Origin: Gammaproteobacteria bacterium | GTDB lineage: Bacteria > Pseudomonadota > Gammaproteobacteria > JAABTG01 | Reading direction: 5' to 3' | Length of the DNA stretch: 38,614 bases | NCBI GenBank assembly: GCA_030066245.1 | Contig: JASJBY010000026.1 | Coordinates: forward strand, 1 to 38,614 | In this document: positions 1 to 38,614 of the stretch, in pieces | How positions within the stretch are numbered: position 1 is the first letter of the stretch | How the letters are laid out: each line of letters opens with the position of its first letter | The notes under the pieces: generated by a model | Seen by the model: the letters and a program-made list of their open reading frames with translations, nothing else | Told to the model about the DNA's origin: nothing | The model's database searches: none | Position numbers and translations under genes: made by a program

Positions 1-233
1 CCGATGTTCACAGGACATTGGTCTTTGTCCTGCTCGCCCCTGTGCTGACGCTCGGGGCGGTCGTCCCTCGACCGCCGCTGGGTCTGACGACCCTGCCCGC
101 CCGTTCCGGGGTCTGCAACGGGCCTCCACCAGTCGCGTTGCGCGATTCCCGCCGAAACCCCGGCCGGGCCGTAGACCAGTTTGATTCTGTGTCAGCCCAC
201 GAGATGCTCCTGGATACCCGAGTCGGGCGCCGG

Positions 234-776
234 TTACTGGCCGATACCCTGCTGCAGGAGCAGCTGCTCGAAGGGCTCCCGGTACTTGAGGATCTCCTCC
301 AGAACCAGCTGCTGCTCGTCCAGACGCTGCTGCAACAGATCCATGCGCCGTGCCATCTCGGCGTACCGGGTCCCCTGGCGGTGACCGGGGACGGGCTGCT
401 CTGGTTTCACCCCCGCAGATTCGCCGCCGGCGGCTCGTGGGGCTGGCCCCCATGTCCTGCCGCCGGGTCCGCGCCTGTTCGGGGGCCCCATGCCCTGGCC
501 AACCTGTCCGGGCGGATGCACCATGCCGGGACCCCTTGGAACGGCCAGACGCATGGCCTTGTACAGGCTGCGCGCCTGCTGGCGAAGCAGACGCTGGCGC
601 TCCCCCGGATCGCGGGTCGCCCGCAGCCTGGCAAGGATCTGTTCCATTTGCAGCAGGGTCTGCTCGAAGGGATCCAAGGCCTGGGCGGGTGCCGGCTGCC
701 CTGGCTCGGCGGCGCCAAGCCAGGAGCTGTAGGTCAGCAGCAGGCCGAGGGCAACGCTGAGCACATGGCGTGTCAT
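234..776 (-). CDS. hypothetical secreted protein: signal peptide, Gln/Leu-rich helical ends, Gly/Pro-rich centre
   Basis: 180-aa ORF. The N-terminus MTRHVLSVALGLLLTYSSWLGAAEP looks like a Sec signal peptide. Both ends carry repeated LLQ/LxxQ helical segments. It lies divergent to the cytochrome gene. No recognisable catalytic motif. Confidence 0.5.
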   Translation of the reverse strand: MTRHVLSVALGLLLTYSSWLGAAEPGQPAPAQALDPFEQTLLQMEQILARLRATRDPGERQRLLRQQARSLYKAMRLAVPRGPGMVHPPGQVGQGMGPPNRRGPGGRTWGPAPRAAGGESAGVKPEQPVPGHRQGTRYAEMARRMDLLQQRLDEQQLVLEEILKYREPFEQLLLQQGIGQ

Positions 777-975
777 ATTCTGCTTCTCCTCACGAGTGGC
801 TCCGGGATCCGTGATGGTGCCGGACGCGGGCTACGGTACCCGTTCTCGTCAGCCGGCTCAACGCGGCTTCGTCCGGCGTGCTGCCTCGCCTGCCGCGGGC
901 CTTTTTCGTGTATCAGCGCTTGCTTATTTGTTACCATGAGGGTGTTACAGGGCTTCCTCGATCAGAGCGGGCTGT

Positions 976-3786
976 ATGGCCGATCAGAAACCAACAACCC
1001 AGGGCCGGCCGGCACGCGGTCGAGCCGTCGTCGGTCCCTATCTGCGTAAGCTTCTCGTGCCGGTTCTCGGTTTGTTCGGGCTGCTCGCCGTGAACGGCGT
1101 GTATCTGGCCAGCATCACCCTGTTCGAATGGGCAAGCGGGGCGACCTACCAGAACTACTTCTATCAGGTCATGTTCCTGGTCCACCTGGTGCTCGGCCTG
1201 CTGATCATCGTGCCTGTTGTTGTATTTGGCGCAGGGCATCTGCGCAATGCCTGGTCACGACCCAACCGTCCCGCGGTGCGCGCCGGCCTCGCCCTATACA
1301 CCACTGCATTGCTGGTGATCGTGAGCGGCGTGGTCTTGGTCCGTTTCGACTTCTTCGAGATCAAGGATCCCGAGATCCGCGCGGTCGCGTACTGGGTGCA
1401 CGTGGCGGCCCCGCTGCTGGCGGCTTGGCTGTTCGTGCTGCACCGGCTCGCCGGGTCGCGCATCCGGTGGAAGGTCGGCGTAGCCTGGGCGTCCGTCGCC
1501 TTGGCCCTGCCCCTCGTCATGTTGCTGGCGCAACGGCCGGACGCGGGCGGCGATCCGGCTTTGGCGGGCGTCACCGGCGATGCCCAGTTTGCCCCGTCGT
1601 TGTCGCGCACCGCCAGCGGCGGCCTCATTCCGGCCAGGGCGTTGATGATGGACCAGTACTGTCTCCAGTGTCATGCCGACGTGCATGAGCAGTGGTCTCA
1701 CAGCGCCCATCGGTTCAGCTCTTTCAACAATCCGGCCTACCGGTTCTCGGTGAGGGAGGTGCGGGATCTCGATCCCGCGGCGGCGCGTTTCTGCGCCGGC
1801 TGTCACGATCTGGTGCCGCTGTTCAGCGGCGTCCTGGACGACCCCGGATTCGACGACGTCCACGACCCGACCGCAACCGTGGGAATCACGTGCAGCGGCT
1901 GTCACGCCATCAGCCGGGTCAACAGTCCGCGCGGCAACGGCGACTACACCATCGAGGAGCCGGTCCACTATCCCTTTGCCTACAGCGATAATGCGGTGCT
2001 GCAATGGGTGAATCGGCAGCTGGTCAAGGCCAAGCCGGCCTTCCACGAGAAAGTGTTCATGAAGCCGGTTCACCGGGAGGCCGAGTTCTGCAGCGTCTGC
2101 CACAAGGTCTTCCTGCCCGAGGAGGTTAACCAGTACAAATGGCTGAGGGGGCAGAACCACTACGACGCCTACATCCTTTCGGGCGTCTCGGGCCACGGTG
2201 CCACCAGCTTCTACTATCCGCCGCGGGCGGTGCATCGCTGCGCCCAATGCCATATGCCCCTGCAGGCGTCCGCCGACTTCGGTGCCGACTTCTTCGATGG
2301 TTCCGGGGAGCTCAAGGTGCACAACCACCAGTTCCCGGCCGCCAACACGGCGCTGCCCCATCTGCTGGGCCTGCCGGAGGAGGTCAACGACGCCCATCGG
2401 TCTTTCCTGGCCGGCTCGCTGCGGGTGGACATTTTCGGAATCAAGGAAGGGGGCACCATCACCGGCCCGCTGACGGCGCCGCTGGGGCCCCGAGTGCCGG
2501 CTCTGGTCCCGGGTGAGCGTTATCTGCTGGAGACCGTCCTGCGCACCGTCCGGCTGGGGCATGTGTTCACCCAGGGCACGGCCGACTCCAACCAGGTGTG
2601 GCTGGATGTGCGGGTCACCAGCGGTGAAGCCCTGATCGGCAGGAGTGGCGGGCTCGGGGCACAGGGCGAGGTGGATCCCTGGTCTCACTTCGTGAATGCC
2701 TATGTGCTCGACCGAGAGGGCAATCGCATCGACCGGCGCAACGGTCAGGACATTTTCACCACCCTGTACAACCATCAGATCCCGCCGGGTGCGGCCGACG
2801 TGGTCCACTACGCCTTCACGGTCCCGGCACATGTCCGCGCCCCGGTGACCGTGGAGGTGAGCCTGAACTATCGTAAGTTCGACACGCCCTACATGCGTCA
2901 TTTCCAGGGACGCCAATTCGTCACCAACGATCTGCCGGTCACGGTCATTGCCAGGGATCGGATCACTTTTCCGCTGCGGGGCAGCGCGGGACCTGCGTCC
3001 GCCCAGGACACTGCCGTGCCGGCCTGGGAGCGTTGGAACGACTATGGCATTGCCTTGCTGCGCAAAGGCGAGAGGGGCGAGCTGCGTCAGGCTGAACAAG
3101 CGTTCGCGCGGGTGGAGGAACTGGGGCGCGCGGACGGGCCGTTGAACCTGGCGCGGGTCTATCTTCGCGAGGGCCGGCTGGATGACGCCGCGGCGGCCCT
3201 GCGTCGTGCCGCTGCCCACGAGCCGCCGGCGCCGCCCTGGGTGGTGGCCTGGCTGACCGCCCGGATCAACAAGCAGAACGGTTATCTCGACGAGGCCATC
3301 CAGGATCTGAAACGTATCGTTGCGACCGGCTTCGCGGACGCGCAGGCGCGGGAGTTCGACTTCAGCCGGGACTACAGAGTCCTCAACGAGCTGGGACAAA
3401 CCCTGGTGGAACGGGCCAAGCAGGAGCGCGGCAGCAGACGCCGGCAGCAGCGCGAGCAGCTGTTGCGCGAGGCGGCGCAGACTTTCCAGCGGGTGCTGGT
3501 GCTGGATCCGGAAAACGTGACCGCCCATTACAACCTGGCGCTGGTGCACACCTGGCTCGGCGACACCGAGCGCGCCGGGCGCCATCGGTCTCTGCATGGC
3601 AAATATCGCGCCGACGACAATGCCCGGGAGCGGGTGGTGACGCTGCACCGCCGCCGCAACCCGGCTGCCGACCACGCCGCCGAGGCGGTCGTCATCTACG
3701 ATCTGCAGCGCCCGGGAGCATTCGGTCTTTCCGGAAAGCCGCTTGACCTGGCCCTGCTGGGCGGGGCGCAAGCCGGAGAACCCTAG
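976..3786 (+). CDS. membrane-anchored pentaheme c-type cytochrome with C-terminal TPR domain
   Basis: 936-aa ORF. It has five CXXCH motifs: CLQCH, CAGCH, CSGCH, CSVCH and CAQCH. The N-terminal ~190 aa contain about five hydrophobic helices, with His pairs in two of them. The C-terminal ~250 aa are TPR-like (AHYNLALVHTWLGD, ARVYLREGRLDDA). Confidence 0.85.
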   Translation: MADQKPTTQGRPARGRAVVGPYLRKLLVPVLGLFGLLAVNGVYLASITLFEWASGATYQNYFYQVMFLVHLVLGLLIIVPVVVFGAGHLRNAWSRPNRPAVRAGLALYTTALLVIVSGVVLVRFDFFEIKDPEIRAVAYWVHVAAPLLAAWLFVLHRLAGSRIRWKVGVAWASVALALPLVMLLAQRPDAGGDPALAGVTGDAQFAPSLSRTASGGLIPARALMMDQYCLQCHADVHEQWSHSAHRFSSFNNPAYRFSVREVRDLDPAAARFCAGCHDLVPLFSGVLDDPGFDDVHDPTATVGITCSGCHAISRVNSPRGNGDYTIEEPVHYPFAYSDNAVLQWVNRQLVKAKPAFHEKVFMKPVHREAEFCSVCHKVFLPEEVNQYKWLRGQNHYDAYILSGVSGHGATSFYYPPRAVHRCAQCHMPLQASADFGADFFDGSGELKVHNHQFPAANTALPHLLGLPEEVNDAHRSFLAGSLRVDIFGIKEGGTITGPLTAPLGPRVPALVPGERYLLETVLRTVRLGHVFTQGTADSNQVWLDVRVTSGEALIGRSGGLGAQGEVDPWSHFVNAYVLDREGNRIDRRNGQDIFTTLYNHQIPPGAADVVHYAFTVPAHVRAPVTVEVSLNYRKFDTPYMRHFQGRQFVTNDLPVTVIARDRITFPLRGSAGPASAQDTAVPAWERWNDYGIALLRKGERGELRQAEQAFARVEELGRADGPLNLARVYLREGRLDDAAAALRRAAAHEPPAPPWVVAWLTARINKQNGYLDEAIQDLKRIVATGFADAQAREFDFSRDYRVLNELGQTLVERAKQERGSRRRQQREQLLREAAQTFQRVLVLDPENVTAHYNLALVHTWLGDTERAGRHRSLHGKYRADDNARERVVTLHRRRNPAADHAAEAVVIYDLQRPGAFGLSGKPLDLALLGGAQAGEP

Positions 3787-3788
3787 TC

Positions 3789-5639
3789 GTGGCCGCCGGT
3801 CATCCTGGTGACGCCAGCAACAAAGCACCCGACACCGGTGCGGCGGTCATCAGCCGCGCCTTTCGCCGCTCCCTCGCTACCCTTCTCCTCATTGCCCTCG
3901 GCATCGGCCTGATCTTCTACCTCGGCAAGCGCGGCCCGGAGGAGAAGGTCACGCCAGATGAGGCCCCCGTCAGCGTGCCGGCGGAACCCCGCGAGGCGAC
4001 ACCGGAGGTGCCGGTGGTGAGCTTCACGGACGTGTCCCGCGCTGCGGGCGTCGATTTCGTGCACGTCAACGGCGCCTACGGCAAGCGGTTTCTGCCTGAG
4101 ACCATGGGCGGGGGAGTGGCCCTGTTCGACTACGACAACGACGGTGACGCTGATCTGCTGCTGGTGAACTCGGACACCTGGCAGGAAAGACGCCAGGCAG
4201 GCGGCCAGCGTCCCACCATGGCGCTCTATGCCAACGACGGTCGGGGCAACTTCAGCAACGTCACGGCAGCCGCCGGACTTGACATCAGCGCCTACGGCAT
4301 GGGTGTGGCGGCGGGCGATTATGACGGCGACGGCTGGGTCGACCTCTTCATCAGTGCCATGGGCCCGAACCGGCTTCTGCGCAATACGGGCGGCCGCTTC
4401 ACCGATAGCACGGCCGCAGCCGGATTGGCGGGTGACCCCGAGCGCTGGAGCACCAGCAGCGCTTTCTTCGACTACGACAATGACGGGGATCTGGATCTGT
4501 TCGTGGCCAACTACGTCCAGTGGTCCCAGGACATCGATCTGGAGGTGGACTTCCGCCTCACCGGCATAGGCCGGGCTTACGGGCCACCGAAGAGCTACGC
4601 GGGAACCCACTGCTATTTGTATCGCAACGATGGAGACGGCACCTTCAGCGACGTGTCGGCCGAGGCCGGCATCCAGGTGAACAACCCGGCCACCGGCAAG
4701 CCCATGGGGAAAGCCCTGGCGGTCTCGCCCATCGACGCGGACGGCGACGGCTACCTGGACCTGCTGGTGGCCAACGACACGGTGCAGAACTTCTTCTTCT
4801 ACAACCGGGGCGACGGCCGTTTCGAGGAAGTGGGCACTTACTGGGGGCTTGCCTTCGACCGCAACGGTCACGCCACGGGCGCTATGGGAACAGATGCGGC
4901 TTACTACCGGAACAGCGGGGAACTGGGCTTCGTCATCGGCAATTTCGCCAACGAGATGACTTCGCTGTACGTCTCCCAGGGCGATCCCAGCCAGTACGCC
5001 GACGAGTCCATCGTGGACGGCATCGGCCCGGCGAGCCGCCTGAAGCTCTCCTTTGCCGTGTTCTTCTTCGACTACGATCTGGATGGCCGTCTGGATTTGT
5101 TCCAGGCCAACGGCCACGTGGAGAACGAGATCAACGCGGTGCAGGCGAGTCAGCATTACCGCCAGCCGCCGCAGCTGTTCTGGAACTGCGGAGACCAGTG
5201 TCCCGCCACTTTCGTGCCGGTGGACGAGGGTGCCTCCGGGGACCTGGCGCAACCGCTGGCAGGGCGGGGCGCGGCTTACGCCGATCTGGACGGGGATGGG
5301 GATCTGGATCTGGTCATCACCCAGGTGGGCGACGCCCCGGTCGTGCTTCGCAACGACCAGGCGCTCGGCCATCACTGGCTGCGGATCCGGCTCAAGGGGC
5401 GCGGCCCGAACCGGGATGCCATCGGCGCCCGGGTGGAAGTGACCGCGGGGGGGATCACCCGACAGCTTCAGGTGATGCCGACCCGGGGCTATCTCTCCCA
5501 GGTGGAGCTGCCCCTGACCTTTGGGCTGGGCCAGAACGCCGGCGCGGAGCGTGTGCGCATCCAGTGGCCGGATGGGAGCACGGAGACGCATGCGGAAGTT
5601 CCCGTTGACCGAACTGTGGTGTTTGAGCAGCAGGAGTAG
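3789..5639 (+). CDS. CRTAC1-family protein (FG-GAP/VCBS repeats + C-terminal ASPIC/UnbV domain), N-terminal membrane anchor
   Basis: GTG start 2 nt after the cytochrome stop. TM anchor LATLLLIALGIGLIFYL. Repeated FDYDNDGDxDL(L/F)V(A)N calcium-binding-like FG-GAP motifs. The C-terminal segment HWLRIRLKGRGPNRDAIGARVEV...YLSQVELPLTFGLG is typical of ASPIC/UnbV. Confidence 0.85.
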   Translation: MAAGHPGDASNKAPDTGAAVISRAFRRSLATLLLIALGIGLIFYLGKRGPEEKVTPDEAPVSVPAEPREATPEVPVVSFTDVSRAAGVDFVHVNGAYGKRFLPETMGGGVALFDYDNDGDADLLLVNSDTWQERRQAGGQRPTMALYANDGRGNFSNVTAAAGLDISAYGMGVAAGDYDGDGWVDLFISAMGPNRLLRNTGGRFTDSTAAAGLAGDPERWSTSSAFFDYDNDGDLDLFVANYVQWSQDIDLEVDFRLTGIGRAYGPPKSYAGTHCYLYRNDGDGTFSDVSAEAGIQVNNPATGKPMGKALAVSPIDADGDGYLDLLVANDTVQNFFFYNRGDGRFEEVGTYWGLAFDRNGHATGAMGTDAAYYRNSGELGFVIGNFANEMTSLYVSQGDPSQYADESIVDGIGPASRLKLSFAVFFFDYDLDGRLDLFQANGHVENEINAVQASQHYRQPPQLFWNCGDQCPATFVPVDEGASGDLAQPLAGRGAAYADLDGDGDLDLVITQVGDAPVVLRNDQALGHHWLRIRLKGRGPNRDAIGARVEVTAGGITRQLQVMPTRGYLSQVELPLTFGLGQNAGAERVRIQWPDGSTETHAEVPVDRTVVFEQQE

Positions 5640-5723
5640 GCCAGGCGATTATCAGACGAGTGTGTGTGGTGCAGCGCCAAGGGGTAGTGCCAAGAATCTT
5701 GCTCATTATCTCTGAGGCAGTGC

Positions 5724-6533
5724 TCACGCAGTTGGGTCAGCACCGCCGGACAACCCGAAGAAGACGCGGGCGGTCTCGGTGGTCCAGCCTGCCACGTATT
5801 CGCGTTCGTAGCCCAGCGCATCGCTGACCGCCTCCAGCACGGCGGGCAGGAACGCCGGCTCGTTGCGCCTGTCCTTGGGGCGGGGCGTCAGGTTGCGGGG
5901 CAGTATGTAAGGGGCGTCGGTCTCCAGCATGAGACGGTCGGCGGGGATCTGGGCTATCAGATCCCGCAGGTGCAGCCCGCGGCGCTCGTCACAGATCCAG
6001 CCCGTGATCCCCACATGAAGATCCAGATCGCGGCAGGCGGCCAGCTCGTCGCGATCGCCGGTGAAACAGTGCAGGACGGCCCTGGGCAGACGGTCGCGGT
6101 AGCGTTCCAGCAGGGGGAAGAATCGCCGCCGGGCGTCCCGCTGGTGCAGGAAGACGGGCATGGCCCGGTCACAGGCGAGCTCCAGCTGGGCTTCGAAGGC
6201 CCGCTCCTGGTCCGGTCGGGGGCTGTAGTCCCGATAGAAGTCCAGCCCCGTCTCCCCCAGGGCGACCACCTCCGGAGTGGCGGCCAGCTCCGCCAGCCGG
6301 CTGCCCGTGGCGTTGGTCCATTGCTTCGCGTCGTGGGGATGCACACCGGCGGTGCTGGCGAGCACCCCGGGGTGGCGGCTCGCCAACGCCTGGGCTGCCT
6401 GACTTGCCTGCAGGTCGGTGCCGGTGACCACCATCTGCACCACGCCTGCCTCTGCGGCGCGCTCCATCACCGCCGGCAGATCCCGGCGGAAGGACGAGTG
6501 GGTCAGGTTAGCCCCGATGTCAATGAGCTCCAC
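5724..6533 (-). CDS. tatD: TatD-family metal-dependent hydrolase/DNase
   Basis: ELIDIGANLTHSSF resembles the E. coli TatD N-terminus (MFDIGVNLTSSQF, from memory). It is followed by typical TatD His/Asp/Glu-containing blocks (GVHPH, FLHQRDA, ETDAPY). I trimmed the start to the GTG at 6533. The 401-aa track ORF extends upstream only because no stop codon occurs there. Confidence 0.8.
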   Translation of the reverse strand: MELIDIGANLTHSSFRRDLPAVMERAAEAGVVQMVVTGTDLQASQAAQALASRHPGVLASTAGVHPHDAKQWTNATGSRLAELAATPEVVALGETGLDFYRDYSPRPDQERAFEAQLELACDRAMPVFLHQRDARRRFFPLLERYRDRLPRAVLHCFTGDRDELAACRDLDLHVGITGWICDERRGLHLRDLIAQIPADRLMLETDAPYILPRNLTPRPKDRRNEPAFLPAVLEAVSDALGYEREYVAGWTTETARVFFGLSGGADPTA

Positions 6534-6672
6534 GGCCTTGTTCCCGTTGGCAGGAAGCCGGATTCTACCCGGCGACGGGCGACTTTGCCCGGAGTGCTGA
6601 CCCAGGTCATTTCCGGTTCCGGTGGATGGTCCTAGAGTGGTAATCGAACCGGTGCGGGCGGAGAAAACAAAC

Positions 6673-7065
6673 ATGAGCTTGGACCATCCCCAGATCGCCG
6701 AGCTGAAGGCGCACCTGCAGGAGCGCTTCGAGGCACTGCGTGAAGCGGTCAGGCAGGAGCTGCTGCAAAGTGACCGCGAGCAGTACGTGGCCCTCGCGGG
6801 CGAGGTGGCGGACCCCGGGGACGCGTCCATGGCGGACCTGCTGGCGGACCTCAATCTGGCCGTCATCGATAACCACATCAACGAGATCCAGGCCGTGGAG
6901 CAGGCGTTGATGCGGATGGCCTCGGGCACCTACGGGCTGTGCGCCGATTGCGAGGAGCCCATCGACCCGGCACGCCTCCAGACCCAGCCCGCGGCGAAAC
7001 GTTGCGTCCACTGTCAGACGCGTCACGAGCAGGCAACGACGCCGGCGGCCCGTGTGTCCCTGTGA
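6673..7065 (+). CDS. DksA/TraR-family C4 zinc-finger protein
   Basis: Coiled-coil N-terminal part followed by a CADCEEPI...RCVHCQ (CxxC-N17-CxxC) zinc finger. Start placed at the ATG at 6673 (MSLDHPQ), which is preceded by GGAG. Confidence 0.8.
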   Translation: MSLDHPQIAELKAHLQERFEALREAVRQELLQSDREQYVALAGEVADPGDASMADLLADLNLAVIDNHINEIQAVEQALMRMASGTYGLCADCEEPIDPARLQTQPAAKRCVHCQTRHEQATTPAARVSL

Positions 7066-7199
7066 AAGCCTGGCGGGCCGCCGGGGGCCTTCCTGCCGGC
7101 AGCTGGAGCAAGCCCCTAGGTGGACGGTCGCGACAGCGCTGACCCGGCATCCCTACTGCTAAACTGACAAGTCTTGATCTCGCAGCGGAGACCGGGCTG

Positions 7200-8312
7200 T
7201 TGCAGGTAGGCGTCCCTAAGGAAACCAAAGACCGTGAGAACCGCGTGGCGCTGACCCCGGACGGCGCCGCCGCCCTGGTGCGGGCCGGACACAGGGTGCT
7301 GGTGGAGCACGGGGCGGGGCTCGGCTCCGGCTTCTCCGACGAGCAGTTCCGGGCGGCGGGAGCGGAGACCGTCCACCGTGAACGCGCCTGGGGTGCAGGC
7401 TTGGTGGTCAAGGTCAAGGAGCCCCAGCCCGGCGAGTACCCGTGCCTCGCGGATCAGATCCTGTTCACTTATCTGCACCTCTCCGGCTCGCCGGCGGCAT
7501 TGACGGCCGCCCTGCAGCGGGCAGGCACCACGGCGGTGGCCTACGAGACCGTGGAGGACGCCCAGGGGCGGCTGCCCCTGCTCGCCCCCATGAGCGCCGT
7601 CGCCGGCAACATGGCGGCCACTATGGGGGCGTACTATCTGGCGCGCTTCAACCAGGGCAAGGGCGTGCTGCTGGGCCAGGTGCTGGGCCGCGCCCACGGC
7701 AAGGTCCTGGTGGTCGGCGATGGCGTCGTGGGCCGGCATGCCGCCCGGTCGGCGGCCGGCATGGGTGCGCAAGTTTTCCTCTGCGGTCGCCACCCGGAGC
7801 GCGCCCCCGAGCTGAAGCGAAGCATCTCCCCCGATCTCCAGTTCGTGGCGTCCACGCCGGAGCACATCGGCCGTCACGTGCAGGACGCGGATCTGGTGGT
7901 CGGTGGCGTGTTGCGGCGGGGCGCCCGGGCCCCCCACGTGGTCAGCGAGGCCATGGTGAGCCGCATGCAGCCCGGTTCCGTCATCGTGGACGTGAGCATC
8001 GACCAGGGCGGCTGCGTGGAGACCTCCCGGCCCACCTCGCACTCGGAGCCGGTCTACCTCAGCCACGGGGTGATCCACTACTGCGTCACCAACATGCCGG
8101 GCGCCTATCCGCGCACGTCCACCCTGGCCCTGACGGACGCCACCCTGGGTCATGTCTTGCGGCTGGCGGCCGAGGGCGTGGCCGCCTTTCGCCGGGACGC
8201 CGGGTTTGCCAGGGGCGTGAACGTCCACCAGGGCCGCATCACCTGCGAGGCGGTGGCCCGGGACCTGGACATGAGCGAGGACTACCGGGCCTTCTCCAGC
8301 CTTCCGGCCTGA
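7200..8312 (+). CDS. ald: alanine dehydrogenase
   Basis: GVPKETKDRENRVALTP N-terminus, a Rossmann motif VLVVGDGVVGRHAARSAAGMGAQV, and a length of 370 aa. The start is a TTG at 7200. Confidence 0.9.
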   Translation: MQVGVPKETKDRENRVALTPDGAAALVRAGHRVLVEHGAGLGSGFSDEQFRAAGAETVHRERAWGAGLVVKVKEPQPGEYPCLADQILFTYLHLSGSPAALTAALQRAGTTAVAYETVEDAQGRLPLLAPMSAVAGNMAATMGAYYLARFNQGKGVLLGQVLGRAHGKVLVVGDGVVGRHAARSAAGMGAQVFLCGRHPERAPELKRSISPDLQFVASTPEHIGRHVQDADLVVGGVLRRGARAPHVVSEAMVSRMQPGSVIVDVSIDQGGCVETSRPTSHSEPVYLSHGVIHYCVTNMPGAYPRTSTLALTDATLGHVLRLAAEGVAAFRRDAGFARGVNVHQGRITCEAVARDLDMSEDYRAFSSLPA

Positions 8313-8516
8313 AAGACCTGGGTGAGCCTGGCTTGAGTTCCACTCTCAGCGATGGGGCGGCGGATGCCCGCCGGGGTGCCCGCCGCGGACGCTTGACCTG
8401 CCCGAACGGGCTTCCCGGGCGCTGTCGGAAGGCGAATTCCCGAAACGGTAAAATAAGCGCTGTGGGGGCGCATGCGGTCTGGCCGCGGGCGCTGCCCCTA
8501 CCAGGAGGCTGTCCCA

Positions 8517-10277
8517 ATGTTGACCCTGCTAACCCGCCGCAATCCCCATGGGCACGCTGCTTCAATACTTGGCCGGGTCCTCGCGGCCATGGGCCTTTCT
8601 GCGCTCTCTGCGGCGGCGGTGGCTGACGGCTATTTCTCCGACCAAGCCGAAGCGTCCGGCGTCGATTTCGTGCAGTTCAACGGCATGTCCGGCGAGTTCT
8701 ACATGATCGAGAATCTGGGCGGCGGCGGCGCCCTGTTCGACTACGACAACGACGGGGATCTGGACATCTATCTGGTTCAAGGCGCAATGCTCGGCCCGAA
8801 GGCCCTGTCCGAGGCCCTGTTTCCACCCCAGCCCGGCAAGCCCCTCACGGACCGGCTGTATCGCAACGACCTGTCGGTGGCACGGGACGGCACGCCCAGG
8901 CCCCGTTTCGTGGACGTCACGGAGGCCAGCGGGATCCGCTCCGCAGGCTACGGCATGGGCGTGACGGTCGGAGACTATGACAACGACGGCTGGGTCGACG
9001 TCTACGTAAACAACTACGGCAGGAACCAGCTGTGGCGCAACAACGGGAACGGCACTTTCTCCGAGGTTACCGACCAGGCGGGCGTGGGCGAGGAGCGGCT
9101 CAGTGTGAGCTCAGCCTTCGTGGACTATGACCGTGACGGTGATCTGGATCTCTTCGTCAGCAACTACGTTTACTTCGATCCCGAGGAGAATCGGGAATGT
9201 AGTGCGCCGGACGGATCCCGCGACTACTGCTCGCCCCGGGCCTACGAGCCAGCACCGGACCGGCTCTACGCGAACCGGGGAGACGGGACTTTCGAGGACG
9301 TCACCGCCAAGTCCGGCATCGCGCGCGCGTTTGGCACTGGGCTCGGCGTGGTGGTGGCTGACTTCAACGGTGACGCCTGGCCCGACATTTACGTGGCGAA
9401 TGACGGCATGGCCAACCAGCTGTGGCGCAACCAGAAGGACGGCACCTTCGTGGATGACGGGCTGCTCTCGGGCACGGCGGTGAACATGGAAGGCGCCGCC
9501 GAGGCCAGCATGGGCGTGGACGCCGTGGACGTGGACGGTGACGGGGATGAGGATCTGTTCATGACCCATCTGCTGGGGGAGACCAACACCATCTACATCA
9601 ACGACGGGGAGGGCTGGTTCGAGGACCGGACCATGGCAACGGGCCTGGCGGCGCCGAGCAAAGGATATACCTCCTTCGGCACGGCCTGGTTCGACTACAA
9701 CAACGACGGCTGGCTGGATCTCTATATCGCCAACGGCGGGGTGAACAACTTTCTCTCGCTGGTGCTGCAAAACGATCCCTATCCCCTCCATCAGACCAAC
9801 CAGCTGTTCGTGAACCTGGGCGAAGGGCAGTTTAAGGAAGTCACCAAAGCGGCCGGCAAGGTCTTCAAGCTCTCCGAGGTGAGCCGTGGCGTCGCCTGCG
9901 GCGATGTGGACAGCGACGGGGATGCGGATCTGCTGGTGGTCAACAACAACGGTCGGGCGCGCCTGCTGGTCAACCAGGAGGGGAACAGGCGGCACTGGCT
10001 GGGTCTGCGCCTGCTGGACGCGCGCGGACGGGATGCGCTCGGCGCCCGGGTGCGGGTGGAGCGGCCCAAGCAGCGGCCCCTCTGGCGCCGGGCACGCGCC
10101 GACGGCAGCTATGCCTCCGCCAACGACCCGCGGGTGCTGGTCGGCCTGGGCGACTCGGCGGCCTTGGGGCCGGTCCGGGTTTACTGGCCCAGCGGCCTGG
10201 TGGAGCAGTGGTCCGGGTTGCAGGCGGACCGTTACACGACTCTGCGTGAGGGCGAAGGTCAGGAGGTCAAGTCATGA
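8517..10277 (+). CDS. CRTAC1-family protein (FG-GAP/VCBS repeats + ASPIC/UnbV domain), secreted
   Basis: Paralogue of 3789-5639. It has the same FDYDNDGDLD repeat blocks and a C-terminal HWLGLRLLDARGRDALGARVRV...VLVGLG UnbV-like segment. Signal peptide LAAMGLSALSAAAVADG. Start placed at the ATG at 8517, downstream of AGGAGG. Confidence 0.85.
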   Translation: MLTLLTRRNPHGHAASILGRVLAAMGLSALSAAAVADGYFSDQAEASGVDFVQFNGMSGEFYMIENLGGGGALFDYDNDGDLDIYLVQGAMLGPKALSEALFPPQPGKPLTDRLYRNDLSVARDGTPRPRFVDVTEASGIRSAGYGMGVTVGDYDNDGWVDVYVNNYGRNQLWRNNGNGTFSEVTDQAGVGEERLSVSSAFVDYDRDGDLDLFVSNYVYFDPEENRECSAPDGSRDYCSPRAYEPAPDRLYANRGDGTFEDVTAKSGIARAFGTGLGVVVADFNGDAWPDIYVANDGMANQLWRNQKDGTFVDDGLLSGTAVNMEGAAEASMGVDAVDVDGDGDEDLFMTHLLGETNTIYINDGEGWFEDRTMATGLAAPSKGYTSFGTAWFDYNNDGWLDLYIANGGVNNFLSLVLQNDPYPLHQTNQLFVNLGEGQFKEVTKAAGKVFKLSEVSRGVACGDVDSDGDADLLVVNNNGRARLLVNQEGNRRHWLGLRLLDARGRDALGARVRVERPKQRPLWRRARADGSYASANDPRVLVGLGDSAALGPVRVYWPSGLVEQWSGLQADRYTTLREGEGQEVKS

Positions 10278-12046
10278 TCAGCCTTCCAGGATCCGATGCC
10301 CGGCGTCCTGCCGGGTCGCCGCGGTGTTCGCAGGTCCGGGGCTCAGGGCTCGCGCGCCTGCGGCGTGCTGCGCTGCCGGGGCCGGCTCTTCTGCTGGGCT
10401 GGGCCATCATTGCCTGGGCCCAGGACGCCGACACCCTGGCCGCGCCCCTTTCGTGGGAGGGGGGCGGCCAGACCTACAAGCTGGTCGCTGTCCCCGCGCC
10501 GCTGCTCGAAGGCCGGGAGCCTGCCATGCAGCAGGCCCTGGGCAGTCTGCGCCGGGAGCTGGCGGCCCTGGTGCGGAAGCCGGGCGTCAAGCCCGTGGAG
10601 CTGGGGGAGGCGTTCGGGCACATGGGCCGCCACTACCATGCCCACCATCTGTACGGCGCTGCGGCTGGCTGCTACACCAATGCGGAAACCCTGGAGCCGG
10701 GGGTCTTTCGATGGCCCTATCTGCTGGGCTACGCCTACTACCAGGCCAGCCATCCGCACAAGGCGGTGGCCGCCTACCGGAGAGCGTTGGCGATCCAGCC
10801 GGGGGACGCGGCCGCCCAGCTGAGACTGGCCGCCGTCTACCTGGAGCTGAATCAGCCGGCCGTGGCCGAGCCGTTGCTCGAGCGGCCCCTGGAGCAGGAC
10901 GGCCTGCGCGAGGCCGCCGCCTTCCTCAAGGGCAAGGCGGCCCTGGCGCGACGTGACTACGAGAACGCGGTTCGCTATCTGGAAGCGGCGCTGGCGGAAG
11001 GTCCCCAGGCAACCAAAGCGCACTACCCCCTGGCCATGGCCTACCGGGGGCTTGGCGATGTGGACAGCGCCCGCCGCCATCTGAAGCTTCTCGGCGAGGG
11101 CGAACCCCGGGTCGTGGATCCGCTGGTGGATGAGTTGGGTACGTTTCTCACCGGGGCGCGCACTCACTATTTCCGGGCCATCGAGGCGGTGCGCGACGGC
11201 CACTACGACGAGGCCGTCTACGGGTTCACCGAAGCGCTCGCCCAGGATCCGGACAATGTCAACGCGCGCGTGAGTCTGGCCCGATCCCTGTACCTGGCGG
11301 GCGACCGGGAAGGGGGCCATGAGCAGTTGGCCGATGCCCTGCGCCGTCAGCCGGACCATCTGCTCGGCAATTTTCTCATGGGCGTCCTGCTGGATGAGCA
11401 GGGTCAGCCGGGCAAGGCGGCCGAGCACTACCAGGTGACGCTGGCCCAGGATCCCGAGCACGCCGGCGCCCATTACTATCTGGCCACCGTGTTGCTGGGT
11501 CAGGGTGAGTTTGCCCGGGCTGCCGAGCACTACGCGGCGGCCTGGCGGCTGGAGCCGAGGCTGGCGTCGGCCCGTATGCTGGAAGCCATGGCCCTGCTGG
11601 AAGCGGGTGCGCCCCACACGACGGTGCGCGCTCGACTCGATCAGGCTGTGAGCGCCTACCCGGACGAGACCATGGTGGTGCTCCCCTTGGCGCGCCTGCT
11701 CGCGACCAGTCCCGATGCCCAGGTGCGGGACGGCGCGCGGGCCTTGACCCTGGGGGAAGGGCTGTTCGAGGCGTCGCCCCGGCTGGAGAACGCGGAGACC
11801 CTCGCCATGGCGTACGCGGCCCTGGGGCGCTACGAGGACGCGGTCGCCTGGCAGGAGAGCGCCATCTCGGCCACAGCGGCAGCCGGACAGTTCTTTCAGC
11901 TGCCGCGGCTGGAAGATGCCCTCAGCCGCTACCAGGACCGCGAGAGGCTGCCCACGTCCGTGGCGTTGAATGCCAGCATGCTCCGGCCTCCGCCCGCGCG
12001 GGCCCTGGGTCCCTTTCGCGAGTATCCGACCCTGTCCGCCTACTGA
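10274..12046 (+). CDS. TPR-repeat protein, exported
   Basis: Its ATG overlaps the upstream stop (ATGA). A hydrophobic N-terminal segment ALLLGWAIIAWAQD follows an RLRR stretch. The protein carries many TPR-like units (AHYPLAMAYRGLGD, AHYYLATVLLGQGE). Confidence 0.8.
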   Translation: MISLPGSDARRPAGSPRCSQVRGSGLARLRRAALPGPALLLGWAIIAWAQDADTLAAPLSWEGGGQTYKLVAVPAPLLEGREPAMQQALGSLRRELAALVRKPGVKPVELGEAFGHMGRHYHAHHLYGAAAGCYTNAETLEPGVFRWPYLLGYAYYQASHPHKAVAAYRRALAIQPGDAAAQLRLAAVYLELNQPAVAEPLLERPLEQDGLREAAAFLKGKAALARRDYENAVRYLEAALAEGPQATKAHYPLAMAYRGLGDVDSARRHLKLLGEGEPRVVDPLVDELGTFLTGARTHYFRAIEAVRDGHYDEAVYGFTEALAQDPDNVNARVSLARSLYLAGDREGGHEQLADALRRQPDHLLGNFLMGVLLDEQGQPGKAAEHYQVTLAQDPEHAGAHYYLATVLLGQGEFARAAEHYAAAWRLEPRLASARMLEAMALLEAGAPHTTVRARLDQAVSAYPDETMVVLPLARLLATSPDAQVRDGARALTLGEGLFEASPRLENAETLAMAYAALGRYEDAVAWQESAISATAAAGQFFQLPRLEDALSRYQDRERLPTSVALNASMLRPPPARALGPFREYPTLSAY

Positions 12047-12176
12047 GGTGGGCGACAGGCGTGCAGGCCGGCGTGCCATCGGAAGCCTGTCCGGGGGTCA
12101 GGCGGGCCGGCAGCGACCTTTTTGCGGCAGTAACTAATCAGAGCGAGGAGCGCCGCAAGCAGCGGCCTGCAACACC

Positions 12177-15100
12177 ATGACTGAATTCCGGCACATGCTT
12201 TACCCGCTGGGTTTCCTGTTTCTGGTGGCCTGCTCCGGGCCTGCGGACGACCAGCAAAACGCGGCGGGCTCGACTCCGCCTGCCAGCGGCCCTGACGACA
12301 GGGCCATTGGCCTGAACAATCGCGGTGTCGGGCTGATGGGACGCTTCGAGTACGAGCCCGCGCGGCAGGCGTTCGCGAGCCTGGTGGAACAGTATCCCGA
12401 ATGGGCCGACGCGGACGTCAATTTGGCCATCGCGACCCTGAACCGGCAGGAAGAGGGGGACGAGCAGGCGGCTCTGGCTCGCGTGGATCAGGTCCTCGAG
12501 AGGGAGCCCGACCACCTGCGGGCCCATTACGTGGCCGGCCTGCTTAGGCTCTATCTGTCCTCACCCGCCGAGGCGCTGGTGCACTTCCGTCAGGTGGCGG
12601 AAGCCGATCCCGAGGATGCCTACGCGGCCTACTATCTGGCCCAGTGCCTCGCCCAGGAGTCCCAGTACCAGGAGGCCCTTGGTTGGTACCGGCGCGCCAT
12701 GGCCCTGGATCCCTACCTGCGCAGCGCCTACTACGGCGCATTCCAGAGCCTGCGTCGCCTGCGTCAGGCCAACGAGGCTCGCGCGGTCATCGCCGATTAC
12801 CAGAAGCTTGCCAACAATCCCCGGGCGCGCCTGGCGGAGTTCAAGTACACGCGCATGGGACCCAAGGGCGAGGCCCTAGCCATCGCCCCTTCGGAACCGC
12901 GCCCGAGCATCCCTCACCCGGCGGGGCCGCTGTTCGCCAAACCCCGGGTTATCGCTCGCGCCGACACCGCGGAGGAGCAGGGGGGAAGCCGGTTCAGCCT
13001 CACCGCTGCGGATATGCAGGGTGACGGGGCGCTGGATATTCTGGTGACCGGCGTCGGCGGGGCGACGCCCAACCTGCTGCTGCACGGCCAGCCGGATGGC
13101 AGCTACCAGGTGGATGCCGCGCACCCGCTCGCCGCTGTGCCGGATGTGAACGCCGCCCTGTGGGGTGATTTCGACAATGACGGCCTGACGGATGTGTATC
13201 TGTGCCGGGCGGGGACCAATCAGCTGTGGCGCCAGACCGAGCCCGGCAGCTGGCTGGACGTGACGGCTGCCACGGGGACGGGCGGCGGCGAGCGTGACAC
13301 GGTGGACGGGGTTTTCTTCGATGCCGACCACGACGGCGATCTGGACCTGTTCCTGGTGAACGCGGACGGTCCCAACGAGCTGCTCAACAACAACCTGGAC
13401 GGCAGCTTTCGTGCACTGGGCGCCGAGTTCGGGGTGGCCGGGGACGGCCGGGCCTCGCGGCTCGCGATCCCCGTGGACATCGATGGGGACCGGGATGTAG
13501 ACCTGGTGGTGGTCAACGGGGAGCCGCCCCACGAGGTGTATTTGAATGACCGCCTGTGGCAGTACACACCGGCGAAGGGCTTCCGGGCCTTTCGGGACGC
13601 CCCCGTACACACGGCATTGGCCGCGGATGTGGATGCCGACGGCGTGCCGGAGCTCTACGCGGTTAGCCCGGACGGGAAGATCTACCGGTGGTCGGAGCCC
13701 GCTGCCGATCATTCCGACGCCGAGCCGTTGCTGACGCTGCCGGGTGCAGGGGAGTCGCCGCCGGGCCTCGCCGCCATGGACGTGAACGGCGACGGCCGCC
13801 TGGAGCTTATCGCCAGTGCCGGGAACGGCTGGGCCGTTGTCGATGCCGACGCGGGTCGGAGCCGAGCCCACCACCGGGCGGCGCTCGGGGGCAGGCGGCT
13901 GCGCGGCTGGTCTCCGGTCGTGGTCCAGCCGCAGGCCGGACCTTCAGTGCTGGGGCTGGCGGCTGACGGGACTCTCCACCTCTGGGGGCCGGGGCGCGGG
14001 CGCCACAGGTTCGTGAGCCTGGTCTTCACCGGTGCTGAGGATGCCGGCCAGTCCATGCGCTCCAACGCCTCGGGCATCGGCACCCGGATGGCCCTGCGGG
14101 TGGGCGACCGGTGGACCCTAACCGACACGCTGCGCAGCTTCGCGGGGCCTGGTCAGTCCCTGCAGCCCGTGGCCATTGGCCTGGGCGGCGCGGCGAAGGC
14201 GGACTTCGTGGCCATCGACTGGTCGGACGGTGTGTTCCAGAGCGAGCTGGATCTCGGTCCCGACCAGGTGCATCGCATCGCCGAGACCCAGCGGCAGCTC
14301 TCCAGCTGCCCCGTGCTATTCGCCTGGGACGGCGATCGCTATGCCTTCGTCAGCGATCTGCTGGGTGTGGGTGGGCTGGGTTATGCGGTGGGACCGGGCG
14401 AGTACGCCACCCCGCGCCCCTGGGAAAACCTGCTCCTGCCGCCCGGGCTCCTGAAGCCCAGGGAAGGCCGGATGCTGGTGAAGCTCACGGAGCCCATGGA
14501 AGAAGCCGTCTATATCGATGCGGTGCGACTGGTGAGCTACGATCTGCCGCCCGGTTGGGAGCTGGTGCTGGACGAACGCATGGGGATCCAGGGGCCGCCG
14601 CCCACCGGCGAGCCGCGTTTCTTTCGCCACGAAATACTGGCGATGCGAGCCACCAATGACCGCGGCCAGGAGGTCACGGCGACAGTGCGTGACGCAGATG
14701 GCGAGGCGGCCCCCGTGGGCGCCCGGGACAGGCGCTTCGTGGGACGCCTGGAACGGGAGCACCTGCTCACCCTGCGCTTTGAAGAGCCCCTGGACCAGCG
14801 TCCCGGACAGCCCTTGCTGGTGGCCGACGGCTGGGTGGAGTACCCCTATTCCCAGACCATGTTCGCCGCCTGGCAGGCGGGTGCCGGCTACCAGGCGCCG
14901 AGCCTGGAGGCACGCGGCGCCGACGGCCGCTGGCACAGGCTCCTGGAACAGTTCGGCTATCCGGCCGGCATGCCCCGGCGCATGTCCGTGCCCCTGGACG
15001 GGTTGCCGGCCGGTACCCGGGAGATCCGCCTGCGTACCAACCAGGAAATCTACTGGGACCGCCTGGCCGTGGCCTACGCCGAGCCGGCGCCCCGGATACG

Positions 15101-15527
15101 CCGCGAGGTGCTGAGTCTGGCGTCGGCGCGTCTGGCCAAGACCGGCTTTCCCCTGCGCCTGACCCGTGACCAGCACCGGCCGGATTACGACTACGGGCAC
15201 CGCCGCCCGTTCTGGGACACCCGCTACATGGCCGGCCTGTACACGCGCCTGGGCGACGTGAAGGAGCTGGTGGCGCGCCACGACGATGGCGTCGCCGTGT
15301 TCGGGGCCGGGGAGGAGGTGCATATGGCCTTTGCCGCGCCTTCCGCACCCGCTCCGCAGGGCTGGCGCCGCTACTTCGTCCTGGAGACCAACGGCTGGAC
15401 CAAGGACATGGATCTTTTCACCCAGCACGGCGAAACGGTGGGTCCGCTACCCACTACCGGCAAGCCCCCCGGCCCCCGCGACGCCCTGCATGCCCGCTAC
15501 AACACGCGCTGGCTGGCGGGGCGGTGA
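12177..15527 (+). CDS. large lipoprotein: TPR + FG-GAP/VCBS repeats + ASPIC/UnbV-like segment + unrecognised ~400-aa C-terminal domain
   Basis: Lipobox FLFLVACSG. TPR units in the first ~230 aa. FG-GAP-like blocks (GDFDNDGLTDVYL, FDADHDGDLDLFLVN, DIDGDRDVDLVVVN, DVNGDGRLELI). UnbV-like segment GIGTRMALRVGDRW...VAIGLG. I cannot name the remaining C-terminal part. Confidence 0.85.
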   Translation: MTEFRHMLYPLGFLFLVACSGPADDQQNAAGSTPPASGPDDRAIGLNNRGVGLMGRFEYEPARQAFASLVEQYPEWADADVNLAIATLNRQEEGDEQAALARVDQVLEREPDHLRAHYVAGLLRLYLSSPAEALVHFRQVAEADPEDAYAAYYLAQCLAQESQYQEALGWYRRAMALDPYLRSAYYGAFQSLRRLRQANEARAVIADYQKLANNPRARLAEFKYTRMGPKGEALAIAPSEPRPSIPHPAGPLFAKPRVIARADTAEEQGGSRFSLTAADMQGDGALDILVTGVGGATPNLLLHGQPDGSYQVDAAHPLAAVPDVNAALWGDFDNDGLTDVYLCRAGTNQLWRQTEPGSWLDVTAATGTGGGERDTVDGVFFDADHDGDLDLFLVNADGPNELLNNNLDGSFRALGAEFGVAGDGRASRLAIPVDIDGDRDVDLVVVNGEPPHEVYLNDRLWQYTPAKGFRAFRDAPVHTALAADVDADGVPELYAVSPDGKIYRWSEPAADHSDAEPLLTLPGAGESPPGLAAMDVNGDGRLELIASAGNGWAVVDADAGRSRAHHRAALGGRRLRGWSPVVVQPQAGPSVLGLAADGTLHLWGPGRGRHRFVSLVFTGAEDAGQSMRSNASGIGTRMALRVGDRWTLTDTLRSFAGPGQSLQPVAIGLGGAAKADFVAIDWSDGVFQSELDLGPDQVHRIAETQRQLSSCPVLFAWDGDRYAFVSDLLGVGGLGYAVGPGEYATPRPWENLLLPPGLLKPREGRMLVKLTEPMEEAVYIDAVRLVSYDLPPGWELVLDERMGIQGPPPTGEPRFFRHEILAMRATNDRGQEVTATVRDADGEAAPVGARDRRFVGRLEREHLLTLRFEEPLDQRPGQPLLVADGWVEYPYSQTMFAAWQAGAGYQAPSLEARGADGRWHRLLEQFGYPAGMPRRMSVPLDGLPAGTREIRLRTNQEIYWDRLAVAYAEPAPRIRREVLSLASARLAKTGFPLRLTRDQHRPDYDYGHRRPFWDTRYMAGLYTRLGDVKELVARHDDGVAVFGAGEEVHMAFAAPSAPAPQGWRRYFVLETNGWTKDMDLFTQHGETVGPLPTTGKPPGPRDALHARYNTRWLAGR

Positions 15528-15535
15528 AGACCTCA

Positions 15536-15566
15536 CAAAGAAAAAGGGGTGACTTCCGTCACCCCT
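15536..15566 (-). terminator. rho-independent terminator for the Gly/Trp/Tyr-rich protein gene; may act in both directions
   Basis: Perfect 9-bp stem AGGGGTGAC/GTCACCCCT with a 4-nt loop at 15545-15566. On the minus strand it is followed by TTTTTCTTT. A second GC hairpin sits at 15579-15601 (CTCCCCGCC/GGCGGGGAG). Confidence 0.65.
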
Positions 15567-15616
15567 GTTCCATGCGCTCTCCCCGCCATCCTGGCGGGGA
15601 GTCAGACCAGGGTCTG

Positions 15617-15925
15617 CTACTTCTTCGCCGTGGCCGGCTGCTGTACGATCACCGGAGCGGTCATGGCGTACGGATAGCCGTAGCCACCCCAGCCGGGATA
15701 GCCGCCCCAGCCATAGCCGGGATAGCCGCCCCAGCCGTAGCCAGGATAGCCGCCCCAGCCGTACGGGCCGCCCCAGCCCCAGGGGCCGCCGCCCCAGCCG
15801 TAGCCGCCCCAGCCATAGCCGCCCCACCAGGGGCCGCCACCGAAGAAGGCATTGGCGCTCTGCAGGGGCAGAAGCGCAGAGCCTGCCACCACAGCCGCCG
15901 CCAGGATTACCGAGATCTTCTTCAT
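15617..15925 (-). CDS. small secreted Gly/Trp/Tyr-rich repeat protein, sulfur-globule-protein-like
   Basis: 102 aa. Signal peptide MKKISVILAAAVVAGSALLPLQSANA. The mature part consists almost entirely of G, W, Y and P, with GWGGYPGY repeated three times. RBS AAGGGAGAG upstream and a terminator downstream. Confidence 0.75.
   Translation of the reverse strand: MKKISVILAAAVVAGSALLPLQSANAFFGGGPWWGGYGWGGYGWGGGPWGWGGPYGWGGYPGYGWGGYPGYGWGGYPGWGGYGYPYAMTAPVIVQQPATAKK
15695..15766. repeat. 3 x 24-nt tandem repeat inside the CDS, encoding GWGGYPGY
   Basis: The three units are GGGATAGCCGCCCCAGCCATAGCC, GGGATAGCCGCCCCAGCCGTAGCC and AGGATAGCCGCCCCAGCCGTACGG, read directly from the + strand. Confidence 0.9.
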
Positions 15926-16004
15926 CGGGTTCTCTCCCTTTGCTCGTGCATTAACGGTTGAGAGTTATTGATGTTGTTTCGCCGGGCAACCCCGGCACTT
16001 ACAG

Positions 16005-16010
16005 ATTATA
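16005..16010 (-). promoter_or_regulatory. candidate sigma-70 -10 box (TATAAT) for the Gly/Trp/Tyr-rich protein gene
   Basis: A perfect TATAAT on the minus strand (ATTATA on +), about 80 nt upstream of the ATG, in a locally AT-rich stretch. The only -35-like hexamer, TTGCAT, sits at a suboptimal spacing of about 19 nt. A GCCGGG/CCCGGC hairpin at 15981-15996 would fall in the 5' UTR. Confidence 0.4.
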
Positions 16011-16107
16011 ACCAATTACTCATATACCGATGCAACCGATCCAGATCAATAAACCGTCACATATGCGCCCAGCGTCCCGCCGTGCAAGCCGGCGTCGTCG
16101 AGCCGCG

Positions 16108-16341
16108 CTACAGCCCCACGATCTCCGCGTGAACGCCCTGGCCCTTCACGCAGGCCAGGATGTCTGAGCTGCTGGTCTTGTCGGGGTTGTACTCAATCAT
16201 CATCAGGTGCGGCTTGTCGTCGTGCTGGGCGACCGAGACAACCCCCTCGATCCCCCGCACCTTGTCCTCCATGGCGCCGCGGGCCGTCTTGTCAATGCTC
16301 TCATCGACATGGACCAATACATCGACGAGCTTGATATCCAT
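16108..16341 (-). CDS. small HMA-like (ferredoxin-fold) protein lacking the CxxC metal site
   Basis: 77 aa from MDIKLVDVLVHV, with a GAGGAGG RBS. The pattern is beta-alpha-beta-beta-alpha-beta-like (VRGIEGVVSV....MIEYNP....IL..V). It has a single Cys and no CxxC. It is co-directional with atpD and about 130 nt downstream of it. Confidence 0.6.
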   Translation of the reverse strand: MDIKLVDVLVHVDESIDKTARGAMEDKVRGIEGVVSVAQHDDKPHLMMIEYNPDKTSSSDILACVKGQGVHAEIVGL

Positions 16342-16474
16342 CTGGCTGCCTCCTCGTTGTGAGTTGAACGTCCGTAGCCCATTGTTCACCCGCGACGTCG
16401 GGCGCGCAACCTCCCTTTGTTAACTTTCCCGCGGCATGTCTCGAGACACCATGATCTCGGTCAACTCTACGCCA

Positions 16475-17104
16475 TCAGGGACCGCCCATCCCTCCCTGCT
16501 CCCTGAGCACCTTGATTTGAAACAGGGTGTTGCGCTCCTCTTCCTCCAGGCTGGATTCGATGAAGCGGATGGTATTGCGGTACTTGGGGATGACGTTGTA
16601 ACGCAGGGCGTTGACCCGTTTCTGGGTCTTGCGCTGCTCCTCCAGCAGGCGCCAGAGCGCTGTCTCCGCCTCTCCCAGCCGCGCCAGCAGCACCGCCATA
16701 GCGGCGAGGCGGCGCCGGGTTTCGTCCAGGCTCGAATCGGTGCCGGTGAAACCGATGGGCTGCATGGGGCGTTCCTTGGCGGTCACCGCCGGATACTGCA
16801 CCCCCAGGCTGCTGCGCGGCAGGATGTTGACCTCCAGACCCAGGGGCAGTCCCAGGGCCACCTGTCCCAGCTTGCGGCTGCCCATGCGCATGTGCGTGAT
16901 GCTCAGCCATCGGTAGGCCTGCTCCACCGCGTCCCGTGCCTGGTTGCGCAGGCGCCGATACTGGTCGAGCCGCTCGTAAACCAGGCGCGTGAGCAGCTCT
17001 TTCTTGCGCTCCAGCAGGGTGTGACCGTCTTCGAGGAAGGCCACCTGCTGCTTCAATGCCAGCAGCGCGCTCTTGGTGGGCGGGATCTTGAGGCGCTGCG
17101 GCAT
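16475..17104 (-). CDS. atpD: V/A-type ATPase subunit D
   Basis: The N-terminus IPPTKSALLALKQQVAFLEDGHTLLERKKELL is typical of V-type D subunits. It lies immediately after subunit B. Confidence 0.9.
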   Translation of the reverse strand: MPQRLKIPPTKSALLALKQQVAFLEDGHTLLERKKELLTRLVYERLDQYRRLRNQARDAVEQAYRWLSITHMRMGSRKLGQVALGLPLGLEVNILPRSSLGVQYPAVTAKERPMQPIGFTGTDSSLDETRRRLAAMAVLLARLGEAETALWRLLEEQRKTQKRVNALRYNVIPKYRNTIRFIESSLEEEERNTLFQIKVLREQGGMGGP

Positions 17105-17107
17105 GGG

Positions 17108-18499
17108 TCAGTCCGGTGAGCCCGTCTCCCACTTGTGGTATTTGGCCAGGTCTGCCTCCGTGACCCGGCTCAGGGCCTCCGGCGGCAGTATAGACAGCAG
17201 GTCCCAGGCGTTGTCCAGGGTTTCGATGATGCTTCGGTCCTCGTCCTCCCCCTGACCGACGAAGCGTTTCTCGAAGGCGTCGGCGAAGCTCAGATAACGG
17301 CGATCCCGCTCCGACAGCTCCTCGGCGCCGATGATGGAGGCCAGGTTGCGGGCCTCCAGCGCCCGGGTATAGCCGGCATAGAGCTGGCTGGCTACCCGCG
17401 GATGGTCTTCCCGGGTGTAGTCCTTGCCGACGCCGTCCTTCATGAGCCGCGACAGGGAAGGGGGCACGTGGACCGGCGGATAGACGCCCTGGTTGTGCAG
17501 ATCACGTCCCAGCACGATCTGCCCCTCCGTGATGTAGCCCGTGAGGTCAGGGATGGGGTGGGTGATGTCGTCGCTCGGCATGGAGAGCACGGGCATCATG
17601 GTGATGGAGCCGTGCCGGTCATGGATCCTGCCGGCCCGCTCGTAAATTTCGGCCAGGTCGGAATATAGGTATCCCGGATAGCCCTTGCGGGCCGGCACGT
17701 CGCCCTTGGCCGTCGCCACCTCGCGCAGCGCCTCGGCATAGTGGGTCATGTCGGTAATCACCACCAGCACATGCCGGTCCAGGTCGAAGGCCAGATACTC
17801 CGCGGCTGTCAGCGCGGTGCGCGGCAGTATCAGCCGCTCCATGGGCGGGTCGTCGGCCAGATTGACGAACATGACCACGTTGGAGAGCACGCCGCTGGAC
17901 TCGAACTCCTCTTCGAAGAAACGGGCGTCCGCATAAGAGACGCCCATGGCGGCAAAGACGATGGCGAAGTCGGCCTCCTCTCCGGGCAGCTTCGCCTGGC
18001 GGACGATCTGGGCGGCGAGTCGATTGTGGGGCAGGCCCGAGCCGGAAAAGATGGGGAGTTTCTGACCGCGCACCAGGGAATTCAGCCCGTCAATGGTGGA
18101 AATGCCGGTCTGAATGAACTCCCGCGGGTAGGAGCGCGATGCCGGGTTGACGGCGGAGCCGTTCACGTTGCGGGTCAGTCGCGAGACGATGGGCGGGCGG
18201 TCGTCTCTGGCTTCACCAACCCCGTTGAAGATGCGCCCCAGGATGTCGGGCGAAAGGGGCAGCTCGAAGGGCTGCTCTAGAAAGCGTACCCAGGTGCGTT
18301 GCAGATCCAGGTCATCCGTGCCCTCAAATACCTGCACCAGCACCACGTCCTGCGAGGTGCGGATGACCTGGCCGTTGCGCTTGCGCCCCTGGTGGTCGCG
18401 GACCACCACCCGATCGCCGAGGGCCACGTTGGGCACGCCGCGCATGAACAGCAGAGCGCCGCGGGCGGCCGACGCCATCCGGTACTCTTTCTCCTTCAT
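17108..18499 (-). CDS. atpB: V/A-type ATPase subunit B
   Basis: 463 aa, with characteristic B-subunit blocks (GQKLPIFSGSGLPHN, GYPGYLYSDLAEIYERAG, SMPSDDITHPIPDLTGYITEGQI). Confidence 0.95.
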   Translation of the reverse strand: MKEKEYRMASAARGALLFMRGVPNVALGDRVVVRDHQGRKRNGQVIRTSQDVVLVQVFEGTDDLDLQRTWVRFLEQPFELPLSPDILGRIFNGVGEARDDRPPIVSRLTRNVNGSAVNPASRSYPREFIQTGISTIDGLNSLVRGQKLPIFSGSGLPHNRLAAQIVRQAKLPGEEADFAIVFAAMGVSYADARFFEEEFESSGVLSNVVMFVNLADDPPMERLILPRTALTAAEYLAFDLDRHVLVVITDMTHYAEALREVATAKGDVPARKGYPGYLYSDLAEIYERAGRIHDRHGSITMMPVLSMPSDDITHPIPDLTGYITEGQIVLGRDLHNQGVYPPVHVPPSLSRLMKDGVGKDYTREDHPRVASQLYAGYTRALEARNLASIIGAEELSERDRRYLSFADAFEKRFVGQGEDEDRSIIETLDNAWDLLSILPPEALSRVTEADLAKYHKWETGSPD

Positions 18500-20277
18500 G
18501 CCGTCTTCTCCTCGGCCGCGCTGTACTCCATGCGTATGGGATCGAATGCCTCGCGGACTTCTCTATCGACGGCTTTCAGCTCATCCACACGATCACTGGG
18601 GTAAGCCGATTTGGCGCGGCGTACCGAGCCCATGACCGGCAGCCGTGAAATCTGCTCCACGGGGACGCCGAGCCGCAGCAGCTCCCGACCCTGTTCATAC
18701 ACTTTCAAGACCAGATCGAGCAGCGCGAACTGCTTCTCCGGCGAGCAGTAGCTGTCCACCGGGTCCAGTGCGCTCTGCTGCAGCACGCCTTCCTTGACCA
18801 GGGCGGCTCCTTCGAGCACCCAGCGCTGCTCCTGGGACAGCGCTTCCGGCCCCACCAGGTTCACGATGCGGCCCAGCTCGTCGGCGTGGGCCAGGAGGTT
18901 CAGAGCCTGGGTGCGGCGCTCGGCCCAGCTCGGATCGATCTGCTCGGCCCACCATCGCGCGGCAATGTCGACATAGCCCGAGAAGCTCTCGTCCCAACCG
19001 ACCGCCGGGTAGTGGCGGGCGTCGGCCAGCTCCTTGGAGAGGGCCCAGAAGGTGCGCACGATTTCCTTGGTGTGGCTGGTCACGGGTTCGGAAAAGTCGC
19101 CCCCGGGCGGGGAGACCGCGCCGATCAACGTGACGGAGCCTTGTTCACCGGCAAGCGTTTCGACCCGGCCGGCTCGCTCGTAAAAAGCTGCCAGGCGCGA
19201 CGCCAGGTAGGCCGGGTAACCTTCCTCCACCGGCATCTGGCCGAGCCGGCCGGCCACTTCCCGCAGGGCCTCGGCCCAGCGGCTGGTGGAGTCGGCGACC
19301 ATGACCACGTCGTAGCCCTGATCCCGGAAATACTCTGCCATGGTCACGCCCACATAGATGCTTGCCTCGCGCGCCACCACGGGCATGTTGGACGTATTCG
19401 CCACGAGCAGCGTGCGCTCCATCAGGGAACGGCCGGTGTAGGGGTCCGTGAGCTGCGGAAAGGTTTCCAGGATGTCCACCAGCTCGTTGCCTCGCTCGCC
19501 GCAGCCCACGTACAGGACGATGTCGGCGTTGGACCAGCGGGCGATCTGCTGCTGAACGACGGTCTTGCCGGCGCCGAAGGGGCCGGGCACCGCTGCCTTG
19601 CCGCCTTTGAGCAACGGGAAGAAGGTGTCGAGAATGCGTTGTCCTGTGAGCAGGGAGTCGGCCGCATGCACCCGCGCCCTGTATGGGCGTGCCCGGCGCA
19701 CCGGCCAGCGGTGATATAGGCGCAGCTTGTGGATATGACCCTGTGTATCCCGGACCCGGGCGATGACCTGGTCCACGGTGTACTCCCCCGCCGGTGCGTG
19801 CTCCACGAGCTCGCCTTTGATGCCCGGTGGGACCAGAATGCGCTGCCTGATGGTCGCCGTCTCCTGAACTTCGCCCAGCACTGCTCCGCCGCTGATGGCG
19901 TCTCCAGCACTCAGGTCACCCCTGGGCTCGAAGGGCCAGGAGCGGGCCCGATCCAGGGCGGGGACGGCCAGTCCGCGGGCAATGTGGTCGCCGCTCTGCT
20001 CCATGATGACAGGCAGAGGTCGCTGCACGCCGTCGAATATCTGACCCAGCAACCCGGGCCCAAGCTCCACGGACAGGGGGTGTCCTAACGCCTCGGCAGT
20101 TTCTCCCGGCTTCACCGATTCCGTAGACTCGTAGACCTGCACCACGGCGCGCTCGCCGTCCAGACCGATGACCTCACCGAGCAGTCCGATGGCGCCTATG
20201 CGCACTTGCTCGCCGTTTCTTACCGCCGGCAGCTGGACTGTCACGATCGGTCCGTTGATTTCGATGATCTCACCCAT
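18496..20277 (-). CDS. atpA: V/A-type ATPase catalytic subunit A
   Basis: 593 aa. Walker A GPFGAGKTV, plus ALREVAGRLGQMPVEEGYPAYL and similar blocks. It overlaps the atpB start by 4 nt. Confidence 0.95.
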   Translation of the reverse strand: MGEIIEINGPIVTVQLPAVRNGEQVRIGAIGLLGEVIGLDGERAVVQVYESTESVKPGETAEALGHPLSVELGPGLLGQIFDGVQRPLPVIMEQSGDHIARGLAVPALDRARSWPFEPRGDLSAGDAISGGAVLGEVQETATIRQRILVPPGIKGELVEHAPAGEYTVDQVIARVRDTQGHIHKLRLYHRWPVRRARPYRARVHAADSLLTGQRILDTFFPLLKGGKAAVPGPFGAGKTVVQQQIARWSNADIVLYVGCGERGNELVDILETFPQLTDPYTGRSLMERTLLVANTSNMPVVAREASIYVGVTMAEYFRDQGYDVVMVADSTSRWAEALREVAGRLGQMPVEEGYPAYLASRLAAFYERAGRVETLAGEQGSVTLIGAVSPPGGDFSEPVTSHTKEIVRTFWALSKELADARHYPAVGWDESFSGYVDIAARWWAEQIDPSWAERRTQALNLLAHADELGRIVNLVGPEALSQEQRWVLEGAALVKEGVLQQSALDPVDSYCSPEKQFALLDLVLKVYEQGRELLRLGVPVEQISRLPVMGSVRRAKSAYPSDRVDELKAVDREVREAFDPIRMEYSAAEEKTA

Positions 20278-20331
20278 GGGATAACAACTCTGTATGGCGT
20301 TCTCGAAGCGGTGGTGTCCATGTGCCGCGGG

Positions 20332-20955
20332 CTAGGCGCTGGGGAACAGGCGCTCCAGGATTACCCGATGCAGCTCGAACTCCATGCGCGCCGCTCGGCC
20401 CTCGAAAGTGTTGTCGACGCTGATGCGGTTGTCCTCACTGCGCAGCAAGACGCCCCCGGAGCAGGGGCAGACTTCCTCCGAGAGCCGCACCTGCTTATCG
20501 GACACCGCCTCCCGGGCGATGGCTTCCCAGTCCTCGGCGAGGCGCCGGTGATCGGCGTCGCTGACCAGGGCAACCAGCTCTTCACGCTCGATGCTGGCCG
20601 CAGCCTCGGCGAGGAGGCGCTTCAACATGGGCAGGTAAGTGGTCTGGTCGGCGCTGAGCTGCGTAAGGCGGAGCTGGATGTTGTCGAGCACCGACCGCAC
20701 CAGGTTCCAACGCAGCCGGTCCAAATCCGCCTGCATGCGAATCTCGCTGGCCTGGACCTTGCGCCGGAACTCGCGTTCTGCCCTGGCCTTGGCCGCCAGG
20801 ATCTCTTTCTCTTCCAGCAATCTCAGCCGTTCGGCCGAGTCGTCCATGATCCGCTCGCGCGCGCGGGCGGCCTGTTCGACATGCTCGTCGGCGAGATTGC
20901 GGGCGCGGTCCAGGATCGCGCTCTCCAGGGCGGCCACCTGGTCGTCGGCACTCAT
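20332..20955 (-). CDS. atpE: V/A-type ATPase subunit E (peripheral stalk)
   Basis: 207 aa. A long charged N-terminal helix and a globular C-terminus (GGVLLRSEDNRISVDNTFEGR) are typical of subunit E. Confidence 0.8.
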   Translation of the reverse strand: MSADDQVAALESAILDRARNLADEHVEQAARARERIMDDSAERLRLLEEKEILAAKARAEREFRRKVQASEIRMQADLDRLRWNLVRSVLDNIQLRLTQLSADQTTYLPMLKRLLAEAAASIEREELVALVSDADHRRLAEDWEAIAREAVSDKQVRLSEEVCPCSGGVLLRSEDNRISVDNTFEGRAARMEFELHRVILERLFPSA

Positions 20956-21272
20956 GCCTTCTCCTCCAGGGCCGCCGGTCCAAGGACCCGGGTCACCAGT
21001 GCCTCCACCGGCGGATGATAGTTCTCGGGGGCGTGCAGCGGCGGGACCTCGCTGATGATGATGTCACCGCCCTCGCTTCGCAGCCGCTCGAGATTCGGCC
21101 CCCCGGCGCGGCTGATGCCGTGCTCGAGGTAAATAATGGCCTTCTCTTTTCTGCGCAGCAGGTCGGCGATGACGCGCTCCACGTCATCCGGCGTCGCATC
21201 GGCATGAGTCTCGCAGCCCAGAAGGGCAAAGCCGTCGATCAAGGCCTGCCCGCCCATGGCGATAATGCGCAT
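20952..21272 (-). CDS. atpF: V/A-type ATPase subunit F
   Basis: 106 aa. The N-terminus MRIIAMGGQALIDGFALLGCE is typical of V-type F. It is coupled by overlap to atpE. Confidence 0.8.
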   Translation of the reverse strand: MRIIAMGGQALIDGFALLGCETHADATPDDVERVIADLLRRKEKAIIYLEHGISRAGGPNLERLRSEGGDIIISEVPPLHAPENYHPPVEALVTRVLGPAALEEKA

Positions 21273-21718
21273 CAGATTCTCCCGAGCAGCAGAATCGTCA
21301 CCACCAGACCGTAGATGGCGATACCCTCGGCGAGACCGAGATAGACGAGAGTGCGGCCGAAGATTTCCGGCTTCTCCGCAATCACCGCCAGGGAGGCCGC
21401 ACCTACCGGGCCGACGGCGATGCCGGCGCCGACCGTGGCCAGTGCCGTCGGGATGCCGATGCCGATGATCGCCAGCCCCATGCCCACTGAGATCTCACCG
21501 GCCGCCTCGGTCGCCGCCGGCTCCGCCATGACGTCCTGGATACCCAGGGCGACCAGGCCCACCTGGGCCCCCACGAAGGTAAGCAGATTGATGCCGACGC
21601 CCCCCTTCAGCCAGCGGTCGGCCGGGCTGCCGGCTGGCAAGGGTCGAAACTCGAAGTAGATGCCGGCGGCAATGATGCCAAGCAGGCTGATGGTCATGAG
21701 TGCGAGTAACCAGTACAT
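21272..21718 (-). CDS. atpK: V/A-type ATPase proteolipid subunit K (c), with N-terminal extension
   Basis: The C-terminal hairpin GAGIAVGPVGAASLAVIAEKPEIFGRTLVYLGLAEGIAIYGLV contains the conserved Glu. Start chosen at the ATG at 21718 (MYWLL), behind AAGGAG. An internal ATG (MAEPAATE) is an alternative start. Confidence 0.8.
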   Translation of the reverse strand: MYWLLALMTISLLGIIAAGIYFEFRPLPAGSPADRWLKGGVGINLLTFVGAQVGLVALGIQDVMAEPAATEAAGEISVGMGLAIIGIGIPTALATVGAGIAVGPVGAASLAVIAEKPEIFGRTLVYLGLAEGIAIYGLVVTILLLGRI

Positions 21719-21851
21719 GGCAGGCTCCTTCTGGTCGTTGTCTTGAATGCTTGCGCAGTTGTTCCCATCCATCTGAGCGCCCGGTGCCCACTGGTCGTGG
21801 CATGCCACAAAGCCTTTGGCCACCCTGCGCGGTGGGCAGGTTCACGAGCGC

Positions 21852-23735
21852 TCAGGTGCCCGGTACCTGCATGCGCAGCGGCCGGAATTCCCGCCCGTCG
21901 CCGCGGAAAAATCTGGAGAAGCCTTCGTAGTACTCCAGGCGCAGACACTGGATGGTCACAATGGCCCCCTCCAGGCCGATAATGAACACATTGCCGAGCA
22001 CCACGGTGATCCAATGGCCCGCGACACCCATCATGTCGGCCAGGGTAAATACCGCAATGGCCAGGGCCACATGGTTGAGGCTGAAGGCGGCCACCCGCAG
22101 GAACGAGAGGGTGTTCGCCAGGTAGTTCATGATGGACTCGAAGCCTTCCACGGCCACGACCAGGAGCTTCTCGCCCAACGGACTGTCGTGCTCGTGCCAT
22201 TTGTAGGCCAGGATCACTGACAGCGGGACGAGTATCGCCGCCGCTTCCAGCACACCGAACACGCCGTCCTGCATCCAGCGGAAGCCGCCGAAGAGCCCGC
22301 CAGCATAGAGAAGCGTGCCCGCCACCCCCTTGTTGTCGAGCAGTGCCTCCCGGATCCGGCCCTCGTCCACCAGATTACGTATGGTCAGAGCATTCATGAG
22401 CAGGATGAAGCCTATGCCCCAGTACAGGGCCAGCTCCAGCATGAGCAGCGGATCCGACAGGGGCGACATCCAGATGGGATGAATGATGTGCTCGTAGCCG
22501 AACAGGCTGCCGTAGACAAAGCCGAAACCCACTGAGGAGAGGCCGGCGGCGACCACGAACGGCACCACTGCCGGAAAGCGTCGGCGCACGGCCAGGCCGG
22601 CCAGCACGATCACGGCGCCGTGTCCCACGTCACCGAACATCATGCCGAACATGACCACGAAGGTGATGGCGAAAAGAATGGTGGGATCGATCTCGCCGTA
22701 GCGGGGAACGCCGTAGTTCCTGACCAAGGCGGCGAAAGGTCGCAGCCAGCGCAAGTGGCGCATCACAGTGGGCACACGAGCGCGCTCGTCGGCTTTCGGC
22801 TCGCGAGTCCGCAGCACGAAAGGCCGTTCCAGGGCCGCCGCCAGGGACTGCTGCAGTGGTTCGGCCTGGTCGGCGGGAATCCAGCCTTCCACCATGGTCA
22901 GCCCGCCGCGCGCCCGAAGCTGGGTCGCGAGAGCGGCGTAGGGCGCCGCCCAGGTCAGGATGTGGCAGGCGTCGCCAAGCTCCTCCCGATGCCCTTCGAT
23001 GAGAGCATCCAGAGCGGCCTCCCTCTCCAGGATGAGGCGCTCCAGCTCCGCTGCCTTGGACGTGAGGTCGAGCTTGATCTTCTCGGGATGGTCGTGGAAC
23101 TCAGACGGGATCTTCACGGGCTGAAAGTCGGCTGCCCGCAGCAGCGCCTGGATATCTTCCTGCACGTTAGTGGGGCCCGCCACCACCACGTAATGGGTGT
23201 CACCCACCGAGTAGACGGGTTGCACGAAATGCTCGGCGAGCGCGGCCGCACGTTCCAGCTGACGCAGATTTGCGGTGCGTACCGTACCCAGGCGCAGGGA
23301 GAGAAAGGCACCCGGCTGCTGGAACAGGCTCAGGTCGATGTCCAGGGCCGAAAAGCGCTTCAGGCTCTCCCACAGCTGTTGCACTGAGTTGCTTTGTTCC
23401 AGCAGTGCCCGGTGATCTTCTTCCATAACCGAGAACTGGCGCCAGATTTCCCCCAGGCGGACGTCCAGGTTGTCCAGCTCCGCCAAGTCCACCAGCCGCT
23501 GGCGGCCCTGGTCGAGGGGACAGGCCGTGTTCGCCTGAATCTTGCGCAGGCGCGTGCGGGCGCGCTGATAAATCTGCCGGTAGCGCTCGGCGGGAAACTC
23601 CGTCAGCTGGTTCTCGGGAAGCTCGGCAGCCTCGGGATTGAAGACACCCAGGCGGGCGAGCGCCGTGGCAGCGCGGGGCGCGTCCTCCCGCAGGACGTGC
23701 AGGCTTACTCTCTGCATGGGCACGGGGCGAAACAT
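21852..23735 (-). CDS. atpI: V/A-type ATPase subunit I (a)
   Basis: 627 aa. Soluble N-terminal half and a multi-TM C-terminal half containing LSFLRVAAFSLNH, which includes the conserved Arg region. Confidence 0.9.
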   Translation of the reverse strand: MFRPVPMQRVSLHVLREDAPRAATALARLGVFNPEAAELPENQLTEFPAERYRQIYQRARTRLRKIQANTACPLDQGRQRLVDLAELDNLDVRLGEIWRQFSVMEEDHRALLEQSNSVQQLWESLKRFSALDIDLSLFQQPGAFLSLRLGTVRTANLRQLERAAALAEHFVQPVYSVGDTHYVVVAGPTNVQEDIQALLRAADFQPVKIPSEFHDHPEKIKLDLTSKAAELERLILEREAALDALIEGHREELGDACHILTWAAPYAALATQLRARGGLTMVEGWIPADQAEPLQQSLAAALERPFVLRTREPKADERARVPTVMRHLRWLRPFAALVRNYGVPRYGEIDPTILFAITFVVMFGMMFGDVGHGAVIVLAGLAVRRRFPAVVPFVVAAGLSSVGFGFVYGSLFGYEHIIHPIWMSPLSDPLLMLELALYWGIGFILLMNALTIRNLVDEGRIREALLDNKGVAGTLLYAGGLFGGFRWMQDGVFGVLEAAAILVPLSVILAYKWHEHDSPLGEKLLVVAVEGFESIMNYLANTLSFLRVAAFSLNHVALAIAVFTLADMMGVAGHWITVVLGNVFIIGLEGAIVTIQCLRLEYYEGFSRFFRGDGREFRPLRMQVPGT

Positions 23736-24766
23736 TACGGCTGCTCCTCCATGGCCGCCGCAAAGCGGATCAGAGCGGGATCGAAACCCAGTCGCTTACC
23801 CTTGACGATTGCGATGATCTGGCGCATCTCCATTTCCCGCAGGAGAATGTACGCAAATGCCCGGGCAATCACATGCCGGTAATCCTGCAGAAACTGCATC
23901 GCCACTTTGCGGGCCTGAATTTCCAGGAGGTTCTCGACAATGGTAATGCTGGTGGCTCCGGCGAGAGTGTGCTTGAGGCGCGTCGGCAGCGCTTCCAGCA
24001 CCTCTTCCAGAGATCCCAGCTGACAGAGGCTCTCCAGACTTTGGGCGGAAAGTCGGTGGCCGGCCGGAATGAGCAGGTAATAGGTCTCGGCGGGTGAGAG
24101 CTCGTAGGAAAAGCGGTAGCGCAGCAGCCACACCAGGTTGAAGCGGTCCAGGGTGCAGCCGCTCAAGTAGAGAACCGCCATTCGCTGGTCCTCGCCGACG
24201 GCCCGCGCCCGCTTCTGCAGGTCCACGAAGAAGCGCCGGTCTATGGCGAGCTCCACTGAGAACAAATCCTTGTGCTCGTCATAGGCGCGGCGTGCCTGGC
24301 GGGCCAGGTCGGCATAGGGCGTATCCTCCAGGCGGCGCAGCATCTCTGCCGGATCCTCGGTGTGCAGCAGCTCCTCGGTAGGCAGGGTGTTGAAGGGCGC
24401 GATGTCCAGCAGCTGCTGCCGGATGTCCTGGTCGTCCAGTCCGGAGAGCTTGCCGCGTATGACCACCTTGAGATTCGCCAGCTCGAACCAGCGCAGGCTG
24501 TAGACCAGGAAATCGCGTTCGGAGCCGGTCAGGGGCCGTGTGACGACCAGGACGTCCTGGAGCAGCTTACTGAGGAGCGCCTGCTCGATACTCACCGCTC
24601 CAGGCCCCAAATCGTCGAGCTGCACGCCTAGCTGCAGCACGTCCGTCTGAGCCGCGCCTTCCTCGGCGGGCTGGGTGATCCAGGACTCGAGGCTGCTTCG
24701 GGGCAACAGGCGATCGGCCAGCATTGAGATTCGGGCGTTCAGGTAAGGGGGATAGACCGCGCGCAT
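23735..24766 (-). CDS. atpC: V/A-type ATPase subunit C (d)
   Basis: 343 aa, helical. Its position and size in the operon fit subunit C. The C-terminal segment AYILLREMEMRQIIAIVKGK is typical of V-type C/d subunits. Confidence 0.8.
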   Translation of the reverse strand: MRAVYPPYLNARISMLADRLLPRSSLESWITQPAEEGAAQTDVLQLGVQLDDLGPGAVSIEQALLSKLLQDVLVVTRPLTGSERDFLVYSLRWFELANLKVVIRGKLSGLDDQDIRQQLLDIAPFNTLPTEELLHTEDPAEMLRRLEDTPYADLARQARRAYDEHKDLFSVELAIDRRFFVDLQKRARAVGEDQRMAVLYLSGCTLDRFNLVWLLRYRFSYELSPAETYYLLIPAGHRLSAQSLESLCQLGSLEEVLEALPTRLKHTLAGATSITIVENLLEIQARKVAMQFLQDYRHVIARAFAYILLREMEMRQIIAIVKGKRLGFDPALIRFAAAMEEQP

Positions 24767-24802
24767 GTTGCTAGGCCGATAGGTGCACCGGGCCGACGGG
24801 CC

Positions 24803-25129
24803 TTACGGCGTCTCGGCGCCGTCCAGCAGTCGTTGGAGGGCCGCTTCGATGGCCTCCTGCTCGCGTGCTTCCGCCATGGCGCGCAGCGCTTTGTTGCGTT
24901 CGTCGTAGCGGCGCTGCAGTTCGTGGATGGTCTGCTCCGCGCGCGCTTCAGCCTTCTCCAGGAAAGACGCATGCAGCTCCGGAACCCGGTCGGCGAAGCG
25001 CTGCTCCGCGTGCCTGGCTTCGTCCAGCGCCTTGCGGGTCACTTCCTCGCGCTTCAGCTTTGCTTCCTGCACCATCTGCTCTGCCCGGGATTCCGCTTCA
25101 ATAAGCCGCTTGAGGGTATCGTCCATCAA
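24803..25129 (-). CDS. V/A-type ATPase small coiled-coil stalk subunit (G/H-like)
   Basis: 108 aa, highly charged and all-helical (LKRLIEAESRAEQMVQEAKLKREE). It is the first gene of the operon. Confidence 0.6.
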   Translation of the reverse strand: MMDDTLKRLIEAESRAEQMVQEAKLKREEVTRKALDEARHAEQRFADRVPELHASFLEKAEARAEQTIHELQRRYDERNKALRAMAEAREQEAIEAALQRLLDGAETP

Positions 25130-25216
25130 CGCCTCCTAATGTATGCGCGCAATTCTCGCTCCCCGCACGCGCGGCGCGCAAGGGCGCATCCGTGATCGGT
25201 TAAGCATTAGCTGTGG

Positions 25217-25325
25217 GGGCCGTACCGGCACGAGCCGCCGGGACACGCCGTGAATACCTCCCTGTAGGCTCGACGGCCGCTATCCCTGCGGCCGACGGTC
25301 CCGGCCACTCATGCCGGTACGGCCC
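25217..25325. repeat. nested inverted repeats (structured intergenic element)
   Basis: Outer arms of 14 bp are perfect: GGGCCGTACCGGCA at 25217-25230 and TGCCGGTACGGCCC at 25312-25325. A middle 8-bp pair is GCCGGGAC/GTCCCGGC. An inner 10-bp hairpin with one mismatch lies at 25271-25297. Confidence 0.6.
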
Positions 25326-25377
25326 TAACCGAACACCAATGCGTCGCACCGTGGGAGGAGGCTTTCTTTTCGTACAC

Positions 25378-28074
25378 TTACGCCGCAGGCGTGTGGGGTT
25401 GCTGATTCGCCGACTGATGCGCTCTCAACAGGGCGGCAAACTCGTCGGCGGGGACGGGGCGGCCGTAGAAGAAGCCCTGGAACTCGTCACAGCCCTCCGA
25501 ACGCAGGAATTCACCCTGCAGCTCGTTCTCCACGCCTTCGGCAATAACGGTCAGACCCAGGCTGTGTCCGAGGGCGATCACGGCCCTGGCGATGGCCTCG
25601 TCGTTGGGATCGGAGGGAATATCCCGAACCAGAGACTGGTCGATCTTCAGCTTGTGAACCGGCAGGCGCTTCAGATAGCCCAGCGAGGAATAGCCGCTGC
25701 CAAAGTCGTCAATGGCGAGACTGATGCCCAGCGTGCCGAGTCTGTCGAGGACCTGGACGGCCTGTTCCGGGTGCTTCATGACGAAGCTCTCGGTGATCTC
25801 AAGCTCCAGACTGGATGGTTCGAGCTGCGCTTCCGCAAGCAGCTGTTCCAGCTTGTCGTTGATGAACTCTGGCGTGATTTGCTGGCCGGACAGGTTCACG
25901 GCCAGGCGGATCTTGGGTAAGCCCCATGAGCGCCATTGGCGTGCCTGTCTGCAGGCGGAGCGAAGCACCCACTCGCCGATGGGCCGGATGAGCCCCGTTT
26001 CCTCAGCCAGAGCTATGAACTTCTCCGGAGTGACCAGCCCGAGCTCGTTGTGCCGCCAGCGCAACAGGGCCTCGGCTCCCACGATGCGCCCATCGGCGGC
26101 CGACACCTGGGCCTGAAAGAACAGCTCGAACTCATCGCGCTCCAGGGCGCGTCGGAGGTTGTTCTCCAGGTCAAAGCGTTCCCGAACGATAGCCGTGAGC
26201 TCAGGCGTGTAGTAGGCGTAGCCGTTGCTGCCAAGCTCCTTGGCCCTATACATGGCCGCGTCCGCATTCCGGAGCAGCGTGTCTCCCTCTTCACCGTCAT
26301 TTGGGTACAGGCTGATGCCAATGCTCGCCGTTACGGTGACTTCGTGTCCCGTCAGCGCGAAAGGTTGCTGCAGGGCCTCCAGGATCTTCTCGGCCACGGC
26401 GCCCGCATCCCGGGCGTCTGCAAGGCTCTGCAGGATCACAATGAACTCGTCGCCGCCCAGTCGGGCCACCGTGTCCTGTTGGCGAATGCAGCTGCGTAGC
26501 CGATGAGCCGCCTGGGTCAGCAGCTCGTCTCCCAGGGCATGTCCCAGGGAGTCGTTGACGTTCTTGAAACGGTCCAGGTCCAGGAACAGAAGCCCGATGG
26601 TGGCGGGGATACGCCTCGCCTGCTGCAGCGCGTGTTCCAGCCTGGCGCTGAACAGCAGGCGGTTGGGCAGCCCGGTCAGTGGATCGTGGTGGGCAAGATG
26701 CAGGAGCTGTCGCTCTGACTCCTTCATGGTCGTGATGTCGGCGAACACGCCCACGTAGTTGATCACTTCACCCTGCTCGTTGGTGACGGGGCTGATGCTC
26801 AGCCATTCGGGGTACACTTCGCCGTTCTTGCGTCGATTCCAGATCTCACCCTGCCACTGTCCGGCGCTGCGAAGCGTCGCCCACATGGCCTGGTAGAACG
26901 TGCTGTCGTGCCGACCCGAGTGCAGCAGCGAGGGCTTCTCGCCCGCTACTTCCTCCCGAGAGTAACCCGTGATTTTGCAGAATGCGCGGTTGACATCCAG
27001 GATGTGGCCGAAGGGATCCGTGATGATGACACCCTCGGACGTGTTCTCGAACGCGGCAGCCCACTGAGACAAGCGCTGTTCGGCCAAGCGGTTCTCGGTT
27101 ATGTCCAGAATGATGCCGTTCCACGTATAGCGAGCCCCGGCACCCGAGCGGTCGAGAGCGGCGCTCATTCGTACCCACCGGATCTCCCCGTCGGCGCGTC
27201 TCAAACGGAACTCGTGGCTCCAGGCGTGCCCGTTGGTAGCGGCCCGCCGCAGGCTGGCCCGCACGGCCTGTTTGTCCTGCTCCAGAACCATGCGCCACAT
27301 CAAGGAGTGGTCGTGCCGGAGCTTGCGGATGGGCATGCCCCAGAGGGCGCCGGCCCCGTGACTGATGAAGGTGAAGCGGGGCTTGCTCTTCGGGGTCAGG
27401 TGAAACTGGCAGACGGCTCCCGGCACGGCATCGGTGATTCGGTGCAGTCGGGTCTCCAGCGCTTGCAGCACCTCGTCCTGCTGCTTGCGCTGGATCGCGA
27501 TGCCAGCGAGATAGGACGCGGATTCAAGTAGGCGTAGATGAAATGGAGTCGGGCATCTGCACTCGGTAGAAGAGATGGCGAAGGTGCCGACGACTGCTTT
27601 CGACTCGGAGAGAATCGGCACGGACCAGCAGGCGCGCACACCTAGCTCACGGGCAACGTGTTGAAGATTCGACCAACGGGGATCCGTGCGTGTATCCGAA
27701 ACATACACGGCCTCGCCGCAGCAGGCCGCTGTTCCACAGGAGCCAGCGCCAACTCCTGGCACGAGGGCATTGAGCATGGGCAGCGCATCAGCCGGCAAGG
27801 ATGGGGCGGCCTCCACGTTCAGCACGCCCTGGACTCCGTCGAGCAGCATGACAGTAGCCAGGGAGTCGGGCACCATGCGCTCGATCAGCTGGCAAAGCCG
27901 GTCCAACACCTGCCCAAAGCGCCTGTTGAGGGCCATGGCCTCCAGGATCTCACGCTGCAGGCATAGCAGCTCCCCGAGCTGGCTGCGGTCTGTTATCTCA
28001 TCCTTGACCGTCGGCTCGACGGTTGCCTTGAAGTAAAGCCCCTTCGCTTCGCCTGGCTCTGTTTTCTTGTCCAT
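25378..28074 (-). CDS. GAF-PAS-PAS-GGDEF-EAL signalling protein (c-di-GMP turnover)
   Basis: 898 aa. RLGGDEFIVIL (GGDEF) and EALLRW (EAL) are present, together with DDFGSGYSSL and KIDQSLV. The N-terminal part is GAF-like and is followed by two PAS-like segments. Confidence 0.9.
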   Translation of the reverse strand: MDKKTEPGEAKGLYFKATVEPTVKDEITDRSQLGELLCLQREILEAMALNRRFGQVLDRLCQLIERMVPDSLATVMLLDGVQGVLNVEAAPSLPADALPMLNALVPGVGAGSCGTAACCGEAVYVSDTRTDPRWSNLQHVARELGVRACWSVPILSESKAVVGTFAISSTECRCPTPFHLRLLESASYLAGIAIQRKQQDEVLQALETRLHRITDAVPGAVCQFHLTPKSKPRFTFISHGAGALWGMPIRKLRHDHSLMWRMVLEQDKQAVRASLRRAATNGHAWSHEFRLRRADGEIRWVRMSAALDRSGAGARYTWNGIILDITENRLAEQRLSQWAAAFENTSEGVIITDPFGHILDVNRAFCKITGYSREEVAGEKPSLLHSGRHDSTFYQAMWATLRSAGQWQGEIWNRRKNGEVYPEWLSISPVTNEQGEVINYVGVFADITTMKESERQLLHLAHHDPLTGLPNRLLFSARLEHALQQARRIPATIGLLFLDLDRFKNVNDSLGHALGDELLTQAAHRLRSCIRQQDTVARLGGDEFIVILQSLADARDAGAVAEKILEALQQPFALTGHEVTVTASIGISLYPNDGEEGDTLLRNADAAMYRAKELGSNGYAYYTPELTAIVRERFDLENNLRRALERDEFELFFQAQVSAADGRIVGAEALLRWRHNELGLVTPEKFIALAEETGLIRPIGEWVLRSACRQARQWRSWGLPKIRLAVNLSGQQITPEFINDKLEQLLAEAQLEPSSLELEITESFVMKHPEQAVQVLDRLGTLGISLAIDDFGSGYSSLGYLKRLPVHKLKIDQSLVRDIPSDPNDEAIARAVIALGHSLGLTVIAEGVENELQGEFLRSEGCDEFQGFFYGRPVPADEFAALLRAHQSANQQPHTPAA

Positions 28075-28455
28075 GTTCTAGCTCTGTTTCCCTTGTCAAG
28101 CGAAGGCCAAGCTCCCGAACTGCCGCGGCGTTCGGTCTTAAGACATGACTGCTCCGTGATGGAACTTTAGTAATTTGCTCAGTTAAGTCCAGGTCAAGCG
28201 TCCTTTTTCAGGATAGGATTGGGGTCTTTTCAGCGGGGACGAAGAGCGGGCCGCCCGCTCCCGCCGGGCCGAGGCCAAGCCTTCCAAAACGACATGGGCA
28301 GTGGCATCATTTGTACCCGGCAGAAAATTGGCGCGGCAGCCGGCCGAGCGCGTTACCCTTCCGTCGTGTCGTCCACCTCCGCAAGGGGCGGTAATCTCTC
28401 CTCCAGGGATGATACGGCCCTCTCGCAAATACAGATATGCAGGAGAAATGCCAGC

Positions 28456-29073
28456 ATGGCAATCAGAGCGCTCTTGTTGCTGGGTTGTTTTGCCTTGACA
28501 GGCCTGGCGCCATCCGCCGTTGCGGCCGCATCCGGGCCGACGGAGCAGGTGCAGGCTACGGTCAACGGAATCCTCGCCATCCTGCGGGACAAGCAGCTCG
28601 ACTGGTATTCGAAACAGACCAGTATCGAGCTGATCATAGACCGGCAGTTCGATTTTCAGACCATTTCCCAAAGCGTGCTGGCAACGAACTGGCAGAAAGC
28701 CACGCCGGCTGAACGCAAGCGTTTCGTCGAGTTCTTCTCCCAGTATCTGCAGCACACTTACACGGAGAAGATGAAACGCTTTTCGAACGAATATGTGCGA
28801 TTCGGCGCGGAGAAAGTGTCCGGTCGGCGGGCAACCGTGGAGACCTTTATCGTAACCGAAAAGGCCGACATTCCCGTAACCTACAAGCTACGGCAAAGCG
28901 AAGGAAAGTGGTTCGCCTACGACGTGGTAATCGAGGGGGTAAGCCTGGTCAGAAACTACCGCGACACTTACGCTTCCATCGTCAAGAGCGAGGGCATCGG
29001 CGGTCTTCTTCAAAACCTGGAGTCCTCCATCGAGAAGTACAAGCGGCAGCGCGACACCGGCCGATCGCGCTGA
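28456..29073 (+). CDS. MlaC/Ttg2D-family periplasmic lipid-binding protein (orphan)
   Basis: Start placed at the ATG at 28456, behind AGGAG. Signal peptide MAIRALLLLGCFALTGLAPSAVAA. Conserved blocks FDFQTISQSVL...W, F..FSQYL..TY and WFAYDVVIEGVSLV are typical of MlaC. No mlaFEDB genes lie adjacent. Confidence 0.8.
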   Translation: MAIRALLLLGCFALTGLAPSAVAAASGPTEQVQATVNGILAILRDKQLDWYSKQTSIELIIDRQFDFQTISQSVLATNWQKATPAERKRFVEFFSQYLQHTYTEKMKRFSNEYVRFGAEKVSGRRATVETFIVTEKADIPVTYKLRQSEGKWFAYDVVIEGVSLVRNYRDTYASIVKSEGIGGLLQNLESSIEKYKRQRDTGRSR

Positions 29074-29096
29074 CCGCGGGCGCGTCGCCGGGGGCG

Positions 29097-29960
29097 TCAG
29101 ACGAAGACCACCGTCTTGTTACCGTGAACAATGATCCGGTCCTCCAGGTGCCATTTCACGGCCCTGGCGAGAACGGTTCGTTCGATGTCCCGGCCGAGCT
29201 CCCGCAGTTCATCTACGGTGTTGCGGTGGGATACCCGGATGACATCCTGCTCGATAATGGGCCCCTGGTCCAGGTCGCTTGTTACATAGTGTGCCGTTGC
29301 GCCGATCAGCTTTACCCCCCGTTCGCAGGCCTGCTGGTATGGGTTGGCACCCACGAACGCGGGCAGAAAAGAGTGGTGGATGTTGATGATCCGGTTCGCA
29401 TACTGGTCCACGAACTCTGCCGACAGTATCTGCATGTATCTCGCTAGGACAACGACGTCGGTCTGGCCCTCCAAGAGCCGCAGGATGTGGGCTTCGGCTT
29501 CCGGTTTAGTCTCGGGGGAGAACGGAACGTGCTCGTAAGGTACGCCGAAAGACCTCACCGGGTCTTCCAGGTCCGGATGATTGCTGATGACCTGAGTGAC
29601 CTCCGCATCAAGCTCCCTGCGTGACCATCGCCAAAGGATTTCCAGCAGGCCGTGGTCGTACTTGGATACGAGAATGGCCATCTTTTTGCGTTCAGCCGCG
29701 TAGCTGATGCACCAGTCCATCCCGTAGCGTTGTGCAACTCTCTGGTCGAAAGACCGTTCCAGGGCTTCTCGCGAGACGTCCAGGTGCGGTGTCTGAAACT
29801 CCAGGCGCATGAAGAAAGTACCGCCCTCCGGATCGGTAGAATGCTGGTCGAGAGCGGTGATGTTGCACCCGTGGTTGTAGAGGAGATTGGAAACCGCTGC
29901 GACGATCCCCGGTCGGTCCGGACAAGTGATCAGCAGTCTCGCCGTGGTATCGGGTTTCAT
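29097..29960 (-). CDS. purU: formyltetrahydrofolate deformylase
   Basis: An ACT-like N-terminus ([19 protein letters not shown]) followed by a formyl-transferase core ([16 protein letters not shown]). I prefer the ATG at 29960 over the TTG at 29972 used in the ORF track. Confidence 0.9.
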
Positions 29961-30209
29961 GGTACTAAACAATAAGATGCTGACTTATCCGGTCGCGGGG
30001 ACGGGGGCGCTTGAGGCGCCCTGCATCTGTTACACTGGTAGCCGACGGCCTGTGCTCAGGTCCGTGTCGCGCGACCCGCACCCCCACCGCAGGCGGTCGG
30101 TTCGAACGGGCTCGAGAATCGGTTTCGGGTATTATTGCAGAACAATGAGAAAGCCGCCCGTCTGCCGTGGCCGGCCGCGCCTCAAGCACCTGCCGTGGAG
30201 GGGAGAGTC

Positions 30210-31166
30210 ATGCGCCTGATATCAATATTCGCCTTGGTCAGCCTGGGTGTGGCAGTGAGCGTGCCTGCCTCAGCCGCCCCAAGCGCGAACGGCTGGGGGC
30301 CGGGCCCAATGGCAGCCGGTGACTGGCGAAACGCCGGCAGGCCATGGATGCACAGGAGCTATGGCCATCCCGGTATGTACCCCTCACCCTACGGACCGCC
30401 TCGCTACGGGCCGGCCCCGCACCATCGGCGAGGCCACGGGCAGCGGGGCTTCATGCGGCCGAACTATCCGAGCGGGGTCCAGCCGCCCTCCACGTCCGGT
30501 CATGGCGCAGGGGACATCTGGGCTCCGGACGTGGGCGGGCCCGTCTACCAGGGCTTCCAAACGCCACCGCCCGCTGCGGCCGAAGCCGATACAGTGAGCG
30601 GAACGCCGCCCTCTGGTCCGGTGCCGGCTGCTTCGCCCGGACCCCGGCCCGGTGGTGCAGCACCCGCATCTGAGGCACAGACGGATACCATGCCGGAAAC
30701 GACTGCACTGCAGACCCCGTCCGGGCCTGCGGCAGAGGCAGTCGCGCCGCCGGTCCAGATACCCGCAGTGGTCGAAGGCGGCGTGCCGGCGCCGGCGGCG
30801 CCTTCTGCACCTCCACTGACAGAGCCGAGCCCCATCGCGCCCGATCAGCCGCCGCAACCGGCCGACGAGACGGGCCAGGCGGCGGCTGCGGTGACCGAGA
30901 CGGAGCCAGCTGCCTCCCCGACGCCTCCGCCGTCGGCAGCTGAGTCGGCAGCCACGGCTGCCGCTGGGGGGGCCGTCGAAGTACCATCCGGGGCTGCGAC
31001 CGAGGTGCGCGAGGGGACGGCTGGCGGCGGGGGTGTTGCACCGCCCGGCACGGTGACAGGACAGCCACCAGCCGCCGACTCGGGAGCGCCGGCGGCGGAA
31101 GCGCCTGCCGAGCAGCGAAGGTCGCTGGTGCAGCGCTGGCTCTCGCCGAAGCCGGGTATCCGTTAG
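30210..31166 (+). CDS. secreted low-complexity protein: Gly/Pro/aromatic N-terminal part and an acidic Pro/Ala/Thr-rich tail
   Basis: ATG at 30210 behind GGAGGGGAGAG. Signal peptide MRLISIFALVSLGVAVSVPASA. No recognisable domain. High GC makes a spurious ORF possible, but the signal peptide and RBS support a real gene. Confidence 0.55.
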   Translation: MRLISIFALVSLGVAVSVPASAAPSANGWGPGPMAAGDWRNAGRPWMHRSYGHPGMYPSPYGPPRYGPAPHHRRGHGQRGFMRPNYPSGVQPPSTSGHGAGDIWAPDVGGPVYQGFQTPPPAAAEADTVSGTPPSGPVPAASPGPRPGGAAPASEAQTDTMPETTALQTPSGPAAEAVAPPVQIPAVVEGGVPAPAAPSAPPLTEPSPIAPDQPPQPADETGQAAAAVTETEPAASPTPPPSAAESAATAAAGGAVEVPSGAATEVREGTAGGGGVAPPGTVTGQPPAADSGAPAAEAPAEQRRSLVQRWLSPKPGIR

Positions 31167-31301
31167 GTCCGGCCGGCAGCAGGTCTAGGGGAAAATGCTT
31201 TCAGGCGCGCGGGTTCGGGCGACGGCGCGCCGAGAGGTGGCGGTCCCTGAGCGGGCCGTGACAGGTGACGGATGCCTCCGCCCGGGGCGGGCCGATAGGC
31301 T

Positions 31302-32579
31302 ATGCTAATCGAAATAATCATTCTGCTCGTGCTATTCGTGCTCTCGGGGTTCTTCTCGGGCTCCGAGACGGCACTGACTACCGTCAGCAAGGCGCGCGTC
31401 AGCGCCTACCTATCGCAAGGGCGCACCGGCGCCAAGGCGCTGGATAAGCTGAAGTCCAACACCAACCGGATGCTGGTGGCCATCCTCATCGGCAACAATC
31501 TGGTCAATATCGCTGCGTCGGCCATGGCCACAGTCATCGCCACCAACATGTACGGCGACGTGGGAGCGGGCCTGGCCGTTGGTGTGCTGACGATTATCAT
31601 CCTGGTCTTCGGTGAGGTGACGCCCAAGACTTTCGCGGCGCGCCACGCGGGCCCCATCTCCTTGTTCGTCTCGACACCGCTGCGGCTATTTTCCATCGTG
31701 GCGATGCCGCTGGTCTGGGTTCTCGAGCAGCTCACGGTGCTGCTTCACCGCCTGTCCCGGGCCAGGACCGAGCCGACGGTCACCGAGTCGGAACTCATTC
31801 ACATGTCCGAGCATGGCGCGCTGGAGGGTACCATCGAGGTCGACGAACACAAGATGATCAAACGGATCTTCGCCTTCGACGATCTGCTGGCCCAGGACGT
31901 AATGATTCCGCGGGGTCAGGTGTTCTTCCTGGATGGTGACCGCAGTATCCGGGACTCGCTGCCGGAAATTCTGGCGAATCCCTACATGCGCCTTCCTCTG
32001 ACCTCGGGAAACGAGGATGAGATCACCCATCTGGCCTATCTCCGGGAAGTGCTCCAGGCGGTGGTCAACGGCGAGCTCGACAAGCCGCTTAAGGACGTGG
32101 GGAGCGCCCAGCCCCTCTACGTTCCGGTCAACCAGCCAATCGAGGAGCTGTTTTCCACTCTTCGACAAGACTCGAGCCGGCTGGTGGTAGTCGTCAACGA
32201 GTATGGCGCCATGGAGGGTGTGTTTACCCTGGAGGACATGCTCGAGGAGCTGGTTGGTGAGATTCACGATGAGCTCGACAGACCCCCGCACCAGACCAGA
32301 GAGGTTCACGAAGGCGAGCTGCTGGTGGAGGGTACCCAGGAGCTTCGGGTGGTGGAAGATTTCCTCGGAGTCGATCTCATGGGTAAGGCCACCGATCCCG
32401 TGAGCCTGTGGATACTGAATCACACCGAGTACATTCCTTCGGTCGGCGAACGCTTCACCATCGACGGCTTGGATGTGGTGGTGGAGAAGGCCTCGCGGCG
32501 CCATGTGAAGCAGGTGCGTATCACACGGAGCGGCGGCAATATCAGAATCGAAGCACTGGAGGACGAGGAGTCATCCTAA
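31302..32579 (+). CDS. CNNM/HlyC-CorC family transporter (DUF21 + CBS pair + CorC_HlyC)
   Basis: N-terminus IIILLVLFVLSGFFSGSETALT (DUF21), CBS-like middle region, and a C-terminal transporter-associated domain. Confidence 0.85.
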   Translation: MLIEIIILLVLFVLSGFFSGSETALTTVSKARVSAYLSQGRTGAKALDKLKSNTNRMLVAILIGNNLVNIAASAMATVIATNMYGDVGAGLAVGVLTIIILVFGEVTPKTFAARHAGPISLFVSTPLRLFSIVAMPLVWVLEQLTVLLHRLSRARTEPTVTESELIHMSEHGALEGTIEVDEHKMIKRIFAFDDLLAQDVMIPRGQVFFLDGDRSIRDSLPEILANPYMRLPLTSGNEDEITHLAYLREVLQAVVNGELDKPLKDVGSAQPLYVPVNQPIEELFSTLRQDSSRLVVVVNEYGAMEGVFTLEDMLEELVGEIHDELDRPPHQTREVHEGELLVEGTQELRVVEDFLGVDLMGKATDPVSLWILNHTEYIPSVGERFTIDGLDVVVEKASRRHVKQVRITRSGGNIRIEALEDEESS

Positions 32580-32649
32580 ACATAGCTTCTCGGAAATATC
32601 GATCAAAAAACGGCGATACAGTTGGTGTCGGATCCGGCCGGGGCGTTGG

Positions 32650-32696
32650 CTCCGCTAAATCTCGCCAGGCGTTCCATCGCCTGGCGAGAAGCGGAG
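32650..32696. repeat. long perfect hairpin: 7 + 12 bp stems and a 6-nt loop
   Basis: CTCCGCT-aaa-TCTCGCCAGGCG-ttccat-CGCCTGGCGAGA-AGCGGAG, about 70 nt downstream of the transporter stop. No U-tract follows. Confidence 0.7.
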
Positions 32697-32939
32697 TTGC
32701 CGAGCTTAAGCTCTCCCTGCGCCGCTCGCCATCTACGCCGCTACGCCAACACCCCCACCGGGTCAGCTCGTAGCGTATTTCGAATCAGCCATCTCGCCTG
32801 AAGGAAACACTCAAAACCGGGGGCGGTGCACCCAGGGAGCGGCTGCACGGCAGATGACAGCGGGCCGGTATCAGGCCGGCAAAGGGGAGCCGGTCACGGA
32901 CGGCGGGACGCTACATGCGGTGCACAGACTATCGTTGGT

Positions 32940-33734
32940 ATGCAGCAATATCTTGACTTGATGCGACACGTGCGTGTGCACGGTACCCGCAAGGAGGACC
33001 GTACCGGTACCGGAACCTTGAGCGTGTTCGGCTACCAGATGCGCTTCGATTTGTCGGCGGGGTTCCCAGCGCTGACCACCAAGAAACTGCACCTGCGCTC
33101 CATTATCCACGAGTTGCTCTGGTTTCTGAGTGGCGACACCAACGTGGCCTATCTGCGAGAGAACGGGGTCAGCATATGGGATGAATGGGCGGACGAAAGT
33201 GGTAACCTCGGCCCCATCTATGGCCATCAGTGGCGGTCCTGGCCGGCCCCCGACGGTCGGAGCATTGACCAGGTGCAGCAGGTGCTGGAACAGATCCGTG
33301 AGACGCCCGATTCCCGCCGCATCATCATCTCGGCCTGGAACGTCGGAGAGCTGGATAGGATGGCCTTGCCGCCGTGCCACGCCTTCTTTCAGTTCTATGT
33401 GGCGGATGGGCGACTATCCTGTCAGCTGTACCAGCGCAGCGCCGATATTTTTCTCGGTGTGCCTTTCAATATCGCCTCATATGCCCTGTTGACCATGATG
33501 ATCGCGCAGGTGAGCGGTCTGGTGCCGGGTGATTTCGTTCATACCTTCGGCGATGCCCACCTGTATCTCAACCACCTGCAGCAGGCCGACCTGCAGCTCA
33601 GCCGTGAACCCCGAACGCTGCCCCGGATGCGGCTGAATCCAGACGTCACCTCTTTGTTCGACTTTCGATACGCTGACTTCGAGCTGCTGGACTACGACCC
33701 TCACCCCCACATCCGGGCGCCGGTGGCGGTGTAG
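32940..33734 (+). CDS. thyA: thymidylate synthase
   Basis: [26 protein letters not shown], catalytic-Cys block [12 protein letters not shown], 264 aa. Confidence 0.95.
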
Positions 33735-33738
33735 GGAA

Positions 33739-33862
33739 GGGAATAGTGACTAGTGAATAGTGAGCAGTGACTCGTGAAGCGGGGGAAGCGAAGATGGTAG
33801 ACGGTAGATGGGGGAAGAAAAGCGTAGGGCGTAGGTTGTGGATCGTATGTCGTAGGTCGGGG
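33739..33862 (+). repeat. G-rich, C-poor heptamer-periodic element, copy 1 (starts 5 nt after the thyA stop)
   Basis: Blocks of 7-nt tandem units: (nnGTGAn) x5, GATGGTA/GACGGTA/GATGGGG, and CGTAGGG/CGTAGGT...CGTATGT/CGTAGGT. Only about 15 C in roughly 166 nt by my count. Confidence 0.85.
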
Positions 33863-34009
33863 AAAAGCGGGGGAAATGGGGAGATGGGGGCTTCGTTGGG
33901 CAGAAACGCGGCGACCTGGTTGTGCGTGACTCGATTACAACGGAAAAGCAGAGAGGCTGGCGGCCTGGCTTGACCCAGTCATGGAAGCAATCGTGCCCTC
34001 GCTGACCGC

Positions 34010-34555
34010 ATGCGTATCTCACTGATCGCCGCGATGGACCGGAATCGCCTCATTGGGGCCGAGAACCGTCTGCCGTGGCACCTGCCGGCCGATCTGCAGC
34101 ATTTCAAAGCCTTGACTATGGGTAAGCCCATTATCATGGGCCGCCGCACGTTCGAGTCCCTGGGGCGGCCCCTGCCTGGCCGCCACAATATCGTGATTAC
34201 CCGGGACAGCGCCTTCGGCGCAGAGGCGTGCACCGTGGTGCATTCTGTAGAGCAGGCACTTGCGGCGGCAAGCCGCCACCCGGAGGCGATGGTGATCGGC
34301 GGCGCAGCGCTCTATGGCCAGCTCCTGGCTCGAGCTGAGCGGCTCTACCTCACGCTCGTGGACGGTGAATTCGAAGGGGACGTTTTCTTTCCTGCCCTGG
34401 CGGCAGATGAGTGGCGCGAAATTGAGCGTCAGAACCGCGACGCCGACGTACGCAATCCCTACGCTTTCAGCTTCGTCGTCTTGGAGAGAGTCCGAGATGT
34501 CAGTACCTCGAAAGCCTCGAGCGGCAGCCTTTCAGCTTCCAACCCTGCCTCATGA
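34010..34555 (+). CDS. folA: dihydrofolate reductase
   Basis: ISLIAAMDRNRLIGAENRLPWHLPADLQHFKALTMGKPIIMGRRTFESLG is a classic DHFR N-terminus. The protein is 181 aa and has a Ser-rich C-terminal tail. Confidence 0.9.
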   Translation: MRISLIAAMDRNRLIGAENRLPWHLPADLQHFKALTMGKPIIMGRRTFESLGRPLPGRHNIVITRDSAFGAEACTVVHSVEQALAAASRHPEAMVIGGAALYGQLLARAERLYLTLVDGEFEGDVFFPALAADEWREIERQNRDADVRNPYAFSFVVLERVRDVSTSKASSGSLSASNPAS

Positions 34556-34623
34556 GAATGATCAACCACCGGCAACACGGCGACTTCTCCAGTCAGTTGG
34601 TTATGGCCTCTTCCGAGTGGCTT

Positions 34624-34735
34624 CCCGACCTACGACCTACGCTTTTTCCTCCCCCCATCTACCGTCTACCATCCACGCTTCCCCCGCTTCACGAATTCAC
34701 GAGTCACGAGTCACGCTTCACGACCCACGATTCCC
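34624..34735 (-). repeat. heptamer-periodic element, copy 2, inverted (starts about 9 nt after the apaH stop on the minus strand)
   Basis: Its reverse complement matches copy 1 in exact blocks. 34676-34693 matches 33773-33790 (18 nt). 34652-34673 matches 33793-33814 (22 nt). 34624-34634 matches 33851-33861. Confidence 0.85.
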
Positions 34736-34743
34736 GTCCCCGA

Positions 34744-35616
34744 CTACTCCCGCCCCCGAATTCTGGTTCTGTGAATGCGTAGATCCCGCGGCCTTTGCCA
34801 ACCATGGCAGGGATGGTCCACATAGTGACCCTCAGGGAGCCGCACCGCCGTCAGCCGACCACCCCAGACGCAGCCGTTGTCCAGCGGCAGAATGCGGTGA
34901 CTCGCGTCGACCCGGCCGTTCAGCTGCAGGGTCGACCAATGACCGAAGACGATGGTATCACCGCGGCTCCGCCTGCCCGGCACGGCAAACCAGGGCAAGT
35001 TCCCGGATTTCTGTCGACCCAGGGGCGCCTTCTCCTTCAAGGCCAAGCGGCCGTCTGGGTGGCAATATCGCAGACGGGTCAAACAGTTGGTGATGAACCT
35101 GAGCTTATCCCAGCGCTCCAGGCCGGGCGCCCACATGTCGGGTGTATCACCGTACATGCGCCTGAAGTATGCGGGGTGATCGGGGCCACGCAGGGTGGTC
35201 TCGAGCTCTTGGGCACACTGTTGCGCCTGGGCCAGATCCCACTGGGGGGGCAGACCGGCATGTATCAGAACGAGTCCATTGGCGCGATGGAGTACCGGGC
35301 GATGGCGCAACCAGTGGAGCAGCTCTTCCCGGTCGTGAGCCAGCAACACACTGTCCAGGGTGTCCTTGCCGCGACGCTGGTTGCCGGCGCCCCCGGCTAT
35401 CGCCAGCAGATGCAGGTCGTGGTTGCCGAGTACCGTGACCGCGGCGTCTCCGAGACTCTTCACGAAGCGAAGGACTTCTACTGACTGCCCGCCTCGGTTG
35501 ACCAGGTCGCCCGTGAGCCAGAGGCGGTCCTTGCCCCGGTCGAACTGGATGATGTCCAGCAGCGTCCGCAACTCGTCGTAGCATCCCTGGATGTCGCCGA
35601 CGGCGAAGATAGTCAT
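34744..35616 (-). CDS. apaH: symmetrical bis(5'-nucleosyl)-tetraphosphatase
   Basis: Metallophosphoesterase motifs GDIQGC, GDLVNRG and GNHD. Synteny with apaG and a convergent folA matches my recollection of the E. coli arrangement. Confidence 0.9.
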   Translation of the reverse strand: MTIFAVGDIQGCYDELRTLLDIIQFDRGKDRLWLTGDLVNRGGQSVEVLRFVKSLGDAAVTVLGNHDLHLLAIAGGAGNQRRGKDTLDSVLLAHDREELLHWLRHRPVLHRANGLVLIHAGLPPQWDLAQAQQCAQELETTLRGPDHPAYFRRMYGDTPDMWAPGLERWDKLRFITNCLTRLRYCHPDGRLALKEKAPLGRQKSGNLPWFAVPGRRSRGDTIVFGHWSTLQLNGRVDASHRILPLDNGCVWGGRLTAVRLPEGHYVDHPCHGWQRPRDLRIHRTRIRGRE

Positions 35617-35659
35617 CGCTCAGGACGGTCTTGGGCTGAGGAGCACCGGCGTGGCCTGG

Positions 35660-36046
35660 TCAGTGCAGGGTATGGGGGATCGACAGGCTGAAAGCGGGGA
35701 TTTCGGCATCGAAGTGGAATCCGTCGTCGGCCACCATCTGGTAGCTGCCGTGCATGCTGCCGACCGGTGTCTCAATCATCGCGGCGCTCGTGTATCGGAA
35801 ACCCTCGCCCGGCTGCAGGTGCGGCTGTTCGCCGACTACGCCCTCACCGCGGACCTCCTGCACATGGCCGTTGGCGTCGGTGATGATCCAGTGTCGCGTC
35901 AGTAAGCGCGCCGCGACGGTGCCCACGTTGCGTATCGTGACCGTGTAAGCAAAGACATAGCGATCTTCGTCCGGCTCCGACTGCTCGTCGACGAAGTCCG
36001 TCTCCACCGCGATCTCGATGGTGTAATGGCTAGGGTTACTCAACAT
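35660..36046 (-). CDS. apaG: ApaG (DUF525) protein
   Basis: 128 aa. YVFAYTVTIRN.G......L..RHW.ITD..G....V.G.GVVG.QP.L.PG..F.Y.S is the ApaG signature. Confidence 0.9.
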   Translation of the reverse strand: MLSNPSHYTIEIAVETDFVDEQSEPDEDRYVFAYTVTIRNVGTVAARLLTRHWIITDANGHVQEVRGEGVVGEQPHLQPGEGFRYTSAAMIETPVGSMHGSYQMVADDGFHFDAEIPAFSLSIPHTLH

Positions 36047-36107
36047 GCCTTAAATTTGACCGCAAACCGGAGCCCGGTTGCAAGGTGTTCCCCACAAGTC
36101 GCCGGAG

Positions 36108-37616
36108 CTAGGCCGGGGCGCGGTCAAGACTGCGGTAGCCGATGGCTTCACTAAGATGTCGCCCCTCGATCCTGTCGGCGTCTGCCAGATCCGCGATGGT
36201 GCGCGCGACCCTGAGCACCCGATGCCATGCCCGGGTCGAGAAGCCGAGGCGTTCCACCGCGGTCTCCAGCAAGCCCCGCTCCGCCGGTCCCAGGGAGCAA
36301 TGATGCTCCGTTTCGCCCGGCGCTAGCCAACTGTTGGCCTTGCCGGCGCGGGCGTACTGTCGTTCGCGGGCCGCGACCACGCGCTGTCTGACCTCCACGC
36401 TGCTCTCAGCGGCGCGGGACTCACCGGCGTAGAGCTCTGTCCTGGGCACTCGAGGCACCTCGATATGGATGTCGAAGCGGTCCAGAAGTGGTCCGGAGAT
36501 CTTTCCCAGGTAGCGGCGTGTCTCCTCCGGTGTGCAGTCGAAATCCCGGCCGGTGCCGAGATGCCCGCCTGGACAGGGATTCATGGCCGCTACCAGCTGG
36601 AACCTTGCCGGAAACTCTTCCTGACGGGCGGCCCGGGAGATGGTGATGGCGCCCGACTCCAACGGCTCGCGCAGCACGTCCAGCACTCTTCGGTCAAACT
36701 CCGGAAGCTCGTCCAGGAACAGAACGCCGTTGTGGGCCAAGGAAACCTCGCCCGGCCGGGGCACGCTGCCGCCACCCACCAGCGCCACGCTGGACGCCGT
36801 GTGGTGCGGGGCGCGAAACGGTCGCCGTCCCCAGTGCTCCGGTTGGAAGCCGTGGCCGCAGATGGATTGCACGGCCGCCGTTTCCAGCGACTCGCTCTCC
36901 GTCATCGGTGGCAGGATGCCCTGCAAGCGACTGGCGAGCATGGTCTTACCTGTTCCCGGCGGTCCGATCATGAGCAGGTTGTGTCCCCCGGCTGCCGCGA
37001 CTTCCAGGGCACGCTTGGCCTGATACTGGCCCCGCACTTCGGCCAGGTCTCCCAGTAGCTGCGGTTCTTCGGTCGCTGTTTCCGGAGGCTGCCGTTCGAT
37101 GGGCGTCGTGCCTGAGAGATGACCGCACACTTCCAGAAGGTGGCTGGCCGGGAGTATCACCGCGTCCTGCACCAGGCTTGCCTCCGGTGCGTTTTCCCGG
37201 GGCAGCAGCAGATGGCGGCCGGCCGATCGGGCCTGGAGCGTGACCGGCAGCGCCCCGCGCACGGATCGCATCTCCCCGGACAAGGCGAGCTCCCCAAGAA
37301 ACTCGTGCCGGCGCAAGGGCGCCCGCGCCAGCTGCCCGGAGGCGGCCAGGATGCCGATGGCAATCGGCAGGTCGAAACGGGTCCCTTCCTTGGGCAGATC
37401 GGCGGGCGCCAGGTTGACCGTGATGCGGCGCAGAGGGAACTCGTAGCGCGAGTTGATGAGGGCGCTGCGCACCCGGTCCTTGCTCTCCTTGACCGCGGTC
37501 TCCGGCAGTCCCACAAGCGAGAAAGCAGGCAGGCCGTTGGTCAGATGCACCTCCACGGTGACCAAGGGGGCCTGCATCCCCACCTGGGCACGGCTGAACA
37601 CGACCGCCAGCGACAC
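36108..37616 (-). CDS. comM: YifB/ComM family Mg-chelatase-like AAA+ ATPase
   Basis: 502 aa. Lon-protease-like N-terminal domain (GLPAFSLVGLPETAVKESKDRV), Walker A GPPGTGKTM, and FLDELPEF. Confidence 0.9.
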   Translation of the reverse strand: MSLAVVFSRAQVGMQAPLVTVEVHLTNGLPAFSLVGLPETAVKESKDRVRSALINSRYEFPLRRITVNLAPADLPKEGTRFDLPIAIGILAASGQLARAPLRRHEFLGELALSGEMRSVRGALPVTLQARSAGRHLLLPRENAPEASLVQDAVILPASHLLEVCGHLSGTTPIERQPPETATEEPQLLGDLAEVRGQYQAKRALEVAAAGGHNLLMIGPPGTGKTMLASRLQGILPPMTESESLETAAVQSICGHGFQPEHWGRRPFRAPHHTASSVALVGGGSVPRPGEVSLAHNGVLFLDELPEFDRRVLDVLREPLESGAITISRAARQEEFPARFQLVAAMNPCPGGHLGTGRDFDCTPEETRRYLGKISGPLLDRFDIHIEVPRVPRTELYAGESRAAESSVEVRQRVVAARERQYARAGKANSWLAPGETEHHCSLGPAERGLLETAVERLGFSTRAWHRVLRVARTIADLADADRIEGRHLSEAIGYRSLDRAPA

Positions 37617-37673
37617 AATGGTTTTCCCTAAACTGTCATCTCAGGCTTTCCCTCGCCTGCCACGGGGCGCGGC

Positions 37674-37937
37674 TCAGGGTGAATCGGGCGGGTCGAGGAG
37701 CTGCTCCTCCAGCGCCAGCACCTTCTGTTCCAGGGCTTCAAGGCGCGCTCTGGTTCTGGCGAGCACCGCACTCTGCACGTCGAACTCCTCCCGGGTAACC
37801 AGATCCATCCGCGACAAGGCGGCGGTCACGGCAGCCCGGATGGTCTGCTCCAGGTCCGCCTGGAGCTGGCCGATGCCGGGCGGGAGCGCAGCGGCAATCC
37901 CAGCGGTCAGCTGGTCGATCAGTCTGGGGTTCATCAT
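37674..37937 (-). CDS. ubiK: UbiK/YqiC-family accessory factor (BMFP-like coiled coil)
   Basis: 87 aa. The DLVTREEFDVQSAVLARTRARLEALEQKV..LE motif is typical of YqiC/UbiK. Confidence 0.7.
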   Translation of the reverse strand: MMNPRLIDQLTAGIAAALPPGIGQLQADLEQTIRAAVTAALSRMDLVTREEFDVQSAVLARTRARLEALEQKVLALEEQLLDPPDSP

Positions 37938-38265
37938 GCGCTCTGTCTCGTTACGGCAGACGCCAGGTCGGGGTATTCAGGAGTCGCTACCTTAGCCCGC
38001 GCCCATGCCGCTGGCAAGCGGGCAGCAACGCAAATCCCGGGATTCGGCCGCGGCCAGGCGGCGCTCGAGCGGGATACCGGCTGGCCATCGACCAGGTGCA
38101 GTCGCCTGCGCGCGGCTTTGCCACCCGGCCGTGGTCCATCGTGACGCGTGGCGCTCTTCTGTGCCCCACCATGGTGCACCGTTTCCATAGCCTGCGTGCC
38201 TCCCGGTGTCCCGTTGCAGCAGTTGTCCTTACCTAAGTCATTGTTCTTCTTTTGTTAACTGAGCT

Positions 38266-38281
38266 TGGCACGGCCCGTGCA
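38266..38281 (+). promoter_or_regulatory. candidate sigma-54 (-24/-12) promoter
   Basis: TGGCACggcccGTGCa compared with the consensus TGGCAC-N5-TTGCa. The GG and GC dinucleotides have the canonical spacing. It lies about 110 nt upstream of the porin ATG. Confidence 0.5.
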
Positions 38282-38392
38282 GATAGACCGGCAAGCGGGG
38301 CAACCTGCCGTCTTGAAAATCAGAAGCGGACGCCGAGCTGCTGGGGGCGCGTCGACTGATTGCTTTCTTATATAAACCGGGAGAAACCGAGT

Positions 38393-38614
38393 ATGACGAG
38401 TTACCGAAAAAGACTAGCGGTCAGCGCGCTGGGCGGTTTGCTGGCAGCTCCGCCCATGGCCGGCGCCGTGGAGGTGCTGGGCGGGGATCTGAGTGCCAAC
38501 ATTGGCGTGGTGAGCAACTACTACTTCCGCGGTGTCACCCAGACCGACGACAAGGCGGCGGTCCAGGGTGGCCTCGACTGGGTGCACGGCACCGGCATCT
38601 ACGTGGGCACCTGG
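38393..38614 (+). CDS. TorF-family putative outer-membrane porin (5' partial; runs off the window)
   Basis: Not in the ORF track because the frame is open-ended. ATG at 38393 behind GGGAGA. Signal peptide LAVSALGGLLAAPPMAGA. It is followed by NIGVVSNYYFRGVTQTDDKAAVQGGLDWVH..G.YVGTW, the conserved N-terminal block of the TorF/TIGR02001-type family (from memory). Confidence 0.75.
   Translation, partial: MTSYRKRLAVSALGGLLAAPPMAGAVEVLGGDLSANIGVVSNYYFRGVTQTDDKAAVQGGLDWVHGTGIYVGTW

Follow-up and report, generated by a model that had tools for sequence, protein, structure and literature searches.

A conserved pairing of a pentahaem cytochrome-TPR fusion protein with a CRTAC1-type propeller protein in bacteria

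Five genes coding for proteins with TPR, multihaem cytochrome c or CRTAC1-type (FG-GAP and UnbV_ASPIC) domains are found on the forward strand of the window analyzed here, a stretch of 38,614 nucleotides from a Gammaproteobacteria bacterium (contig JASJBY010000026.1). An earlier note, made from the sequence alone, had listed these open reading frames; all five are present at the coordinates it gave, and a Pfam HMM search agrees with the domain content it ascribed to them. Both coupled junctions could be read directly in the sequence. The cytochrome gene and crtA meet at TAG-tc-GTG (3784-3791), and the end of crtB overlaps the start of tprD in an ATGA (10274-10277), which couples the two translationally; an AGGAGG-like site precedes it. 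For crtB, the start at 8517 is favoured over that of a longer ORF from 8472, because AGGAGG stands before the ATG at 8517. The cluster is indeed split, and Pfam identifies the genes between its two halves as a TatD-family hydrolase gene on the opposite strand, where the match spans residues 136-392 of a long ORF, and an alanine dehydrogenase gene. A single same-strand array of all five, lacking tatD and ald, is present in the relatives L012 and L031, so that these two genes interrupt the cluster in this window. The five genes are also clustered, in different orders, in L011 and L049, and crtB homologues adjoin tprD homologues in L011, L012, L031, L043, L049 and L060.

Table. Genes of the split cluster and the two genes between its halves (positions in the window).
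Feature	Position	Strand	Size or remark	Evidence
Cytochrome-TPR fusion	976..3786	+	936 aa	Pfam, CXXCH count, AF2, homologue conservation, 5ze8 profile match
crtA, CRTAC1-type, membrane-anchored (predicted)	3789..5639	+	616 aa	Pfam, PDB 9etn match, orthologue adjacency
TatD-family hydrolase gene, non-module	5724..6524	-	upstream end approximate	Pfam TatD_DNase E 4e-65
Alanine dehydrogenase gene (ald), non-module	7200..8312	+		Pfam AlaDh_PNT_C E 2.8e-70, AlaDh_PNT_N E 5.5e-42
crtB, secreted CRTAC1 paralogue (predicted)	8517..10277	+	586 aa	Pfam, Shine-Dalgarno site, BLASTP vs crtA
tprD, secreted TPR protein (predicted)	10274..12046	+	590 aa	Pfam TPR families
Lipoprotein, TPR + FG-GAP propeller + UnbV + C-terminal domain	12177..15527	+	1116 aa	Pfam, lipobox

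The cytochrome consists of a five-helix membrane domain (residues ~21-185), a pentahaem c domain (~215-460), a beta-sandwich (~482-665), a TPR region (~683-901) and a conserved C-terminal tail. Pfam detects Cytochrome_C554, at 26.5 bits against a cut-off of 20.8, which is consistent with haem packing of the c554/NrfB type, and the C-terminal TPR. The beta-sandwich between haems and TPR, missed in the earlier note, is conserved. There are exactly five CXXCH motifs (residues 229, 273, 306, 372 and 422), invariant in close and distant homologues, and the family as a whole keeps exactly five further histidines with no or almost no exception (H245, H357, H451, H529 and H571). These are enough for five bis-His haems, and judging from this conservation all five c haems appear to be six-coordinate. 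All families matched by the haem region are multihaem electron-transfer families, namely c554, MtrC domains II/IV, c7 and NrfB-like proteins. Among solved structures, the pentahaem c552 of Thermochromatium tepidum (PDB 5ze8) alone gives a significant profile match; the match is weak (E 1.5e-4), covers haems 1-3 over ~100 residues, and leaves the membrane domain, the context of haems 4-5, the beta-sandwich and the TPR without a counterpart. The AF2 model has a pLDDT of 75 overall and of 40-70, a moderate confidence, in the haem region.

The part of this protein described previously as a membrane anchor is a membrane domain, but one of five helices with four conserved histidines. AF2 predicts TM helices at residues 21-54, 61-92, 98-121, 132-159 and 166-185, with His70 and His88 on helix 2 and His142 and His156 on helix 4 at matched depths, and the four histidines are kept in all members of the distant alignment that possess the domain. 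Because of these paired depths and the topology, the domain is likely to be a dihaem cytochrome b; one homologue is annotated 'cytochrome b561' in IMG. The same histidines make the quinol link proposed in the note plausible, although searches against known cytochrome b, quinol dehydrogenase and quinone-binding families gave no match at E values up to 10. The anchors FdnI, HyaC, CybB and NarI also have four conserved histidines on two TM helices at two depths, a pattern that here suggests that electrons cross the membrane between a redox module facing the periplasm and a quinone site on the cytoplasmic side. However, there is no detectable sequence relationship to these anchors, the present domain has five helices with His pairs 18 and 14 residues apart, and it is fused to the c-haem domain whereas they are separate subunits.

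Such a fusion is known in cytochromes of the CbcL type (Geobacter sulfurreducens), in which a multi-helix membrane domain, thought to carry two b haems, and a periplasmic multihaem c domain share one polypeptide, and which presumably connect the quinone pool with electron transfer in the periplasm. CbcL differs in having nine haems rather than five; the cytochrome described here has in addition the conserved beta-sandwich, the TPR domain and an obligate CRTAC1 partner, its membrane domain matches neither HydC/FdnI (PF01292) nor any other cytochrome b model, and its taxa are mainly not known for metal respiration.

The proteins coded by crtA and crtB are 37% identical over 558 residues (BLASTP), and both match FG-GAP_3 and UnbV_ASPIC (E 2.7e-36 and 8.4e-21 for crtA, 2.1e-50 and 1.8e-14 for crtB). 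At the N-terminus of crtA is a conserved cytoplasmic motif; a single predicted TM helix (~28-46) comes next, then an FG-GAP propeller, which contains six calcium loops of the DxDxDG type, and UnbV_ASPIC. The motif IG.A.RWS followed by the TM helix is found in 49 of 50 orthologues. CrtB lacks such an anchor and has a cleavable signal peptide. About 20 polar or aromatic residues are invariant in crtA orthologues and absent from crtB and the lipoprotein. This subfamily-specific set is rich in Trp, Tyr, Arg, Asn, Glu and His; it includes His443/Glu445 and Arg566/Tyr568, and several Trp and Tyr are invariant in this way together with Lys308. The human CRTAC1 structure (PDB 9etn) matches both crtA (E 3.9e-18) and the lipoprotein (E 4.5e-8). 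Vertebrate CRTAC1/ASPIC shares the calcium-binding FG-GAP propeller and UnbV_ASPIC with crtA, crtB and the lipoprotein, but its EGF-like domain is missing in the bacterial proteins, and crtA differs further by its TM anchor and subfamily-specific residues. The earlier proposal that the propellers receive or give up electrons is not supported: the crtA orthologues have neither a conserved Cys/His cluster nor a haem motif, and no redox or cofactor site could be recognised in them.

In tprD, Pfam detected TPR only. The lipoprotein, whose signal peptide carries the lipobox L-V-A-C ('ACS' is kept in homologues), joins TPR (~45-215) to an FG-GAP propeller and UnbV (~260-700), with FG-GAP_3 at E 1.4e-27 and UnbV_ASPIC at 23.9 bits against a cut-off of 23.4. 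The protein ends in a 410-aa beta-rich C-terminal domain (window 14277-15524) that had been missed previously. This domain has no Pfam match, is all-beta in the AF2 model (pLDDT 73.5) and gave no convincing Foldseek match, the weak ones being CBM32 or F5-8-type-C-like with TM-scores <= ~0.2 on the query. In 16 of 80 loci a lipoprotein homologue lies <10 kb from the cytochrome, and only about one cytochrome locus in five has the accessory genes at such a distance. As crtB, tprD and the lipoprotein are all devoid of haem motifs, nothing supports an electron path to them.

Adjacency of the cytochrome and crtA genes is far beyond chance. Of the 71 cytochrome loci with enough flank, 63 have a crtA orthologue (53-64% identity) as the next gene downstream, on the same strand; two more loci have the orthologue within 2.3 kb and another one has it divergently upstream. 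In a second set of 68 loci, seeded with a Planctomycetota protein, the orthologue is directly downstream in 54 and divergently upstream in 2. Reciprocally, the cytochrome is directly upstream in 16 of 17 orthologue-level CRTAC1 loci, and any cytochrome is present in only 5 of 63 paralogue-level loci. Distant cytochromes (34-36% identity over the haem and beta-sandwich fragment) have an FG-GAP/UnbV gene adjacent in 4 of 4 informative loci, three with overlapping junctions; the gene order TPR, CRTAC1, cytochrome is met with among distant members. Furthermore, the two proteins are co-inherited, their pairwise identities being correlated (r = 0.54, Mantel p = 0.001). A CRTAC1 gene is absent within 3-10 kb in ~10-20% of cytochrome loci, and no other neighbouring gene family recurs beside the pair across lineages. 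The genes are neighbours in at least seven phyla, and therefore the cytochrome-TPR protein and crtA almost certainly function together. The module occurs frequently in Planctomycetota, Verrucomicrobiota and Acidobacteriota, and most of the taxa that have it are heterotrophs of soils, sediments and waters.

The functional module suggested previously is thus upheld for the cytochrome and its CRTAC1 protein, a pair kept in different phyla whichever of the two genes is taken as the starting point, and still seen with cytochromes of 34-36% identity. Its recurring TPR and CRTAC1 vocabulary is also seen elsewhere, as recurrent gene pairs (a TPR gene is nearby in 32 of 63 cytochrome-less CRTAC1 loci) and as a fusion in the lipoprotein. 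A redox partner is, however, a trait of one subfamily: the majority of CRTAC1 paralogues lack a cytochrome in their vicinity, so that redox coupling is not general in the family.

No such cytochrome-CRTAC1 system is described in the searchable literature, which also agrees with the earlier statement that bacterial CRTAC1/UnbV proteins have no known function; the module is widespread and uncharacterised. Hydrazine-synthase-like clusters of Planctomycetota, Opitutus terrae (Verrucomicrobiota), Paludibaculum and Syntrophobacter, which flank a 'CRTAC1 family protein' gene and are also uncharacterised, provide another, independent example of such a gene among multihaem c-type cytochromes, some with c554 domains (PMC12758564). 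Those clusters differ in gene order, contain other cytochromes (homologues of HZS alpha and beta-gamma), and have no membrane b domain or TPR fusion. An analogy is offered by the quinohaemoprotein dehydrogenases, in which a calcium-containing PQQ beta-propeller passes electrons through cytochrome c haems to the membrane quinone pool, feeding ubiquinone; crtA, however, has no PQQ-propeller match (PF01011/PF13360) and no evidence of any cofactor, and both its FG-GAP propeller type and the cytochrome architecture are unrelated.

The mechanism we consider most likely, although tentatively, is a transmembrane path of two b haems and five bis-His c haems, with the TPR docking a membrane-anchored, calcium-binding crtA propeller. 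Its core would be an inner-membrane complex of the two proteins, in which the 936-aa cytochrome moves electrons across the membrane into the periplasm. Helices 2 and 4 would hold the two b haems between them, one at His70/His142 towards the periplasm and the other at His88/His156 towards the cytoplasm, and these haems would link a cytoplasmic-side quinone/quinol site to the c haems, part of whose chain may pack on the beta-sandwich. The C-terminal TPR would be the docking platform for crtA, a putative seven-blade-type FG-GAP propeller with UnbV that has a conserved helix to anchor it in the same membrane; membership of crtA in the complex is suggested by the TM helix of its orthologues and their subfamily-specific residues, and TPR-propeller docking by the fusion in the lipoprotein, the coupling of crtB to tprD and the TPR genes near CRTAC1 genes. 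Redox chemistry would take place at or beside the propeller, on some substrate or bound cofactor. Periplasmic oxidation feeding the quinone pool is slightly favoured, by analogy with FdnI/HyaC-type dihaem b anchors, over quinol-driven periplasmic reduction as in PhsC or MsrQ. The crtB-tprD pair and the lipoprotein would be haem-free accessory units of the same TPR-plus-propeller kind.

The cytochrome could instead be a general respiratory electron outlet or inlet like CbcL, ImcH or CymA, exchanging electrons with soluble carriers of the periplasm or with substrates in solution, and with a propeller that merely stabilises or localises it and is not the site of chemistry. A haem domain resembling electron-transfer families only, possible bis-His ligation of every haem, the lack of a visible redox site in crtA and the cytochrome loci without an adjacent CRTAC1 gene all fit this account. 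We nevertheless consider it unlikely, as the very tight pairing with one CRTAC1 subfamily, conserved at 53-64% identity across phyla, and the many invariant polar residues of crtA exceed what a passive scaffold would lead one to expect, and the taxa are mainly heterotrophs whose neighbouring genes give no sign of metal respiration. More doubtful is a structural or sensory envelope assembly, a TPR-propeller interaction or ligand-binding network with the haems as redox sensor or gate. Its three units have three different predicted localisations: inner membrane (cytochrome and crtA), free periplasm (crtB and tprD) and lipoprotein-attached. Both TPR and calcium-binding FG-GAP propellers are well known as interaction domains, the C-terminal beta domains of the lipoprotein are of a jelly-roll, CBM-like kind, TPR and CRTAC1 cassettes are widespread without a cytochrome, and human CRTAC1 is a secreted, non-enzymatic binding protein with no known redox partner. 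Seven haems, including a membrane-spanning pair, would be costly for a sensor, however; a signalling output domain is absent, regulatory or two-component genes do not recur beside the pair across lineages (a LytS/LytTR pair is found in six Verrucomicrobiota loci only), and the accessory genes accompany only that fifth of loci.

There are two further explanations. Planctomycetota, Verrucomicrobiota and Acidobacteriota, in which the module is frequent, are known glycan degraders, and the propellers might be calcium-dependent lyases or binders of envelope or extracellular glycans, with the cytochrome feeding electrons of the respiratory chain into an oxidative step as cellobiose dehydrogenase and PQQ-dehydrogenase cytochrome domains do in fungal oxidative polysaccharide cleavage. 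Sulfatase genes neighbour seven planctomycete loci, the lipoprotein C-terminal beta domains weakly resemble carbohydrate-binding modules, and the composition of the crtA-specific residues is that of sugar-binding sites. This is improbable, given that the Pfam searches showed no domain of CAZy type, neither transporter nor glycoside hydrolase genes are conserved neighbours, the sulfatase linkage is lineage-specific and the Foldseek matches are weak. Least probable of all is that the cytochrome oxidises Trp, Tyr or Lys of the propeller to a protein-derived quinone cofactor or cross-link, as the dihaem enzyme MauG does on methylamine dehydrogenase, making the propeller the enzyme. The invariant Trp, Tyr and Lys308 of crtA would suit such a maturation, and hydrazine-synthase-like haem-c proteins with CCP/MauG-type features also flank a CRTAC1-family gene (PMC12758564). 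The five c haems, however, appear six-coordinate, unlike a peroxidase/MauG-type catalytic haem, and a one-off maturation needs no membrane-spanning b-haem pair.

Whichever chemistry the favoured transmembrane path to crtA may serve, the pairing of cytochrome and crtA provides a first testable handle on the role of a bacterial CRTAC1 protein.

The gene for the 936-aa cytochrome-TPR fusion (hereafter the cytochrome) and the gene directly behind it, crtA, which codes for a membrane-anchored CRTAC1-type protein, form a pair that recurs across distant lineages. In a set of 80 genome loci seeded from the cytochrome, 71 have at least 1.2 kb of sequence beyond the cytochrome gene, and in 63 of these tblastn located a crtA orthologue with 53-64% identity as the next gene downstream, in the same orientation; in two loci it was 2.3 kb away and in one it was divergently upstream. 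A second set, seeded from Planctomycetota, gave crtA directly downstream in 54/68 loci and divergently upstream in 2, and no CRTAC1 gene was found within 3 kb of the cytochrome in 12/68. When the search was reversed, with crtA as seed and both orthologues and paralogues collected, the cytochrome was directly upstream in 16 of the 17 loci with at least 50% identity to crtA, while below 50% identity any cytochrome was found in only 5 of 63 loci, those cytochromes being divergent. Furthermore, an FG-GAP/UnbV gene was adjacent to all four distant cytochromes that could be judged (34-36% identity over the haem and beta-sandwich fragment; a fifth contig was too short and was left out), and in two of these loci the gene order was TPR, CRTAC1, cytochrome, with overlapping junctions. 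Pairwise identities of cytochrome and crtA were correlated (r = 0.54, Mantel p = 0.001). The locus counts in both seeding directions rule out chance adjacency, and the pairing is tied to one paralogue group of CRTAC1 proteins across distant lineages. The enriched co-occurrence of cytochrome and CRTAC1 genes, whose absence the earlier note had named as evidence against its proposal, is therefore clear, and the adjacency in cytochrome-seeded and crtA-seeded loci alike strongly supports its claim of a functional module.

Clustering of the flanking ORFs returned three recurring families, CRTAC1 (59 loci), the 1100-aa lipoprotein (16) and TPR proteins (8). Other recurring neighbours (sulfatases, a LytS/LytTR pair, PAP2/haloperoxidase-like and porin-like proteins) were set aside as lineage-specific or as antisense ORF artefacts. 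In two loci, L031 and L067 in the numbering of the compared loci, about 2.2 kb are inserted between the cytochrome gene and the crtA orthologue, so that the pair can be interrupted, as the five-gene set of the window is by tatD and ald. The twelve loci of the second set without a CRTAC1 gene within 3 kb (L099, L112, L123, L124, L128, L143, L147, L148, L151, L153, L156, L159) belong to Verrucomicrobiota and to a Planctomycetaceae group; in L143 a 281-aa protein with NHL/SMP-30-type propeller-like sequence, as judged by eye, is encoded directly upstream of the cytochrome.

Genes and sequence features of the window, in order of position
Feature	Position	Strand	Content
Cytochrome (cytochrome-TPR fusion)	976-3786	+	Pfam Cytochrome_C554 above cut-off, C-terminal TPR, exactly five CXXCH
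crtA start junction	3784-3791		TAG-tc-GTG
crtA N-terminal motif	3789-3930		DD.IIG.AFRWS, before the TM helix; orthologues in L001-L080
crtA (membrane-anchored CRTAC1-type protein)	3789-5639	+	Five to six FG-GAP_3 repeats and UnbV_ASPIC (Pfam)
tatD		-	TatD (Pfam); with ald, separates the two halves of the cluster
ald			Alanine dehydrogenase (Pfam)
crtB (secreted CRTAC1 paralogue)	8517-10277	+	Five to six FG-GAP_3 repeats and UnbV_ASPIC (Pfam)
crtB/tprD overlap	10274		ATGA
tprD (secreted TPR protein)	10274-12046	+	TPR only (Pfam)
Lipoprotein (1116 aa)	12177-15527	+	TPR, FG-GAP_3 and UnbV_ASPIC in a single chain (Pfam), after lipoprotein signal LVAC
Last 410 residues of lipoprotein	14277-15524		Highly conserved
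Interval of about 900 bp	15528-16475		No recognisable gene
GC-rich hairpin	15545-15566		Perfect 9-bp stem, AGGGGTGAC-nnnn-GTCACCCCT, 18 nt past the lipoprotein stop codon; T-run on minus strand; possibly a terminator closing the cluster
V/A-type ATPase operon, complete	16475-24766	-	D, B, A, E, F, c/K, I, C/AC39 (Pfam)
898-aa protein	25378-28074	-	GGDEF motif RLGGDEFIVIL and EAL-type C-terminal region, read from sequence
343-aa ORF	30135-31166	+	Signal-peptide-like start; long Pro/Ala/Gly-rich low-complexity region

All five ORFs of the cluster are present on the plus strand as the earlier note described them, in a window of 38.6 kb and 65% G+C. Both close junctions that it had reported were found in the sequence, and its choice of the ATG at 8517 as the start of crtB is backed by an AGGAGG site in front. 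Neither Rfam nor a tRNA scan gave a match in the window, and a promoter and terminator scan stayed at background level.

The propellers of crtA, crtB and the lipoprotein belong genuinely to the CRTAC1/ASPIC-UnbV family. Pfam FG-GAP_3 matched them with E-values of 2.7e-36, 2.1e-50 and 1.4e-27, respectively, and they contain 6, 6 and 4 DxDxDG-like calcium-loop motifs. In each the propeller is followed by UnbV_ASPIC (PF07593), at 74.1 bits in crtA, 53.8 in crtB and 23.9 in the lipoprotein, which passes the cut-off of 23.4 narrowly. When crtA and the lipoprotein were used as phmmer queries against the human CRTAC1 structure (PDB 9etn), they gave E-values of 3.9e-18 and 4.5e-8. Vertebrate CRTAC1 carries a C-terminal EGF-like domain, whereas none was present among the Pfam matches of the three bacterial proteins; since this domain is specific to the animal proteins, its absence does not rule out the family name that NCBI applies to the bacterial ones.

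The cytochrome is membrane-anchored, as the earlier note had stated, but its N-terminal part is more than an anchor: the AF2 model places there a domain of five helices (21-54, 61-92, 98-121, 132-159 and 166-185). Helix 2 bears His70 and His88 and helix 4 His142 and His156, at two membrane depths, and the four residues are kept in all family members having the membrane domain, down to about 30% identity. Given a positively charged N-terminus and the need for the c haems to be periplasmic, His70 and His142 would lie near the periplasmic face and His88 and His156 near the cytoplasmic one. Such a four-histidine pattern is the classical ligand set of the membrane-spanning b-haem pair in cytochrome b, FdnI and NarI. 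We infer that the domain carries two b haems, in these words because no known b-type family matches it. Residues 1-215 had no Pfam match at E-values up to 10 and none in NCBIfam, and no b-type family was among the 25 Pfam families listed as matching most of 25 cytochrome homologues. The dihaem b anchors (FdnI/HyaC/CybB PF01292, NarI PF02665, cytochrome b561, ferric reductase-like) are thus alike in histidine pattern but not in sequence, the HydC/FdnI family included. The cytoplasmic loop RPNRRAVR (residues 95-102) is conserved as well.

The five CXXCH motifs, which do not vary among close or distant homologues, come after the five TM helices with the N-terminus inside in the AF2 model, so the c-haem region is predicted to face the periplasm. 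Cytochrome_C554 (PF13435) reached 26.5 bits on the cytochrome (cut-off 20.8) and matched 25/25 homologues, while MtrC II/IV, c7 and NrfB-like models scored under their cut-offs. Exactly five further histidines (H245, H357, H451, H529 and H571), two of them in the beta-sandwich that follows, are invariant or nearly so even when members with an overall identity of only about 30% are aligned. This pattern is compatible with five electron-transfer haems of the bis-His type, some of whose ligands the beta-sandwich would supply. An NrfA-like catalytic haem, as in pentahaem nitrite reductase, was rejected: all five motifs are CXXCH, with no CXXCK, and the conserved histidines suffice for bis-His ligation. 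The sole likeness to a 'c552' protein was a weak match of haems 1-3 to 5ze8, a non-NrfA pentahaem protein, and as far as its sequence indicates the haem region resembles electron-transfer multihaem families only. The beta-sandwich (about residues 482-665), between haems and TPR, was modelled confidently by AF2 and had no Pfam or NCBIfam match. Foldseek with the full-length model was dominated by TPR matches and returned nothing on the membrane domain, the haem region or the beta-sandwich.

Homologues of the cytochrome are numerous, with more than 6000 matches; the best 120 are 60-98% identical to it over the whole length and come from Gammaproteobacteria, Planctomycetota, Acidobacteriota and others. 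With the haem and beta-sandwich region as query against 1.8 billion cluster representatives, 586 clusters were found at E < 1e-30 and 1541 at E < 1e-10, so that the family comprises at least 586 clusters at 50% identity; full-length matches largely keep one layout, about 900 aa with the haem domain from about residue 200. Gammaproteobacterial loci include Woeseiaceae, Thiotrichales and Chromatiales, and the others come from Planctomycetota, Verrucomicrobiota, Acidobacteriota, Gemmatimonadota, Methylomirabilota, Binatia and one Acidimicrobiia MAG. Six loci (L041, L054, L070, L147, L151, L159) are labelled Bifidobacterium, Bifidobacteriaceae, Akkermansia muciniphila or Candidatus Kuenenia stuttgartiensis, unlikely hosts for the module; they are probably mis-binned or mislabelled MAG contigs, since they resemble Planctomycetota or Verrucomicrobiota loci.

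The partner of the cytochrome is a specialised CRTAC1 protein. In 49/50 crtA orthologues the cytoplasmic motif IG.A.RWS and the TM helix are retained, and the motif may contact the RPNRRAVR loop of the cytochrome. About 20 invariant polar or aromatic residues of crtA, among them W131, W220, W245, R262, K308, H443, E445, R566, Y568 and E573, are missing from crtB, which is 37% identical to crtA, and from the lipoprotein propeller. Neither a haem motif nor a conserved Cys/His cluster is present in the orthologues, which consequently have no recognisable redox site. The electron transfer that the earlier note had proposed is plausible for the cytochrome but finds no support in the propellers.

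In the best-supported reading of these sequences, the cytochrome, with five TM helices, and crtA, with one, would form a membrane complex. Electrons would move between a quinone site on the cytoplasmic side and the periplasm via two b and five c haems, and the TPR domain would keep the crtA propeller beside the end of the haem chain. A haem pair that spans the membrane is sensible only if electrons cross it, which argues for real electron flow and not for a simple anchor. Either direction has precedents: FdnI and HyaC deliver electrons into the quinone pool, and PhsC and MsrQ draw them from quinol. In architecture, the closest counterparts of the cytochrome are b/c fusion cytochromes such as CbcL of Geobacter.

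Other readings of the pair are less probable. It could be a general electron outlet in which crtA has a structural role, or an assembly that is sensory or structural. The propeller could also serve a glycan-directed function, or be matured by the cytochrome in the manner of MauG. Tentatively, and with the odds rather against it, the pair might be an unrecognised type of periplasmic enzyme linked to the respiratory chain, in which the Ca propeller would be catalytic or substrate-binding, possibly with a bound or protein-derived cofactor, and a new family of b/c-haem-TPR fusions would connect it to the quinone pool. The Tenderiales electron-uptake cluster was considered and is unrelated to the module. 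The searchable literature on CRTAC1, UnbV/ASPIC and FG-GAP proteins with multihaem or TPR proteins does not describe the cytochrome-crtA module; a single paper found there connects haem-c proteins with the gene of a 'CRTAC1 family protein', in hydrazine-synthase-like clusters of non-anammox bacteria that are uncharacterised too (PMC12758564).

The remaining genes of the cluster accompany the pair less regularly. About a fifth of the loci have crtB-tprD pairs and the lipoprotein no more than 10 kb from the cytochrome; besides Gammaproteobacteria, Planctomycetota and Gemmatimonadota are represented among them. The five genes form a single same-strand array in L012 and L031 and are clustered in other orders in L011 and L049, which indicates that the tatD-ald segment interrupts an otherwise compact cluster in the window. 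None of crtB, tprD and the lipoprotein has a haem motif or a conserved Cys/His cluster, and the idea that the three conduct electrons across the envelope was dismissed for that reason. The lipoprotein signal peptide has the lipobox LFLVAC-SG, with 'ACS' conserved in the consensus of 21 homologues. Its last 410 residues include the motifs QLSSCPVLFAWDG, DGWVEYPYSQT, FGYPAGMPRRMS and GWTKDMD, had no Pfam or NCBIfam match, and form all-beta, jelly-roll-like domains in the AF2 model. Foldseek with this C-terminal domain gave only matches of very low TM-score (viral jelly rolls, CBM32, F5/8-C); these identities were rejected on that score and the domains kept as beta-sandwiches with no family.

TPR and CRTAC1 domains occur together in fused form (the lipoprotein), translationally coupled (crtB-tprD) and in adjacent genes (cytochrome-crtA). 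Their fusion in the lipoprotein suggests, by the domain-fusion argument, that TPR and CRTAC1 propeller most likely bind each other. By plain count, 32/63 of the CRTAC1 loci without a cytochrome have a TPR gene in the neighbourhood, in many cases as the preceding gene in the same orientation. Most of these loci belong to Acidobacteriota and some to Poribacteria and Chthonomonadales (examples among L185-L245 are L191, L203, L206, L208, L210, L213, L220, L229 and L244). A two-gene cassette of TPR and CRTAC1 may be a general unit.

Elsewhere in the window, the V/A-type ATPase operon sits just downstream of the five-gene cluster; F-type ATPases are the norm in Gammaproteobacteria, the label of this MAG. 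The 898-aa protein is probably a cyclic-di-GMP turnover protein and showed no linkage to the module in other genomes. The 343-aa ORF had no Pfam match; either it encodes a disordered protein for secretion or it is a spurious ORF of high-GC DNA.

The cytochrome-crtA module is an uncharacterised one that occurs widely and is highly conserved. Bacteria of soil, sediment and sea have CRTAC1/UnbV proteins in abundance, the conservation extends up to humans, and the searchable literature holds no bacterial member with a known function. One subfamily is almost always encoded with a membrane protein of seven predicted haems (55-69% identity across phyla), and this near-constant pairing gives a so far anonymous family a hypothesis that can be tested, that of a redox-linked membrane complex. 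Cultured strains with the pair include Rhodopirellula europaea 6C, R. maiorica SM1, Novipirellula sp. SH528, Allorhodopirellula solitaria CA85 and Maioricimonas sp. JC845. Current annotation names these genes 'tetratricopeptide repeat protein', 'multiheme c-type cytochrome' or, wrongly, 'aspartate phosphatase'. Since the family is large, and its membrane domain and beta-sandwich match nothing curated, that annotation may lack a whole branch of redox biology, respiratory or of the envelope. If the pair were indeed an enzyme, it would provide the first biochemical function for the CRTAC1/ASPIC-UnbV superfamily, from bacteria to humans, and would define a new family of membrane cytochromes b.

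Follow-up and report, generated by a model that had tools for sequence, protein, structure and literature searches.

Genes at the folA locus

We analysed a stretch of 38,614 nucleotides (the window) from an uncultured marine-sediment gammaproteobacterium, in which folA lies in the gene series MlaC, PurU, CorC, ThyA, FolA, ApaH, ApaG and ComM. The genes considered here are open reading frames identified by Pfam matches on identical proteins: thyA (32940..33734, + strand; thymidylate synthase, 264 aa; Thymidylat_synt, PF00303) with its TAG stop at 33732-33734; folA (34010..34555, +; dihydrofolate reductase, 181 aa; DHFR_1); apaH (34744..35616, -; 290 aa; Metallophos) with its stop at 34744-34746; and apaG (35660..36046, -; 128 aa; DUF525). 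At its C-terminus FolA is extended by about 20 aa, which are missing in its relatives. The 5' region of folA (33863..34009, +) is poorly conserved and presumably holds the promoter; it shifts together with folA upon the inversion described below. A consensus scan of 32500-36200, including this region, gave no sigma-70 promoter consensus, and a terminator scan of the same interval gave no intrinsic-terminator-like site.

The best folA relatives in the genome collection (80 loci) are at most 64% identical, so that the collection holds no close relative. The gene order thyA>folA><apaH<apaG recurs in 19 of the 80, apaH>folA> in none, and no inverted repeats surround folA in these relatives except for REP-like hairpins in a Methylophaga MAG. 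Two metatranscriptomes (X9 and X10) thinly cover thyA, apaH and apaG, with no reads on folA or the arrays, and a search of RNA-only runs for the locus returned no matching run.

Two inverted heptamer arrays bracket folA

FolA is bracketed by two homologous, mutually inverted elements of about 125 nt, as a sequence-only reading of the window had proposed. Copy 1 (33735..33862, +) is G-rich on the thyA sense strand; in copy 2 (34621..34743, -) the G-rich strand is the sense strand of apaH, and the C-rich strand that of folA. On the + strand, copy 1 consists of an (nGTGAnn)x5 sub-array (33744-33777), a shared core (33772-33821) with an 18-mer (33773-33790) and the units GATGGTA/GACGGTA/GATGGGG (33793-33814), and a run of CGTAGGT-like units (33823-33861). 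The blocks of copy 2, on the - strand, follow the same order in mirror image, with CGTAGGT units (34624-34641), a 22-mer (34652-34673), the 18-mer (34676-34693) and a GTGAnnn array (34685-34733). The inverted-repeat arms pair 33772-33821 with 34645-34694 (50 nt, 92%), 33734-33778 with 34696-34740 (45 nt, 78%), 33818-33836 with 34628-34646 (19 nt, 95%) and 33844-33861 with 34624-34641 (18 nt, 94%).

The exact common blocks of 18, 22 and 11 nt reported earlier are all present. In a pattern search of the window, the 18-mer and the 22-mer each gave exactly two matches, one on either strand (0.04 and 0.00 expected by chance), and the 11-nt block AAAAGCGTAGG is seen in the alignment of the two copies. 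Each copy trails the stop codon of thyA or apaH with its G-rich strand as the sense strand, as had been described; the arrays start 0-8 nt past the stop, and the homology begins directly after the thyA TAG and 3 nt after the apaH stop, so that the original estimate of a 5-9 nt gap was slightly too large.

Tandem Repeats Finder (TRF) placed all period-7 arrays of the window at this locus (33744-33777, 33823-33859, 34626-34641 and 34697-34723), and lag-7 identity is 0.60 and 0.57 in the two arrays, compared with about 0.26 in folA. Copy 1 keeps a single 7-nt register over 23 units, from 33735 to 33895, with a column-majority fraction of 0.553 (0.471 +/- 0.012 in shuffles). This register extends past the inverted-repeat arm into 33859..33900 (+), a segment that accompanies folA in the inverted form and contains GGGGAAAAGCGGGGGAAATGGGGAGATGGGGG, the sole canonical G-quadruplex (G4) motif on the copy 1 side. 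The composition is strongly asymmetric between strands: C amounts to 9.7% in copy 1, the + strand of copy 2 (112-123 nt) contains 12.5% G and 46.4% C, and an absolute GC skew above 0.45 over 120 nt occurs only at these two arrays in the 38.6-kb window.

Both arrays are non-coding. The G-rich strands contain 6/2/5 (copy 1) and 3/3/3 (copy 2) stop codons in the three frames, and the C-rich strands 0/0/1 and 0/0/0. A coding reading was considered for the open reading frames 33767-33973 (+), 34552-34782 (+) and 33750-34022 (-) and rejected; none has a Pfam match, and the 7-nt indels that separate strains of more than 99% identity would put any such frame out of register. The heptanucleotide period, the stops in all three frames of the G-rich strand and the strand asymmetry had been noted before, and these measurements bear them out.

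The element occurs in two copies and varies by whole units

In the window and a further 10 kb or so from this organism (about 48 kb of an incomplete genome), the composite element is present in these two copies only, which speaks against a dispersed family, and there is no other period-7 array. When a 17-mer of the core was searched in JGI metagenomes, L281 (the same contig as L006) alone carried the element among the matches listed, beside about 120 unrelated chance matches, so that this search is of little weight. It is extremely improbable that the elements are mobile copies of the MITE, REP/BIME or ERIC-like kind, or that folA and its arms form a transposed cassette. Inverted terminal copies flanking a gene would fit such an origin, and the thyA-folA spacer is a repeat-insertion hotspot in four relatives (L043, L072, L015 and L030). 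Neither copy, however, has terminal inverted repeats or the 20-40-nt imperfect palindrome with a stable hairpin of REP/BIME elements (fold z -0.37 to +1.88), no target-site duplication is seen, the flanks being the thyA and apaH stop codons themselves, and the gene order is the ancestral one. The central part of the element shows no excess depth in four metagenomes, and the two copies seen in this partial genome have no transposase (RAYT) among their neighbours. ERIC elements of enterobacteria are by description imperfect palindromes of about 127 bp with a conserved core, whereas neither copy here is palindromic and the host is a marine-sediment gammaproteobacterium. Rfam gave no match to the whole window at gathering threshold or to 32400-34900 at E<=1.

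Between near-identical strains the arrays gain and lose whole 7-nt units, which is new here. The copy 2 GTGA array has 5 units in L002, 6 in the window, 12 in L005 and about 15 in L094, and the CGTAGGT tract ranges from 2 to about 10 units across strains. One GTGACTC unit (34697..34703, -) is a 7-nt indel, present in the window and L092 and absent from L002, L003, L004, L006, L007 and the contig from run X2. We propose that replication slippage causes these changes in unit number, while recombination or gene conversion may keep the two arrays alike.

The folA cassette is inverted in sister lineages

A 0.77-kb cassette comprising folA with its 5' and 3' flanks (33852..34625) occurs naturally in either orientation, and the breakpoints fall within the innermost CGTAGGT tracts (about 33824-33851 and 34626-34684); this observation is likewise new. 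The inverted form was found in L005, L089 and the X2 contig (Logan) when relatives were checked for inversion between the copies, as the sequence-only reading had suggested. L005 has the order apaG>apaH>[hybrid]>folA><[hybrid]<thyA, one hybrid array joining the outer part of copy 2 to the inner part of copy 1 and the other the outer part of copy 1 to the folA 3' flank. The X2 contig joins 33851 to 34626 on opposite strands. All three assemblies, which are independent, contain the thyA-side inverted junction, and L005 alone supports the apaH-side junction; L089 is probably a chimeric contig. An assembly artefact was considered and rejected, as the 31-mers of the shared thyA-side junction join arm-specific sequence on both sides; moreover, the arms share no exact 31-mer (their longest exact stretch is 22 nt), which makes k-mer collapse unlikely. 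In the inverted lineages the 3' flank of folA is longer by about 30 nt (CTGGGTTGTAGATTCAGAGGGCGTGGGGCG), so that a single clean reciprocal crossover between arms like those of the window does not account for their whole history.

Homologous recombination between inverted repeats such as rrn operons or IS copies is known to invert chromosomal segments. The folA inversion resembles such events in that a segment between inverted homologous repeats occurs in both orientations, with breakpoints inside the repeats and reconstituted hybrid repeats. It differs in that the repeats are only about 125 nt long, 78-92% alike and built of microsatellite-like units, and in that the inverted segment, of 0.77 kb, holds just one gene, a housekeeping gene. 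We propose that the ancestral order thyA>folA><apaH<apaG was the starting point and that general homologous exchange between the inverted arrays, assumed to be RecA-dependent, flipped the cassette.

A programmed switch, in which a site-specific recombinase flips folA between thyA-driven and apaGH-driven read-through, is very improbable. Both orientations do exist, and both junction types occur in one sediment sample (run X2), where depth is 4.66 at the thyA-side inverted junction and 4.25 at the apaH-side junction of the window form; only one folA haplotype is seen, and clones are not separated in these contigs. In X2 and L089, contigs of the two forms also agree completely in the folA body. 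The segment contains folA only, however, and no recombinase, as accompanies invertible elements of the Hin/Gin or Fim type, is among the neighbours (MlaC, PurU, CorC, ThyA, ApaH, ApaG, ComM). The arms are long, degenerate and variable rather than short conserved core sites, and the junctions bear lineage-specific array changes. The flanks of the inverted-form contigs are 1-8% diverged from the window, which fits fixed differences between lineages.

The arrays belong to the intergenic heptamer repeats

Intergenic arrays of heptameric simple sequence repeats (SSRs) have been described as GGGAATC arrays in Xanthomonas and STRR in Nostoc and Calothrix (PMC4692102), and as TAACTGA repeats in Beggiatoaceae (PMC4679880). 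Such repeats are over-represented in many bacterial genomes, and neither their function nor their origin is established (PMC4692102, PMC4679880). GGGAATC/GGGGAYT arrays lie on average 28 nt from the 5' ORF, on the coding strand downstream of ORFs, vary in length and form 70-75 convergent pairs per genome (PMC4692102). The folA arrays share with the Xanthomonas GGGAATC/GGGANTN and Nostoc PCC 7120 GGGGA(C/T)T repeats the head-to-tail 7-nt units, at least two and perfect or heterogeneous; the intergenic, non-coding placement close to the 5'-neighbouring ORF (tens of nt there, sometimes overlapping the stop), with the G-rich strand as coding strand; the arrangement as convergent plus/minus pairs able to form stem-loops, which are frequent there; and unit-number variation among close relatives (PMC4692102). 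They differ in their units (nGTGAnn, GATGGTA and CGTAGGT instead of GGGAATC), in the concatenation of several unit types, whose set order recurs in mirror image in the other array, in the spacing of the pair by a whole gene rather than tens of nt, in their low abundance (2 in about 48 kb) and in the documented inversion of the enclosed gene. Their G4 potential is marginal, and the four or more closely spaced G-tracts of GGGAATC / GGGGAYT are missing from the shared arms, a property that marks the G4 subclass and not heptamer SSRs generally.

TAACTGA repeats (MacGregor 2015), found in sulfur-oxidising Gammaproteobacteria, including marine Beggiatoaceae, and in other phyla, are likewise intergenic heptamer direct repeats that contain stop codons, and a post-transcriptional role has been proposed for them (PMC4679880). 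They mostly form sets of 2-6 identical units just upstream of start codons (PMC4679880), whereas the folA arrays trail stop codons and are heterogeneous, composite and paired in inverted orientation. One folA relative, L015, has TAACTGA x6 directly before folA.

The short tandemly repeated repetitive (STRR) heptanucleotides of heterocystous cyanobacteria (Calothrix/Nostoc) are similar in being tandem families of different heptamers, non-coding and dispersed, with several unit types per genome. They belong to another phylum, have other unit sequences and are high-copy per genome, and to our knowledge neither inverted composite arrays around a gene nor inversions have been reported for them.

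The same unit types are widespread in other genomes. (GTGANNN)5 matched at least 120 loci in many phyla, and 51 of the 102 intergenic arrays among the matches listed follow a same-strand ORF end within 50 nt, the mirror-image case numbering 8. For (CGTAGGT)3, also with at least 120 loci in many phyla, the corresponding counts among the matches listed are 50 and 11. Both sets of counts come from crude longest-ORF calling and have to be read with the caveat that, as the arrays have stops in all frames, any + strand ORF running into one necessarily ends there. Array pairs in opposite orientation are convergent in 11 of 12 cases; ten of them were folded and gave hairpins of -84 to -213 kcal/mol, and some have composite arms of CGTAGGT and GTGAAAn units. 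The exact 22-mer occurs at one other locus only in species-representative genomes (L001), in a hairpin of -50.7 kcal/mol directly after the serC stop, and a Gemmatimonadales MAG has at least 15 loci of the same unit types. The class is purine-rich, but C is not consistently depleted and makes up 20% of the variable positions in GTGANNN arrays.

We consider it probable, at roughly 0.7, that the pair consists of composite heptanucleotide SSR arrays of this known class and that homologous exchange between them flipped the folA cassette; the possible role in Rho-dependent termination discussed below is the weaker part of this interpretation. The earlier view of an unrecognised repeat family does not stand, given the described class and the wide occurrence of its units. 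What is new is the unit-by-unit variation, the inversion of folA in sister lineages and the composite element as such, for which these two copies are the only ones seen. The locus offers a compact natural example of heptamer-array dynamics, with changes in 7-nt steps and composite arrays mirrored around a gene, and the gene flipped by exchange between them is an essential housekeeping gene and antifolate target. Two unrelated unit types in many phyla follow one rule: the array begins at a stop codon or close to it and has its G-rich strand in the sense direction. This rule may outweigh the locus itself in importance and makes a strand-specific cause testable, whether related to transcription and Rho or mutational.

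Possible roles at the RNA level

Rho utilisation (rut) sites are the entry sites of Rho-dependent terminators. A folA transcript running into copy 2 would be C-rich and G-poor, as had been pointed out, and its composition over copy 2 (given above) is accompanied by almost no predicted structure (minimum free energy (MFE) of -6.3 kcal/mol over 125 nt, z +1.59). Like a rut site, which takes at least 70-80 nt of C-rich, G-poor and little-structured RNA, this stretch is about 125 nt long, untranslated and 3' of a gene that has no intrinsic terminator; it differs in being made of periodic heptamers and in having its complement upstream of the same gene. FolA again precedes the C-rich strand in L005. 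Because C-rich, rut-like RNA follows folA in both orientations and the locus has no intrinsic terminator, a role in Rho entry is plausible. The strand asymmetry may thus matter at the RNA level: in either orientation, transcription of folA would proceed from a G-rich leader side into a putative Rho entry site, and the G-rich, C-poor sense RNA behind thyA or apaH, as a poor Rho substrate, may allow read-through into folA.

A stronger version of this proposal, that the arrays are strand-specific transcription-polarity elements under selection rather than neutral repeats, with function primary, is possible but not the reading we favour. The C-rich strand would load Rho and stop folA transcription from entering apaH (thyA in the flipped form), and the G-rich strand would shield thyA and apaH RNA. 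The proposal overlaps the weaker part of our preferred interpretation. The composition and scant predicted structure of the C-rich strand argue for it, as do the lack of an intrinsic terminator, the retention of the strand property in both folA orientations, and the orientation rule (G-rich strand in the sense direction of the preceding gene), which two unit types follow in different phyla and which the Xanthomonas and Nostoc data show as well (PMC4692102). Against it, C is not depleted across the class, the C-rich arm would be sequestered in convergent pairs elsewhere, whose predicted hairpins are very stable, and Rehm et al. (2015) found no regulatory role for related heptamer arrays (PMC4692102). 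The arrays are also rare in this genome; with only two in about 48 kb, a genome-wide 3'-end function in this species is doubtful. More speculatively, stop-trailing heptamer arrays could be a selected 3'-end polarity element across phyla (Rho shield in sense, Rho entry in antisense), with convergent pairs as bidirectional insulators and folA as a reversible cassette. We regard this broader idea with considerable doubt; if it were true, the orientation of folA would decide whether thyA or apaGH read-through feeds folA.

The complementary arms around folA, also noted earlier, are predicted to pair strongly if they lie on one RNA, with a duplex of -164.7 kcal/mol compared with -80 +/- 6.6 for shuffles and 93 inter-arm pairs in the MFE structure of the 1011-nt RNA. 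On a read-through RNA from thyA (apaH in the flipped form), the arms could then form a stem of about 110 bp enclosing folA, like the RNase III-cut stems of 16S and 23S rRNA. Such a stem would free a monocistronic folA mRNA or make it more stable, or else mask the rut-like arm. The mirrored order of the arms, as in the hairpin pairs of other genomes, fits this proposal. We nevertheless consider it unlikely: 760 nt including a translated ORF separate the arms, a joint thyA-folA transcript is hypothetical, and the arms are only 78-92% identical with indels and vary by many units between strains, which selection for pairing would be expected to resist.

A function through G-quadruplexes, or as an array of binding sites for a multimeric protein that recognises RNA or DNA, is similarly unlikely. 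G4 formation in vitro is known for related GGGAATC arrays (PMC4692102), and canonical G4 motifs are found at both edges of the pair (33859-33900, +, and 34724-34757, -; 2 of about 6 in the window). The shared arms, however, have no four closely spaced G-tracts, and canonical motifs for the G-quadruplexes envisaged earlier lie only at these edges. The 7-nt spacing of UAG/CAG in copy 1 would suit a protein array; copy 2 lacks NAG at this spacing, unit sequences differ freely among sub-arrays and strains, and no candidate protein is known. A HutP-like (NAG-N4)3 binding array was considered for the UAG spacing of copy 1 and rejected, since the triplet at that place is UCG in copy 2 and HutP is a Bacillus protein.

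For genome annotation it matters that spurious ORFs arise on the C-rich strand of such arrays, which is free of stops; in L006 one of them is called as a gene.

Two inverted heptamer arrays bracket folA

The genes of the locus were assigned from Pfam matches of identical proteins on public contigs: thyA (32940-33734, + strand; Thymidylat_synt), folA (34010-34555, + strand; DHFR_1), apaH (34744-35616, - strand; Metallophos) and apaG (35660-36046, - strand; DUF525). Of the two inverted homologous elements, copy 1 (33735-33862, + strand) starts directly after the thyA stop, and copy 2 (34621-34743, - strand) lies 3 nt past the apaH stop. Alignment of the inverted arms gives segments of 50 nt (92% identity), 45 nt (78%), 19 nt (95%) and 18 nt (94%), with no exact common stretch above 22 nt; the shared 18-mer and 22-mer each occur twice in the window (chance expectations 0.04 and 0.00, respectively). 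Period-7 arrays detected by TRF across the 38.6 kb are confined to the two copies, where the lag-7 identity is 0.60 and 0.57, compared to 0.26 in folA. Copy 1 contains 9.7% C, copy 2 contains 12.5% G and 46% C on the + strand, and only at these two places in the window does the absolute GC skew over 120 nt exceed 0.45. In both copies every frame of the G-rich strand contains stop codons, and the C-rich strand has essentially none. When copy 1 is split into heptamers starting right after the thyA stop, a single register holds over 23 units, to 33895, so the 'spacers' between its sub-arrays are degenerate heptamers of the same array. The composite unit order is mirrored in the two copies. The sequence-only reading had described the elements as inverted, homologous, heptamer-periodic, skewed and stop-trailing, which alignment, TRF and composition bear out.

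FolA itself is 181 residues long, and its last ~20 residues (VRDVSTSKASSGSLSASNPAS; 34490-34555) are unmatched in most relatives, whose alignments cover residues 1-160. The C-terminal tail looks like an extension into the former 3' flank.

The arrays match no Rfam family. REP/BIME, ERIC and MITE elements with terminal repeats do not fit, because neither copy is palindromic or folds better than shuffled sequence. The arrays are non-coding: the GTGACTC unit at 34697-34703 is missing from five of six near-identical contigs with the gene order of the window, and loss of a 7-nt unit shifts any frame. ORFs crossing the arrays gave no Pfam match. One of them, a 76-residue ORF that reads the C-rich strand across copy 2 (34552-34782, + strand; called as a gene at 1518-1733 of the public contig L006), is spurious: its start overlaps the folA stop (ATGA), and it extends through copy 2 only because the C-rich strand is devoid of stops, and changes frame among strains through a 7-nt indel.

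The arrays belong to a known class of heptameric repeats

Tandem heptamer repeats in intergenic regions form a class that has been described but not explained, with GGGAATC in Xanthomonas, GGGGA(C/T)T in Nostoc, three heptanucleotides in Calothrix and TAACTGA in Beggiatoaceae as examples (PMC4692102, PMC4679880). Rehm et al. found such arrays between genes, at a mean of 28 nt from the 5'-neighbouring ORF, with arrays downstream of an ORF lying on its coding strand and at times overlapping the stop; they counted 70-75 convergent pairs per genome and noted extensive length variation (PMC4692102). Intergenic location, use of the coding strand past an ORF, convergent pairing and length variation are all seen at the folA pair. 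The elements had been taken for an unrecognised family, but they fall in this described class, and the unit types GTGANNN and CGTAGGT are widespread. Copies 1 and 2 are thus a new instance of the stop-codon-trailing heptameric repeats, with new units and in a new host.

(GTGANNN)5 occurs at at least 120 loci in species-representative genomes, the matches listed including Planctomycetota, Acidobacteriota, Chloroflexota, Cyanobacteria, Bacteroidota, Verrucomicrobiota and other phyla. (CGTAGGT)3 also has at least 120 loci, with many in each of some Gemmatimonadales, Thermoanaerobaculia and Gammaproteobacteria MAGs. Among the matches listed, a same-strand ORF ends within 50 nt upstream in 51 of 102 intergenic GTGANNN arrays, and a gene 3' end faces the C-rich side in 8; for CGTAGGT the corresponding numbers are 50 and 11, all these counts being crude longest-ORF calls in which the all-frame stops necessarily end any + strand ORF that enters an array. 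In about half of the 'same-strand' cases, a stop nevertheless lies upstream of the array. A cross-phylum strand rule, with the G-rich strand as the sense strand of the trailed gene, merits a proper census.

Opposite-orientation CGTAGGT pairs are convergent in 11 of 12 cases among the matches listed. Ten convergent pairs, 42-122 nt apart, give hairpins of -84 to -213 kcal/mol, and several have composite arms of CGTAGGT and GTGAAAn units. The sole other genome match to the 22-mer is in a Gammaproteobacteria MAG from sand (L001), where a GATGGTA-type array directly 3' of the serC stop forms a hairpin of -50.7 kcal/mol.

In a Gemmatimonadetes MAG (S09.Bin022; L376, 6133-6320 and 7035-7070), a composite (TCGTTGG)3(TCGTAGG)4...GTGAAGC array starts at the stop of a GGDEF/EAL-like ORF, a mirror array (TTTCACG)n(TAACGAC)6 lies behind the convergent gene, and the gene after that is followed by another array, the third; these are the unit types of the window in another phylum. 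The 135 GTGANNN arrays (L095-L214) are purine-rich overall, with T in 5% and A in 44% of units at the base before GTGA (unit position 7). In strains from the sediment runs X3, X5 and X7, thyA ends in GCG GTT TGA, and this TGA opens a GTGA-type array as its first unit (TTGAAGCGTGATTCGTGAAGCGTGAAACGT; window 33730-33734), so that the stop codon comes from the array itself. The same is true of many arrays in other phyla, at distances of -4/-11 or -5/-12.

Copy number and unit turnover

Only two copies of the composite element were seen: the rest of the window contains no further composite copy and ~10 kb more of this organism's sequence no further period-7 array, and in four sediment metagenomes excess depth (3-15x) is found only over the GTGAnnn sub-arrays and not over the central GATGGTA/CGTAGGT part. 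A metagenome scan with a 17-mer core gave, among the matches listed, only chance matches and the locus itself.

The arrays change in 7-nt steps. Copy 2 has 5 GTGA units in L002, a contig with folA oriented as in the window, 6 in the window, 12 in L005 and ~15 in L094, and the CGTAGGT tract varies from 2 to ~10 units among strains. Units would be gained and lost by slippage during replication, and recombination or gene conversion may keep the arms alike.

folA has been inverted between the arrays

The sequence-only reading proposed a check for an inverted folA in relatives, and sister lineages do carry one. The order in the public contig L005 is apaG>apaH>[array]>folA><[array]<thyA. Both of its arrays are hybrid. 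In the first, the side of copy 2 next to apaH is fused to the copy 1 end nearest the folA 5' region; in the second, the part of copy 1 next to thyA runs into the folA 3' flank. This places the exchange points within the innermost CGTAGGT tracts, at ~33824-33851 and 34626-34684. A contig from run X2 carries the thyA-side junction as well, joining 33851 to 34626 on opposite strands at a depth of 4.66, and the same run yields a window-form contig from the folA 3' end through copy 2 to apaH (depth 4.25). L089 also has this junction; it is probably a chimera between lineages, since window-like folA passes into reverse thyA at 92% identity. An assembly artefact is an unlikely source of the junction, because the arms share no exact stretch long enough to exceed the 22-mer and arm-specific sequence lies on either side. 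We conclude that folA has been inverted in nature and that the breakpoints fall within the arrays. The outcome is unusual: the 'loop' of a convergent array pair holds a housekeeping gene, and natural lineages exist in which this gene is flipped.

Of the 80 folA loci compared in relatives, 19 have the order thyA>folA><apaH<apaG and none has apaH>folA>, which makes the window form ancestral and the flip derived. The elements are absent from these 80 relatives (FolA identity at most 64%). The flanks of inverted contigs diverge by 1-8%, which appears to fit fixation at the level of lineages better than a fast switch, and inverted lineages have ~30 additional nt at the folA 3' flank. In runs X5 and X8 the folA 3' flank appears as loose ends, which do not by themselves prove orientation. 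With no recombinase gene among the neighbours of the folA cassette, we favour general homologous recombination between the arrays as the route by which folA would have been flipped.

Possible roles at the RNA level

Rho utilization (rut) sites are C-rich, G-poor and nearly unstructured RNA. The folA-sense RNA over copy 2 is 46% C and 12.5% G and nearly unstructured (-6.3 kcal/mol over 125 nt), and no intrinsic-terminator-like site was found in 32500-36200. We tentatively suggest that the C-rich RNA past folA would act as a rut-like Rho entry site, and that Rho would load poorly on the G-rich, C-poor RNA trailing thyA or apaH. Where folA is flipped, its transcription again enters a C-rich strand. 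Alternatively, if read-through from thyA occurs, the two arms could pair on the same RNA, with a predicted arm-arm pairing of -164.7 kcal/mol and 93 inter-arm pairs. RNA contigs are thin over thyA, apaH and apaG, and none covers folA or the arrays. As for Rho entry, GTGANNN arrays as a class show no consistent depletion of C, and this genome has few arrays, with two in ~48 kb; both points argue against a general role.

Other repeats and structural differences

The corC-thyA spacer (32619-32795) holds a strongly folding element (-77 to -85 kcal/mol over 148 nt, z -5.3 to -6.3) with a perfect 12-bp hairpin (32660-32689). Metatranscriptome depth is 8-58 over this element and 2-4 over thyA. RNA contigs diverge from the window at 32789/32794, so the element is present in other contexts. 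Rfam gives no match at E<=1, and neither a tRNA nor a tmRNA is present; the element may encode an sRNA or be a transcribed repeat.

Collinearity with L002, which is >99.5% identical to the window, ends at 36116, upstream of apaG, and past the breakpoint Nqr/Rnf-type genes take the place of comM. The discrepancy (L002 10620-14358) is either a second structural difference beside the same cluster or a chimeric contig. Elsewhere, an ORF region contains a tandem repeat at 15672-15838 (periods 9, 15, 18 and 24; unit about GCCGCCCCAGCCGTAGCC), which probably encodes a low-complexity, glycine-rich stretch on the minus strand.

In other Gammaproteobacteria, the thyA-folA spacer or the folA flank holds GTTTTAC/GTAAAAC heptamers (L072 3925-3998), six TAACTGA units (L015 3958-3998) or a long hairpin with GGATGAA units (L043 3800-3985), and REP-like hairpins stand on either side of folA in L030 (3898-3930 and 4525-4557). 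The thyA-folA spacer and folA flanks seem to be a repeat hotspot in Gammaproteobacteria.
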